A stretch of DNA of 64,000 bases from Octopus sinensis (Eukaryota). Shown here piece after piece: positions 1 through 64,000 of the stretch. The translations under genes were made by a program, and so were the position numbers. The first letter of the stretch is position 1. Every line of letters begins with the position of its first letter. The stretch spans positions 14,198,001 through 14,262,000 of the forward strand of contig NC_043010.1 in NCBI RefSeq assembly GCF_006345805.1, in the 5' to 3' direction. The notes beneath the pieces were generated by a model. That model was not told where the DNA came from. It saw only the letters and a list, made by a program, of their open reading frames with translations, and searched no databases.

Positions 1-83
1 ACGGGCTTCTTTCAGTTTCCGTCTACACAAATCCACTTACTGAGAGTAAAATTCTTACATTTTTGTCGGTTTCATCATTACAG

Positions 84-237
84 GACAGATTGAAGAAATT
101 TGAGGTGCACATGCAAGAGGAAGCCAAGAGCCGGCTCAAGAAACGCAAGGAGAAACGTAAAAAAGAACGCCGAGAGAAGTTCTATCGCGAAAAAGAGGAG
201 GCCGAGATACGCTTGAGGGAAGAGGTAGAGAGAAAAG
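84..237 (+). CDS. EIF3A: eIF3a internal coding exon (first in window; gene starts upstream)
   Basis: ttacag acceptor ending 83, gtaaga donor at 238. DRLKKFEVHMQEEAKSRLKKRKEKRKKERREKFYREKEEAEIR resembles the eIF3a coiled-coil region (human RKRQRKEERRITYYREKEEEEQR, recalled). Phase 0 in, phase 1 out. Confidence 0.92.
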
Positions 238-415
238 GTAAGAAATTTTTATGTATTGACTTCCGTATCAACTTAGCTGTTCTTCTTTCTCATTGTACTT
301 ACAAGAATGATCTCAACACTCTTACTTGATCTGGCAGAACTAACAGCCAGATCTTTCTCAGTCACACCCTATTTTTCCAGAAAAGGAAGATAAATTTAAT
401 AATGTAGTCTTAGAT

Positions 416-810
416 AGGCGCAGGAGTGGCTGTGTGGTAAGTAGCTTGTTTACCAACCACATGGTTCCAGGTTCAGTCCCACTGCGTGGCACCTTGGGCA
501 AGTGTCTTCTACTATAGCCTCGGGCCGACCAAAGCCTTGTGAGTGAATTTGGTAGACGGAAACTGAAAGAAGCCCGTTGTATATATGTATATATATGTGT
601 GTGTATGTTTGTGTTTGTCCCCCTAGCATTGCTTGACAACTGATGCTGGTGTGTTTATGTCCCCGTCACTTAGCGGTTCGGCAAAAGAGACCGATAGAAT
701 AAGTACTGGGCTTGCAAAGATTAAGTCACGGGGTTGAGTTGCTCGATTAAAGGCGGTGCTCCAGCATGGCTGCAGTCAAATGACTGAAGCAAGTAAAAGA
801 GTAAAAGAGA
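416..810 (+). mobile_element. tRNA-derived SINE family A (~390 bp, internal (TA)n/(TG)n, AGTAAAAG tail); about 18 copies
   Basis: A box TGGCTGTGTGG, B box GGTTCAGTCC. Plus-strand copies at ~2207, 9579, 18760, 20227, 22512, 32601, 35453, 38197, 41812, 45672, 46086, 58425. Minus-strand copies at ~7488, 14058, 23655, 27372 and split 39975/40925. Confidence 0.92.
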
Positions 811-1401
811 GATAAGACTAGGACGGGGTAGTTACAACTTGAATGGATGCCTTTGATTCTAGCTCTGCTGGGACAGGCTGTACTTAAGACAAAACAATTG
901 TTTAATTCTATATCAATTATGATCAAAAACATTCCAAGCATGAACCCCTCCCTTTCTTTTTTGAAGGAATATTAAACAAGTACATGTTCCCTCACTTGCT
1001 CAGCTTGCCAATTACAGCAGTGTGTGGTGTGTATATTTGATATATGGCTATCAGTTGACTATTAAAGAGCTTGGTTGTGGCTACACGAGAGGAGTTGATT
1101 AGGAAATGTATGTGTGCCTGTGGCACTTTGTAAAATTTATTTGAGCTTTTCTGTAACACAATGGGCTTAGATGGGTCATTTTGTGTTTCAGTAGTATTAG
1201 GATGACGTCTTGCTGTGGATGGAGCAGAGTTATCATCAGTACTCCCTTTGTGTGTGTGTGTGTGCGCAACTGGGACTACATTGTTCAGTATGTAGTTTTT
1301 AAGATGGTTGCTCATATTTGGGGTAGATTTTGACTGTTATTTTTCTTGCAGGTTGACCCTTTAGTTAGTATTCAGATTACTCTGTTGAATATATTCATAT
1401 T

Positions 1402-1625
1402 GTAAAGTATACTAGCCATCTCAATATGGCTAACCACTAAGGGTGGGTGTTACTGTAGCTTTTAGCCCCAGGAGATCATCGTCTCCAGCTGGCTTTAGGC
1501 ACACTTCTGTGCCTTTTTTAAAAATTTTTTTAAGCCAGCTAGAGACGATGATCTCCTGGGGCTAAAAGCTACAGTAACACCCACCCTTAGTGGTTAGCCA
1601 TATTGAGATGGCTAGTATACTTTAC
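1402..1625. mobile_element. Foldback/MITE with ~94-bp inverted arms
   Basis: 1402-1495 is the reverse complement of 1532-1625, with about 2 differences. Confidence 0.8.
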
Positions 1626-2640
1626 GTTGTCGGGCGGTTACTGTTTACATCTCGTTCAGAGATTTATTATTGCTATATTCGTATTGTTTTGAATTAATCA
1701 TGCATTGTCATGTGGCTGTGAAATTTCAATGATGTGATTATTTATTTTTAGATGGACATAGTAGAGTATGTGTGAGAGGCCAGATATAGCCAGTTTAAAT
1801 GCTAAAGGGTTGATCTCATTGCCTGTAGTAGATCTAATGGCAATGGAATTATCATTCAGTATTGGTTTTCTGTGCTGCCATGGGCTGGATGGCTTGACAG
1901 GGTCTGGCAAGCCACAGGGCTACATTGGGCTCCAGGGTCAGCTTTGTCATGGTTCTAAAGCTACAGCTACATACCCTTCCTAATGCCAATCACTTTATAG
2001 TGTGTATTAGGTGCTTTTTTTTTGTGCTTTTGGCATTAATGAGGTTTGCCAAGTAATTTGCGAGACTGAAAAAGAGTATTTGGGGAGGAGGTAGCTTTAT
2101 TTCATGTGTTGAGGGACTAAAGTATTGATAGTGGGGACAAGTGCGGGTGTCTTGTTATAGAAGAGATACATGTGAGGGGGATTTGGAGGAAAGAAGATAC
2201 AGATGTAGGCGCAGGAGTGGCTGTGTGGTAAGTAGCTTGTTTACCAACCACATGGTTCCGGGTTCAGTCCCACTGCGTGGCACCTTGGGCAAGTGTCTTC
2301 TACTATAGCCTCGGGCCGACCAAAGCCTTGTGAGTGGATTTGGTAGACGGAAACTGAAAGAAGCCCGTCGTATATATGTATATATATATGCGTGTTTGTG
2401 TGTCTGTGTTTGTCCCCCTAGCATTGCTTGACAACCGATGCTGGTGTGTTTATGTCCCCATTACTTAGCGGTTCGGCAAAAGAGACCAAAAGAATAAGTC
2501 CCGGATCGAGTTGCTCGATTAAAGGCAGTGCTCCAACATGACAAGTAAAAGAGTAAAGAGATTGTTGTGGTTGGGGTGCCAGAGCATTCTCTCGAGGGAC
2601 AAGACGAGAGTTATTGATATGGACATATGTTTTACTTCAG

Positions 2641-2797
2641 AAACGGAAGAAAGAGAAGAAGCCGAACGAGTTGAACGTGAGAGACGTGAACAAGAGGCAC
2701 GAGAGAGAACAGCGAAGCTGCAAGAACAGTTTGCTAAACAGAAGGCTCGTGAGAAAGAGATTGAAGAGAAAGAAGCACGAAGAAGAGAAGAGCAGCT
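2641..2797 (+). CDS. EIF3A: eIF3a coding exon
   Basis: ttacttcag acceptor, gtaagt donor at 2798. (E)TEEREEAERVERERREQEARERTAKLQEQFAKQKAREKEIEEKEARRREEQ(L). Phase 1 in, 2 out, consistent with neighbours. Confidence 0.92.
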
Positions 2798-2873
2798 GTA
2801 AGTAGACTTTGTTTTATAAATGGGGATAAAAGCAGGTGGTGGTGGTGATGGCCCCTATCTTACCACCCTTTTC

Positions 2874-5481
2874 TTAATGGACTCTTTCCAAATATCTACG
2901 CTTGTATTTGGTATAAATCCTTAAAATCCTTTAAAATGTTTTAGCCTGAAAGCCGTGGCCATGCTGGGGCACCACCGCTGGTTCAAATTTTAAGTTTTTT
3001 CCCTTACACCCTTTCCTGAAATACGTACCAGTCAGGTACTGGGTTGATTCAATCAACTATTTGTAATATAAGTAAATTGTTTTCGTTTCCTTTCTTAAAT
3101 CCCCGGCCATGTGTCATCTTAGAAATTTTCATTTTTTATGAGTTGTCTATTTGGGTTAATAATGCATTCTCATATTCTAGATTGAGCTATCTTTATAAAT
3201 TGTGAAGTGATTTCTGGAAACTGCTGGATCATTGTTGGTATTTTAGATGTCTTCTGGTGATTCCAGCTTCGTTTCCAACATTAAAATGTGAGGACTTTTC
3301 AGATGTGACCCATGAACCTGGTCATCTTCTTCATTCCACCTCATACAGAAATAAAATGGGTCAAATAACAAGACTGTTATTCCCTATTAAACAATGTACT
3401 TTGGAGATAATATCACTAGGTGTTAAGATAGTCTTGGCACTGTTTGACTGATTCTGAAAATTTGCAACTAACTAAACCTTTGACACCCAAACTTGCACTG
3501 ACTGCATGAATGCCGATCTTGGTAAGATTCTTTAGTGGGTGTGATGTCAATGTTGTCTTCCTTAATATCTCAAAGACCATCCCACCACAATTCATGTGTG
3601 CAGTCGTGTATTCCACTTCCATTAACCCTTTCGTTACTATATTTCTGACCAAAATACGCCCCTCATGAGTTTCAATTAAATTCTAAAATAATAACTGTAA
3701 CTTGTTTATTTATCAACATATTAATGTGATATTTGGAGCATAATTAAAGAAAGGGTTCTTAATCTATTCTATTGCATAACTTTTGTCTCAAAGTGACTTT
3801 AACTACAGGTAAATCCAGGTAAACTGAGCAAATGGTAAAAATATTAAAATTTTGTTTAAACATCACCATAGAAAATGAATCATCAGCTAATATTCAATTG
3901 GGTATGCAACAAAATTTTGATAAAGAAGAATTGTGCACATCACTAGATCATCTGTTGAAATTAATGCTCAACAGAACAGGTGTACCATAAAGGTGGAATA
4001 AACTGAAATATTGGAATCCACCTAAATCCACAGCAAGTTTGACTGAACTAAAGAAATCGGTCAAAAAATAATATACGGCCCTGGTTATGGTATGGAAGTG
4101 ATAAATTCCAGACCACATCGTTCCCTAGCCCATGTTGACTAACATTATTTTCCCTGTATAAAAACTAAATCCACAGCAGTACCCAGTATTTGCTTCACAA
4201 ATTTTCCGAACTTTGATCCCCCATTTTGTGTTTGTTTACATTCTGCGTAACAGTTTGTTTCTGCAGTGATCGCTTCAAACAAGCATACTAATAAAAATAA
4301 AAGTCTAACGGTTTCGCTTCCTAAGAAAGACTATGGATAGACTTCATTCCGATGTAAAATCGTTTTTGCTGTTGCTATCGCCGCTTTCAGTTTCTTCAGA
4401 ATCGCTGCTTTCAGTTTCGGATACCAAAATATCCTATTCATTCTCGTACACCATGTGCTTTTGTACCTCATTCATTCTTTTTCTCGATATCTCCCTATTT
4501 TCCGTTGAAAAAGCTTTAAATTTGGAATCAATGCTTGATAACATGAAACTCCTATCCATTTTCAAAGTTGAAGAAAAATCGATGCCGAAAAAAATGTGGA
4601 AAAAAATCTCTCAAAATTCACTGAATTCAGATATCAGGTCAAGCAATGTCGGATACTATAACCCGTCTATTTACAAAGTGAAATCACATGTTTTAACAAA
4701 TGTACCAACGAGATTTGGGTTCAAATTTACATTTAAATAACAATAGGTTCTCTCGGCCGGGTACGGCCAGGATAGTAACGAAAGGGTTGATGGACCTCTT
4801 CCAAATATCTGTGCTTGTATTTGGTATGGTTCAAATTTTAAGGTTTTTCCCTTACACTCCTTTCCTGAAATATGTACCAGTCAGGTATTGGGTTGATTCA
4901 ATCAACTATTTGTCTTTATGAACCTAAGAACTTGTAATATAAGTAAATTGTTTTCGTTTCCTTTCTTAAATCCCCAGCCATGTGTCATCTTAGAAATTTT
5001 CATTTTTTATGAGTTGTCTATTTGGGTTAATAATGCATTCTCATATTCTAGATTGAGCTATCTTTATAAATTGTGATGTGATTTCTGGAAACTGCTTGGT
5101 CATTGTTGGTGTTTTAGATGTCTTCTGGTGATTCCAGCTTCGTTTCCAACATTAAAATGTGAGGACTTTTCAGATGTGACCCATGAACCTGGTCATCTTC
5201 TTCATTCCACCTCATACAGAAATAAAATGGGTCAAATAACAAGACTGTTATTCCCTATTAAACAATGTACTTTGGAGATAATATCACTAGGTGTTAAGAT
5301 AGTCTTGGCACTGTTTGACTGATTCTGAAAATTTGCAACTAACTAAACCTTTGACACCCAAACTTGCACTGACTGCATGAATGCCGATCTTGGTAAGATT
5401 CTTTAGTGTTGTCTTCCTTAATATCTCAAAGACCATCCCACCACAATTCACGTGTGCAGTCGTGTATTCCACTTCCATTAA
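2874..5481 (+). repeat. Local direct duplication (~0.7 kb) flanking a piggyBac-type element
   Basis: 2874-3625 is closely similar to 4787-5481; the identical 64-aa ORFs at 3257 and 5128 arise from it. Confidence 0.9.
3626..4786. mobile_element. Non-autonomous piggyBac-type element (1.16 kb)
   Basis: 15-bp TIRs CCCTTTCGTTACTAT/ATAGTAACGAAAGGG, flanked by TTAA and TTGA. Confidence 0.8.
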
Positions 5482-6379
5482 ACATACAAAACACAGCAAA
5501 ATTCACTACAAATGTTAGGCTTCGCTACCATTGTTCTAGTGATCTCGTGACTTCAACACAGCAAAGACTGACCCTCCACTCGAAAATACTTGAGCTCCTG
5601 ACAACTACTAGCTAGCTACAAAACTGAAGTGAAGCCCACTATGAAACCCTGCTTCCACATGTAGTACAGTACTGCTGTTATATGTATGACAAATATCTTA
5701 GTCTGCATCCACAAGGAGCTTGTCCACCAACAAACTCCAACCTCTGGTCAACAGATGTGCTGCCTCTTCTACTGCTGCTACAGTGGCATCTGTTTCTTGG
5801 TGCAAATTGATCTTGTGCACCGGATTTCCTCATGTTCTCCCCTCTCACCCCTTTCCGAATGCTAAAGTGACCGTTTCCTTCAAGAACAGACTTTCAATGT
5901 ATTCGATTAATTTACAGAATTAGTAGCAAAATATAAAAGAAGTGGTGAAGAAGCTGTAGTTAACATGCTGTGAATTTTATTTAGATGGTTTTTTGAAATG
6001 TAACCTAACAAGGTTTCATACTTGAAGATCTGTACCAAAATGCCTTTGCAGAGCCTCCCATGATTGGTTAGCTCAACACAGTACATGTAATAAGGATTTC
6101 AGAGATTTTTTTAAACTTTCAGTTTTAAGCAGCCAGTATATATTGAAAGAATGGCATTGCTACACACAGTTATATTCCCTTCTTTCATTGTATGCAAACA
6201 ACCTGTTCAATCATATATATATATTGTCAATAATAATAAACTACGAATTCCTCTGTAGGAATTTGTTGCTCTATACCTCACGTGGGTGGACAGGGGAAGG
6301 TACTGGATGTCGAGGATGGTTTGTCTGAGGTTACTCAAATCAGACGGGTATATTCGGTTTTTAGTGCTCTCAAATTTAA

Positions 6380-6598
6380 CCCTTTAGTATTTAAACCGGC
6401 CATGTCCGGCCAAAATATTTAATCTGTTTTATGTTCAAACTGACCAGATCCAGGCTCTCACACCTACCCTACAATGTTATTCCACGTTAAGTAATTACAC
6501 CATCAAGATCTTGAAGATATGAGATAATGCATGCTTAATTCAAATCAATGTGAATCAATAAGCATTATGTTTGATAGAATAATCAGAACACTAAAGGG
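6380..6598. mobile_element. piggyBac-type MITE family F (copies at 10325-10545, 31940-32144; partial at ~7250, ~27020, ~61830, 63903-64000)
   Basis: TTAA-CCCTTTAG...CTAAAGGG-TTAA with a shared internal sequence. Confidence 0.85.
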
Positions 6599-6873
6599 TT
6601 AAATTTAATGAAATCTTGTGCCGATGACGGGAATGTTTGAATAGGGATGTATTTCTAGGGTCTCTATATCTAACTAACCCAGAAACGCGTTCACGAGTGA
6701 ACTTTCCTTATTTTTCCCTCTATGCCTACGTGAATTGTTTTTGAGTATACATTGTCTGGGAGACTCTTTTTATAGTAGTGGAAATAGCTAAGTTCTTTGG
6801 CTGCTATTTCTAAAAGTTTGGTGTGTGGTGAAGCAATTTTTTTTTTTGCTGAACCCTAATTATATAAAGTAAT

Positions 6874-6907
<34 letters not shown>

Positions 6908-6947
6908 CAGTATATCTCTTTCTTAATGATCAAATTGTGTTTTACAG

Positions 6948-7133
6948 TAGAGAAAAGCGTGAAGCAGAAACCACCTCACACTCCTGGAGAGAGACCACTC
7001 CTAAGGTGGAAAAGGTTGCTGCTGCTGCTGATGTAGCTAAAGAGAAGACACCATGGAAACCGATATCCAAAGAAGGTGGTTGGCGTGAGCGGACTCTGCA
7101 GAGGGAAGACAGCTGGCGCAAGCCTGACTCTAC
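6948..7133 (+). CDS. EIF3A: eIF3a coding exon (CAG/TAG tandem acceptor)
   Basis: ttttacag acceptor, gtaagt donor at 7134. Contains GGWRERTLQREDSW, similar to the eIF3a GGWRE..REESW motif. Phase 2/2. Confidence 0.9.
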
Positions 7134-7487
7134 GTAAGTATTCATTTGTCACTAGGCAACTTTTGATGGGTGGTGGTGGTGTTCATAGATGTTATTTGTA
7201 TTTTTATTAAGTTTCTAAATTTAAGTATATCAGTGTTTCTCAGTAAACTGACCGTATCTGGCCAAAATATTCTGCCAGCTCTATGTTCAAACTTGCAAGA
7301 TCCAACCTCTCACACTCGACCGACAATGTCATTCTAAAGAAACAAACAATCACACCATCAAAATTTTGATGCTATAAGACAATTCATAATTAATTCAAAG
7401 CAGTGTGAATAAATAATCATTGCAGGTGCCTTCCAGTTTGCCGATCACTTTGCTTTATTGATTATCTGCTCTGGTTGTCTCTCTCTC

Positions 7488-7880
7488 TCTTTTACTTGCT
7501 TCAGTCATTTGACTGCGGCCATGCTGGAGCACTGCCTTTAATTGAGCAACTCGACTACAGGACTTATTCTTTTGTAAGCCCAGTACTTATTCTATCGGTC
7601 TCTTTTTGCCGAACCGCTAAGTGACGGGGACGTAAATACACCAGCATCGGTTGTCAAGCAATGCTAGGGGGACAAACACACACACACGCATATATATATA
7701 TATATATACATATATACGACGGGCTTCTTTCAGTTTCCGTCTACCAAATCCACTCACAAGGCTTTGGTCGGCCCGAGGCTATAGTAGAAGACACTTGCCC
7801 AAGGTGTCGCGCAGTGGGATCGAACTCGGAACCATGTGGTTGGTACTCAAGCTACTTACCACACAGCCACTCCTGCGTCT
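7488..7880 (-). mobile_element. SINE family A copy
   Basis: Reverse complement of 416-810, ending ~80 nt before the eIF3a acceptor at 7957. Confidence 0.9.
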
Positions 7881-7957
7881 CTGTTAATTCTCCTTTTAAC
7901 CTACAGTCGTTGTGTAATTTGTTGGTTTATTTATATATTCATTTTCCTCCCTCTCAG

Positions 7958-8227
7958 CAAAGAAGCTGAAGATATACACTGGAAACATGGCAAGAGTGAT
8001 CGCATTCCTGCACGGGATGTAAGATATGAAGACCCTCCTGAGGAACCAGACAAGGAGGACGATAACTGGCGCAGCTCTGCTGATGTGCCACTTAAAGATA
8101 CTCCATTAAGAGAGAGCTCTGGAAGGATGACTCCTGCCAAATTCACCCAGCCACAAGAATCAATGCCATCCAGAGACAGCTGGCGAGAAAAGGTTTCAAG
8201 GGATGTGGACAGAGGTGACAGAGACAG
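7958..8227 (+). CDS. EIF3A: eIF3a coding exon
   Basis: Strong pyrimidine tract and ctctcag acceptor, gtaagt donor at 8228. KEAEDIHWKHGK...DRGDRD(R). Phase 2/2. Confidence 0.9.
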
Positions 8228-8318
8228 GTAAGTCTTAATCTTGGAGTTTACTGTTTTTAAAAGAAGTTTCACCGGTTAATAGTTTGGTTTAATATTGGCT
8301 TGTTTTTATACATTTTAG

Positions 8319-8896
8319 ATTCCGTGAAGACAGATGGGGACGAAAAGAAGATCGTCGTGGGGGTGACGATGATGAGTGGAGGAAACCAAGAGTTTCTGGT
8401 AGAGATGACATGTGGAGAGGCCGTGACAGGGATGATACCGGTGGCGGTGGCAGTAGTAGCTGGAGAGACAGGGTTGGGGACAGGAGTGGGCCTCGAGAAG
8501 AGGGCAGTAGCTGGCGGGATAAAGGCTCTTCTATGGATGACCGCTGGCGCCCTACACGAGAGGAACGACCTCCACCAAGAGATCCAATGTGGATGCGTGA
8601 CAGAAAACCACCCTCTTCACGAGATGATGACTGGAAAGACAGAGGAATGGGTGAAAGGGGTGGTTTGAGAGACAGAGATGGTCCTCGTGACAGAGACGGA
8701 CCTCGCGATAGAGATATGCTCCGCGATAGGGATGGACCTCGTGACAGAGATGATGCCTGGAGCAGTGACCGGCCTATGTCAAGAAACACAGATGACTTCC
8801 GGGAAAAATCTGGAAAGTCCTTGAGTAGCTGGCGAGGTGGTGACCGTCGAGAAGAAAGAGGACCTCCAGGCCGTGATTCAGATTGGAGCAGGCGAG
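8319..8896 (+). CDS. EIF3A: eIF3a coding exon, Arg/Asp/Gly-rich repeat region
   Basis: cattttag acceptor, gtgagt donor at 8897. SWR motifs and DRDGPR repeats typical of the eIF3a C-terminal repeat domain. Phase 2 in, 1 out. Confidence 0.92.
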
Positions 8897-9006
8897 GTGA
8901 GTAGACCTATTTAATTTAAAGCTCTTATTTTCAGTGTCTGATGTTCCCCTTCATAGTCAAAGTCTGTTGTGTGATACTGATATCCCAGATCTTTTATTGT
9001 TTACAG

Positions 9007-9132
9007 GAACTGATCGTGGTCCCCCTGGCTTTTCTCGTCCAGATGGATCTTCACCACGGAATTGGCGATCAGGTGGTGGTGGTGGTGGTCCCAGTGGCGG
9101 TGGTGGTAGCAGCAGTGGTGGTGGTGGTGGAG
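9007..9132 (+). CDS. EIF3A: eIF3a coding exon, Gly/Ser-rich
   Basis: tttacag acceptor, gtatgt donor at 9133. (G)TDRGPPGFSRPDGSSPRNWRSGGGGGGPSGGGG. Phase 1/1. Confidence 0.88.
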
Positions 9133-11591
9133 GTATGTAAATTGTATATACTTTACAACTTATTTTGATTGCTTGGTAGTGTGTTAGAAATCGGTTTCAT
9201 TGAGCTGGGCGAAATGTGTAGCCGTATTTCGTCTGCCGTTACGTTCTGAGCTCAATATCTGCCGAGGTCGACTTTGCCTTTCATCTTTCGGGGTCGATAA
9301 ATTAAGCGCCAGTTACGCACTGGGGTCGATGTAATCGACTTAATCCGTTTGTCTGTCCTTGTTTGGACCCTCTGTGTTTGGCCCCTTGTAGGTAGTAAAG
9401 AAATATATATTACTGTTATCAATTCTCTCTAGTTGTTGATGGTGAGGGCAGTGTGAGAAAATGTTTTTGTAAATCTGATATACACTTCATCAGATCAGTA
9501 TGTGGTTGGCTAAGTTCGTATTCTATTTCATATGCTACTTATCAATGTCCAGGTTACCTAACTTTTACAATATTCACCAGGTGCAGGAGTGGCTGTGTGG
9601 TAAGTAGCTTGCTAACCAACCACATGGTTCCGGGTTCAGTCCCACTGCGTGGCATCTTGGGCAAGTGTCTTCTGCTATAGCCCCGGGGCCGACCAATGCC
9701 TTGTGAGTGGATTTGGTAGACGGAAACTGAAAGAAGCCTGTCGTATATGTGTATATATATATGTGTGTGTTTGTCCCCCTAGCATTGCTTGACAACTGAT
9801 GCTGGTGTGTTTACGTCCCTGTCACTTAGCGGTTGGGCAAAAGAAACCGATAGAATAAGCACTGGGCTTACAAAGAATAAGTCCCGGGGTCGATTTGCTT
9901 GACTAAAGGCGGTGCTCCAGCATGGCCGCAGTCAAAATGACTGAAACAAGTAAAAGAGTAAGAGAGTCAAATAGTTATTTATATTTCCTGGTTATCTTTG
10001 ATCCAGCTTTCTTAGGATCAAATCTAGTTAATGAGAATTGTGTCTTTTATTCTACTGTCGTTCCCCTTTTTATTTTTTATTTTTTTGTAACTTGATGCGG
10101 TGTAATTTTGAAAGGTATTTGGCTATTTTTAGTAGGTTGAACTTAATACTTAGAGAAGATTGGCAGTTAGCACAGGATGTCATAGTTGTGGTTTACAGTG
10201 ATTGCGGTGTAAATTAGATAATTTAGGTAACAAACCTTCACGTTATCTAATGACAACAGAAGATGCTGCTCTGACCTCGTGTGTCAAATCAGAGCAAGGC
10301 CTGAAAATGAGGAAGAAGCTTTAACCCTTTAGCAATTAAACTGGCCATATCCGGCCAAAAGTATTCTGCCTGTGCTATGTTCAAACTGGCCAGATCTGGT
10401 CTCTCACACCAACCCTACAATATCGTTTTAAAAATTAACAGCTTCCTCATCAAAATCTCATAGCTACAAGATAATGCATGATTAGTTCAAAACAATTTGG
10501 ATAAAAAAGCATTAATTTTGGCAAAATAATGCGAACACTAAAGGGTTAATGGAATATTCTGAGCAACCAAACTCACTTCTGTCGTGCAAATGTTTGCCTG
10601 TATACAATTGTGAATGCTGGAATATAAATGTTTTTATTTTGCAGAATTCTTTAGAGGAGTGCTACATACAATACTTAACCCTTTTGATGCCAAACTGTCT
10701 GAGATTGTATAAGTTTACTGTTTTGAAGTGATGTAAATTAAAAACTTCCTTCAACATTTAATTGACTTGACTTGACAGCATTCACCCGGGGTGGGTTGAG
10801 CTGGCTCCAAACAACTTAATGACGGTTATTTTACAAAATTATGTGAATTAAAGGCTATGTATTTCAACAAAAATTTAGTAAAAGGGTTAACATTAAACAG
10901 AATAAGTACATAAGCACTAAGTATCTGTTATTGTGGAGGCACATGGCCTAGTGGCTAGAGCAGCGGACTCACGGTCGAGGGATCGTGGGTTCGGATCTCA
11001 GACCGGGCAATGTGTGTGTTTATGAGCGAAGCACCTAAGCTCCACGTGGTTCCGGCAGAAGGTAATGGCGAAACATCTGCTGACACTTTCGCAACAACTT
11101 TCCCTCACTCTTTCCTCCTGCGACGCACCGGCATCCCATCCAGGTGGGGAAGCTTTGAGCCAGTCTGTTATAGGTGACACCAGGGTTGAATGGAAGAACA
11201 GAGTAGTGAATGTGAAAGACTGGCTGGAGTCACTGGGAGCTAGCAAGTTGGAAGGGGGATTAACTAATCTGGCTTGAGGTAGCATTGTAGTATTTGTCTG
11301 AGGAATACTGCAGTTTATTTTAACTGTTATAACCTTGGTTTCATCATCATCATTGGTTAACATCTGCTTTCCATGCTGGCATAGAACTGGCCAAACTGCT
11401 GTGGCATTGTTTCTATGGCTGGTTGCCCTTCCTAACAGTTTATTTAAAGATTTTTTTTCAACTAGATATAAGACTAACATTTGAAGTGGGTGAGAAGAAA
11501 GTAATTAGTTAATTACCAGCAACTGTATATTACTAGTATAATTCAAGGTTTTTTTATTGATTTAAAAAAATTTCTTTTTTTTTATTTTTAG

Positions 11592-11635
11592 GCCGTGCAG
11601 AGGACGATGATGGCTGGACTACAGTTCGATACTAG
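11592..11635 (+). CDS. EIF3A: eIF3a last coding exon
   Basis: T-rich tract with tag acceptor. (G)RAEDDDGWTTVRY* matches the conserved eIF3a C-terminus (human DEDGWTTVRR). The seven exons total 1515 nt, in frame. Confidence 0.95.
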
Positions 11636-12273
11636 TATTTGCTGCCAACACTGATATTAACTCATTGATGATATAACAAATAGGGATTTACTATCCCCAA
11701 CACCGCTGCCATATTATTATTATTACTACTACAGCCCTTTAACAGAAGGTGGCCTGTGGACAAGAGTCGGATGCACATAAAACCAAAACTGAATCTTATA
11801 ATTATTACAACTACTGCTACAGTTTTTTTGTCCCCCCCCCCCTTTTTAACTTCTAATTTACAAATTTTAATTTCAGAATTTCTCTCCCCAACTTCCTGTA
11901 TAAGGAGGTAAAACATCAAGGACAATGCCCAGTCTATTTGACGGTCAATTTGGTCTGTCAACAACCTGCTGTATACCTTCTCTACTTCCTCCTATCAGCT
12001 GAATATTAACCCTGCTTCTCTCAGATTGCCAGGTTTCCCCAAATACAATAAATATAATAATAATAAATAAATCCTTTTTTTTTTTTTTTTTTTTAAATAT
12101 ATCTATCAATTGTGCTAATTTCCAAAATAACAAAACTTTTCTTGTTATAACATATATATATATATACATGCGCACACATACACGCAAACAGGTGCACACA
12201 TACGTATATTTGGGGCTCTTGTATTTTTCTGTTACCCTTTGATTTTAAATGTGTTTAAATGTATAAACAATTC

Positions 12274-12279
12274 AATAAA
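12274..12279 (+). promoter_or_regulatory. Candidate eIF3a polyadenylation signal (AATAAA); an upstream one at 12047-12052
   Basis: Canonical hexamers 410-640 nt after the stop, followed by T-rich sequence. Usage not known. Confidence 0.5.
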
Positions 12280-12549
12280 ACTGAAACTTTGGAAAAATTT
12301 AATTTATTTCATGAGAGGGATTCTGAAAGTGGATGCTTTATGCATCTCTTTATTACATTTCACTCAATTTGACGTGACAATATTTGAAAGAAATTGTAAC
12401 CGAACTCTTCATGTACTACTTTATATTTGGTGATTATCAAAGTTTAGTTTTTTGAAGTTCCTTAGCATCCTTACTTGTCAGCATTATCATTTAATCATTA
12501 TTTAGTCACTCCCCCTACACATACAAGTAGTTCATATTTGAAATAATAG

Positions 12550-13260
12550 GTGATACAGGTGTACTGGGAGGAACTGGGGCATGAGGTTGAGAGTTTCAAA
12601 TACCTTGGCGCCATCATTACAGCTACAGGTCAAGGTGAGGCTGACATTAAAACACAAATCGACCTCGCTCGCCAAGCCTTCAACCGACTCAGGTCAAGAT
12701 CTGAGATCCGACGCACCACCAAAGTACGGATCTACCAAGCACCAGTGCAGACGATTCTCCTTTACGGCAGCGGGTTGTGGCCAATGAGGGTGGAAGATAT
12801 TAAGCAACTAGAATCTTTCGACCACCTCTGTCTACGCCGCATCCTTCGTATCTGATGGCATCACTTTGTCTCCAACAATTTGGTGCGACACCAGTGCAGA
12901 ATCACCTCCCTCCGACAAGTCATCCTAACGAGACGTCTGCGTTGGCTGGGTCATGCCCTCTGTCATCAACCAGGAGAGTTCATCTACAAAGCAATTGCCC
13001 CAGCTCCCCTTCAAGGTTGGCGAAAGCAATGTGGTGGACAACGAAAAACCTGGCTGATGACAGTCAAGGCTGATATGGAACCCAACCTAGGCCCCCATAT
13101 CTACGGTGTTCGCTGCTGGAATAAGGAGTGGTTGGAGATCACGTGGTCATTAGCCTCAAATCGCCAGGCTTGGTCGGCGTTTGTGAGAGATGCAGCATTG
13201 AGGATGGATGAAGCCAGCTCAACCCACCCTGGGTGAATGCTGTCTCGAGTCAAGTCATGA
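12550..13260 (+). mobile_element. 5'-truncated RTE-clade LINE (RT C-terminal region)
   Basis: FKYLG..I...G...DIK.QI..A..AFNRL...TKVRIY...LLYG and RRLRWLGH motifs. Stop and frameshift near 12855. Confidence 0.9.
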
Positions 13261-13534
13261 GCCATTTTGAGATTGCTGATTTGGTGCTCTGTTTATGCAT
13301 GAATGTATTTCTCTGGGTATGAGAAGAGGAAAACAGCTGGTTAGAAAGATCATGCTGCCTTATGTGCCTCAGGGCACATACAGAACTGACCAACGGGCAT
13401 TCACACCAGCTCCAAAATTCTACTCGTAAGTACATTCATTCATTTTGCCGTTGCTGACCTAAATATTCTAGACCCTGAGTTAGAGCATAAAGCATTTTTT
13501 AAAGCCTTCTTTGAACCTAAAAGCATACTTACCT

Positions 13535-13830
13535 TGCTTTGCTTGTCATTTCAATATCAGCATCAAAATATGGCCATCACACATAGCATTGTGCAAAACC
13601 CCTTCATAATATGGATCTAGTGGAGTTCTTGCACCATCCTCAACCTCAATTTTGGAGGGATGACAAGGGTAACTTTTGCACAGTATTGCACCATCTTCCC
13701 AATTCTTACTTGTCTAATTCTGCAATTGCAGTGTCTCTCTAGCCTTTCATAAAACTTACCCAGAATAGAATCCTTTCAAATTTCACAATGTGCTTTGGTT
13801 GTTTTCAAGTGGAACTAATCTAAATTCATT
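13535..13830 (-). mobile_element. Degenerate Ty3/Gypsy integrase zinc-finger region
   Basis: Minus strand with frameshifts: VIPPKLRLRMVQELH...FAQCYV*WPYFDADIE, resembling VIP..LR..VL.ELH..H.G...MK.LAR.YVWWP.ID.DIE. Confidence 0.5.
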
Positions 13831-15479
13831 ATCTGAAATCTATTTAGTAAACTTGAACAATCCTCCACTTAGTCATTTCTTATTAAATGTCTAAGTGGTA
13901 TTACCATTGGAGGACCTAATACTGTATTCTAATTTACAGTTAAAAGCAGCCAGGGATGGTGCCTAAAAGGGCCGATTGACATGTTTTCAGCACTCAATCT
14001 TAGGAGTGGTTTGTGATCAGTGTAGAATGAAAAAATAAATACAATACGGATACACTTTTTACTTGTTTCAGTCATTTGACTGTGGCCATGCTGGAGCACC
14101 ACCTTTTTAGTCGATCAAATCGACCCCAGGATTTATTCTTTGTAAGCCTAGTACTTATTCTATCGGTCTCTTTTGCCGAACCAGTAAGTTACGGGGACGT
14201 AAACACCAGCATTGGTTGTCAAGCGATGTTGGGGGGGCAAACACAAACATACACATATATATATATATATATACACACACAACGGGCTTCTTTTCGCTTC
14301 TGTCTACCAAATCCACTCACAAGGCTCTGGTCGGCCCGAGGCTATAAGAGAAGACACTTGCCCAAGGTGCCACGCAGTGGGACTGAACCCGGAAGCATGT
14401 GGTTGGTAAGCAAGCTACTTACCACACAGCCACTCCTACGCCTATTGAAATTTTTTGTGGCAATTTCAAACACTAGCCTTTACTTTTCAATGTGGGTGTA
14501 ATTTTTCTTTGCAACTGAAAATCCATGTGGACTGTAACACTGGCCTTTCACTCCCATTATCATTTTTATGGGCCACTACTGCTATTTTGTTTTGGGAAAC
14601 ATCTACAAGCAGTAGAATCAGTTTCAAACAGTGTCAACAAAGGCATAGAATGTAGTTTCTTAGTATCTTGGTAAAACTATTTCTGGTCTGCATTCCATAG
14701 CGGAACTTTCACCTTTTTTAATGATTGATGTGGGTGCTCAAAGTTCCATAAAGAATAATTATAATCTTTACTTTACGTATCTTGGAAAAGAACCTTTTAT
14801 ATCCTCTTGAATTAGATGAAACAAAATTCTCCCAGAAGCAACAATGTGGGCAACGTGCATTTCACTGTTTTTGCAGCTTGTCAGTGCTGTGCATTTGAGT
14901 TAATTCAAAGACGGTCATCTTGAATATAGAATCAGTGAACATGCATTTCACTGACTTTCCAGGCAGGCTTTAGACTGAATAAAATTCAAATTAGGTGAGA
15001 GCATAATTTGGATAATTATTATTATTCCAAGTCCCGTAATAAGGTTTCAACTCTAATATTCTTGAATTGCAACAATTTTCTCTGGAAGACTTGAAGGGAG
15101 AATGCAATTAGTTGAATATCAACAACAGAACATATTCTGATAATTTTTATTCATCATGAATGGATGAAATGGAACAAACAAAAAAAAAAGTCATAACAAA
15201 ACATTGTTTATAGATTTATCACATGGGTTTCTTTTTGGTGAGGTTATAGAATTCATGGTTTACCAAAACTATCAGGAGCATAAGCAAAATGTATTGACTA
15301 AACCTTTGCAGGCTCTGTTCAAAGGAAATTTTATTTGGCCTACAATACACAACTCAGGATCCTAAAACGTAAACCAGCAGGTAATTTGTTATTGGGACAT
15401 TTTTACCTGATTTGAAGGTTTTTTTGATATGCTCCAATCCATTTTTTAACATGTCTAGATTTCAAGATAGCCAAATCCT

Positions 15480-15990
15480 GAACTTCGATTTTCTCCTTGA
15501 GCAACAAACTGGATACACCAGAAAAAGAAAAGAAAAACATTTGGTGATCAAAGAATGGCCACAATGAACCATAATTCCAGGGTCTTTTAATGTGGTTGAA
15601 CAGCCTTTAGTGCAACTGGGGGGAGAAAAATCATCCCGTGTCCACTCCATATCAAACTTGGCATTATGAAGCAGTTTGTTACAGCTCTGGATAAAGATAA
15701 ACCATGCTTTCACTAAATCAGCAGCACATTGCCTGGTTTGAGTAGCGAAAAGATAAAAGCTGGAGTATTTTATGGGCCTCAAATCAGAAAACTGATAAAA
15801 GATAGTAACTTTGTAAACTCAATGAATTGCATTGAAGCATGGAATTCTTTTGCAATAGTTGTCAACAACATGGTTGGAGAACTTTCAAAAGTTGGGGGTG
15901 AATATGAGCATAAAGGTGTACTCTCTACAATTGCCTTGTTAAATTCCCTGAAAATCTTGGTGATAAGCAGGGAGAACATTTTTATTAGGA
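15480..15990 (+). mobile_element. Chapaev-like (CMC superfamily) transposase remnant
   Basis: FLLEQQTGYT..., PLHIKLGIMKQFVTALDKD..., KIKAGVFYGPQIRKLIKD motifs with stops and frameshifts. Family assignment is from recall. Confidence 0.7.
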
Positions 15991-16177
15991 CATAAAATCT
16001 ACGAAAAAAAAAGGTGTTGGGGCTTGCATATGATGGCTGGTACTTGGCTCATGAACTTCCTGAGGTTCAGCACTCAAAAAAAAATTCATCCAAATACAAA
16101 TTCATGAGAAATTAGGCAATGACAATGATGTAATTTGTTTGCTAGTTTTTCAGTAGAATTTTAAGAAAACATTCTGG

Positions 16178-16573
16178 GGGTTTTTTTTCGGTTTGAACGG
16201 CAGTTTTTAACAATTTCTAGGTAACTAAAAAATTTTAAACTTTGTATATTGGTAGAATGTGTTTATAAAACATCTTTTTCTCTTGGCTTTATTGAGAAAA
16301 TTCTATACTTTGTAAGATATTTGTTGTTTTTTTTCTTCAATTTCAACCAATCACTGACGTCTATTGAGGTAAAAAAAAAAAAAATTCTGTGCTGTATGAA
16401 TATTTCCCTCGTTTAAGAAACAGATTGGGTTTATTTACATTTGTGAAGGAAAAAAAGATACCATTCCCCCTAACCTAGATTGAAATGCAATAGATTGATA
16501 CTAGGGTAATAATTATGGGTGACAATAACATATGACAGCGCTAGAAGAAACTGCCGTTCAAACCAAAAAGATC
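16178..16573 (+). mobile_element. MITE family D copy
   Basis: TSD CATTCTGG at 16170-16177 and 16574-16581. Confidence 0.8.
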
Positions 16574-17000
16574 CCATTCTGGTTGTGAAGAAAAACCAAT
16601 TTCTGTGTGTGTGTTATGCCTGGTTCCTTATATGCTGTTTTATCAAAAAAAAACCATGAAATTCTATGGATCCAATATCTTAAAATGTTGACATGATAAT
16701 AAATGGATGTCATTTTCGGATTGTGTGTGTGTGTCAAAAAATCTTGGCCTGTGTAATTATTGGATGATGCACCACATATTTTAAATCATGATGACGTCCT
16801 GTAGTTTGTGCTCCTCCATTGACTTCAGTAAAGAAGATTTTTCACATTGGGAATTAAAAGGGCCACAAATTAAGAAAACGGGGTAAAAGGCACAAACTGC
16901 ATGACATCATAATAATTGTTGGATTAAATCCCAAATGAAAAGAAAATGTTTAGCTGATTCATTCAATTTCCATATATTTACTGGCCCTTGTTTTATTTAA

Positions 17001-17221
17001 CTCTTTCGTTACCAACCCGGCTGAAACCGGCTCTGGCTCTTTAGTACAAATGTCTGGTTTTCAAAAGTTCTGAATTAAAATCTTCCACCAAACCTTAGTC
17101 ACAATTTATGTCTCTAACTCTAGCTTAATTATAATGATGTTATTTTACTTAATTCTTTGTTATATTTAACATAATTGGAAGAAACACTGAGCATCTCAAA
17201 ATAAATTCAGTAACGAAAGGG
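17001..17221. mobile_element. piggyBac-type MITE family E (copies at 32234-32454, 59028-59249, 60556-60776)
   Basis: TTAA TSDs, CCCTTTCGTTAC-type TIRs, ~220 bp, shared internal sequence. Confidence 0.85.
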
Positions 17222-17745
17222 TTAAATCTCTTGAGCGCTGATGGACAGTGTCAACCCTCAACAGGATTTTAGGGTCAAGCTGTGCATAGGAACAAAACTA
17301 AAGTTTCTTTCATCCCTGTGTTCTAATCAACCTCCCAACTGCAATCCGTAGAAAGTGAAATGAAACCCTAACAAAGATTTTGAATTTTGTGTTCTAAAAC
17401 TAAATTAAGGAAGGGTTGGGGGCGGAAAAAAGTACAAATTGTAGAGTAGAGTACATTGGACTGAATGAACTTCATTGCATTCCAGGTACCTTTTCAACTG
17501 ATTCCTTCCTTCCCCTGCTCTCTGGAAGAATGAAAGACAAAGTGATGCCAGGGAGAGATTTGAATTTGGATCATGAAGGGATATAACAAAAAGGCATTTT
17601 TTGTCTGGCACTTTTACCATTTTTATATTCCAATACAAAAAAGCCCTACAAAAAAATGTTGGGAAGGGGGTGGATCCAAATGTAAGACAGAAGTCTATAT
17701 ACAGATGAAATGTGGGATGGAGAGAGGGAGGCTCCCTATGAAATA

Positions 17746-17981
17746 TCACAGTTTTCTCTTTTTCCGTTTGGGTGAACAAACATCTTTAGGAGCACGCTTT
17801 GTATTACCCTCATCATCATCATCATCGTCGTCGTCACTGTTATCAGAAGAGGAACTGTCTTCAGCAGAGCTACCTTCATCCAGCAGATCTGTATCTGTGG
17901 CCTTTGCAATCCAAGCATTCTTTTCTTCCACGTCATCCAGCTTCATCACACTAACCATGGAACGACCAGATTTCCTGGCAG
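17746..17981 (-). CDS. RPP30: RPP30 last coding exon with acidic tract and C-terminal basic NLS-like motif
   Basis: Long pyrimidine tract and tacacag acceptor. (A)ARKSGRSMVSVMK...DDDDDDDD...SPKRKKRKL*. Phase 1 matches the previous exon. Confidence 0.9.
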
Positions 17982-18596
17982 CTGTGTAAGGGTTGAGAGG
18001 TAGGATAAAAAAAAAATAAATAAAAAGAGAAGAAAAAAATTTAAACAATACACAATTCTAACCCTAACCCTATGTTTCTGAGATGAGGAATTTACATATT
18101 TATATTAATCCTTTAACATTCCGATTTCTGTCAAATACAATGTTTATTCACATTGAGGCCAGGCGAGGCTGGCAACGGCCACGATCGGTGGCACGTAAAT
18201 GGCACCCACTACACTCACGGAGTGGTTGGCGTTAGGAAGGGCATCCAGCCATAGAAACACTGCCAGATCAGACTGGGCCTGATGCAGCCTTCTGGCTTCC
18301 CAGACCCCAGTTGAACTGTCCAACCCAAGCTAGCATGGAAAGCTGAGTGGACTGGAGCAACGTGAAATGAAGTGTTTTGCTCAAGAACACAACGCGTCGC
18401 CCAGTCCAGGAATCAAAACCACAACCTTACGACCATGAGTTCAACACCCTAACCACTATGCCACACGCCTCCACTCTTTAAGGCGAAGCCCCAACATGGC
18501 CACAATTAAATGACTGAAACAAGTAAAAAAAAAATGAAAGAATAGTGCCAGTTTGAGTAAACAAAAAACAAAAGCAAAGATTAAAGTGTGACTCAC

Positions 18597-18676
18597 CTGC
18601 ATGTGATAGGACTGACTGGCAATTAGTTGTGAGGGCAGCACGAACTTTGAGCTCTGATAAACCAAGCATTAAACCT
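18597..18676 (-). CDS. RPP30: RPP30 exon (80 nt) after the U12 intron
   Basis: GLMLGLSELKVRAALTTNCQSVLSHA aligns with human GLLFGLSESDAKAAVSTNCRAALLH (recalled). gtgagt donor; TTCCTTGAC branch site upstream. Confidence 0.93.
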
Positions 18677-18902
18677 CTGGTAGCAAGAATGAGAGTCAAG
18701 GAAAAAATGGTGGGCACCTAGACAATAACACTGGTTACATTGCCTGATATACTAAACAGCTTGCTTACCAACCACATGGTTCCGGGTTCAGTCCCACTGC
18801 GTGGCACCTCGAGCAAGTGTCTTCTACTATAGCTTCGGGCCGACAAAAGCCTTGTGAGTGGATTTGGTAGACGGAAACTGAAAGAAGCCCGTCGTATATA
18901 TT

Positions 18903-18935
<33 letters not shown>

Positions 18936-20706
18936 TTGTGTGTGTTTGTGCGTCTGTGTGTCCCCCAACATCACCTGACAACCGATGCTGGTGTGTTTAT
19001 GTCCCCCGTCACTTAGCGGGTTCGGCAAAAGAGACCGATAGAATAAGTCCCGGGGTCGATTTGTTCGATTAAGGCAGTGCTCCAGCATGGCCGCAGTCAC
19101 ATGACTGAAACAAATAAAAGAGTAAAGAGTGCTTTGGTGTGTGTGATGTGCTGGAGGGGAGGGGTAGTAGTATTCAAACCAAATGTAGTTATGCCAAAAT
19201 AGCAAAGAGGGGTAGTGAAAGTCTGATAATTTTAATGAAAAATAGAATACATATTATTATCACTGTCTATTTAGGTAGGAATGGTCGTTGCCAGTACCTA
19301 TTTCTTTATTACCCACAAGGGGATAAACATAGAGGGGACAATCAAGGACAGACATAGGTATTATATCGAGCCCAGTGCGTAACTGGTAGTTAATCTATCG
19401 ACCCCGAAAGGATGAAAGGCAAAGTTGAACTTGGCAGAATTTGAACTCACAACGTAACGACAGACGAAATACCGCTAAGTGTTTCGCCCGACGTGCCAAC
19501 GTTTCTGGCCCCCGTGCCGGTGGCACGTAAAAAGCACCCACTGCGCTCTCAGAGTGGTTGGTGTTAGGAAGGGCATCCAACTGTAGAAACTCTTGCCAGA
19601 TCAAGATTGGAGCCTGGTGCAGCCATCTGGTTCGCCAGCCCTCAGTCAAAATCGTCCAACCCATGCTAGCATGGAAAGCAGACGTTAAACGATGATGATG
19701 ATGTCTTAATGTCTACATTTCCATGCTTATATAGATCATCATCATCATCATCATCGTTTAGCATCCGCTTTCCATGCTAGCATGGGTTGGATGGTTCAAC
19801 TGGGGTCTGGGAAGCCAGAAGGCTGCACCAGGCCCAGTTTGATCTGGCAATGTTTCTACGGCTGGATGCCCTTCCTAACGCCAACCACTCCTTTGAGTGT
19901 AGTGGGTGCTTTTTATGTGCCACCGGCACGGAGGCCAGACGAGTCAAATGAAATTTTCAAGTTTCTTGGCATGAGGTATCAAGACAAGGAAACACACACA
20001 CACACACATGTACATACAAACAAACAAATGCATATATATATATATATATCAGCAGTAGCAAGGTGCTGTGCAGTGGGGCTGGGACCCTAGACAACATAGT
20101 TGGGAAGCAAGCTTTTAATTAAAGCTGAGACTGCTCTCTGTCATTATACTTAACTTCAAAACACAGAACACTGAATAGAGACATAGGGATACCTCAGCTT
20201 TGAATAAATGAATAAACTCTACTACACGAGTGGCTGTGTGGTAAGTAGCTTGCTTACCAACCACATGGTTCCAGGTTCAGTCCCACTACGTGGCACCTTG
20301 GGCAAGTGTCTTCTACTATAGCCTCGGGCCGACCAATGCCTTGTGAGTGGATTTGGCAGAGGGAACTGAAAGAAGCCTGTCGTATATGTATGTGTGTCTG
20401 TGTTTGTCCCTCCACCATCGCTTGACAACCGATGCTCGTGTGTTTAAGTCCCCGTAACCTAGCGGTTCGGCGAAAGAGACCGATAGAATAAGTACTAGGC
20501 CTACAAAGAATAAGTCCTGGGGTCGATTTGCTCGACTAAAAGGCGATGCTCCAGCATGGCCACAGTCAAATGACTGAAACAAGTAGAAGAGTACTCACAT
20601 ACTTCATTTGAAAATTGATAGACAAAGGGGTAGAGAGAGAGAGAGAGAGAGTGAAGGCTTGGGAGTTCGGCAGTTATCGAGAGAATCTCTCTGTTATAAA
20701 GGATAC
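18677..20706 (-). other. RPP30: U12-type (minor spliceosome) GT-AG intron of RPP30
   Basis: 5' site GTATCCTTT (20706-20698), branch site TTCCTTGAC (18703-18695) about 19 nt before the terminal CAG. Phase 2. Confidence 0.9.
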
Positions 20707-20744
20707 AGTACTCGAACATCGTAGGGTCCTCGCAAGTCTAAGGG
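20707..20744 (-). CDS. RPP30: RPP30 exon (38 nt)
   Basis: PLDLRGPYDVRV(L) versus human PLEIRGPYDVANL. tttag acceptor and GTATCCTTT donor. Confidence 0.93.
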
Positions 20745-21906
20745 CTAAAGTAAAAGAAAAGGAAAGTAACAACAAAAATATATACAAGACATTTCAGCAA
20801 AAAAAAACAAAAACTGCTGAAGTTTCTATAAATGAATATACAGCACTTTGGGTCATGGTAGTTGTTTAACCACAGGTTGGATTTGATACAGGAGACCTAT
20901 GATCACAGACCTTGCAGCTTTGATCATTCCATCATCATCATCATCATCATCATTATCATCATCGTTTAACGTCCGCTTTCCATGCTAGCATGGGTTGGAC
21001 GATTTTGACTGAGGGCTGGTGAACCAGATGACTGCACCAGGCTCCAATCTGATCTGGCAGTGTTTCTACAGCTGGATGCCCTTCCTAACGCCAACCACTC
21101 CGAGAGTGTAGTGGGTGCTTTTACGTGCCACCGGCACAAGGGCCAGTTAGGCGGTACTGGCAACAACCTCGCTCAAATCCTTTTACACATGCCACCAGCA
21201 CAGGTGCCAGTAAGGCGACTTTGATAACGATCACGCTCAAATGGTGCCCTTTTACGTGCCACTGGCACGGAAGCCAGTTAGCCGTTTTGTCAATGATCAC
21301 GCTTGTATTGGTGCTCTTTGCATCCTACTAGCATGGATGCCATTCATCAAATTTGATTTTGATTTTCCATCTTGTATTTTCACATGATACATCTACAGAC
21401 TTACATCATCCATTGTTCCTTTCCATTTTTGTAAGGTGGTAGATTATGATTTCAGTGATGAACCGGTGTCCCATTCAAGGGGGAATTTGGGTTAAACTCT
21501 AGCCTTATGATCCCTAGGGTTTGTGACAAACCTGAGACCTAAGAAAAGTATGATTTTGAATGATATTTGGTTGGTATTTTTAGCATATTGAGTAGCCACA
21601 TAAGAGGCTCTTTCGATGGCAACTGTCAGCTATTTGTAACAGTTATAGTGTTGTTGATGATTTCTGATGATATCTATTTCTTTATTGCCCACAAGGGGCT
21701 AAACACAGAGAGGACAAACAGATTAAGTGGATTATATCAACCCCAGTGTGTAACTGGTACTTATTTAATCGACCCCGAAAGGATGAAAGGTAAAGTCGAC
21801 CTCAGTGGAATTTGAACCAGAACGTAACGGCAGACGAAATACGGCTAAGCATTTCGCCCGGCATGCTAACGTTTCTGCTAGCTCGCCGCCTTAAAATACA
21901 AGCCTC

Positions 21907-21978
21907 CTCCCTGGTGGGGAATCGAACCCCGGCCTCCTGCGTGACAGGCAGGGATACTTACCACTGTACTAACGAAGA
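21907..21978 (-). pseudogene. tRNA-Asp(GTC) retrocopy or pseudogene
   Basis: 72-nt TCTTCGTTAGTACAGTGGTAAGTATCCCTGCCTGTCACGCAGGAGGCCGGGGTTCGATTCCCCACCAGGGAG with GTC anticodon and intact A and B boxes. Mismatches in the acceptor stem (C5-A68, T7-C66) and T stem (C49-A65). Confidence 0.85.
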
Positions 21979-23156
21979 ACATTTCTGATGATATCAGAGG
22001 CACATGGCTAAATGGTTAAAAATGTTGGCCTCGCAATCACAAGGTTGTAGGTTCAATTCCCAGATCAGGAGAAATATTTTGTCCTTGAGCAACGTCCTTC
22101 CTTCCTTTCATGTCATTCATTGAAAATAAGTACCAGCTTAGTGTTAACGTTGCCCTCTCTCTCTCATCAGTTATCACATCTTCAATGCTTCACAGAGTTA
22201 AGGGCTGAAAGAACCTAGAGGCCATACATGACTACTTGTGACTACACAAGCAGCTAGAAATACTAGTGAAGCAATGGTACATGCTAACAGGTCGTACTCG
22301 CTGGCAAGTGATGGCTACATATTTGTTTCATGTTGGTGATGACTTTGATTATGATGATGATGAGGATAATTCAGTCGCTGATGGTGATATTCAATATAGT
22401 GAAACATTGACAACACAGGCAACAAAAACTGAGGAAAAAAAACAAGCCTGGTATGGAGATTTAGAATTACAATTGTGTATCTGGGTGTGTGCACATGCAG
22501 ATATATATATACATGGCGCAGGAGTGGCTGTGTGGTAAGTAGCTTGCTTACAAACCACATGGTTCCGGGTTCAGTCCCACTGCGTGGCACCTTGGGCAAG
22601 TATCTTCTACTATAGCCTCGGGCCAACCAAAGCCTTATGAGTGGATTTGGTAGACGGAAACTGAAAGAAGCCCGTTGTATATATGTATATATATATATGT
22701 GAGTATGTATGTTTGTGTGTCTGCGTTTGTCCCCCTAGCATTGCTTGACCACCGATGCTGGTGTGTTTATGTCCCCGTCACTTAGCGGTTCGGCAAAAGA
22801 GACCGGCAGAATAAGTACTGGGCTTACAAAGAATAAGTCCCGGGGTCAAGTTGCTCGATTACAGGCGGTGCTCCAGCATGGCCGCAGTCAAATGATTGAA
22901 ACGAGTAAAAGAGTATATATATATATATATAGAGAGAGAGAGAATTAAGAGATAGAACTTCCATAAAGTAATTCAATTAATAATGAAAGATATTATCTAT
23001 AATAAAATATAAATTTAAATATATTATTATTAACATTTTACTAAAAATTTCTATACTAAATAATACACATTAAAACGACGACACACGTTTCGTGACTATG
23101 TATACAAATCTACAATATCAAAATCGATAATCTCAAAAATTAATATTTCTTTGAAT

Positions 23157-23198
<42 letters not shown>

Positions 23199-23530
23199 GG
23201 TTTTGCCCGTGTTGGCTGCTATTTCTAGCATGTAAAAATTACCTGTTAAAGGGTAATTTTCTATTTTTTAAAATATGAATATGTTGTCTATTGACTATTT
23301 ATACATGCTAGGCCACTGGTGGTGATATTTATAATGAATATTCGCCACTCTATAGATGTATCTTATAGATATATATATATAGAAAGTGATGTGTGTGTGT
23401 GACGTATGACTTCAGAACAGAAAAATATGTAAACAAGAAAAAGAGAGAGAGAGAGAGAGAGAGAGACGCTATGATGGCTTGATAGTTTGTTGTTGCTATG
23501 ACTACTGGTAAACAAATAACTAATACTCAC

Positions 23531-23560
23531 ATTCTCACAGCCACTGGTTAAAATGAGATT
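23531..23560 (-). CDS. RPP30: RPP30 microexon (30 nt)
   Basis: NLILTSGCEN versus human NVIISSAAER. actttcag acceptor, gtgagt donor. Phase 0/0. Confidence 0.88.
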
Positions 23561-23654
23561 CTGAAAGTAGAAAATAAAATAAGATTGTCTGAAATTTTAT
23601 CAGAATGTGGGGGGTGGGGTGGTATACATGCACATTTGTGTGTGAGTAAATACT

Positions 23655-24052
23655 CTTTTACTCTCTCTTTTACTTGTTTCAGTCATTTGACTGCGGCCAT
23701 GCTGGAGCACCGCCTTTAGTCGAGCAACTCGACCCCGGGACTTATTCTTTGTAAGCCCAGTACTTATTCTATCGGTCTCTTTTGCCGAACCGCTAAGTAA
23801 CAGGGACGTAAACACACCAGCATCGGTTGTCAAGCAATGCTAGGGGGACAAACACAGACACACAAACACATACACACACATATATATATATACATATATA
23901 CGACAGGCTTCTTTCAGTTTCCGTCTACCAAATCCACTCACAAGGCTTTGGTCGGCCCGGGGCTATAGCAGAAGACACTTGCCCAAGATGCCACGCAGTG
24001 GGACTGAACCCGGAACCATGTGGTTGGTTAGCAAGCTACTTACCACACAGCC
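23655..24052 (-). mobile_element. SINE family A copy
   Basis: Full-length reverse copy ~100 nt from the RPP30 30-nt exon. Confidence 0.9.
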
Positions 24053-24065
24053 AGTTTGCATTCTG

Positions 24066-24489
24066 GGATCTTTTCGCTTTGACTGGCAGATTTTGAAAAT
24101 AATTTATTTCCTTTGTGTAGGCTTGGTAGGTAGTAGCAGATCTATTTGAAGACTATGGAAACATTTGCAAAACATTTCAAGTAATTTTCTCTTGAATTTA
24201 ATTGTTTTTCTTGTTTTACTCATAGTTGAAAAAGTGGATCTTTTCAGTTTCAACGGCATTTTTAAAAATAATTTCTAGGTAACTAAACACTTTTAAACTT
24301 CGTATACTGGTAGAATGTGTTTATAAAATATCTTTTTCTCTTGGCTTTCTTGAGAAAATTCTGTAGTTTGTAAGCTATTTCTTGTTTATTTTCTTGCATT
24401 TCGGCAATTTCAACCAATCAATGACGTCTATTGAGGTGAATTCAATTTGTCCGGATCGTTGTCAACAACAATAATTTGCGAAAAGATCC
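24066..24489 (+). mobile_element. MITE family D composite copy
   Basis: TSD GCATTCTG; second internal left TIR at 24236. Confidence 0.75.
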
Positions 24490-24676
24490 GCATTCTGCAC
24501 TGATTTAAAAATTTCGCTGAGTTTCTGGACAGTGACAATCAACAACCATCACTTTCCACAGCTCAGCAAATGTTGAAAGATAAGTGAAATGAAAAGGTTC
24601 CCTACTTGGAAAACACAGTTATGAGGGATCAACAGGAGGTGCATGCATCCGACAATGCTTCAACTGTACGTATTTT

Positions 24677-25453
24677 GGATCTTTTCACTTTGACTGGCAG
24701 ATTTTAAAAATAATTTCTAGGTAACTAAAAAATTTAAAACTTTGTATACTGGTAGAATGTGTTTATAAAACATTTTTTTCTCTTGGCGTTCTTGAGAAAA
24801 TTCTGTAGTTTGTAACATATTTGTTGTTTAATTTCTTGCATTTCGGCAATTTCAACCAATCAATGACGTCTATTGAGGTGAATACAATTTCTGCCGTAGT
24901 TTGTTAACAACATTTTCTGGCAGTGTCATACCAATGTGTCAGTGTTATTTATGGGTTGGGGTTAGGGGTGGGGGAAGGGTATATTTTTTTCTTCAGAAAT
25001 GTAAATAAACCCAATCTGTTTCTTAAACGAATATATAATATGTAATGTGTGTATCTGTGCAACAGAGAGGGAAATCAAAACTGCATATGTTGTGAACTTA
25101 GAATATGTGTTCATTAATAAAATTTGAATAACGATAATCTTTTATTCATACGAACATAACTGATATGAAATATGTCATAAATAACTCTGACACATTGATA
25201 TGACACCGCCAGATAATGTTGTTGACAAACTACGGCAGAAATTGCATTCACCTCAATAGACGTCATTGATTGGTTGAAATTGCCGAAATGCAAGAAATTA
25301 AACAACAAATAGCCTACAAACTACAGAATTTTCTCAAGAAAGCCAAGAGAAAAAGATGTTTTATGTAACACATTCTACCAGTATGCGAAGTTTTAAAGTG
25401 TTTAGTTACAAAGAAATTATTTTTAAAATCTGCCGGTCAAAGTGAAAAGATCC
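24677..25453. mobile_element. MITE family D palindromic variant (two inverted left arms)
   Basis: TSD CGTATTTT at 24669-24676 and 25454-25461. Confidence 0.78.
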
Positions 25454-25627
25454 CGTATTTTTATAACCCATATTAGTTAAGAAAAATGGCATAGAATGAA
25501 CAAATGAATGAAATACTCCTACTGTGATGACACTGACATCATCACTGTTACTGTCATCATCATCAGCATCATTTAATGTGCATTTTTCATGCTGGCATAG
25601 GTTCAATGGTTTGGCAAGATCCAATGA

Positions 25628-26038
25628 GGATCTTTTCGGTTTGAACGGCAGTTTTTTTCTAGCGGTGTCATATTAAATTGTCACCCATAATTATGACCCT
25701 AGAATCAATCTATTGCATTTCAATCTGTTTTAGGGTTAGGAGTGGTGAGAAGGGTATCTTTTTTTCTTCAGAAATGTAAATAAACCCAATCTGTTTCTTA
25801 AATGAGGGACATATTCATACGGCACAGAATGTTTTTTTACCTCAATGGATGTCATTGATTGGTTGAAATTGCAGAAATTGAAAAAAAAACAACAAATATC
25901 TTACAAATCATAGAATTTTCTCAATAAAGCCAAAAGAAAAAGATGTTTTATAAACACATTCTACCAGTATACGAAGTTTAAAATTTTTTAGTTACCTAGA
26001 AATTATGTTAAAAATTACCGTTCAAACGGAAGAGATCC
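25628..26038 (-). mobile_element. MITE family D copy (a further end-truncated copy at 26600-26995)
   Basis: TSD TCCAATG(A/G). Confidence 0.78.
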
Positions 26039-26209
26039 TCCAATGGACCACAGAACTGCATCAAGCCCCAGTATGTGCTTTGGCATGGTTTCTACAGTTG
26101 GATGCCATTCCTAATGCTGGTAGTGATGATGATGATGATGATGATGATGACGATGATGATGATGACGATCATGATAGTGACATAACAAAGAAACCAATTT
26201 ACAACTTAC

Positions 26210-26326
26210 TTTTCCTTTACCAACTTCAATCAGAGTCTGGACGTTTGTGATGATGTTCTTCCGGGCCTCCTGGTCCCTAATTAGGGGTCCATACTGAATC
26301 TCAAAATGTATACCACGTTCATAAGC
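26210..26326 (-). CDS. RPP30: RPP30 exon (117 nt)
   Basis: AYERGIHFEIQYGPLIRDQEARKNIITNVQTLIEVGKGK versus human AIDRGLAFELVYSPAIKDSTMRRYTISSALNLMQICKGK. Canonical splice sites. Confidence 0.95.
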
Positions 26327-27229
26327 CTGATTGTTGCATAACAAAGGAAGGAAGGAAGGAAGGATGTGAACGATGCAGTTAACTAAACAATAGCATATAT
26401 ATAAATGAATGTAAGCTGCAAGCATGGTTGTGTGATCAAAAGTTTATTCTGCAATCATTTGCTTCTGGGTTCAATCTCAATGCACAGCAACAATTATTAT
26501 TGTATGTGCGAACCAGCATTCTTTCAGTAACAAATGATAATTGATGTCACATCTCAAAAGACAGCCACTAGATAACATTGACAAGTGTATTAATTGTCTG
26601 GCAGTTTTTTCTAGCGGTGTTATATGAAATTGTCACCCATAATTATGACCCTAGAATCGATCTATTGCATTTCAATCTGTTTTAGGGTTAGGGGTGGGGG
26701 GAAAGGTATTTTTTTTCTTCACAAATATAAATAAACCCAATCTGTTTCTTAAACGAGGGACATATTCATACGGCACAGAATGTTTTTTTTATCTCAATAG
26801 ACGTCACTGATCGGTTGAAATTGCAGAAATTGAAGAAAAAAAAAACAACAAATATCTTACAAACTATAGAATTTTCTCAATAAAGCCAAGAGAAAAAGAT
26901 GTTTTATAAACACATTCTACCAGTATACGAAGTTTAAAAGTGTTCAGTTACGTGGAAATTATTTTAAAAAACTGCCATTCAAACCGAAAAGATCCCACAT
27001 GTGTATATGTGATCACATGATCACGTCATCGAAATCTTGAAGCTATGCGATAATGTTCGATTAATTCAAAGTAATGTGAATAAATAAGCATGGCTTTTGA
27101 CAGAATAATCTGAATGCTAAAGGGAATGAAGGAACTACAACAACAAGAAGACAAAAAAAAACAAATGCAGAGACAGAAGAGGATTTGTGGGAGACGTCAA
27201 ACTGTGTCACATAGTATTAGTCCACTTAC

Positions 27230-27319
27230 TGCGTGTAATGACGGGTATTTCACATTGAAAGGAAGAGGCTCGGATAAATCCAGGGAGATGATGTCAACCT
27301 CCAATGTTTGACAGGCCAT
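27230..27319 (-). CDS. RPP30: RPP30 exon (90 nt)
   Basis: MACQTLEVDIISLDLSEPLPFNVKYPSLHA versus human IACTHLDVDLVCITVTEKLPFYFKRPPINV. Canonical splice sites. Confidence 0.95.
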
Positions 27320-27577
27320 CTGTGAAAAAGCAAGAAAAAAGGGAAAAAATGTAAATTACATGGTTATTCGCTTTTACTCTTTTGTTTCAGCCATTTGACT
27401 GTGGCCATGCTGGAGCACCGCCTTTAGTCGAGCAAATCGACCCCAGGACTTATTCTTTGTAAGCCCAGTACTTATTCTATCGGTCTCTTTTGCTGAACCA
27501 CTAAGTTACGGGGATGTAAACACACCAGCATCGGTTGGGGAACAAACAAAGACACACAAACATATACACACACATAC

Positions 27578-27638
<61 letters not shown>

Positions 27639-28591
27639 TATGACGGGCTTCTTTTCAGTTTCCGTCTATCAAATCCACTCACAAGACTTTGGTCAGCCCG
27701 AGGCTATAGTAGAAGACGTTTGCCCAAGGTGCCACGCAGTGGGACTGAACCCGGAACTATGTGGTTCGTAAGCAAGCTACTTACCACACAGCCACTCCTA
27801 CGCCTATGTATAAAATTATAAACAATTCTACATATTTTTCTTCCAATTTTTTTCCCCAATTAACTGGTTTCAGTTAATGAATTATGGTTTTCTAAATTGC
27901 GGAATATAGTCAATCATAATAACTGCCCATCGCAACCTAACTCCTAAGACTTAGCACAGTCAGGCAGTTAGTTTATCAGTCTGTATATTGAATAAATGGA
28001 TAGTACCACTTGACATAAAGGGATGCAACTTAATATACTTGCTTTACACCAATATTCAGAAATGCAAACACACAAACACATTATGGGTATTAACACATAT
28101 TCTTTCGATTGAATTTCACTTTCAAACTCACAAGTTATTGACCATTCTGAAGGAACAACAAAACATCCAGACAGATGATACAAAAGAGGGACAAGAAAAA
28201 ACACAGACGGGTCATTCGGAGTTTTTTTTCCTCAGTCAAGTTCCAGATTATCTTTGCAATTTCAGCTGGTTATACTCGAGATTGCTCCAATCTGGCCAGC
28301 CCCAAGGAAAAACTAAGCTAAGAGCATCAGATTCCTTGGAAGAAAGCAGCGAATATATACAAAAATAAGGACAGAAAAAAACCCCGGAGAAATGGTACAC
28401 AAATACAAATGAAAATAACAGGACCATTAACAACAGGTGTCTTTCGACTAAGGACGAATTAAATTAAGCTGGTGTGTGTGAAAGTGAAGCTTTATGGTAG
28501 GGACATAAGAGATAACAGGCATAGGGGAGGAATATAGATGTTGCATGGATGATAGTCAAACCAAGAAAGAAAGGTCAGGCTTGGCCAAACA

Positions 28592-30129
28592 CTGGGTACG
28601 TAAGGTATTTGAGGACATACCTTTTTGGGGTCATTGCTGTATTTTTTGCTAACTCTGTATAATCTTTGTTTTAGAAAATAATAATGGCAGGCCCTCAGCT
28701 TATTCAAGAAACGAAGAGGCATGCTGTTATTGTGGTTATAAAGGCTGAGCATAGCAATTTAGAAATATCTCGATTTTTAAAAGTTGCCAGATCTTTCATC
28801 TACAAAGTTTTTGAGGAGCTAAAGACAGAAGATGGAAATGTATCACCAGTATCAGAGTATAAAAAGCATTCTAAATGCTCTGAAATCATCAGAGCACCTG
28901 AATTTATCCCGAAAGTTCAACAGACTGTTGATTACAATCCCAGAAAGTCCATGAGGTCAATTGCAAAAGATTTCCATATGTCAGAAAGAATAGTCAGAAA
29001 TGTTATCCATGAAGACACCAGATATAAATAATCTTTATATGATGAGGTTAATTTGTCAGGAAGAGCAAAAGAAAATCACTACATCTTATCAAAAAGGCTC
29101 TTAAACAAGCTGAAAAATCCAGCAGAATATTTGATATGGTTTTTCTCAAACAACACTGAACACCTTTTTGATCTCCATGTGTCTAACACACGTGGACATG
29201 CCTACAAAGTCAGAAAACAGCACAGCTCCCATGACTTTCGGAAACATTTTTTCACGCTCAGGGTTGCTGAAGCGTGGAATAAACTGCCTGCATCAGTTGT
29301 TGACTGCCATGACACTGCATCCTTTAAGGCCCTCATGCTTCCCGAAATCCGTCGAAACTACACCTGATTATATATACACTTTAGATGAGTTGTAGTGCAC
29401 CTGAGCACTGTACACAATTATTATTATTATTATATAAGAAAAATTTCAACCAAGATGAAAAAGTTAGCAGAAGAAATGACAGATGGTTATGTGCAGACCC
29501 TTCAGAAGTTCCAAGTGTTATGCGTACAAAATTCCCTGCAACTGTCATGGTTTTAAGGGTTGTCGGCAATGAAGGAGATGTGATGCCTCTTTACTTCTTT
29601 CTACAAGGCCTTAGAGTTAACTCTGCCACCTACATTGAGGTTCTAGAAATAATTGTTAAGCCTTGGATAGACAGTGTATGCAATGGAAGGCCATATGTGT
29701 TTCAGTAAAACTCTGCACTATCACACATGGCTCTAGTAACACAGGAATGGATGGCTGAAAATGTTCATGATCACACAACTCCTAACATTTGGCCTCCTAA
29801 TTCCCCAAATCTCAATCCATTGGACTATTACACATGTGGAGCGTTGTTGAGTGAGAAGTCAATGAACACCTCCATAACACCAAAGATTCTTTGAAAGCTG
29901 CCATAGTCAGAGTAATGACCAAAATGAACCAGGAACATCTGATTCGAGCATGTAGATGATTTAGATCTCATATTTGTTGAAGCTGAAGGTGGCTTTATGG
30001 AATAACATATAGAAAGGAAGGTTTATTTTTATCTTTATAGTATTTTTTGATAAATAAAGTTATCGTCAGTTATTACACATCTACTTTTTTATAAACATAA
30101 ATCTGTCCTTAAATACTTTATGCACCCAG
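28592..30129 (+). mobile_element. Tc1/mariner maT-type (DD37D) transposon, inactive, interrupted by a CR1 tail
   Basis: ~26-bp imperfect TIRs. HTH-type N-terminal ORF at 28684-29031. FQ*NSA...WPPNSPNLNPLDY with 37 residues between the second (mutated to N) and third catalytic positions. Confidence 0.88.
29150..29432 (+). mobile_element. CR1-type LINE 3' end with (TTA)n tail
   Basis: NTRGHAYKVRKQHSSHDFRKHFFTLRVAEAWNKLPASVV motif. Same family at 46490-46590, 60870-61245 and 63703-63895. Confidence 0.88.
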
Positions 30130-30500
30130 TATATATATATATATATATATATATATCTAACCCTCCTTCTTCCCTTCCTTCCTGAGCGTCCAATAATACT
30201 GTATTTGTTCCACGTCCTTGCGTTGTGTTTTCTCTTTGTGTTTTCATGTTTGGATTAACTTTATATATATATATATATATTATATGGCTGTGTAGTTTCT
30301 GATTTGGCTTAGTTTCTGTGGCTGGATGCCCTTCCTAAAACCAATCACTTTCCAGTGTGTGCTGGGTGCTTTTAACATGGTACCAGCACTGGACTCTTGC
30401 AGGCCAATCCTCTTCAGCAGGGTGTGTGGCCTGAACACTTCTGCTGTGCAGAATGGGTCATACATACATACACACACACATAATACATACCTACATACCT

Positions 30501-30535
<35 letters not shown>

Positions 30536-30763
30536 CATACATATATATTACATAGATATAAATAATAAAGATGGCTTGTTAGCAATTTTTCAATCAAAAG
30601 GCAAAAATATATCTCACCAAAGTGACTAAGGGTGCTAGTTAGCCCTGTGCTGAGGGAGCTTGCCTCCCTTGTCAGTCATTAAGATAGTGCTTATCATGGC
30701 TATGAGTGAGTTGTTTTGACTCATATTTCTAGCAATACTGGTGCTAACTAGTGCCCTTAGTTG

Positions 30764-30814
<51 letters not shown>

Positions 30815-30939
30815 CATACATACATACATACATACCATCATATCGATGTCTACTTTTCCATCTTAAAATTATTTTAGCATTTTCTACCTTGTCTTATTTT
30901 CCTTATACATATCAACTTCTGTGTTACTTTTCAACCTTC

Positions 30940-31029
<90 letters not shown>

Positions 31030-31574
31030 TCAGCAAAATTTAGATTCAAATGAATATGGTACTTAAGTCAGATGCACCAGAATTTTGTACGGTGTTGTCC
31101 ATATAAATCCATGGGGTGATTATAATCAAAATAAGCAAATGAATGGTCTCCATTCAACAGAATATCCCTCCCCACTTTCTAGCAGTTCAAAATAACTTAC
31201 AAAAAATTCTTCAGTCAGAAGATAAATTCTAATACCTTAATGTTCTTAACCTTCAAATCAACATCTCTGTCTATATATCTACCCTCTTTATAATGTTATC
31301 AATTAACATGAAAATAAGTATATGTATTGATGGAAAACCTCTATAAATGGCTGATGATTGCTCAACATTTTAAAACCGTTGTAATACTTACAATGTTTAA
31401 TAAAATGATGTAGCGTGAAACGATTGTACCAAATTACCGAAGATATTCTTGTTGCTTATTTTGATTATATATATGTGGGACTCAACACATTCAGTAGGAA
31501 TTACATGCATCATTTATTTAATAACAGTTTGACTCAGCTCCATGTAACTTAATTGTTGATAGGCTCATAGAACT

Positions 31575-31890
31575 ATACTTGTGGGAGGGCTGAGGGAAGC
31601 CAACAAAGCTGCATAGAACTAAGCATCGGTTGCGGGGTCACTCCGAAAAGCTCTACCTGCAACAATTTCATCTCAATCGAAGGAGAGGGGCTTTCTCCGT
31701 CCGGGTTGCGGATCCATGGAATAAGCTGCCGGATGAGATAGTGAAGATGCCGACAACCGCTCGGTTCAAAGTCTCCCTTGACCACAAGTGGCCTGAACTC
31801 TTTACATGAACACCACCCTGTACATAACTCCATGTCCCCCTACATGGCCTTGCTGTTTGCTTTTTGAGCCAAAAATTAACTAACTAACAA
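31575..31890 (+). mobile_element. CR1-type LINE 3' end (different subfamily)
   Basis: RGHSEKLYLQQFHLNRRRGAFSVRVADPWNKLPDEIV...FKVSLD. Confidence 0.8.
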
Positions 31891-33376
31891 AGTCAAAATG
31901 TTATTAAATAATGCATGCGCACACACACACACACATTAACCCATTCAGCCAAATCCAGCCCAAATATTCTGTTTTATGTTTGAAGTGGTCAGATCCAGCT
32001 TCTCACACCGATCCTACAAAGTCATTCTAAAGATAAACAATCGCATCATTGAAATCTTGAAGCTATGAGATAATGAATGATTAACTCAAAACAAAGTGAA
32101 TGAATAAGCATTACGTTTGAGAGAGTAATATCAACACTAAAGGGTTAATCGACTGTGAATTTACATAAATGACCCCAAGGACCAAAAAATTTCATGCATT
32201 GAATTTATCAATATTATACATACATATCATTAACCCTTTCATTACCTTATTTCTGTTGAGATACTCTGTGTTTCTTTCAATTAATTTTAAATATAACGAA
32301 GAATTATTAAAATAATGTAGTCATCATTAAGCTAGTGTTCAGAACACAAATTGTGACTAAGATTTGGTGGAAGATTTTAATTCAGATCTTTTGAAAACAA
32401 GACATTTGTATTACAGAGCCAGAGGTGGTTTCAGGCGGGTTGGTATCAAAAGGGTTAACAATACATGTACATACACAAGTTCACATTAACAACATACATT
32501 ATTAATAACACACACATACACACATATATAAATAATATATAAACACAATATCAATGGTACGCACACATTATTAACAATACATATAATATATATACATATG
32601 TGTCTTCTGCTATAGCCCCGGGCCGACCAATGCCTTGTGAGTGGATTTGGTAAATGGAAACTGAAAGAAGCCTGTCGTATATATGTATATATATATATGT
32701 ATGTGTGTGTATGTGTTTGTTTGTCTGTGTTTGTCCCCCTAGCATTGCTTGACAACCGATGCTGGTGTGTTTACATCTCCGTCACTTAGCGGTTCGGCAA
32801 AAAAAGACCGATAGAATAAGTACTGGGCTTACAAAGAATAAGTCCCGGGGTCGATTTGCTCGACTAAAGGCGGTGCTCCAGCATGGCCGCAGTCAAATGA
32901 CTGAAACAAGTAAAAGAGTAAAAAGAGATATATACATATTCCAAGAAATGAGAGAAAAATCAAAAAAACAAATAATGTCGCGAAAGAATTGCAAATGAGT
33001 GTTAATGTCAAGTCGGAGCTGCTCCGAAGCATATGACATGGCAGAGCTGTTTATGACATCATAACTATGTATAAGAACAACAGAAGCAACAGCAGCAACA
33101 ACAACAACAATTAACAAGAACAGCAACAACAAACTTAACACCAACAAAAACAGGCCAAATCTCTTTTCTCTTTAGCAATAATTGTTTCCCTTTCCTGCTG
33201 TTGCCCTGCTGTTCTTCTTGTAGTGAAAAACTGTTCAGTCGAAAGATTTTTTCCAGCACGTGCCCTGCACTTTCTTTCTCCCTCCCTCGCATGCACACGT
33301 GCATATACACACACACACACGCACGCACACATACACACGTATATTCTCTCACTCTCTTTCCTTCTTTGATAATCTA

Positions 33377-33921
33377 ATGGAGAACTTTCTTACCTGGAGT
33401 ATTGCACAGGTAGACACAACTTCTTTCACCTCCCCACACAAGTCCCAGCAGTGTGACGACAACAACAACAATAACAACAACAACATCAACAACAACAACT
33501 ACGACAGCTACAGCAAAAATAAGGACAGCGAAGACAACGCACTGGAGATTCGATTATCGGCAATCTGTGCTGGAATCTTACTTCTAGTTACAATCTTCTT
33601 GACCACTGTCGTCTACGTGTCGAATATGTTCAACAATGCGGGGCTAGCTCTGTGGGAGGGCTGGGGAAACCCAACGACAAAGACAAAACGAGAGAAGGCT
33701 CGATGCTGGTGCGATGTCATAGCTCGGGCCCTGCTGGCTCCCAAGACGGAGAAGGTGACACCAAGAGAAAGTTCAAACCCTGTGAGTTGTGGTGAAAATG
33801 ATGTGACCGACAGCAGAAGCAGCAACAGTAAGGTAGAACGATCTCTTATTATCAGAAAGCAAAATGATAAATTACTGACCAAGAAGAAATACCAAGAATT
33901 AAGGATTGTCATTGACTTTCG
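33377..33921 (+). CDS. Nested unknown gene, exon A (poly-Asn, predicted TM helix aa ~60-82)
   Basis: 181-codon open frame in non-TE sequence with hydrophobic LSAICAGILLLVTIFLTTVVYVS. Donor cg|gtgaga at 33922 (phase 2). The start codon is uncertain. Confidence 0.6.
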
Positions 33922-34997
33922 GTGAGATTCTGTTGAGATTTTTTCCTCTTCTCTATTTTAGCCTCCCATCAAATATTTTAAATGTAGCACCACCGTTTGA
34001 ATTTTGTATGTTCTTCCATCATCTGCCCACACACATTTAGGCCATAATGTTGCATTCTATGAAACCCCAGGTCAGCACTGACCAAACAGATCTGTAACCG
34101 AAAAACATTCAAGGAGTAAGCTTATTTTCTTTTCCCCCTCTGTACTAGATTATCCTGGATAACAACATTATCCAATTTGTCCTTATGTTAAGATGGTATG
34201 GTCTGGTTTGAGGGAGATTTAGCTGTGATTTTTTGAAAACTGAGCAACTGTATTCAGTATGTTCTTTCATCTTTCTGAACACATTTTAGGTCACAATGTT
34301 GCATTCCATGAAACCCAAGGGATGAGTGTAATTTCTTTTCCCCCTCTGTACTAGAGTATCCTAGACAACATTATCCAATTTGTCCTTATGTTAAGATGAT
34401 ATGGTCTGATTTGAGGGTGATTTAGCTGTGATTTTTTTTTTAAATGGAGCAAATGTATTCAGTATGTTCTTCCAAATTTCTGAACACAATTTTAGGTCAC
34501 AATGTTGCATTCCATGAAACCCAAGGTTAGCCGTAACCAAGCAGATCTACGACCAAAAACATTCAAGGGATGAGTGTACTTTCTTCTCCCCGCTTTGTAC
34601 TAGAGTATCCTAGACAACAGCATTATCCAAATTGTCCCAATTTTAAGATAGTAGGGTCTGATTTGAGGGAGATTTAATTGCGATTTTTTGCACATGGAGC
34701 AACTGTATAGATCTGGCATGGGTAACCTTTTTCAAGAAGTGGGCTGCACGAGACGTGGGTCATCATCAGGTGAACCACACAACTAAGAGAACTGAAAGAA
34801 CTATTTTGTAAGGCATTGCCATTCAGAAGTCCCCGCCTCAAACTGCAAGCTGCTCATGAGAGGCATAGAGACCCCACTTATTACTGTCTGTCTTGACATT
34901 GAAGTTTAGTCCCCAAGTCATTGCTGATCCAGTGGACCTGATCAACATTATTCCAGCTGACCCCATTCTGGACAGAATGGGCTCAGCTGGAATATTC

Positions 34998-35030
<33 letters not shown>

Positions 35031-37199
35031 TTAGCGTCCGCTTTCCATGCTAGCATGGATTGGACGGTTCAACTGGGGTCTGGGAAGCCAGAAGGCTGCA
35101 CCAGGCTCCAGTCTTATCTGGCAATGTTTCACCTGCACTGGTGCCAGGTGAGGCTGGCATCGGCCACGGTCGGATTGGTGCATTTTACGTGCCATCGGCA
35201 CGGAAGCCAGTCGAGGCAGCTCTGGCATCGGCCATGATTCGGATAGTGCTTTTTATGTATCTCCAGTCCAGGGGTCCTGGCATCTGCCGGGTGACAGTCA
35301 TAGGATTGGTTCAATTTCGATTTCACTTGCCCCGGATATGTTCAGCATAAATGCTAAAGGTTAAACTGTCTTATAATGGCAGGCAAGAGCCTCTATGTTA
35401 TTGCATGATGTGTTAGAAATAACAGGCATGGATATGTGATTGAGAAGTTCACAGGTGTAGGAGTGGCTGTGTGGTAAGTAGCTTGCTTACCAACCACATG
35501 GTTCCGGGTTCAGTCCCACTGCGTGGCATCTTGGGCAAGTGTCTTCTGCTAAAGCCCCGGGCCGACCAATGCCTTGTGAGTGGATTTGGTAGACGGAAAC
35601 TGAAAGAAGCCTGTCGTATATATGTATATATATGTATATGTATGTGTGTGTATATGTTTGTCCCCCTAGCATTGCTTGACAACCAATGCTGGTGTGTTTA
35701 CGTCCCCGTCACTTAGCGGTTCGGCAAAAGAGACCGATAGAATAAGTACTGGGCTTACAAAGAATAAGTCCTGGGCTTACAAAGAATAAGTCCTGGGGGT
35801 CGATTTGCTCGACTAAAGGCGGTGCTCCAGCATGGCCGCAGTCAAATGACTGAAACAAGTAAAAAAGAGGAAAAAACGAGAAAACCTATGATTTCAGGTT
35901 CAGTCCCTCTGCATGGCATCTTGGGGGAATGGTTTCTACTGTAGCCCCTTGTTGACCAAAGCTGTGTGATTGAATTTGACAGGGAGAAATTGAAAAGAAG
36001 CCTCTTTTACATGTGTTGAGGGAGGGTTTCTATCTACTTGTTATGACATTCTGTGCTAATTTTAAACTAAATTATTCAATGTGCTCTTCTTTCTAAGATA
36101 GTAAGGTGTGATTTGAAGGAGATTTGGCAACTGGCTCTGTCAGGTGGGTAGAGGTTTCAGCAGTGCAATAAGTTGCATGTCAGTCAATGTTTTAATTCTT
36201 TGACTTCAAGTCAGCTCCGAATAAGCAAGATTAAAGGCATTCCAACTATGGCCATTTCATCTTCATATCAGGCAGTATAAGCAAGGACTATGTTATCCAA
36301 TGTATCCCTTTTTTAAAACAAAAATTGTGTAATATGACAAGAGACATTTGGTCGTTATTTTTAGCGGGTCTTGTAATTTCAAACAGGCTCCATGATTGCT
36401 TCATAAAGGTCTGCTTTGATCAAAGGTGTTCCAACTCAGACCAATTCATCTGTTTTTAATAACCACAATATATCTAAGATATGTCAAAATCAAAATCGAA
36501 ACCGATCAACATCAATGGAAATTGTAGCTGTGATACCAGTGCCGGTGGTACGTAAAAAGAACCATCCGAACGTGGCCGTTGCCAGCGCCGCCTGACTGGC
36601 CTCAGTACCGGTGGCATGTAAAAAGCACCATCCGATCGTGGCCGTTTGCCAGCCTCGCCTGGCCCCCGTGCAAGTGGCACGTAAAAAGCTCCATCTGATC
36701 GTGGCTGTTTGCCAGCCTCGTCTGGCACCTGTGCCGCTGGCATGTAAAAAGCATCCACTACACTCACGGAGTGGTTGGCGTTAGGAAGGGCATCCAGGTG
36801 TAGAAACCTTGCCAGATCAGACTGGGCCTGGTGCAGCCTTCTGGCTTCCCAGACCCCAGTTGAACCGTCCAACCCATGCTAGCATGGAAAGCGGACGCTA
36901 AATGATGATGATGATGATTACAATATTGGACATGTACTTCTATTTTCTAAGATAGTAGGATAAATTTGAGGGAGATTTGGATCCAAGCAGCTCAAGTGAC
37001 TATCCCACACTGCTGTCCTCTATCTATTCTAATGTCTCATATATTCCATAGTTTTTCCATATAACAATATTCCTTATTTTGTTGTTGCTTGTTCTTTTAT
37101 AAAGAAGAATGTTTTGTTACAGACATAAGAATGGTACTTGTAAAAGACCTCAGTTCTGACTGAGCATATCTATGATGAAAATCATTATGACCTTGAGCA

Positions 37200-37395
37200 A
37201 TTTTCTCTCAAAACACTTAAACCTTGTCATACATGCACACTAATATCACACATCCAGCGAAGCATACTAGCTTCATTTCTTTCAAGTTTTCACATGTCGT
37301 CTGCAATCACAGCCAAGGTTTCACTGCTGTATAGCATGACTGCTTGCACACAGGCATCATACAATCTGCCTTTCACTCTGAGAGGCCCTTTGTTC
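37200..37395 (-). mobile_element. RTE-type LINE fragment
   Basis: RVKGRLYDACVQAVMLYSSETLA...KLERNEASMLRWMC. Confidence 0.75.
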
Positions 37396-37663
37396 CCAAT
37401 ATATATATATATTATTTCTTTACTACCACAAGGGGCTAAAGCAGAGAGGACAAACAAGGACAGACAAATGGATTAAGTCGATTATATCGACCCCCAGTGC
37501 ATAACTGGTACTTAATTTATCAACCCCGAAAGAATGAAAGGCAAAGTCGACCTCGGCGGAATTTGAAATCAGAACGTAGTGGCAGACGAAAAACCACTTA
37601 GCATTTCGCCCGGCATGCTAACGTTTCTGCCAGCTCGCCGCCTTATATATATATATATAGGCG

Positions 37664-37689
<26 letters not shown>

Positions 37690-37701
<12 letters not shown>

Positions 37702-38140
37702 AATAAAATAGAACATATGCATATATATAAACATATATGTACGTACCTACCTCTACATGTACATATACACGCATATATGTGTACAGGACACCAAAAAGAC
37801 GTCGAACACATAGAGAGACGAAAAACATAGACACAAACCAAGGAACAAGACAAGCAAAAAAAGAGGTACAGGACAATAAGCACAACGAAAAATCCCCTTC
37901 TTCAGTCGCTAAGGTTTCATCTACTAAACGTTTCGAATATATATATACCGGAGTAAACACATAAATGTGAAACAAGGTGGAAAAAAAGAGTACTCAAATA
38001 CCAGTGGTAGAGTAATATGCTTTATTTTAAGCAGCAGAAAATTCAACAAAATCTGTTACTCAGAGTTTCTCGTTGCCGTTGTCGGCAACGAGAAACTCAG
38101 AGTAACAGATTTTGTTGAATTTTCTGCTGCTTAAAATAAA

Positions 38141-38141
<1 letters not shown>
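37690..38141. mobile_element. (TA)n-embedded repeat ending in a 59-bp near-perfect hairpin (probably PLE pseudo-LTR)
   Basis: Arms 38020-38078/38083-38141, 4-nt loop, one mismatch. The 5' part has an inverted homologue at ~43945-44040. Confidence 0.55.
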
Positions 38142-38193
<52 letters not shown>

Positions 38194-38696
38194 TATAGGT
38201 GCAGGCATGGCTGTGTGGTACCTTGGACAAGTGTATCTACTATAGCCTCGGGCTGACCAAAGCTTTGCGAGTGGATTTGTTAGATGGAAACTGAAAGAAG
38301 CCTGTCATGTATATATGTGTGCTGTGTGTTTGCCCCCCCCCCCCGCTATTGCTTGACAACAAATGTTGGTGTGTTTATGTCCCCGTAACTTAGCAGTTCG
38401 GCAAAAGAGACCGATAGAATAAGTACTAGGCTTACAAAGAATAAGTCTTGGGGGTCGATTTGTTCGACTAAAGGCGGTGCTCCAGCATGGCCACAGTCAA
38501 ATGAATGAAACAAGTAAAAGAGTAAAAGACAGCACACACACACACACACACACACATAAATCTGTGATTGTGAATGTGTGTGTGTGTGTGTGTGAGTGAG
38601 TGCGTTTATGTCAATGCCACATAAAACTGGTGATGCTATTGAAGTGGAGCAATGCAGTAGTTCAACAAACACACATTGATAAATTAAATACCAAAC

Positions 38697-39443
38697 ACGG
38701 GACTGTCACGTTTAGTTGACTGTATACAACCGCTCTATCGCCTCACCACTGCTCATATCTCTTCGAGATATTTAGAAATTTAATATTTCTAATTTTGGTG
38801 ATCAGTGAATAGATTTCACTGAAAATATATATATTTGCGGAGGCTTGGCAAACACCTCAACTAGCAGGACTTGCTACCCTAGACTGATGACGAGCAAGAC
38901 TCAAAAACATGCATGTCTCTAGATGCAGGCCTAGCTTTTGGGGGTGCTTGTCTCCCCTTAGCAAATATAAGGACAGAGGAAATGTGTCAAAGCCGACAGG
39001 AAGCGTCGATGCGTCCTAGGGCTAAATAGCGGTAGTGTGATTCCCTTTATGGGACTGTCACGTTTAGTTGACAGTATACAACCACTCTATCGCCCCCACC
39101 ACTGCTCATATCTCTTCGAGATATTTAGAAATTTAGTATTTCTAATTTTGGTGATCAGTGAATAGATTTCACCGAAAATATAGATATTTGCGGAGGATTG
39201 GCAAACACCTCAACTAGCAGGACTTGCTACTCCAGATTGATGACGAGCAAGACTGAAAAACATGCATGTCTCTAGATGCTGGCTCTAGCTGGTGGGGGCT
39301 TCTCGTCTCCCCTTAGCAAATATAAGGACAGAGGAAATGTCTCAAAGCCGACAGGAAGCGTCGATGCTTCCTAGGGCTAAATAGCAGTGGTGTAATTCCC
39401 TTTACGGGACTGTCACGTTTAGTTGACAGTATACAACCACTCT
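38697..39443 (+). repeat. Tandem ~352-355-bp structured repeat (2 units plus a 38-nt partial) with type I hammerhead-like motif; retrozyme or PLE pseudo-LTR-like
   Basis: GGGACTGTCACG starts at 38699, 39051 and 39406. The motif CTAGA-CTGATGA-CGAGCAAGACTC-AAAAA-CATGCATG-TC-TCTAG is at 38879-38922, with a decayed copy at 39232-39275. Confidence 0.8.
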
Positions 39444-40193
39444 TTTAAATAACCACTGGGGTGACTATACTTGGCTAAACCCTTGAAGGCAGTGCTTCAT
39501 CATGACCAAGTTCCAGTAAGTGGTAAAAGACGAAATGAACACCATACTTAATTAAATTTATTTCTGTAATTGTAATTGCAACAATTAAGTTATGCTATTT
39601 ACAAACATGCTTGACATGGTTGTGTCTTTGGTTACACCCTGATTCCCATTTAACCTTTACATCTGTACTTATATATTTACACACTCCTACACACACATCT
39701 ACATAGGTATAATCAGATCTCAGCATACTTTTCTGGTAGTGAAACAATTATTTCATCTTTAGACACAATTAAAAAAACAAAAAAACACTTAAAACTAACA
39801 GAAAGAGGCAGCAAAGACAGAGAGAATAAGAAAATTAATTAAAACTCAAGACACAGTGATGTCACAAACTTTGCTGTGTCGTGATGTATTCCTTCCTTTT
39901 TAAGTTTAAACTTCCTCTCTTTTTTCTCTCTCACTCAATGCATCCACAACCACCACCATCACCACTCTCTCTTTTACTCTTTTACCTGTTTCAGTCATTT
40001 GACTGCGGCCATGCTGGAGCACCGCCTTTAGTCGAGCAAATTGACCCCGGGACTTATTCTTTGTAAGCCCAGTACTTATTCTATCGGTTCTCTTTTGCCG
40101 AACCGTTAAGTGACGGGGACGTAAACACACCAGCATCGGTTGTCAAGCAATGCTAGGGGGACAAACACAGACACACAAACATATACACACACA

Positions 40194-40228
<35 letters not shown>

Positions 40229-40231
<3 letters not shown>

Positions 40232-40898
40232 TAAAACGGTAAGATAACAAAAGAAAGAAAGAGACCTCAATATTATGTAAATAGAGGAAATTTATCTATA
40301 CAATAATATGTTACATTACTCGTCGCATTTTTCGCCATAAAAATTATATAAAAATACATAAAAAATATATAAAATCTTCTTGGGACATAACATAGAAAGC
40401 ATGTTCTATCTGTTTTCTTTAGGGGACCAAAAACGTAACAGAAATATACCAAGCCCTATACCAACGACAGCGGAAGGTGCGGTCTATGCGACATGGAGAG
40501 ATGGCTTATCTGGAAAAGCAGCTTAGACCCTACTACATGTCTAAACACAAGGACAGAACTTTTCGGATCATGCCCACATGTGACTAAATTTCTGTTACGT
40601 TTTTGGTCCCCTAAAGAAAACAGATAGAACATGCTTTCTATGTTATGTCCCAAGAAGATTTTATATATTTTTATATATTTTTTATGTATTTTTATATAAT
40701 TTTTATGGCGAAAAATGCGAGCGATGTATAAGTACGCAGGAAAGCAGAGTTATAACACAGTAATTTCCCTTTGTATAACAGTATTTTTTCATAGCGTTTT
40801 CAAATAGCCAGATAACCGAAGAGATGTCGTGGATTCCCACTTCGGCATCTGAAACTCAGAGTTTTATCTTGACTATCGAGTAATGTAACATATTATTG

Positions 40899-40900
<2 letters not shown>
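40229..40900 (+). mobile_element. Penelope-like element remnant: endonuclease C-terminus between inverted pseudo-LTR arms, inserted in the (TA)n of a SINE
   Basis: 40448-40627 reads TKPYTNDSGRCGLCDMERWLIWKSSLDPTTCLNTRTELFGSCPHVTKFLL, resembling the PLE PY..RCxLC..E..LN.R.EL..CxH C-terminus (recalled). Inverted repeats at 40323-40445/40588-40720 and 40299-40322/40877-40900. Confidence 0.72.
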
Positions 40901-40932
<32 letters not shown>

Positions 40933-41987
40933 TACAACAGGCTTCTTTCAGTTTCCGTCTACCAAAATCCACTCACAAGGCTTTGGTCGGCCCGAGGCTA
41001 TAGTAGAAAACACTTGCCCAAGGTGCCACGCAGTGGGACTGAACCCGGAGCCATGTGGTTGGTTACCAAGCTACTTACCACACAGCCACTCCTGCGCCTT
41101 ACCTGTTTACTTTTTACATTATTTAAATTACTTCCTTTAATGTTATGCAAAAGATGGATGGACAGGTAAGACTGTACTACTGCATAAGTATATAGATTTG
41201 GTGCATCTCCAGTTTCTGTCTGATAAAATAACAATTAGAAATAGCAGCCAAATCTTCAAATCATATTAAAAAAAAGGAAGGAAAGGTAGGGAGAATACAC
41301 TGGAGGAATGTACCCTGAAGTTACCATATTTAAATAAAAACAAGATTATAGGTCTGTCAAATTTGGGTTGCCCTAAGGTTAAGCAAAACCTGGTATAAAA
41401 CCTGCAAGAAATAGCAGCCAATGCTTTTTTCAAATGGCTACCCTTCCTACCATTTTGAAAAGGAGAGAGACATATTGGGTAATGTCATGCTAGATATGGA
41501 CTGTTCAAGAATGGGATGGATTGTCCTGGAGATAAACAACAACTAGAATAAACAGACAATTGTCAAGGAATTTGAGAAGAAATTCCAAATATGGAAGCAA
41601 AGCCTGAAATCATGAGGCCTCAAAACAAGGCTTCAAATAGGGCACATTCAATTGCATTAATGCTTATGGGAAACCTAACTTTGCATATAGGACTCAGGAT
41701 GGTTTTTTAAAGACATTTCTTTTAAAAGTGTATCTTATGTGTCATTAAGTATAGTATGCTATGGGTGCACAAGAGGTTCAGTAGAATTAAATGATAGTAA
41801 TGAAATTATTGTATAGGCACAGGAGTGGCTGTGTGGTAAGTAGCTTGCTTACCAACCACATGGTTCTGGGTTCAGTCCCACTGCGTGGCATCTTGGGCAA
41901 GTGTCTTCTGCTATAGCCCTGGGCCAACCAATGCCTTGTGAGTGGATTTGGTAGACGGAAACTGAAAGAAGTCCGTCGTATATATGA

Positions 41988-42019
<32 letters not shown>

Positions 42020-42243
42020 GTTTGTGTGTCTGTGTTTGTCCCCCTAGCATTGCTTGACAACCAATGCTGGTGTGTTTACGTCCCCGTCACTTAGCGATTC
42101 TGCAAAAGAGACCGATAGAATAAGTACTGGGCTTACAAAGAATAAGTCCCGGGGTCGAGTTGCTCGACTAAAGGCGGTGCTCCAGCATGGCCGCAGTCAA
42201 ATGACTGAAACAAGTAAAAGAGTAAAAGAGTAAGAGAGAGAGA

Positions 42244-42510
42244 ATGCTCAGGTGCACCACAACTTGTCAAAAGTGCATATAAAGTATATGCAGTAATGTA
42301 CAAATGTCTGGATAGCGAACAGTGTATGAGTCAGATACATGCTTGCCAGTGTATGGAGGGGAGAAAATCAGGTGTAGTGTTGGCGAATCTCAGGAAGCAT
42401 GGAAGTTTTGAAGGATGCAGTGCTCCAACAACTAACAACTGATGCCGGCAGTCTGTTCCATGCTTCAGCAACTCTTAGCGTGAAAAAATGTTTCCAGAGA
42501 AAGATTTTGT
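42244..42510 (-). mobile_element. CR1-type LINE 3' end
   Basis: KHFFTLRVAEAWNRLPASVVSCWSTASFKTSMLPEIRQHYT. Confidence 0.8.
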
Positions 42511-44529
42511 AGGTGCCAGGTGAAGAAGAGTAATTAGTAGTTAGCACTAGAAACACCCATGTAATAAAATAATTCAAATGTTCCACAGGTATCCTAGAAG
42601 AAACTGATAGCTTCTGTTACCAAGGTAACTTAATTAGCAGTGAAGGAGGGTATTCTGAAAGCAAAATTACTCAAAGTAAGAACAGAATGAGGAAAAAAAT
42701 CAGGGAGCTTTTACCTGTGCAGGTAACAAGAGGATATTTTTCAAGTGAAAGGCAGAGTGTCATAAAAATGAAAATACCACAGCCATCACTCACAAGCAAG
42801 TATGATTTAGTAATTGTTTTAGGTTTTTGGATTTGGTAGTTTGCTTTCGCTAAATGTTTTAGGTTCCTATGAAATAGTGAGCAAACAGAGACACCCTGCC
42901 AGCAGTCCCGTCCCTTGATCCAGCAGTACATCAAGGATATGACAGCAAGAAGGAGAAAGGTCTGCACCAGTACATAACTGGTACTTACTTTCAGTTTTTT
43001 AGACTGAATCAATTCTCTCAAAAGCTCAGAGGACTCTACAGAGGTAGTTGATAGCCTATGTCACATAAGTGACCAAGTAAGCAGTGAAGGAGGGTGGTCT
43101 GAATACATAGAGACTAGAACAGTGGTTTTCAACCAGGGTTCCGCCAGTACAGTCCAGGGGTTCCGCAAGAAGTGACAAAACTGCCAAAACCGACAGTAAT
43201 TTTTAATTCTCCTGTGCAGATATGTGTGCATAAGACTATTAAATTATTGCACAGGGGTTCCTCGAGCCAGTGGAATGTTTCCTTGGGGTTCCGCTCCAGC
43301 AAAAATGTTGAAAAGCACTGGACTAGAATAAAAATGGGATGGAAAATGTTCAGGGAGCATTGTATGATACTTGTGTCATTGTTGCCACTGTCAGCGCCAC
43401 TACTTTTCCATGCTTGCATGTGTTAGACAGAATTTGCAGAGATATATTTTCTACGGCTGAATGCTCTTTCTGTCACCAACCCTCACCTACCTCCAAATGA
43501 GAAAATATCATCCTTGACCAGACACATTTCCATAGTAAGCTAGAAACAACTGACATCAGTTGTATGACGATGATGCTTACTTGTGACTTTCATCCGATTC
43601 TAAGACAAGGTGACGCATACATATGACAGACATCAGTTTGTGTTTACCAAATCCACTAACTAAATCTTTAGTTAGTCCAAGGTTATGATAGCAGAAGAAA
43701 TTTATTCATGGTGAAATGCAACCATATGGTTGGCAAATGAACTTCTTAACAAAAAGGACGCATAGTTAAGAAGATGGCTTCACAACCATGAGATTTTGGG
43801 TTCTTTCTCTCTGCAAAGAACTGTGGGTAGGTGTCAACTATGGGGGCTGCTCAATGCCTTGTTAATGGAATTAGTAGACTAAAACTATCAGAAGTCAATC
43901 ATTTATGTGTGTATATGTGTGTTTTTTAGACTGAATCAATTCTCTGGGTACCCATATATGCATGTATATATACATGTAGAGGTAGGTACGTACATATATG
44001 TATGTATATATGCATATGTTTTATTTATTAATTTATATATATATAAATACAGTTAACGGGTTAGATGTGTTGCTATGGCCATCTCTTATGTATTTAAACG
44101 CACACTGTATTTATATGAATAATATAAAGACTATTGACTAGTTTTTTTCTTCATGCTAGACCACAGGTAGCAAAAAATTTCTAAATAATTTTTTGCTACC
44201 CTGAAATTTATATCTATATCTATATCTATCTATCTATCTATCTATCTATATATATATATATATAAAACAAAGAGGGTCTTTGGCCACATAATGAGTTGCA
44301 AATACTGTTGTCTGTAGTAAAAGGAAATAACAGTCCTCTGGCTGCTATTTCTAATACTTTCGGTATGTGGTCTAGCAACTTGTTGCAAAGACCCTCTTTG
44401 TTATAATTATATAAACTTTTACCGAATATGGTCCTTTTCCATACCAAAACACTACTTGGTGAAATTTGTTGATTTTATTAAATTAATTATATTTCACCCT
44501 TTATCTGTATCTATATATATATATATATA

Positions 44530-44844
44530 TATATATCAAATATGAGGATAAAATTCTTTTCGACAAAAAATATTTTCTCGAAAAATTTTTTATCAATGGC
44601 CAGCACATTAAAAAATACCTTTAACGGTTAAATTTATAAACAATTCATAAATGAGGGCAAAGGAAAAAAAAATTCTAATGCCAAATATGCCGAAAAATTG
44701 GACATATTGTCCATTAACCATATAATTTTTTCACAATACGCACGCTACTTTTGTGAAAAAATTATATGGTTAATGGACAATATGTCCAATTTTTCGGCAT
44801 ATTTGGCATTAGAATTATTTTTCCTTTGCCCTCATTTATGAATT
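44530..44844. mobile_element. Foldback remnant, probably Penelope-like, flanked by (TA)n
   Basis: ~95-bp inverted arms at 44642-44736/44751-44844. The right arm reads CEKIIWLMDN...LELFFLCPHL*, echoing the ELF..CPH motif at 40.5 kb. Confidence 0.5.
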
Positions 44845-45146
44845 ATATATATATATATATATGCACACATACACATATCAATATATGTATAACATATACG
44901 TACATATACAAACACATTATTATATCTCAGGAAGGTTATTATGCCACTAATAAATGTATTCACAGGTTCTATTTCCCTTCTTTTAGTAGTATTGGTTAAT
45001 TTGTTAAAATGTAACCACTTAACCCATCAATTGTTTGGTCAATCAATCAATGGTTTCAATTTGAGAAACCAAGCAGATTAATTGACCAAACAATTAATCA
45101 ATGGTTGAATGATTAACCAATTGATTAATAACAATAATAATGATAA

Positions 45147-45186
<40 letters not shown>

Positions 45187-46572
45187 GGTGGTAGTGGTGG
45201 TGGTAGTGGTGGTGGTGGTAGTAGAAGTGAAATGGAACCAGTATCTGTCTATTAGGATAATGACCCCACCCAAGATAACGAAATTTGTTTCAACGAGTTT
45301 GTATGTGTGTACACATGTGAGTGTGTATGTGTGTGATTGAGTGTGTATGTGTGTGATTGCGTGCGTGTGTCTGTGTATATGCTTGGGTGTATGTGTATTT
45401 ATTCCTTATGTTCTGACATTGTCTGCATGGCATGTTGCGTAAAAAATAAGGTCACCATCTTATACAGTAATATTATTTTTTACAATCTAATGTGAAAGAA
45501 ATAGCTTAACCACTGAGTTGTTTGTTGTTTGAAGGATTAGGGGAACTAGCACATTACTTGGAAACAGGAAGGGGTTAGGCAACAGAAAGGGCCTCCAACC
45601 ATGGGAAAATTGGTTCAATAAATTTCACCTCACTTAGGCCAGCATGGAAAAGTGGATGTTAAAATAATGTCAAAAGGTGTGGCTGTGAGGTAAAAAGCTT
45701 GCTTCCCAACCGCATGGTTCTGGGTTCAGTCCCACTGCATGGCACCTTGGGCAAGTGTCTTCTACTATAGCCTCAAGCCAATGAAAGCTTTGAGTGGATT
45801 TGGTAGATAGAAACTGAAAGAAGCCCATCGTTTATATGTATGTAAGTATATATTTATGTGTGTGTATCTTTGTGTGTTTGTCCCCCCCCCCTCACCACTG
45901 CTTGACAGCCGGTATTGGTGTGTTTATGTCCTCATAAATTAGTAGCTTGGCCAACGAGATTGACGGAATAAATACTGGGCTTAAAAAATAAGTCCTGAGG
46001 TTGATTTATTCAACTAAAACCCTTTAAGGCAATGCTCCAGCATGGCTGCAGTCAAATGACTAAAACAAATAAAAGACAAAAGATTTATGGCTGTGTGGTA
46101 AGTAGCTTGCTTACCAACCACATGGTTCCGGGTTCAGTCCCACTGCGTGGAATCTTGGGCAAGTGTCTTCGGCTACAGCCTCGGGCCGACCAAAGCCTTG
46201 TGAGTGAATTTGGTAGATGGAAACTGGAAGAAGCCTGTCGTATATGTGTACATATATATATATATATATGTATGTGTGTATATATATATGTGTGTGTTTG
46301 TCCCCCTAGCATTGCTTGACAACCGATGCTAGTGTGTTTACGTCCCTGTCACTTAGCGGTTCAGCAAAAGAGACCGATAGAATAAGTACTAGGCTTACAA
46401 AGAATAAGTCCCGGGGTCGATTTGCTCGACTAAAGGCGGTGCTCCAGCATGGCCGCAGTCAAATGACTGAAACAAGTAAAAGAGTAAATGCTTTCCGAAA
46501 TCCGCCGAAACTATACCTGATTATATATACACTTTAGATGAGTTGTAGTGCACCTGAGCACTGTACACAATT

Positions 46573-46604
<32 letters not shown>

Positions 46605-46974
46605 TATCATCATCATCATTTAACGTCCGCTTTCCATGCTAGCATGGGTTGGATGATTTGACTGAGGTCTGGCGAACCAGATCACTGCACCAGACTCCAA
46701 TCTGATCTGGCAGAGTTTCTACAGCTGGATGCCATTCCTACTGCCAACCGCTCTGAGTGTAGTGGGTGCTTTTATGTGCCACCAGCACGAGGGTCAGTCA
46801 GGTAGTACTGGCAATGGCCACCTTAAATGGCACTATATATATATAAAATTGAATAAGGGTAGAAATTGATATTAATCAATTAAAACCAATGGCTTAGCAT
46901 ATTAAAAAAATCCGAAGATCAAAAATATTTTTACATACAAAATTTTAGTAGTCAGTCCTATAAATTTTGTATGT

Positions 46975-47032
<58 letters not shown>

Positions 47033-47182
47033 AAGGGTGAAATATAATTGATTTAATAAAATTAATAAATTTCACCTAGTAGTTTTTCGGTATGGAAATG
47101 ACCATATTTGGTAAGGATTATATTAATTATAATAAAGGGTATGTGGTTTTGAGCAACTTGTTGCAATTAACCCTTTATTATA

Positions 47183-47234
<52 letters not shown>

Positions 47235-48952
47235 GGTGCCCAAAAGCAGGTTTACAGTTATTCAACTCTTTTGCATTCATATATTAACAGTTTGGATCTT
47301 AATTATAAAAAAAAAAACATGAAACCAATATTCTTACATTCTCTTCACAGAAAAGGATGTATCGTAAAGTCTGATCGTCCTCTTTGGAGCCAGAAAATAC
47401 TTCAGCTTTCAACAAATTATCTCTAAAAATCTCATTCATCACCCATAATTGGAACACTGCCCCCACATCTAGGACAGTGCAGCACTACAATACACAGAGA
47501 CAGCATCAAAACAAAGAGCCCTCTGGCCAATGACGTGAGGTCACTTGCCCAACACACTGCTACTTCAAGTCCAGTTTCCTCCCTATGCGATTTCTTCTAT
47601 CGCTACTCCTCAAAGCCGGTTACTAGAGTCACCTCCCTTTATGTCCTCTCGACTCGCTTGTCTCCCTTCTTGTAACCCACACTGTATCCAACGACACCCC
47701 ATTCCAGGCACTGTGTTAACCACTACACTAAGTCCCTTTTTCCCCCAGGACATATCAATCTGCCTGAGTTCAGTCCTTACTTGTACTTTTTTTTTTTTTA
47801 AAGTTTATCTGGCAACCATCAACTTGTTTCATTAGCTTGGAATGAGATCACTGTGCGTGGCTGACAATTTGACACGGTTGACTGGGCATTCAACCTGTTT
47901 CAGTGACTGCACGTTTTGGCACAGGAGGCAAACACACACACACGTATGTGTGCACAGAAATATACACATACAGATAGTGAGAGAGAGAGAGAAACATTAT
48001 GCATACATGGCCGTTGCCAGCCCTGCCCCGACTGGCCTCCGCGCCGGTGGCACGTAAAAGCACCATCCGTTCGTGGCCGTTTGCCAGCTCCATCTGGCTC
48101 CTGTGCGGGTGGCACATAAAAAGCACCCACTACACTCATGGAGTGGTTGGCGTTAGGAAGGGCATCCAGCCGTAGAAACACTGCCAGATCAGACTGGGCC
48201 TGATGCAGCCTTCTGGCTTCACAGACCCCAGTTGAACCGTTCAACCCATGCTAGCAGGGAAAGCGGAGGCTAAATGATGATGATGATGATATACATGCAG
48301 ATGTTGAAGTGTAGTTAAGCTTACTTCCCAACTACAGGTTCTTGGTTCAATCCCACTGCGTGGTACCTTGGACAAGTGTTTTCTACTACAGCCCTAACCT
48401 TGTGAGTAGATTTCGTAAATCATCATCGTTTAACGTCCGCTTTCCATGCTGGCATGGGTTGGACGATTTGAGTGAGGACTGGCAAACCAGATGGCTGCAC
48501 CAGGCTCCAATCTGATGGAAACTGAAAGAAGCCTGGTGCGTGTGTGTGTTTGTCCCCCTCACTGCTTGACTGCCAATGTTGATTTGTTTATGTCCCCCTA
48601 ACTTAACAGCTGGGAAAAAGGAGACCAATAGAATAAGTATCAGAATTAAAAGAATAAGTACAGGGAGGTCAATTTGTTTGACTAAACCCTTCAGGTTGGT
48701 ACCCCCAGCGTGACAACAGTCCAATGACTGAAACTAGTGCAAGATAAATACAAACATAAGATTTTCACAAAGAGAGAGGGGGGGGTGAGAAATTTGGTTT
48801 CAAATTTTGGCACAAGGCCAGCAAGTTTGGAGGAGTGGATAAGTTGATTCCATTGACCCTGGTCAGTGCTCAAACTGGTATGTATTCCATCGACCCCAAG
48901 AGGGAAGAAAGGCAAAGTCAACCATGAGGGGATTTGAACTCAGAACATAAAT

Positions 48953-49552
48953 ATTTCTTTATTGCCCACAAGGGGCTAAACACAGAGGGGACAAACAAGG
49001 ACAGACAAAGGGATTAAGTCGATTACATCGACCCCAGTGCATAACTGGTACTTTATTTATCGACCCTGAAAGGATGAAAGGCAAAGTCGACCTCGGCAGA
49101 ATTTGAACTCAGAACGTAGCGGCAGACGAAATACCTATTTCTTTATTACCCACAAGGGGCTAAACATAGAGAGGACAAACAAAGACAGACAAAGGGATTA
49201 AGTCGATTACATCGACCCCAGTGCATAACTGGTACTTTATTTATCGACCCTGAAAGGATGAAAGGCAAAGTCGACCTCGGCAGAATTTGAACTCAGAACA
49301 TAGCGGCAGACGAAATACCTATTTCTTTATTACCCACAAGGGGCTAAACATAGAGAGGACAAACAAGGACAGACAAAGGGATTAAGTCGATTATATCGAC
49401 CCCAGTACGAAACTGGTAATTTATTTATCGACCCCGAAAGGATGAAAGGCAAAGTCAACCCTGGCGGAATTTGAACTCAGAACGTAACGACAGACGAAAT
49501 ACGGCTACGCATTTCGCCCGGTCTGCTAACGTTTCTGCCAGCTCGCCGCCTT
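48953..49552 (-). mobile_element. SINE B head-to-tail trimer (184-bp period) inside an older SINE B
   Basis: Units start at 48953, 49137 and 49321. An 18-bp direct repeat TTGAACTCAGAACATAAA lies at 48934 and 49551. Confidence 0.85.
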
Positions 49553-50159
49553 GAACTCAGAACATAAAGACAGATGAAATGCCGCTAAGCATTTTGCCCA
49601 GTGTGCTTACCATTCTGCCAGCTTGCCACCGCAATACTGCAAAATATATTAGCAACAGTACAACAACAACAACAACAAAATTAATAATTGCTTCTAACAT
49701 AGAAATAAGGCTTAAAAGTTGGGGAAGGTTTGACAGATACTTCAACCCTGGAAGGAGGAATGGCAAAGTTGATCTTAGCAGGAGCTGAAATTGGAACCTA
49801 AATTGCCAGAACATATGCCACAAGGCATTTTGTCTGATACTCTAGTGATTCTGCCAAATCACCATCCTAGTGACAACAGTAGGAACAATGACGAGAATAC
49901 TAACAACAACAACGTTATCAATCCTCATCATCATCATCGTTGCCATCATCATTCATTTTAACATCTTCTTTTCCATGGTTGTATGGCTTGATTGGAGTTT
50001 ATTGAGGCCAATTTTCTATGGCGGGGCACCTTTCCTGTTGCCAACAATCACCTGTTTCTAAGAGAGATAATATTTCCCTATGGACAGACATGCAGACATA
50101 TTTATGCAGAATATTGGAAATAACTAATACAGCTTGTAAGACAGTGACACACACTAGTA

Positions 50160-50500
50160 CCTGAGACCCCCTTCGGTCAGATACTGACCATGGGATTTCA
50201 CCTAGAGAGTTACCCTCTGAGGCACAAGTCTGGGCAAGGTTGTTTTATGTAAGACCAGCAGTCGCCCATGCATACCAGCCTCCCCTCTCCATGCCACCAG
50301 TGTTATCCAAGGGAAAGGCAAAGGGGCCGATACAGCTTGGCACCTGTGACGTCGCAACTCATTTCTACAGCTGAGTGAACTGGAGCAACGTGAAATAAAG
50401 TGTCTTGCTCAAGAACACAACGCGCAGCCCTGTCCGGGATTCGAGCTCACAACCTCACGATCGTAAGCTCGACGCTCTAACCACTGAGCCATGCGCCTTC
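50160..50500 (-). mobile_element. tRNA-derived SINE family H (also 62060-62392 and 18345-18470)
   Basis: On the minus strand: TGGCTCAGTGG A box, GAGCTCGAATCCC B box, TTGAGCAAGACAC core. Confidence 0.8.
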
Positions 50501-50814
50501 ACACACTAGTACCACAACTCTGTGAAGACAAAGAAACAAACACAATCACACACACACAAATATATATATATAGGTGCAGGCATGGCTGTGAGGTAAGAAG
50601 CTTGCTTCCCAACACATGGTTCTGGGTTCAATGTCACTATGTGGCACTATGTGTCTTGTGAGTAGATTTGGTAGATGGAAAACACACACACACACACCAT
50701 TATATATATGTAAAATATAGGGTAGTGAGTTTTGTTAGAAATCTCACTACCAGTGGCCCAGCATATATAAAAAGTCAATAGACAACATATTCTCAATATC
50801 AAAGTTATATGTGC

Positions 50815-51256
50815 ACTACTATAACTACCACCACCACCACCACCACCACTACCACCACCACCACTACTACTACCACCACTACCACCACCACCACTACTAC
50901 TACCACCACTACTACTACCACCACCACCACTACTACCACCACCATTACTACTACTACCACCACCACCACTACTACCACCACCACCATTACCACTACTACT
51001 ACTACCACCACCACTACTACCACCACCACTACTACTACCACCACCACCACCACTACTACCACCACCACCACTACCACTACTACCACTACCACTACTACTA
51101 CCACCACCACCACCACCACTACCACTACTACTTCTACCACCACCACTACTACCACCACTACTATCACCACCACCACTACTACCACCACTACTACCCCACC
51201 ATTACTACTACTACCACCACCACTACTACCACCACCACCACTACTACTACCACTAC
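50815..51256. repeat. Compound (CAC/TAC)n trinucleotide array, ~440 bp
   Basis: Direct inspection; the source of the poly-T, poly-V and His/Tyr ORFs. Confidence 0.95.
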
Positions 51257-51329
51257 ATAATCATGACAACAGCAGTCAGTGTTTGCTCCATTTTGTTGTA
51301 TTTCTTCTTGTTTTTCTTCCCCCTTCAAG

Positions 51330-51627
51330 AGACATCTGCATAGTCAACGCAAACCGAGAGAAGGGGAGAGTTTGTTGGTGGGCTGACATAGACAGAGACA
51401 AATTGTGGACAACAACAACAGCGTCAACAACAACAACATCGATGATGATGATGATGGTCGGTGCCAACCACCACAATGGTCAACTGAGCAACGCCTGCAG
51501 TCTACGCTACATCCAATACACACATTTGTCCCTTTTGCAGAAGGTGTACGACTACCTGCAACAGTTGCTTCAAATTGTGGGAGACGGATGCACAATCTGT
51601 GGCACTGATGAACAGGTCATCGTCAAG
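51330..51627 (+). CDS. Nested unknown gene, exon B
   Basis: ~30-nt pyrimidine tract and aag acceptor (phase 2, matches exon A). Donor aag|gtaaga (phase 0). DICIVNANREKGRVCWWADIDRDKLW...NACSLRYIQYTHLSLLQKVYDYLQQLLQIVGDGCTICGTDEQVIVK. Confidence 0.68.
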
Positions 51628-51640
51628 GTAAGAACAAAGG

Positions 51641-51880
51641 TAAGGCGGCGAGCTGGTGGCAGAAACGTTAGCACGCCGGGCGAAATGCTTAGCGGTATTT
51701 CGTCTGCCGTTACGTTGTGAGTTCAAATTCCGCCGAGGTCGACTTTGCCTTTCATCCTTTCGGGGTCGATAAATTAAGTACCAGTTATGCACTGGGGGTC
51801 GATGTAATCGACTTAATACCTATGTCTGTCCTTGTTTGTCCCCTCTGTGTTTAGCCCCTTGTGGGTAATAAAGAAATAGG
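51641..51880 (+). mobile_element. tRNA-derived SINE family B (~235 bp)
   Basis: AAGGCGGCGAGCTGG head, GAGTTCAAATTCC B box, AAAGAAATAG tail, 12-bp TSD. Other copies at ~9203 (+) and 19298, 21675, 37415, 48953-49552 (trimer), 55998, 57472 (-). Confidence 0.9.
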
Positions 51881-53202
51881 TAAGAACAACGGTGCACACA
51901 CACACACACGTGCATGTGCACACATACACACACAAAGAGATGCACCAAAATCTATGCATGCAGGTGTACACATACACAATCACAGATGCATTCACTAGAA
52001 AACTGGGGCATGAGTCAACAAGCAAGCCTCTATGTGGTTACTCAACTTGCTAAAAATAACAGCCAAGTTTCTCTTAGCATTTAAACCAGCCATATCTGAA
52101 CTACCTGCGATCGGGTATTCAGTCCAATTATTTCTATGTCCCCGCGCATGATACAGCCTTAAGACATTTATTGGATGGCCGTTGACTCTCAAGAGTTCCT
52201 CCGCCCTTTGACGGGTTCTGTTTTTCATCCCACAGGGTGTCCAATAAACACCCTCCTCACCAAGCAAGCTTGGTTTAGTCGCTGACGACCCAACCATGCA
52301 ACAGTTTGTACTGGGTTACATGTTACCAGTGGCACTCAAAGGTGACCTGACATAACACATATGTATACATACATACAAACAAACACACATAATCACAAGT
52401 GTTTTGTATGTGAAGAATATGTATGTATATGTGTGCGTGTGCGTGTGTCATCATCATCATTTAACATTTGTATTCCATGCTGGCATTGGTTGGACTGTTC
52501 AACAGCCCCAGTGCTGTGTGGTCTCCAACGTCCGCCGGTTGCCCTTCCTAACACCAACCACTTTACAGGGTATAACAGCAGCATTTTTCCATGGTACCAG
52601 CAAAAAACTAAAGAACCCTCTCAAGCCCTGCATTGCCACTACTCCAAATGATTACCAATCTGTAAAAGGGGACAGGGCACCTTGCAGCTCGCAAAGTAAA
52701 AGAGTGACCCCATAATAGAAAGAACAGATTCATTGTTGTGAGAGGACGCTGATGGAGAGAATAACAGAGGGAACGGTTTGGGAGTAGGAGTAATGGAAAC
52801 AGGGAAAGAGGAAAGGGAGGGGGTCCAAAGCGTAATGGTGAAGGGGTAGGTTGAGTTGATGGACCTAGTGGAATATATGCATGTGTGTGTGTGTGTGTGT
52901 GTGTGTGAGAAGGTTATATCAAGCTAAAATCTGGTGATGTTGTTTGTGTCATGTCTCTTTATGACCTGTAAATTAGTGGTGCAACAAATGGAGATCAATA
53001 AAAATAACTGTAGTCAATTAAATCAACTAAAGTATTTGATTTAATTAACTCAAAGCATAAAGATACACCAATAAATATTGCAGAGCATTTTGTCCATCAC
53101 CCTAAAAATTCTGCCAGGGTACAACCAATATGTGCCATATTTACTCATGTATAAGTCGCACCCCTAATTTAGTGTTATATCTTGGTACAAATTTTTTCCT
53201 GC

Positions 53203-53450
53203 CATCATCATCATCATCATCATTGTTCGACTGAGGTCGAGACAATGGAATTTACTATGCTACGCCAGACTTCACAGTCCATCATAGCATTACAGAGGTC
53301 TTGTTGCTGGATGCCTGTATCCCTGGAATTACATCAGGGTAGGAGAGTGTGCGCCCTCTGGTATCACGAGTAGATGGCTTCCAGAGGAGAAGAGTAGAAA
53401 TTGCCTCGTTTTCCTGCCATAGCTTTGCTCCATGTATAAACCGTATGCCA
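53203..53450 (-). mobile_element. RTE-type LINE 3' end with (GAT)n tail
   Basis: LLLWKPSTRDTRGRTLSYPDVI...DTGIQQQDLCNAMMD.EVWRSIV with a frameshift, followed by the microsatellite tail. Confidence 0.72.
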
Positions 53451-54121
53451 GGTTTTTAAGTTAAAATCATATAACATATTGCAACAAAGGGCACCATTCG
53501 AGCGTGATCGTTACCAGCGTCGCCTTACTGGCACTTGTGCCCGTGCTAGTAGGGTGCCAAGAGCACCATCCGAGTGTGATCGTTGACAGAGCGGCTAACC
53601 GGCTTCCATGCCAGTGGCACGTAAAAGGGCTCCATTTGAGCGTGATCGTTACCAAAGTCGCCTTACTGGCATGTGTAAATGGATTCAAGCGAGGTCGTTG
53701 CCAGTACCCCCTGACTGGCCTCCTTGCCGGTGGCACATAAAAAGCACCCACTACACTCTCAGAGTGGTTGGCGTTAGGAAGGGCATCCAGCTGTAGAAAC
53801 TCTGCCAAATCAAGATTGGAGCCCGGTGCAACCATCTGGTTCGCCAACCCTCAGTCAAAATCGTCCAACCCATGCTAGCATGGAAAGCGGACGTTAAACG
53901 ATGATGATGATGATGACATGACTAAATACAATATTAGTAAAAAAAATATTTTGTTGCAAAAGATGAACTTAGTAGTGAAAAACATTATAACTTTTGTATT
54001 GGATTGGTGCATAATTAATGACTTTTTTTTTCTATTTTAAATAAAACTTGTAAATTAAATTATAAAATGTTCGTTAATTATGCACCGACCCAATAATTTT
54101 TTTCCCGTGATATCATTTCAG

Positions 54122-54451
54122 ATTCTGATGGTAAAAGATGCCATAGATTTATGGCTCAGATGCCAAAGAGATGAAATGTTGGACGAAAATGAATCTGATG
54201 AGGAAAGAGATACCAAGGAAGCTGAAGACACAAAGGGTTCAACAGATATCGACAGTCTGGTGGCCGAGGGCAAGAAGGGCTCTAGCATGACCCTGAGTAG
54301 TAACAGCAGCAGTAGTAGCAACAAATATGCAGTTTGTCTCAACACCTTAATAGTGGACAGAGATGGCATGCTTGGTGCTGGCAGGAACCGCTCCAAGAGC
54401 CAGCTGCTCGATGCTGTCCAAGAAGGGGACGGCACTAGAGCCACGACATGA
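54122..54451 (+). CDS. Nested unknown gene, exon C (terminal)
   Basis: atttcag acceptor, phase 0. ILMVKDAIDLWLRCQRDEMLDENESDEE...GTRATT*. AATAAA at 54583 and 54633. Confidence 0.68.
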   Translation: MLMVKDAIDLWLRCQRDEMLDENESDEERDTKEAEDTKGSTDIDSLVAEGKKGSSMTLSSNSSSSSNKYAVCLNTLIVDRDGMLGAGRNRSKSQLLDAVQEGDGTRATT

Positions 54452-54740
54452 GCCTACGTACTTGAACAAACGGGTGTTTAATGGAGCAAGAATCTCCATC
54501 AAATTTGACTGTTGGACATCACAGTGATACACACCTCAGTCCTCTCTCGTTTACCCAAAAAAAAAAAAAACAAAACAAAAACAATAAAAACAATCATCAC
54601 TGAAAAAGGATCTTAGAGTTTTAGAATCAGGAAATAAAGAATAAGTTAAACCTTGTTTGTTTTAGAGTTACTTGGTGTACTACAACCATACAACCTTATG
54701 ACCACAACATGCATTCGCTACCACCACCACCACATAATTA

Positions 54741-55156
54741 GGATCTTTTCGGTTTGAACGGCAGTTTTTAACATAATTTCTAGGTAACTAAAAAAATTTT
54801 AAACTTCGTATACTGGTAGAATGTGTTTATAAAACATCTTTTTCTCTTGGCTTTATTGAGAAAATTCTATAGTTTGTAAGATATTTGTTGTTTTTTTTCT
54901 TCAATTTCTGCAATTTCAACCAATCAATGACATCCATTGAGGTGAAAACATTCTGTGCCGTATGAATATGTCCCTCGTTTAAGAAACAGATTGGGTTTAT
55001 TTACATTTGTGAAGAAAAAAAGATACCCTTCCACCACCCCTAACCCTAACCTTAAAAGAGATTGAAATGCAATAGATCGATACTAGGGTCATAATTATGG
55101 GTGACAATTGCATATGACACCGCTAGAAAAAACTGCTGTTCAAACCGAAAGGATCC
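54741..55156 (+). mobile_element. MITE family D with GG..CC termini and 8-bp TSD (Merlin-like)
   Basis: ~29-bp TIR GGATCTTTTCGGTTTGAACGGCAGTTTTT; TSD CATAATTA. Confidence 0.8.
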
Positions 55157-55599
55157 CATAATTATATTAGTTGAAGGCACGAGGCTTAGTGGTTAGGGTA
55201 TTCAGCTCACAATTGTATAGTCAGGAGTTTGATACTCAGTATTGCATTGTGTCCTTGAGCAAGACCCTTCATTCCATGTTGTTCCAATCCACTCAACAGG
55301 CAAAAACGAGTAGTGCCTGTATTTCAAACAGCCAACCTTGTCGCATTCAGTATCACATTGAAAATCCCTGAGAACTTTGTTAGGGATATGCTTAGCCCCT
55401 TGCATCTTAATTTCACAAGCAGGCTGCTCTGCTGATTGGCTCAACTGGAACCCTTGTCATCATATTAGTCCTCGCTACCACACTAAATAGCCACATTACC
55501 CAAATTACATCGCTCATCCTCACCACTACATTACACCACGTACTATGTCTTCACTACTTACCGCATTACACCAAACATCCATACAGCCCTACACTTGTC

Positions 55600-55816
55600 C
55601 TCAGGGGTGCTGAAAAGTTCTTGGCATTGGGTAAAAGAAAATACAGGAGGAATCACTAAATTATAATTTTATCTAACATATTCCCCTCTCGGATTCACAC
55701 ACTTATTGCAGTGGTCCTTCAGTTTTTCTAAGCCCTGTGAAAGAACTTGGAAGGTTGGACCTCCAGCCAGGCCTTTCACGACACCCTTAAAGCCAAGAAC
55801 TTTTCAGCATCCTCTC
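55600..55816. mobile_element. Mariner-like MITE
   Basis: AGGGGTGCTGAAAAGTTCTTGGC / GCCAAGAACTTTTCAGCATCCT terminal repeats. Confidence 0.65.
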
Positions 55817-56562
55817 ATATACATGTACTCAGAGCAACATTATACACCCTAGGCATTACTATAAATCTGTATATTCCACACATCCTCATTACCATACCAC
55901 ACCATCAAACCTACACTCCAATCAGAGGGTTACTTCAGGGCAATATTTCAAAGTCAGCAACAAGGACAAGGACCAGGACCTTGAGACTTTTTAGGATACA
56001 TATTTCTTTACTACCCACAAGGGGCTAAACATAGAGGGGACAAACAAGGACAGACAAAGGGATTAAGTCGATTACATCGACCCCAGTGTGAAACTGGTAC
56101 TTTATTTATCGACCCCGAAAAGATGAAAGGCAAAGTCGACCTCGGCAGAATTTGAACTCACAACGTGATGACAGACAAAATACCGCTAAGCATTTCGCCT
56201 GGCGCGCTAACGTTTCTGCCAGCTATAGAAGCTACAATTACTTGCAAATATTTCCTTAATTAATGAAATAACAGCAGCAGCAGCAGCCACAGAAGCTGCA
56301 GTAATCACTGCTGCTGCAGCTGCTGTTGCCAATGCCAGTACCACTTCAAAAACTTTGGGTGTCTTAAGCCAATAAGGTTGCCTTTACGTGGTCTCTAGAA
56401 TCTGCTGAAAACAGCAGCTAAGTTTCCCTTAAATCTCACCCTGCTGTCTTACGAAAAAGGTCAGTTTGGATGATGTAGTCTTCGATACACTATGGGAAAA
56501 AGATGGAATAGTATGGATAGAATGTCTGATCCAGGGGTGAGACAACAACTGCTCTCCTTCAC

Positions 56563-56598
<36 letters not shown>

Positions 56599-56646
56599 AA
56601 TACACATACAAAATGAGATAAAGCAGAATACAAAGGATTAGCATAC

Positions 56647-56712
56647 ATGAAAGAGGTCCTTGTCACTTGGTTGCACAGCCAGTATGTCATAGGCTTGGAT
56701 GTCTGCAGAATG
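56647..56712 (-). CDS. RPP30: RPP30 exon (66 nt)
   Basis: HSADIQAYDILAVQPSDKDLFH versus human ..RLYDVVAVFPKTEKLFH. cttacag acceptor, gtatgc donor. Confidence 0.93.
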
Positions 56713-59469
56713 CTGTAAGAACACAAGAACAACGAAGAGAATGGTTAATGAAATTGCAACATGGCAGCACTGAAGATGAAGAAGAGGTACGTGAAGCAAT
56801 GCAAATGGCACACAGACAGGTCAAACTAACTAACGCAAAAGACCTTCATTTTATCATCACTATCATCATCATCATCATCATCAACATTTAACGTCCGTTC
56901 TCCATGCTAGCATGGGTTGGACGGTTCGACCGGGGATCTGGGAAGCCAGAAGGCTGCACCAGGCTCCGGTCTTATCTGGCAATGTTTCTACAGCTGGATG
57001 CCCTTCCTAACGCCAACCACTCCGTGAGTGTAGTGGGTGCTTTTTACGTGCCACCTGCACTGGTGCCAGGCGAGGCTGGCATCGGCCACGGTCGGATTGG
57101 TGCATTTTACGTGCCACCTGCACGGAAGCCAGTCGAGGTGGCACTGGCTTCGGCCACGATTCGGATGGTGCTTTTTACGTACCACCGACACGGATTACTT
57201 AACTCCAATGCAGCTCTGATTGATTAGATTGTAACAAGATGAGAGTCTCAGGAACACTTGAGGGGTGTTTGGTCTTATCTTGTCACATACAAGTCGAAGA
57301 AAAGGAACCAAAAATCCGCCTGTCTTCAATAACAATAAAGAGTACTTTATTCTTCGGGTTCACAGGTAAAATATATACATATATATTTCTTAAGGGCGAA
57401 CCGGCAGCCAAGTCCACAGGACTGTACACAAATGTTCACTCAGGCGAGCCAAGAAGATACGGTCTCCGCTCCTATTTCTTTACTACCCACAAGGGGCTAA
57501 ACACAGAGAGGACAAACAAGGACAGACAAACGGATTAAGTCAATTATATCAACCCCAGTACTTATTTAATAGACCCCGAAAGGATGAAAGGCAAAGTCGA
57601 CCGCGGCAGAATTTGAACTCAGAACATAACGGCAGACGAAATACCGCTAAGCATTTCGCCCGGCATGCTAACGTTTGTGCCACCTCTCCGCCAAGAAGAT
57701 ACGATCTCCGCTCCTGCTTCGAAGAGAGCTTCTCTATGCGTAGGGTTTTCCCTGAGAGAAGTTTTAGTCACATCCGTTCGTTAGGGCTGCTCTCCCAAAA
57801 AAGGACAGATTTAGCGGAGACGCTTTCAGGTTGCAGTTCCTGCGTATGCACATGAGGGAACTTCTGGCGGTCTACCAGAAGCAATCCAATTCTGCGCATG
57901 CACGCTGAAACTTCCACAACAGCGTCACTACAAGATCTATAATCAAACATGTTCCAATCATAACTATTCCATTCATTTGTGAGATATTCTTGCCTTAACT
58001 CCACTACCCAAAGTTTCTTATTAAATGGATAGGATGTGCTCTGAGAGAAATGTGGCTGCTGTTTCTAGCTTGTCAAGCAATCCCCTAGAGGATTCTTCAG
58101 TGGCTCTTGTCATAGTGTCAAGTGTATTTTGTTAGTTGACTTCCATAGTTAGTGGGGCTATGATATGAAGCTAGCAATCTCAACATAGCTGAACATATAT
58201 TAACCCACCTCATCAAAGGAGAGCAAACTTTACTCAGTTTGTGGATAAAGATTTAGCTGTTATTTTCAACAGATCAAGTGATGACATAAAAGCCAATCCC
58301 TTGACCATGTGGTTGCTACCCCAAGAACAGCAGACCAAGTAACCACACATAATACCCATTTCTGGATTATACGGGCCTCTACTTCAATGACAACATGGAT
58401 GTTGTTACAGAAATTTAGCAGTTAGGTGTAGGAGTGGCTGTGTGGTAAGTAGCTTGCTTACCGACCACATGGTTCAGGGTTCAGTCCCACCGCGTAGCAC
58501 CTTGGGCAAGTGTCTTCTACTATAGCCTCGGGCCGACCAAAGCCTTGTGAGTGGATTTGGTAGACGGAAACTCAAAAAAGCCCGTTGTATAGATGTATAT
58601 ATATATGTATGTGTGTGTGTGTTTGTGTATCTGTGTTTGTCCTCCCAACATTGCTTGACAATCGCTTGGCAACGCCCGGTCATAGTGCTAGTAGGAAATA
58701 TTCTGCTCAATACTACAGATTTGTTTGTCACTTGCTTGACCATAACTACTTGAGCATGTCCCTTAGTGGCTAACAATATGTGCATCTCTGATCATGAGCA
58801 GGAGGAGTGGGGGAGTATCAGAGCCATGTGTTGAGAGGGATTCTTTGGGGTTTGAATAAATGTAACAAATGCAAATTTTGAAGGAAATAGTAACCATTTT
58901 CCCATACGCTCTCAGGGTAAGCAAATAGGAAATAACACTTGCTACCCCAAAAACAAAAATCGTGTTACACAGTGTTATCAATTAACTTTGAAAGTAATCA
59001 AAAATTTAAAGAGATTAAGTTTATTAACCCTTTCGTTACCAACCCGGCTGAAACCGGCTCTGGTTCTGTAGTACAAATGTCTTGTTTTCATAAGTTCTGA
59101 ATTAAAATCTTCCACCAAACCTTAGTCACAATTTATGTTCCGAACACTAGCTTAATGATAACTAAGTTATTTTACTAAATTCTCTATTATATTTAAGATT
59201 AAATGAAAGAAACACAGAGCATCTCAACAGAAATACGGTAACAAAAGGGTTAATTAACTGACTTTTTTCCTATTAATCTGGTATGTGGAACACATCAAAA
59301 GGTTCTTAAATAAAATTGCAATGGAAGGTTTCAATTTAAATATGATTAGATTAAAACAGGGCTTTTAGTACAAAAAAAAATCGAAAATGGGGTAGGGGTC
59401 TTCAAACAGGTTGGTATTAAATGGGTTAACATACTCTCACAACAAAAAACAGGTAAAAAAATTACTCAC

Positions 59470-59544
59470 CAAATTATGAACCTGCTCTGCCTTGGAGAAT
59501 ATTAAAGTCAAACGAGAGAGCTGCTTCAGTTTGGAACCTGTATC
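59470..59544 (-). CDS. RPP30: RPP30 exon (75 nt)
   Basis: DTGSKLKQLSRLTLIFSKAEQVHNL versus human GKSRPIKILTRLTIIVSDPSHCNVL. tgcag acceptor, gtgagt donor. Confidence 0.92.
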
Positions 59545-59713
59545 CTGCAGCATAAGAGAGTACAACATAATATAATTTGTGTAGAAGAGGTACAATATTA
59601 TATATACTGTGGTGTGGAAGTACAATATTATAAGTAGTAGGTGATCAATAAGGACCAAGATACCTGGCACTTTGCTGTATTCAAGAAGACCCGTCCTTCA
59701 CAGCAGAAGTGTT

Positions 59714-60062
59714 AGGAGGTGCAATGGCCCAATGGTTAGGGCAGCGGACTCGTGGTCGGAGGATCGCGGTTTCGATTCCCAGACCGGGCTTTGTGTGTGT
59801 TTATTGAGGGAAAACACTTAAAGCTCCACGAGGCTCTGGCGGGGGGGGGGGACCCCTGTTGTACTCTTTCGCTCACTCTTTCTTCCTGTTTCTTGTCCCC
59901 CCGACTTCCTACGCAACCGCTGAGCCTGGATGCGCATTCATCCATCCGTCGATGCTCTCGGAGTCGGGGGTTGACCTGCTTTCTCTTCTGTGGGTCTTAC
60001 GAATAGCAAAGGACCACGTTTCGGACTTCTCCAAATGCTCAACAAATAAACAAGCAAGCAGA
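59714..60062 (+). mobile_element. tRNA-derived SINE family G (related copy at 10933-11135)
   Basis: TGGCCCAATGG A box, GGTTTCGATTCC B box, (CAAG)n-like tail. Confidence 0.75.
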
Positions 60063-60869
60063 AGTGTTAAGGTCACTACCCCTGGTGAAGAGGATTATCC
60101 TGTGGGAGTTGTGTCCCAGTGCCACATTAAAGCGTTTGTTCAGTGCCATGTTAAAAGCACCCAGCACACACTGTAAACTGGTTCGCATTGGGAAGGGCAT
60201 CCAGCTGTAGAAATCAAGCCAAATCAGACGGGAACTGGTGCCGCTCTCCAGCTTTGGCTAAACTATCCAACCCATACCAGCATGGAAAACAAACATTAAA
60301 AGATGACAATGATGATATATACATACATACCACACTCATGTATATTTATTCCACACACATTTTCTATACCATATTTTTATAGACAATAGCCTTGTTGGGC
60401 ATATCAGTTCAATATACTATTGATTGTGTAAAGGCAAAATTCACACAGGCATCCAGCTGTAGAAACTCTGCCAAATCAAGACTGGAGCCTGGTGCAGCCA
60501 TCTGATTCGCCAGCCCTCAGTCAAAATCATCCAACCCATGAAAAGTAGACGTTAACCCTTTCGTTACCAACCCGGCTAAAACCGGCTCTGGCTCTTTAGT
60601 ATAAATGTCTTGTTCCCATAAGTTTTGAATTAAAATCTTCCACCAAACCTTAATCACAATTTATGTTCCTAACACTAGCTTAATGATAACGAAGTTATTT
60701 TACTAAATTCTTTGTTATATTTAAAACAATCGAAAGAAACATAGAGCATCTCAAAATAAATATGGTAATGAAAGGGTTAAACGATGATGATGACGACCAC
60801 CACCACCACTGCCACCACCATTTAATGTTCAATTTTCATGCTGGCATGGATTTAACAGTTTGAATAAAT

Positions 60870-61245
60870 AATAATAATGATAATAATAAACATTGTGTAC
60901 AGTGCTCAGGTGCACTACAACTCATCTAAAGTGCATATATAATCAGGTGTAGTTTCGAGGGATTTCGGAAAGCATGAGGGCCTTAAAGGATGCAGTGTCA
61001 TGGCAGTCAACGACTGACGCAGGCAGTTTATTCCATGCTTCAGCAACTCTGAGCGTGAAGAAATGTTTCCGAAAGCCATGGGAGCTGTGTTGTTTTCTGA
61101 CTTTGTAGGCATGTCCACGTGTGTTAGACACATGGAGATCAAAAAGGTGTTCAGTGTTGTTATTGGTGAGGTGGTTGACAACTTTGTGGGCGTTTACCAA
61201 GTCCGTCGCCAGGCGCCGGAGCTTCAGTGAATCCATGCCCAGGGA
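60870..61245 (-). mobile_element. CR1-type LINE 3' end
   Basis: ORF 60943-61236, MDSLKLRRLATDLVNAHK...NTRGHAYK...WNKLP. Confidence 0.88.
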
Positions 61246-61429
61246 AACAAGGCGCTCAGAATATGAATGGAAATGGTGAGTCAGGGGCCTGTACCAAGCA
61301 CCAATGTCTGTTTAACCATGGTTGCCTTTCTTTATGCCAACCAATTTACAGAGTATATAGTGGGTGCTTTTTATATACACGATCATCATCGCAGCATTCA
61401 GATTACTCTGATAAATGTATTGATTATCT

Positions 61430-61758
61430 ATTTACCAACGTCGCTTCACTGGCATCTGTGCCAGTGACACGTGTAAAAAGATTTGAGCGAGGTCATTGCC
61501 AGTACCACCTGACTGGCCCATGTGTAAAAATTCGAGCAAGGTCGTTGCCAGTACCACCTGAATGCCCCCTGTGCCGGTGGCACGTAAAAAGCACCCACTA
61601 TACTCTCGGAGTGGTTGGCGTTAGGAAGGGCATCCAGCTGTAGAAACTCTGCCAGATCAAGATTGGAGCCTGGTGCAGCCATCTGATTCGCCAGCCCTCA
61701 GTCAAAATCATCCAACCCATGCTAGCATGGAAAGCGGACGCTAAACGATGATGATGAT
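61430..61758 (+). mobile_element. (GAT)n-tailed interspersed repeat family C (probably RTE-mobilised, non-autonomous); about 12 copies
   Basis: Shared GTTGGCGTTAGGAAGGGCATCCAGC core, internal ACGTGCCACCGGCAC subrepeats, GCGGACGTTAAACGATGATG end. Copies near 18160, 19511, 19737, 20935, 35000, 36490, 46605, 48000, 53480, 56860, 60450. Confidence 0.8.
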
Positions 61759-62845
61759 TGCTTTGAATGAATCAGGCCTTATTTCATAGCTTCAAGATTT
61801 TGATGATGTGACTATTTATTTTTAGAATTACATTGTAGGATAGGTGTGAGAGGTCAGATCTGGCTGGTTTAAGCATACAATGGAGAAGAATACTTGGGTC
61901 TGATATGGCCCCTGTTTAAACACTAAAGGGTTAAAAAGCCTAAAAGACTTAGTAAAGCAATATTAGTATTGTGATCATTTAGAACCATCACATGATGTCA
62001 GGACAAGAATATAGACACACGTGTGTGTGTGTGTGTATGTGTGTATATATATATATATATGAGAGAGACCCCCTTCGGTCATGAATGACCATGGGATTGC
62101 ACCTAGAAAGTTCCTCTCTGAGGCACAAGTCCAGACAAGGTTGTTTATGGAAGACCAGCAGTTGCCCATGCATACCAGCGTCTCTATGCCTCTGATGTTA
62201 TCCAAGGGACAAGCAAAGGACAACACAGCTCGGCACTACTGATGTCGCAACTCATTACTACAGCTGAGTGAACTGGAGCAAAATGAAATAAAGTGTCTTG
62301 CTCAAGGACACAACACACAGCCTGTTCCAAGAACCAAACTCACTACCTCATGACTATGAGCCTGACACTAACCACTAAGCCACGGGCCTTTAAGCATATA
62401 TATGAAACCCACACATCCCACTTTTATATATATATAGTTAATCCAAACAAGAAAGCACAAAAAAACACAACAACGCGAGGACGTGGAACAAATATAGTAT
62501 TATTGGATGCTCAGGAAAGAAGGAAAGAAGGTGGGTTTAACATTTCGAGCGGAGCTCTTCATCAGAAACATAGGAGAAGGAAAGATCCAGAGAAGGGAAG
62601 ACAGAGGAAAAAAAATCGCCAACGGTACACATGAGGTCACACGATGGGCTTCTCTCAATTTTTGTCAGCCAAATCCACTCACAAGGCTTAGCCTGGAAAT
62701 ATAGTACAGGACACTTGCCCAAAGTGCTGTGCAATGGAACTGAACCCAAGACCACATGGTAAGGAAGCAAGCTTCTTAACCACATGTATATATTTGATAT
62801 TATTCCTTCTTTTCCTCTCTCTCTCTCCCTGTATGTTATACTTAC

Positions 62846-62923
62846 AATGAGCTGCACGTTACTGTGTAGTCTTAACTTCTGTTCCGGTAAAAGAATGTCA
62901 CGGGGATCTTTTAGCTGCTTCTT
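62846..62923 (-). CDS. RPP30: Probable RPP30 exon (78 nt); upstream exons lie beyond the window
   Basis: atattcag acceptor, gtaagt donor, phase 0/0. KKQLKDPRDILLPEQKLRLHSNVQLI falls in a poorly conserved linker, so homology is weak. Confidence 0.65.
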
Positions 62924-63702
62924 CTGAATATAAAACATATAAATAGAGAGAAGAGAGAGATAAAACACTACTAGATTACTTGTTCAAGAGATTCCAGCCA
63001 GAGTGTGAGTACAGATGAAGTGAAGATAGAGGGTAGGCACAGAGAAGGGGCCAGAATAAGGTTAACTAATGCCTCTGAACCAAATTTATTTAAACACTTT
63101 ATGTTAGGACAGGTTCTTGTGATTTTGTTGTTGAGATTGATGTTTAGCCCTAGGCCAATCCTAATGGAGCAAATCAAAGGCATTTCAACTATGACCAACC
63201 TGTCATTTTAGGGATAGCTGTTACATTATTTGATGTATCCCCTCTCCTTTTTAAGATGTCATCTGGGGGAAATTTGACTATTTCTAGTAGGGTAAGTGAC
63301 TAAGTAGTCTTCGCTTCAGCTCAATGTATATGCCATCGTTGTTAAGTCTAAGGTCAACGCTGACCATATTGACCAAAGATTAAAAGCCCTCCAGCCAGGA
63401 CCATCTCGCATTTTTAAGGGACTGTGGGATTATGTAATCTAAAAATATTCTGTCCTTACACAGAGCAATAGAGTGTGATTTGAAGAGGAGTTGGTTGCTA
63501 TTTCTAGCATACCTGTCAGCCACATGAAGGTTCCCTTCAAACATATTGAACAGATTGCATAATTAGAAGAGCATCCAACAAAATACGGTACGGTATTTGG
63601 TTGCATCCACTTAGGTTCTGAGTTCAAACTCGGCCCAGGTTCATTTTTGCCTTTCATCCTTCCAAGGTTGATAAAATATGTACTGGAGTTTACTAAGTCA
63701 GT

Positions 63703-63895
63703 TGCCAGACGTTGGGGCTTCAATGTATCTATAACCAGGGAAGCAAGGAGTTCAGAGTATGGTAGATGACTGATGGTGGGTATTTGCTTGGTTGCATGTC
63801 TCTAAACAGTTCCCAGGAGATCAATGTCCTGAGCAAGATAGGGGTTCCAGACTGGTGATGCAAATTCCAAGTGTGGCCGCACCATAGCTATATAC
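63703..63895 (-). mobile_element. CR1-type LINE RT C-terminal fragment
   Basis: MYIAMVRPHLEFASPVWNPYLAQDIDLL...LPYSELL. Confidence 0.82.
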
Positions 63896-64000
63896 ATCTA
63901 TAACCCTTTAGCATTCAAACCGGCCATATCAGGCCAAAATATTTAGCCTGTTTTCTGTTGAAATGGACCAGATCTGGTTCTTCACCTCAACCTTACAATA

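Follow-up and report, generated by a model that had tools for sequence, protein, structure and literature searches.

How did a tRNA-Asp copy and a SINE come to lie head to tail between one pair of direct repeats within a protein-coding gene of Octopus sinensis? In the stretch of O. sinensis DNA that was analysed (64 kb in total, and referred to here as the window), an intron of RPP30 was found to carry a single insert in which a pre-tRNA-Asp copy is joined end to end with a full-length SINE. The parts of this composite, together with the features that border it, are as follows.

23531..23560, minus strand: RPP30 mini-exon NLILTSGCEN, the upstream boundary of the intron (exact peptide match to O. 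sinensis RPP30, P0238)
21996..22200, plus strand: older, unrelated tRNA-like SINE outside the composite (found once in the window)
21981..21995, minus strand: upstream copy of the 15-bp target-site duplication (TSD), GATATCATCAGAAAT (read directly; intact in O. vulgaris too)
21979..21980, minus strand: GT between the TSD and tRNA position 1 (read directly; identical in O. vulgaris)
21907..21978, minus strand: 72-nt tRNA-Asp(GTC)-derived sequence, no CCA (ARAGORN, Rfam)
21893..21906, minus strand: 3' trailer GAGGCTTGTATTTT (read directly; identical in O. vulgaris)
21675..21892, minus strand: full-length SINE B copy, tRNA-headed and with a conserved core (comparison with sibling copies)
21660..21674, minus strand: downstream copy of the 15-bp TSD (read directly)
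~20706..20744, minus strand: RPP30 mini-exon PLDLRGPYDVRVL/PLDLRGPYDVRV, the downstream boundary of the intron (exact peptide match)

Read along the minus strand, the order is GATATCATCAGAAAT, GT, tRNA-Asp(GTC), the trailer GAGGCTTGTATTTT, a 218-nt SINE and again GATATCATCAGAAAT; one perfect 15-bp TSD thus encloses two unrelated RNA-derived parts in the same orientation. When the window was searched with up to two mismatches tolerated, ATTTCTGATGATATC occurred exactly twice, at 21660-21674 and 21981-21995, and shuffled sequence gave a mean of 0.26 matches to this 15-mer. The copies are placed exactly at the SINE 3' end and 2 nt ahead of the tRNA 5' end, and the chance of 15/15 identity at one fixed pair of positions is ~1e-9. 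The original prediction, made from the letters alone, had described this perfect repeat and the order of 2 nt, tRNA, trailer and SINE, and it was right to the base. The trailer that it had described as ending in a T4 run and lacking CCA was likewise read directly from the minus strand. This run (21893-21896) is the sole T4 of the whole composite, is of the Pol III terminator type, and is intact in both O. sinensis and O. vulgaris. Because the composite structure is carried by two independent assemblies, an assembly artefact was rejected.

The tRNA part was examined with ARAGORN, which called a tRNA at 21907-21979 (i.e., with one additional 5' T), and with Rfam RF00005, which gave 44.8 bits at 21908-21978 in O. 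sinensis and 37.1 bits in O. vulgaris. The A and B boxes are legible in this segment. It is the sole tRNA of the window, in which the tRNA plus trailer had no other match. The trailer with its T4 run, the missing CCA and the 2 extra 5' nucleotides fit an unprocessed Pol III precursor, and on these grounds the claim that an unprocessed pre-tRNA was copied is supported. The GT dinucleotide itself is either the remnant of a 2-nt 5' leader or a pair of bases added by the reverse transcriptase.

The tRNA part is a decaying pseudogene. Three stem pairs are mismatched in O. sinensis, and 3-4 non-standard pairs are found across O. sinensis and O. vulgaris. Between the two species, 3 of 88 positions in the tRNA segment differ, compared with a neutral rate of 2.6%. 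At all three of these positions O. vulgaris keeps the base of what we take to be the canonical metazoan tRNA-Asp, and six more departures from that presumed canonical sequence are common to both species; three of the six are G-to-A changes at CpG, and it is these that give rise to the stem mismatches. Given that these six common differences exceed the private divergence of the SINE, the tRNA part may have come from a variant tRNA-Asp gene. A functional tRNA-Asp gene was also considered and was rejected on the basis of the low covariance-model scores (44.8 and 37.1 bits), the 3-4 non-standard stem pairs, the absence of the tRNA from O. bimaculoides and Argonauta, and the lack of visible constraint (3/88 vs 2.6%). 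Between O. sinensis and O. vulgaris the full composite has diverged by 1.5% and the intron by 2.6%, a pace for the composite that is indistinguishable from neutral. What remains in the intron today is a pseudogene that decays neutrally and shows no sign of function.

The SINE part was characterised by comparison with its siblings. When the SINE B copies of the window (about a dozen) were aligned with their flanks, they proved to have a common 5' end, AAGGCGGCGAGC, and a common 3' end, AAAGAAATA; the SINE of the composite starts with AAGGCGGCGAGC and ends with AAAGAAATA, so that both of its ends are complete relative to the siblings. It also has the core, the 3' tail, the TSD flanks and the restriction to the O. 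vulgaris/O. sinensis lineage that mark the SINE B family, whose consensus lacks both a poly(A) tail and an internal T4 run. Compared with the window consensus it is 6.9% diverged, and about 10 of its 16 differences are common to standalone copies. Its private changes, seen in no other copy compared, comprise five substitutions (A at position 14 is among the private variants) and a 14-bp internal deletion; a 1-nt deletion is present as well. The description of the element as a complete SINE B therefore stood for its two termini, which are intact, but not for its interior, where the private 14-bp deletion and the 1-nt deletion lie. The SINE of the composite is an ordinary member of a subfamily whose normal form has no tRNA.

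The junction between the two parts is exact. Five independent full-length SINE B copies begin with AAGG (AAGGCGGC) regardless of the sequence upstream of them, and at the junction TTTT/AAGG (AAGGCGGC) the last T of the T4 run adjoins base 1 of the SINE with zero filler. Since AAGGCGGC is the 5' end of five copies, the junction unites two natural RNA ends exactly.

RPP30 was identified as the host gene from the translations of the exons, which scored 85 bits against Pfam PF01876 (RNase_P_p30), and from the exact matches of the flanking mini-exons; the location that had been proposed for the insert was thereby confirmed. The RPP30 proteins of O. vulgaris, O. sinensis, O. bimaculoides and Argonauta hians were collected by an exhaustive HMMER scan and a follow-up search, and the window was 100% identical to the O. 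sinensis RPP30 locus (L124). The exons are on the minus strand; the insert, in sense orientation, occupies part of a 2.8-kb intron. A functional tie of the insert to RPP30 or RNase P was considered and rejected, the insert being lineage-specific and neutral, and the intron full of other SINEs. Its location in RPP30 is a coincidence.

Several other features of this intron and gene were recorded. The composite integrated ~3 bp from the 5' end of the older, opposite-strand SINE at 21996-22200, which is also present at the orthologous site of O. bimaculoides; insertion beside this SINE may reflect a local target preference or plain high SINE density. At ~20934-21364 the same intron carries a second lineage-specific insertion of ~430 bp, derived from another multi-copy repeat; O. 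bimaculoides lacks this insertion, and the flanks overlap there by ~7 bp. RPP30 as annotated measures ~68.5 kb in both O. sinensis and O. vulgaris; the O. bimaculoides gene measures 31.4 kb and that of Argonauta hians 16.8 kb, and the doubling of the gene in the vulgaris/sinensis lineage accompanies 22-33 SINE B matches, compared with none in O. bimaculoides.

Orthologous sites were then compared in the other octopods. In O. vulgaris (locus L123), the whole composite is present with both 15-mers, and 5 of 336 aligned positions differ from O. sinensis. In O. bimaculoides (L125, ~29140-29175), the tRNA and the SINE are both missing, and the site reads ...GCTTCT GATATCATCA ACAACACTATAAC..., in which GATATCATCA is a single partial copy of the TSD. 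The search for an empty site in related species, which the original prediction had put forward as a check, thus found O. vulgaris filled and O. bimaculoides without both parts and with only a partial 15-mer. Neither a tRNA-only nor a SINE-only state was seen at the orthologous sites of O. vulgaris and O. bimaculoides; an ortholog that had kept the tRNA without the SINE was accordingly rejected, as O. bimaculoides has neither part and O. vulgaris has all of them. No tRNA was found in the RPP30 locus of Argonauta, whose intron is too diverged to align or to polarise the 10-bp indel described below. With a filled site in O. vulgaris, an empty site in O. bimaculoides and no intermediate, comparison of these sequences supports entry of the composite later than the bimaculoides split but earlier than the split of sinensis from vulgaris. 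Intron substitution divergence, measured over local HSPs, was 2.6% between O. sinensis and O. vulgaris and ~6.8% between O. sinensis and O. bimaculoides. The vulgaris-bimaculoides split has been placed at 13-33 My (PMC13282606).

The empty site of O. bimaculoides is shorter than expected. The reconstructed 25-bp target is GATATCATCAGAAATCATCAACAAC, of which O. bimaculoides is without 10 bp, GAAATCATCA, and this segment sits between two ATCATCA repeats. We favour slippage between the ATCATCA repeats within the empty site as the origin of this 10-bp shortfall, rather than the deletion of an old insert, because SINE B copies are missing throughout the O. bimaculoides gene: every scorable SINE B copy of the gene is missing there, and BLAST matches to SINE B numbered 33 in the O. 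sinensis locus, 22 in O. vulgaris and 0 in O. bimaculoides. These counts agree with a SINE/LINE burst at ~18 My reported for O. vulgaris (PMC13282606).

The behaviour of the SINE B family bears on how such an insert could form. Sibling SINE B copies show clean TSDs of ~6-25 bp and precise single-copy empty sites; a shared integration machinery is indicated, and the pattern is as expected of LINE-mediated target-primed reverse transcription. No partner LINE of SINE B was found, and the Argonauta intron likewise yielded no LINE. SINE B dimers of the form [1-233][50-233] occur at independent loci with an identical junction (AAATA/GGTATTTCG) and with TSDs around the whole unit, which indicates that composite cDNAs arise and move as units in this family. 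Tandem arrays were also observed, in which a 183-184-bp sub-unit (positions 50-233) follows one full unit. An array at window positions 48840-49630 has one unit more than its O. vulgaris orthologue, and an array at L124 2745-4076 has 1+6 units in O. sinensis where O. vulgaris (L123 2728-2959) has a single unit. Given these loci and arrays, a dimeric form of SINE B retrotransposes and afterwards expands in a satellite-like manner. The SINE B copy at window positions 57473-57692 has a 25-bp TSD, and O. vulgaris has a precise empty site; judged by this comparison, the copy is an O. sinensis-specific insertion and SINE B has been active very recently. This copy is 8% diverged from the window consensus despite its recency, so that divergence from the consensus tracks subfamily and not age.

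A further observation concerns the core of the element. SINE B positions 92-136 (e.g., 21757-21801) contain a 45-nt core (…CCTTTCATCCTTTCGGGGTCGATAAAT…) that is also found in a different tRNA-headed element, which was present in at least 120 JGI metagenome contigs of ~46% GC, evidently from another animal host. The neighbouring SINE at 21996-22200 carries a looser version of the same core. The 45-nt core is a cross-taxon SINE core domain, possibly of the Deu/Nin-DC type. A 21-nt match to the core in a Christensenellales MAG (JBMNLD010000001.1, L121 3002-3022) was surrounded by unrelated bacterial sequence, and contamination or transfer was rejected; the match is consistent with chance, ~0.3 such matches being expected in 596 Gb.

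Taken together, the single TSD and the filled and empty orthologous sites bear out the claim that the composite was retrotransposed as one unit, and we regard it as very probable that it entered by a single-unit retro-insertion of a cDNA that held an untrimmed pre-tRNA and a full-length SINE. How that cDNA was made is a separate matter. We think it probable, with clearly less confidence, that a LINE-mediated template switch after the bimaculoides split led from the 5' end of the SINE RNA to the 3' oligo-U of a nascent pre-tRNA. We would place a single target-primed reverse transcription event, carried out by a LINE reverse transcriptase, in the ancestor shared by O. sinensis and O. vulgaris. 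Synthesis would have begun on the 3' tail of an ordinary, full-length SINE B RNA and would have continued to the first nucleotide of that RNA. There the enzyme would have switched template. The second template would have been a nascent pre-tRNA-Asp(GTC) with an untrimmed 3' trailer, no CCA and a leader of at most 2 nt; the enzyme would have entered it at its 3' oligo-U and copied it to its 5' end. Integration of the chimeric cDNA would have produced the 15-bp TSD. Directly observed are the anatomy of the insert, its exact junction, its one TSD, the occupied and empty orthologous sites and the decay at a neutral pace. From these observations we infer that templates were switched and which reverse transcriptase was at work. 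In the published model, chimeric retrocopies and new SINE heads arise when synthesis jumps from SINE or LINE RNA to a small RNA, tRNA-Asp among them (PMC5729268, PMC4494074, PMC4758252, PMC4476161). A template switch is preferred because it alone accounts for the exact end-to-end junction, which under read-through transcription requires a positional coincidence.

Such read-through (5' transduction) is the alternative that survives best, although we consider it unlikely. It supposes that a SINE B had inserted right after the T4 of a tRNA-Asp gene and that a Pol III co-transcript of the two was retrotransposed by way of the SINE 3' tail. The observed order of leader, tRNA, trailer and SINE within one TSD is just what it predicts. 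T4 is a minimal, leaky Pol III terminator, and SINE B, having no T4 of its own, gives transcripts that normally run into flanking DNA. The five private substitutions and the private deletion could have come from a non-master source copy, yet these variants were seen in no other copy, and the earlier SINE would have had to insert in sense orientation at the exact base after the T-run.

We assign little probability to an existing dimeric tRNA-Asp/SINE B family, propagating as a unit, of which the locus would be just one copy. Dimeric SINE B units do move as units in the O. sinensis genome, and tRNA-containing dimeric SINEs are known elsewhere (PMC4758252). Against this, neither the rest of the window nor ~195 kb of octopod loci, where SINE B itself gave 22-33 matches per 70 kb, yielded a second tRNA or tRNA-trailer match. 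Moreover, the T4 between the parts would halt most transcripts from the tRNA promoter, and transcripts from the SINE promoter would yield plain SINE B. Scans for the composite in viral contigs gave 0 matches, as did an exact-pattern scan of metagenome contigs; the latter is uninformative on octopus, given that the contigs with the control core (at least 120) hold an element of another host that matches over the 45-nt core only.

Two separate events (a SINE B insertion with its TSD, followed by capture of a pre-tRNA cDNA, e.g., during break repair), or an insert older than the split that was later deleted in O. bimaculoides through ATCATCA microhomology, are very improbable: a deletion between the first and third ATCATCA would yield exactly the O. 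bimaculoides sequence, 10 bp short, but the tRNA segment lacks a separate TSD and lies exactly between the TSD and SINE base 1, the intermediate state was seen in no species, SINE B is wholly missing from the O. bimaculoides locus, and slippage between repeats 10 bp apart is simpler.

With the template switch retained as the preferred reading, the broader suggestion that the composite offers a possible route to new composite SINEs can be judged. It is plausible in general; at this locus the internal T4 terminator speaks against the composite giving rise to a SINE family, a second copy was not seen, and the tRNA part is in decay. A stronger form, in which the insert would be a first-generation, "frozen" intermediate of SINE head acquisition, and in which a cephalopod LINE reverse transcriptase would switch onto nascent nuclear pre-tRNAs and seed dimeric SINE families, strikes us as improbable. 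If it were true, such events, possibly including the composite itself once its T4 was lost, would seed dimeric SINE families in the O. vulgaris/O. sinensis lineage.

The locus has no evident function and no tie to RPP30 biology. The standard account, mostly inferred, of how SINEs gain or swap tRNA heads is a template switch onto a small Pol III RNA. The octopus chimera is a single, unamplified copy that keeps its trailer, terminator, both RNA termini and TSD, and it can be set beside a dated empty site in a sister species; it thereby gives direct structural evidence of the head-acquisition step, from outside mammals and the L1/poly(A) system. The composite further implies that the reverse transcriptase encountered an unprocessed nuclear pre-tRNA.

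Chimeric retrocopies of small Pol III RNAs with retroelements, as well as pre-tRNA retropseudogenes, are already established in mammals. The closest parallel is given by the U6/L1 chimeras (Buzdin et al. 2002/2003; PMC4476161), which join a complete 5' Pol III RNA with oligo-U to a 3' retroelement in the same orientation, with a single TSD around both parts and an empty orthologous site. They differ from the octopus composite in both partners: here the 5' part is a pre-tRNA and not U6, and the 3' part is a full-length, non-polyadenylated SINE and not a 5'-truncated L1. The host here is a cephalopod, and the LINE is probably not L1. In mammalian tRNA/LINE-1 chimeras (bioRxiv 10.1101/2025.02.02.635956), a tRNA and a retroelement were also inserted together, with TSDs of 9-19 bp; those chimeras mostly contain antisense tRNA halves and have been attributed to twin priming, whereas the octopus insert carries a sense, full precursor with its trailer, joined end to end. 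"Tailless" pre-tRNA retropseudogenes, which are L1-mediated (Schmitz et al. 2004, as cited in PMC4476161), are likewise retrocopies of unprocessed pre-tRNA and imply nuclear recruitment, but each stands alone; the octopus pre-tRNA is attached to a SINE, and it is the SINE that provides the 3' end for recognition.

Families of SINEs provide the remaining comparisons. For PittSINE (PMC5729268), which involves tRNA-Asp, and for the 5' additions of SINEU (PMC4494074), a switch from SINE RNA to a small RNA during target-primed reverse transcription has been proposed to give a TSD-flanked chimera, as we propose here. In those cases the event was inferred backwards from amplified families whose head had been replaced or extended, whereas the octopus locus is a single unamplified copy in which the two heads, the terminator and the trailer all survive. 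Dimeric and complex tRNA-derived SINEs such as CYN, DAS and Twin (PMC4758252) resemble the composite in having two tRNA-related Pol III modules in tandem as one retroposed unit; unlike them, since a family needs many copies, it is one known locus and has an internal T4. What is distinct here is the combination of a sense, full-length precursor with a full-length, non-poly(A) SINE, in a cephalopod, together with a comparative empty site.

What the first reader, a model, noticed from the sequence alone, without database searches (positions are those of the whole stretch)
33377..54451. Unrecognised 390-aa membrane-protein gene nested antisense in the 29-kb RPP30 intron
Seen in sequence: three plus-strand exons (545, 298 and 330 nt) join with matching phases (2, then 0) into one ORF, with AATAAA downstream. 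All lie within RPP30 intron 27320-56646, which is about ten times longer than the largest of the other RPP30 introns in the window (~3.3 kb). The protein has poly-Asn, one hydrophobic segment (aa ~60-82), a Cys/Trp-containing middle region, a predicted helical block (SLLQKVYDYLQQLLQIVGDGCTICGTDEQVIVKILMVKDAIDLWLRCQ) spanning the B/C junction, and an acidic tail. I do not recognise the family. Inference: a lineage-restricted receptor or adaptor, possibly interfering transcriptionally with a housekeeping gene.
Basis: partly seen in the sequence, partly recalled or inferred. Interest (0 to 1): 0.75.

Follow-up and report, generated by a model that had tools for sequence, protein, structure and literature searches.

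The report
Annotated orphan membrane gene inside RPP30 intron
The three exons are a real octopus gene for a small membrane protein of unknown family, sitting backwards inside a long intron of the housekeeping gene RPP30. It is already in RefSeq as an uncharacterised protein, so it is an ordinary nested orphan gene, not a discovery.

Summary
Exons 33377-33921, 51330-51627 and 54122-54451 (+) have GT/AG borders and join into a 390-aa ORF, all within minus-strand RPP30 intron 27320-56646.

The gene is not unrecognised. The protein is 100% identical to RefSeq XP_036364549.1, "uncharacterized protein LOC118765894" of Octopus sinensis. The window is CM016872.1:14,198,001-14,262,000.

It is a genuine coding gene:
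- O. bimaculoides has the orthologue, also nested in RPP30.
- dN/dS is 0.16 (p = 3e-7 against neutrality), and all four indels are multiples of three.
- The exons are not repeats.

No family was found in Pfam, in PDB sequences, by AlphaFold plus Foldseek, or among 1.84 billion representative proteins. The only distant relative is one unannotated ENA contig of unknown organism. It shares a ~55-aa block (aa 238-296) with the same intron position and phase.

Best reading: a lineage-restricted, single-pass membrane protein with a conserved two-helix interaction module. That it is a real gene is shown; the mechanism is inferred. Nothing here bears on interference with RPP30. Interest is low.

The parts
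32957..33376 (+). Conserved upstream region, a probable 5' UTR. It includes a (CA)n tract at about 33300-33345.
   Evidence: It aligns almost base for base with O. bimaculoides, but 1-nt indels break the frame and in-frame stops are present in O. sinensis. The N-terminal extension annotated in O. bimaculoides is therefore not conserved as coding sequence. The true transcription start is not known.
33377..33921 (+). Exon A, coding part (aa 1 to 181 and two bases of codon 182). It starts at ATG 33377 and its donor is CG|GTGAGA.
   Evidence: Against O. bimaculoides, dN/dS is 0.08 (12 synonymous and 4 non-synonymous differences) with one 6-nt in-frame indel in the poly-Asn tract.
33554..33622 (+). 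Codons for the single hydrophobic (transmembrane) segment, aa 60-82.
   Evidence: The Kyte-Doolittle 19-residue maximum is 2.57 at aa 63-81, and no other segment comes close.
33922..51329 (+). Intron 1 of the nested gene (17.4 kb), rich in interspersed repeats.
   Evidence: It is collinear with O. bimaculoides at 75-95% identity. Across the whole host intron, 37% has other copies within the window.
51330..51627 (+). Exon B (aa 182-281). Its acceptor is a tandem AGAG and its donor is AAG|GTAAGA.
   Evidence: dN/dS is 0.15. O. bimaculoides isoform X2 (P0006) reads as if it used the AG two bases downstream, which shifts the frame.
51496..51627 (+). Exon-B part of the conserved block (aa 238-281, CSLRYIQYTHLSLLQKVYDYLQQLLQIVGDGCTICGTDEQVIVK).
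   Evidence: It is 57-58% identical to the ENA contig homologue P0008/L002 (phmmer E = 1e-7 over 1.84 billion proteins; tblastn). The donor position is the same.
54122..54166 (+). Exon-C part of the conserved block (aa 282-296, ILMVKDAIDLWLRCQ).
   Evidence: The homologous exon in L002 starts VLMVKDAIGLWEKKQ directly after a CAG acceptor, in phase 0.
54122..54451 (+). Exon C, coding part (aa 282-390 plus the TGA stop).
   Evidence: dN/dS is 0.34 in all three pairwise comparisons of three octopus species. Relative to the other two species, the end of the O. sinensis ORF carries a 24-nt in-frame deletion.
54452..54660 (+). 3' UTR with AATAAA at 54583-54588 and 54633-54638.
   Evidence: The second signal and its surroundings are conserved in L003. 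The cleavage site is not known.
56647..56724 (-). RPP30 exon just upstream (in RPP30's direction) of the host intron. It ends ...YDILAVQPSDKDLFH|GT.
27233..27319 (-). RPP30 exon just downstream of the host intron. It starts AG|MACQTLEVDIISLDLSEPLPFNVKYP.

Best explanation
This is a real protein-coding gene that has been found only in cephalopod-type sequences. It is already annotated as Octopus sinensis LOC118765894.

Its whole transcription unit sits on the opposite strand inside one long intron of RPP30. The product is a 390-aa protein with a single membrane-spanning segment.

**Proposed mechanism (inferred, not shown)**
- A short, low-complexity N-terminus (aa 1-59) faces the lumen or outside of the cell.
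- The segment at aa 60-82 anchors the protein in the membrane.
- The remaining roughly 300 residues face the cytoplasm.
- The only deeply conserved part is a two-helix hairpin of about 55 residues (aa 238-296). It most likely serves as a protein-protein interaction or self-association module on a membrane-tethered scaffold.
- Fast-evolving, disordered acidic and Ser-rich tails flank this module.

The nesting is most simply a passive consequence of the gene lying in a large, repeat-rich intron. It need not be a regulatory device.
For: **Shown**
- The exons, splice sites and ORF are as described.
- The protein is 100% identical to XP_036364549.1.
- The window equals CM016872.1:14,198,001-14,262,000.
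- The host is RPP30.
- The O. bimaculoides orthologue is nested in RPP30 in the same way and the locus is collinear.
- Purifying selection: dN/dS = 0.16, from 22.5 synonymous and 14.5 non-synonymous differences (binomial p = 3e-7). The dS of 0.10 matches the intron divergence. All four indels (6, 6, 3 and 24 nt) are multiples of three.
- Exon C is intact in a third octopus.
- The exons have no interspersed copies in the window, and no paralogues turned up among 5.8 billion proteins.
- A distant homologue keeps the conserved block, both intron positions and both phases.
- There is a single strong hydrophobic segment.
- The only part AlphaFold predicts with some confidence (pLDDT 60-69) is helix 247-265, a turn, then helix 274-303. 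That is exactly the conserved block.

**Inferred**
- The topology rests on several features of the C-terminal side: the basic stretch KTKREKAR, the acidic tail with its SDEE motif, and the Lys-rich tail of the distant homologue. All are typical of cytoplasmic regions.
- The interaction role rests on the conserved part being an amphipathic helical hairpin with no catalytic signature.
Against: - I could not inspect any spliced transcript. No RNA-seq tool was available, and no Logan transcript contig encodes the protein.
- The charge balance over the 15 residues on either side of the membrane segment is equal (-1 on each side). The orientation is therefore not settled.
- The C-terminal part has 10 Cys and 3 N-x-S/T sites, which would also fit an extracellular domain.
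- Both structure models are poor (mean pLDDT 32 and 44), and Foldseek gave nothing below E = 2.7.
- No homologue of exon A, which carries the membrane segment, was found within 10 kb upstream in the distant contig.
- O. bimaculoides has annotated isoforms that lack either the membrane exon or the conserved block.
Confidence: 0.6

Rival explanations
1. The gene is the same but the orientation is reversed. The protein would be a type II membrane protein. Its 59-residue N-terminus would be cytoplasmic. Its roughly 300-residue Cys- and Trp-containing C-terminal part would be extracellular or lumenal, disulfide-bonded and glycosylated. That would make it a receptor- or ligand-like surface protein.
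For: - There is no cleavable signal peptide, and the hydrophobic segment could act as a signal anchor.
- The flanking charges are balanced.
- There are 10 Cys after the membrane segment. Two of them (C238, C269) are conserved in the distant homologue.
- All three N-x-S/T sites lie on the C-terminal side.
Against: - The C-terminal tail is acidic, Ser-rich and low in complexity.
- The distant homologue carries a long Lys-rich tail. This composition is typical of intracellular proteins.
- The basic cluster KTKREKAR follows the membrane segment.
- The number of Cys is not conserved between the lineages.
Confidence: 0.2
2. The locus makes modular products rather than one protein. One product is a membrane-only form from exon A. 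Another is a soluble form from exons B and C, starting at an internal alternative first exon. In this reading the B-C unit is the ancient gene, and exon A was added in octopods.
For: - O. bimaculoides has annotated isoforms of 283 and 299 aa (exon A, then an early stop) and of 224 aa (an alternative first exon MKMPQPSLASK, then B and C). The alternative exon lies in intron 1 at L004:15542.
- Only B and C have a detectable distant homologue.
Against: - Exon A is the most constrained part (dN/dS 0.08).
- The full A-B-C frame is kept in both species.
- The alternative first exon was not found as an exact peptide in the O. sinensis window.
- The frameshifted isoform may be splicing noise at a tandem AGAG acceptor.
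- Only 10 kb upstream of the distant homologue could be read.
Confidence: 0.15
3. The main role of the transcription unit is regulatory. Antisense transcription through the RPP30 intron would modulate RPP30 by transcriptional interference, and the protein would be secondary.
For: - The antisense nesting is conserved in two species.
- Nested genes can interfere with their hosts in other systems (PMC3192792).
Against: - Strong purifying selection on the amino-acid sequence and in-frame indels show that the protein itself is selected.
- The nested exons do not overlap any RPP30 exon.
- No expression data were available.
Confidence: 0.05
4. It is not a functional protein gene. It would be a chance ORF, a Gnomon artefact, or an exonised transposon fragment.
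For: - There is no known domain.
- Low-complexity tracts arise from trinucleotide repeats.
- The structure prediction is poor.
Against: - dN/dS is 0.16 with p = 3e-7, and four of four indels are in frame.
- Splice sites are conserved in a very distant homologue.
- There are no repeat copies of the exons and no paralogues.
Confidence: 0.04

Closest known systems
RefSeq model XP_036364549.1 (LOC118765894, Octopus sinensis) and O. bimaculoides LOC106884282 (XP_014791064.1 and other isoforms)
   Same: - It is identical to the former in sequence and exon structure.
- It is 97% identical in protein to the latter, with the same splice junctions and the same nesting in RPP30.
   Different: - Nothing differs from the former; this is the same object.
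- The O. bimaculoides X1 model adds 102 N-terminal residues, which are frame-broken in O. sinensis.
- It also carries the name 'M-phase inducer phosphatase', which no domain supports.
Opposite-strand protein-coding genes nested in an intron of a host gene. Examples are Drosophila 2mit in timeless2 (PMC3786989) and vertebrate LRRTM genes in alpha-catenin genes (PMC3933685).
   Same: - The whole transcription unit lies inside one host intron, on the opposite strand.
- It encodes a single-pass membrane protein.
- The nesting is conserved between related species.
   Different: - There is no sequence or domain relationship (no LRR or any other Pfam domain).
- The host is RPP30.
- Conservation of the nesting is shown only within the genus Octopus.
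Taxonomically restricted (orphan) genes of cephalopods, as discussed for the octopus and squid genomes (PMC9068888)
   Same: No homologue was detected outside a narrow set of sequences, despite searches of 5.8 billion and 1.84 billion proteins.
   Different: It is not a single-species orphan. A relative with 58% identity over the conserved block and conserved introns exists in an unidentified, much more distant genome.

Membership tests
RNase P/MRP subunit p30 (host gene RPP30, Pfam PF01876) | The protein matches the RNase_P_p30 profile above the gathering score. | tested here: met
   The exons flanking the intron, joined, score 81.6 bits against a cut-off of 35 (E = 7e-23, profile positions 86-173). 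The annotated host product of 322 aa carries PF01876.
Nested intronic gene, opposite strand | All exons of the inner gene lie within a single intron of the host, on the other strand, with no exon overlap. | tested here: met
   The inner gene spans 33377-54451 (+), or about 32957-54660 with its UTRs. It lies inside the minus-strand intron 27320-56646.
Nested intronic gene, opposite strand | The arrangement is conserved in a related species. | tested here: met
   In O. bimaculoides locus L004, the 495-aa model lies on the plus strand inside a minus-strand 323-aa PF01876 gene, and the locus is collinear. For the distant contig the test was inconclusive, because the contig ends 2.5 kb downstream and no RPP30 exon was seen.
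Functional protein-coding gene | Purifying selection on the reading frame (dN/dS well below 1, with indels in frame). | tested here: met
   dN/dS = 0.16 with p = 3e-7, and four of four indels are multiples of three.
Functional protein-coding gene | Spliced transcripts with the predicted junctions. | not testable with these tools
   No RNA-seq was accessible. The only indirect hint is that RefSeq lists several splice isoforms for the O. bimaculoides orthologue. By my knowledge of the NCBI pipeline, such isoforms normally need transcript support.
Taxonomically restricted (orphan) gene | No detectable homologue outside the clade in sensitive searches. | tested here: inconclusive
   The only hits were octopus proteins and one ENA contig. 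The organism of that contig could not be identified, so the breadth of the clade is unknown.
Transposon-derived exon | The exon sequence is present in multiple dispersed copies. | tested here: not met
   Apart from the exons' own positions, only trinucleotide-repeat matches were found in the 64-kb window. There are no paralogous proteins.
M-phase inducer phosphatase (Cdc25), the name attached to O. bimaculoides isoform X1 | A rhodanese-like catalytic domain or the M-inducer phosphatase domain. | tested here: not met
   No Pfam family scored above E = 0.37 for the O. sinensis protein. The extra N-terminal 102 residues of X1 were not scanned separately; they are low in complexity and frame-broken in O. 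sinensis.
ETRAMP (PF09716), the best Pfam hit | A score above the gathering threshold. | tested here: not met
   The score was 11.2 bits against a cut-off of 29.1 (E = 0.37). The match covers only the poly-Asn tract and the membrane segment.
PP1-docking (RVxF) regulatory subunit, a lead from the motif RVCW at aa 195-198 | An RVxF motif conserved in homologues. | tested here: not met
   The motif is present in the octopus protein. The aligned stretch of the distant homologue reads EMS----LPGM.

The most novel reading that the evidence does not exclude
The block at aa 238-296 defines a previously undescribed small helical-hairpin domain. Its core reads LLQ+VY+YLQ+LLQ+VGDGC...Q+IVK | +LMVKDAI+LW. 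It would belong to a family of cephalopod (or wider molluscan) membrane-tethered scaffold proteins. The exon structure of the family would be ancient. Its tails would be remodelled lineage by lineage: acidic and Ser-rich in octopus, Lys-rich followed by CxC-repeat-rich in the other lineage. That pattern is seen in fast-evolving reproductive or neural genes.
Probability: 0.3. Interest if true: 0.35.

Novelty: already known. Interest (0 to 1): 0.15.

Why it matters
It matters little beyond annotation. The work confirms that a RefSeq 'uncharacterized' model is a genuine, selectively constrained gene. It shows that the N-terminal extension and the 'M-phase inducer phosphatase' name of the O. bimaculoides model are probably artefacts. 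It also picks out a block of about 55 residues as the only part conserved over a long evolutionary distance. If cephalopod biologists want candidates for lineage-specific membrane scaffolds, this is one among hundreds. The nesting in RPP30 is a handy synteny marker, but there is no evidence that it has regulatory meaning.

Tried and rejected
- **Family searches: nothing.**
  - Pfam on the whole protein and on three sub-regions found nothing above threshold.
  - PDB sequence searches with the whole protein and with a profile of the conserved block found nothing.
- **Homologue searches: no further relatives.**
  - The word-indexed search of 5.8 billion proteins was run three times: with the protein, with an alignment, and with the distant homologue's B+C product. 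It returned only octopus proteins and the same ENA contig.
  - The full phmmer scan of 1.84 billion representatives gave two hits only.
  - The JGI metagenome DNA scan with the conserved block gave none. One of its two patterns spanned the intron and so could not match genomic DNA.
- **Structure: uninformative.**
  - AlphaFold on the whole protein with a four-sequence alignment gave pLDDT 32, which is unusable.
  - AlphaFold on aa 150-308 alone gave a helical hairpin at pLDDT 60-69.
  - Foldseek against the PDB gave a best E of 2.7, with generic helix-pair matches that I rejected as meaningless.
- **PP1-docking motif.** The RVCW lead was rejected because it is not conserved.
- **Transposon origin.** Rejected.
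- **Identifying source organisms.** This failed for ERZ21867824 and SRR11869391. There was no nucleotide similarity to octopus and no paper mentions either accession. No paper mentions the gene or protein accessions.
- **Distant contig.** I looked for RPP30 exons and an exon-A homologue on it and found none in the 18 kb that could be read.
- **Technical note.** L002 and L003 were never copied to the script machine. I therefore fetched the same contig again as L005.


Full report
**Observation**

- Exon A runs from 33377 to 33921 and begins with ATG. Its donor is CG|GTGAGA.
- Exon B runs from 51330 to 51627. It follows a long pyrimidine tract and CAAG, and ends AAG|GTAAGA.
- Exon C runs from 54122 to 54451. 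It follows TTTCAG and ends in TGA.
- The lengths are 545, 298 and 330 nt. The phases are 2 then 0, and the joined CDS of 1173 nt gives 390 aa.
- AATAAA occurs at 54583 and at 54633.

**Identity**

The protein is 100% identical over its full length to XP_036364549.1, 'uncharacterized protein LOC118765894 [Octopus sinensis]'. The window is CM016872.1:14,198,001-14,262,000 of assembly GCA_006345805.1, in plus orientation. The gene is therefore already annotated, though not characterised. No paper in the library mentions the gene or protein accessions.

**Host gene**

- On the minus strand, the exon ending ...YDILAVQPSDKDLFH|GT lies at 56647-56724. The exon beginning AG|MACQTLEVDIISLDLSEPLPFNVKYP lies at 27233-27319. 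They bound an intron of 29,327 nt.
- Together with the next exon, they match Pfam RNase_P_p30 positions 86-173 at E = 7e-23.
- The public annotation has a 322-aa PF01876 product on the minus strand across the whole locus.
- Further RPP30 exons lie near 26210-26374, about 20730 and 18586-18687. The stop codon is near 17746.
- The host intron is by far the longest in the window. I did not place every small exon, so the factor of ten is approximate.

**Is it a real coding gene?**

O. bimaculoides has the orthologue LOC106884282. It is likewise nested on the opposite strand of a 323-aa PF01876 gene, and the two loci are collinear.

| Measure (O. sinensis vs O. bimaculoides) | Value |
|---|---|
| Non-coding identity | mostly 84-93%, lower in repeat-derived blocks |
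| Synonymous / non-synonymous differences | 22.5 / 14.5 |
| dS / dN | 0.10 / 0.016 |
| dN/dS, whole CDS | 0.16 |
| dN/dS, exon A / B / C | 0.08 / 0.15 / 0.34 |
| Binomial test against neutrality | p = 3e-7 |
| Indels | 6, 6, 3 and 24 nt, all multiples of three |

- A third octopus species (Logan contig from SRR11869391, L003) keeps exon C intact with the same dN/dS.
- The exons have no dispersed copies in the window, only trinucleotide-repeat matches. By contrast, 37% of the host intron is repeated within the window.
- No paralogues exist in the protein databases.
- Chance ORF, lncRNA-only and transposon readings are therefore effectively excluded.
- What I could not see is a spliced read, because no transcript data were reachable.

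**Start codon**

The O. bimaculoides X1 model begins 102 codons further upstream. That stretch is very well conserved at the DNA level in O. sinensis, but 1-nt indels and in-frame stops interrupt it. It is therefore a conserved 5' UTR, and Met at 33377 is the conserved start. The X1 name 'M-phase inducer phosphatase' has no domain support.

**The protein**

- **aa 1-59:** low complexity, with poly-Asn and acidic residues.
- **aa 60-82:** the only strongly hydrophobic segment.
- **aa 83-120:** a Trp- and Cys-containing stretch with the basic cluster KTKREKAR.
- **aa 121-236:** Ser-rich, then a mixed region, then poly-Thr and poly-Met.
- **aa 238-296:** the conserved block.
- **aa 297-390:** an acidic, then Ser-rich tail.

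No Pfam family and no PDB sequence matches. AlphaFold on the whole protein is uninformative (pLDDT 32). On aa 150-308, only helix 247-265 and helix 274-303 reach pLDDT 60-69. Foldseek finds only generic helix pairs with E of 2.7 or more.

**Distant relative**

The exhaustive scan of 1.84 billion representatives found just one non-octopus hit. It is a 93-aa ORF on ENA contig ERZ21867824:ctg114246l, held as L002 and L005.
- It is 58% identical over aa 238-287.
- The contig has an AG acceptor in the same phase, followed by D-I as in octopus. Its exon is 277 nt against 298 nt in octopus.
- The donor comes directly after ...QIIVK, followed by a 3695-nt intron.
- The next exon starts VLMVKDAIGLWEKKQ.
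- After that exon start the two proteins diverge completely. The contig continues with about 250 Lys-rich residues, then, in another frame, a CxC-rich repeat region.
- The contig shows no nucleotide similarity to octopus and I could not identify its organism.
- Within the 18 kb that could be read there is no exon-A homologue and no RPP30 exon. Deep conservation of the membrane segment and of the nesting therefore remains open.

**Mechanism**

*Shown:* a constrained gene, one membrane segment, and one conserved helical hairpin.

*Inferred:* an N-out, C-in orientation. The basis is the basic cluster after the membrane segment and the cytoplasm-like composition of the tails in both lineages. Also inferred is that the hairpin acts as an interaction or oligomerisation module on a membrane-tethered scaffold.

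I put the gene's reality at about 0.9 and this mechanism at about 0.35.

*Rivals:*
- The inverse topology, giving a Cys-containing ectodomain.
- Modular membrane-only and soluble isoforms, as annotated in O. bimaculoides.
- A regulatory antisense role, for which there is no evidence here. This rival sits poorly with the selection seen on the protein sequence.

**Comparison and novelty**

The object is the RefSeq model itself. As a kind, it resembles other opposite-strand intronic genes for single-pass membrane proteins. Examples are 2mit in tim2 (PMC3786989) and LRRTMs in alpha-catenins (PMC3933685). It shares no homology with them. It also fits the many lineage-restricted cephalopod genes (PMC9068888). 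It is already known as an annotation and ordinary in kind, so interest is low.

The small additions from this work are the selection test, the corrected start codon, the conserved block with its conserved introns, and the in-frame 24-nt C-terminal deletion specific to O. sinensis.

Noticed in passing
window 21907-21979 (-): A tRNA-Asp(GTC)-like sequence lies inside another RPP30 intron (ARAGORN; Rfam tRNA 44.8 bits). It could be a genuine tRNA gene or the head of a tRNA-derived SINE.
   Followed up: partly
window 51641-51882, and about 20 other places (for example 27364-27812, 35439-36016, 41812-42232, 45675-46828): A SINE-like interspersed repeat starts only 14 bases after the donor of exon B. 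Copies of this and other repeats cover at least 37% of the host intron. This probably explains part of why the intron is about 29 kb here but about 14 kb (with assembly gaps) in O. bimaculoides.
   Followed up: partly
window 54440-54451: O. sinensis lacks 24 nt (8 codons, ...ERTMGSM.) just before the stop codon. Both O. bimaculoides and the third octopus have them. The deletion is in frame.
   Followed up: yes
window 51328-51331; L004 19075-19078: The acceptor of exon B is a tandem AGAG. The O. bimaculoides isoform of 299 aa (P0006) reads as if it used the AG two bases downstream. That shifts the frame and truncates the protein. The same AGAG is present in O. sinensis.
   Followed up: partly
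L004 10001-10306 compared with window 33068-33376: The 102-residue N-terminal extension of O. bimaculoides XP_014791064.1 is not open in O. sinensis, and its name 'M-phase inducer phosphatase' has no domain support. Both are probably annotation artefacts over a well-conserved 5' UTR that contains a (CA)n tract.
   Followed up: yes
L002 13943-15436 (= L005 9995-11489): The distant homologue's last exon runs on into about 250 Lys-rich residues. A 239-aa region of CxC / C-K-N-x-E repeats follows in a different frame. This implies a frameshift in the assembly or an unrecognised splice. Neither part matches a Pfam family.
   Followed up: partly
L004 (O. bimaculoides) 5055-5137, 7639-7868, 12912-13002, 14131-14528, 18256-18372: Runs of N (assembly gaps) lie inside the orthologous RPP30 intron. 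Intron-length comparisons between the two species are therefore unreliable.
   Followed up: no
cluster of P0001: The 90% cluster also holds a 36-aa JGI 'hypothetical protein' (P0002). It shows no visible similarity to the octopus protein and is probably a clustering artefact.
   Followed up: no
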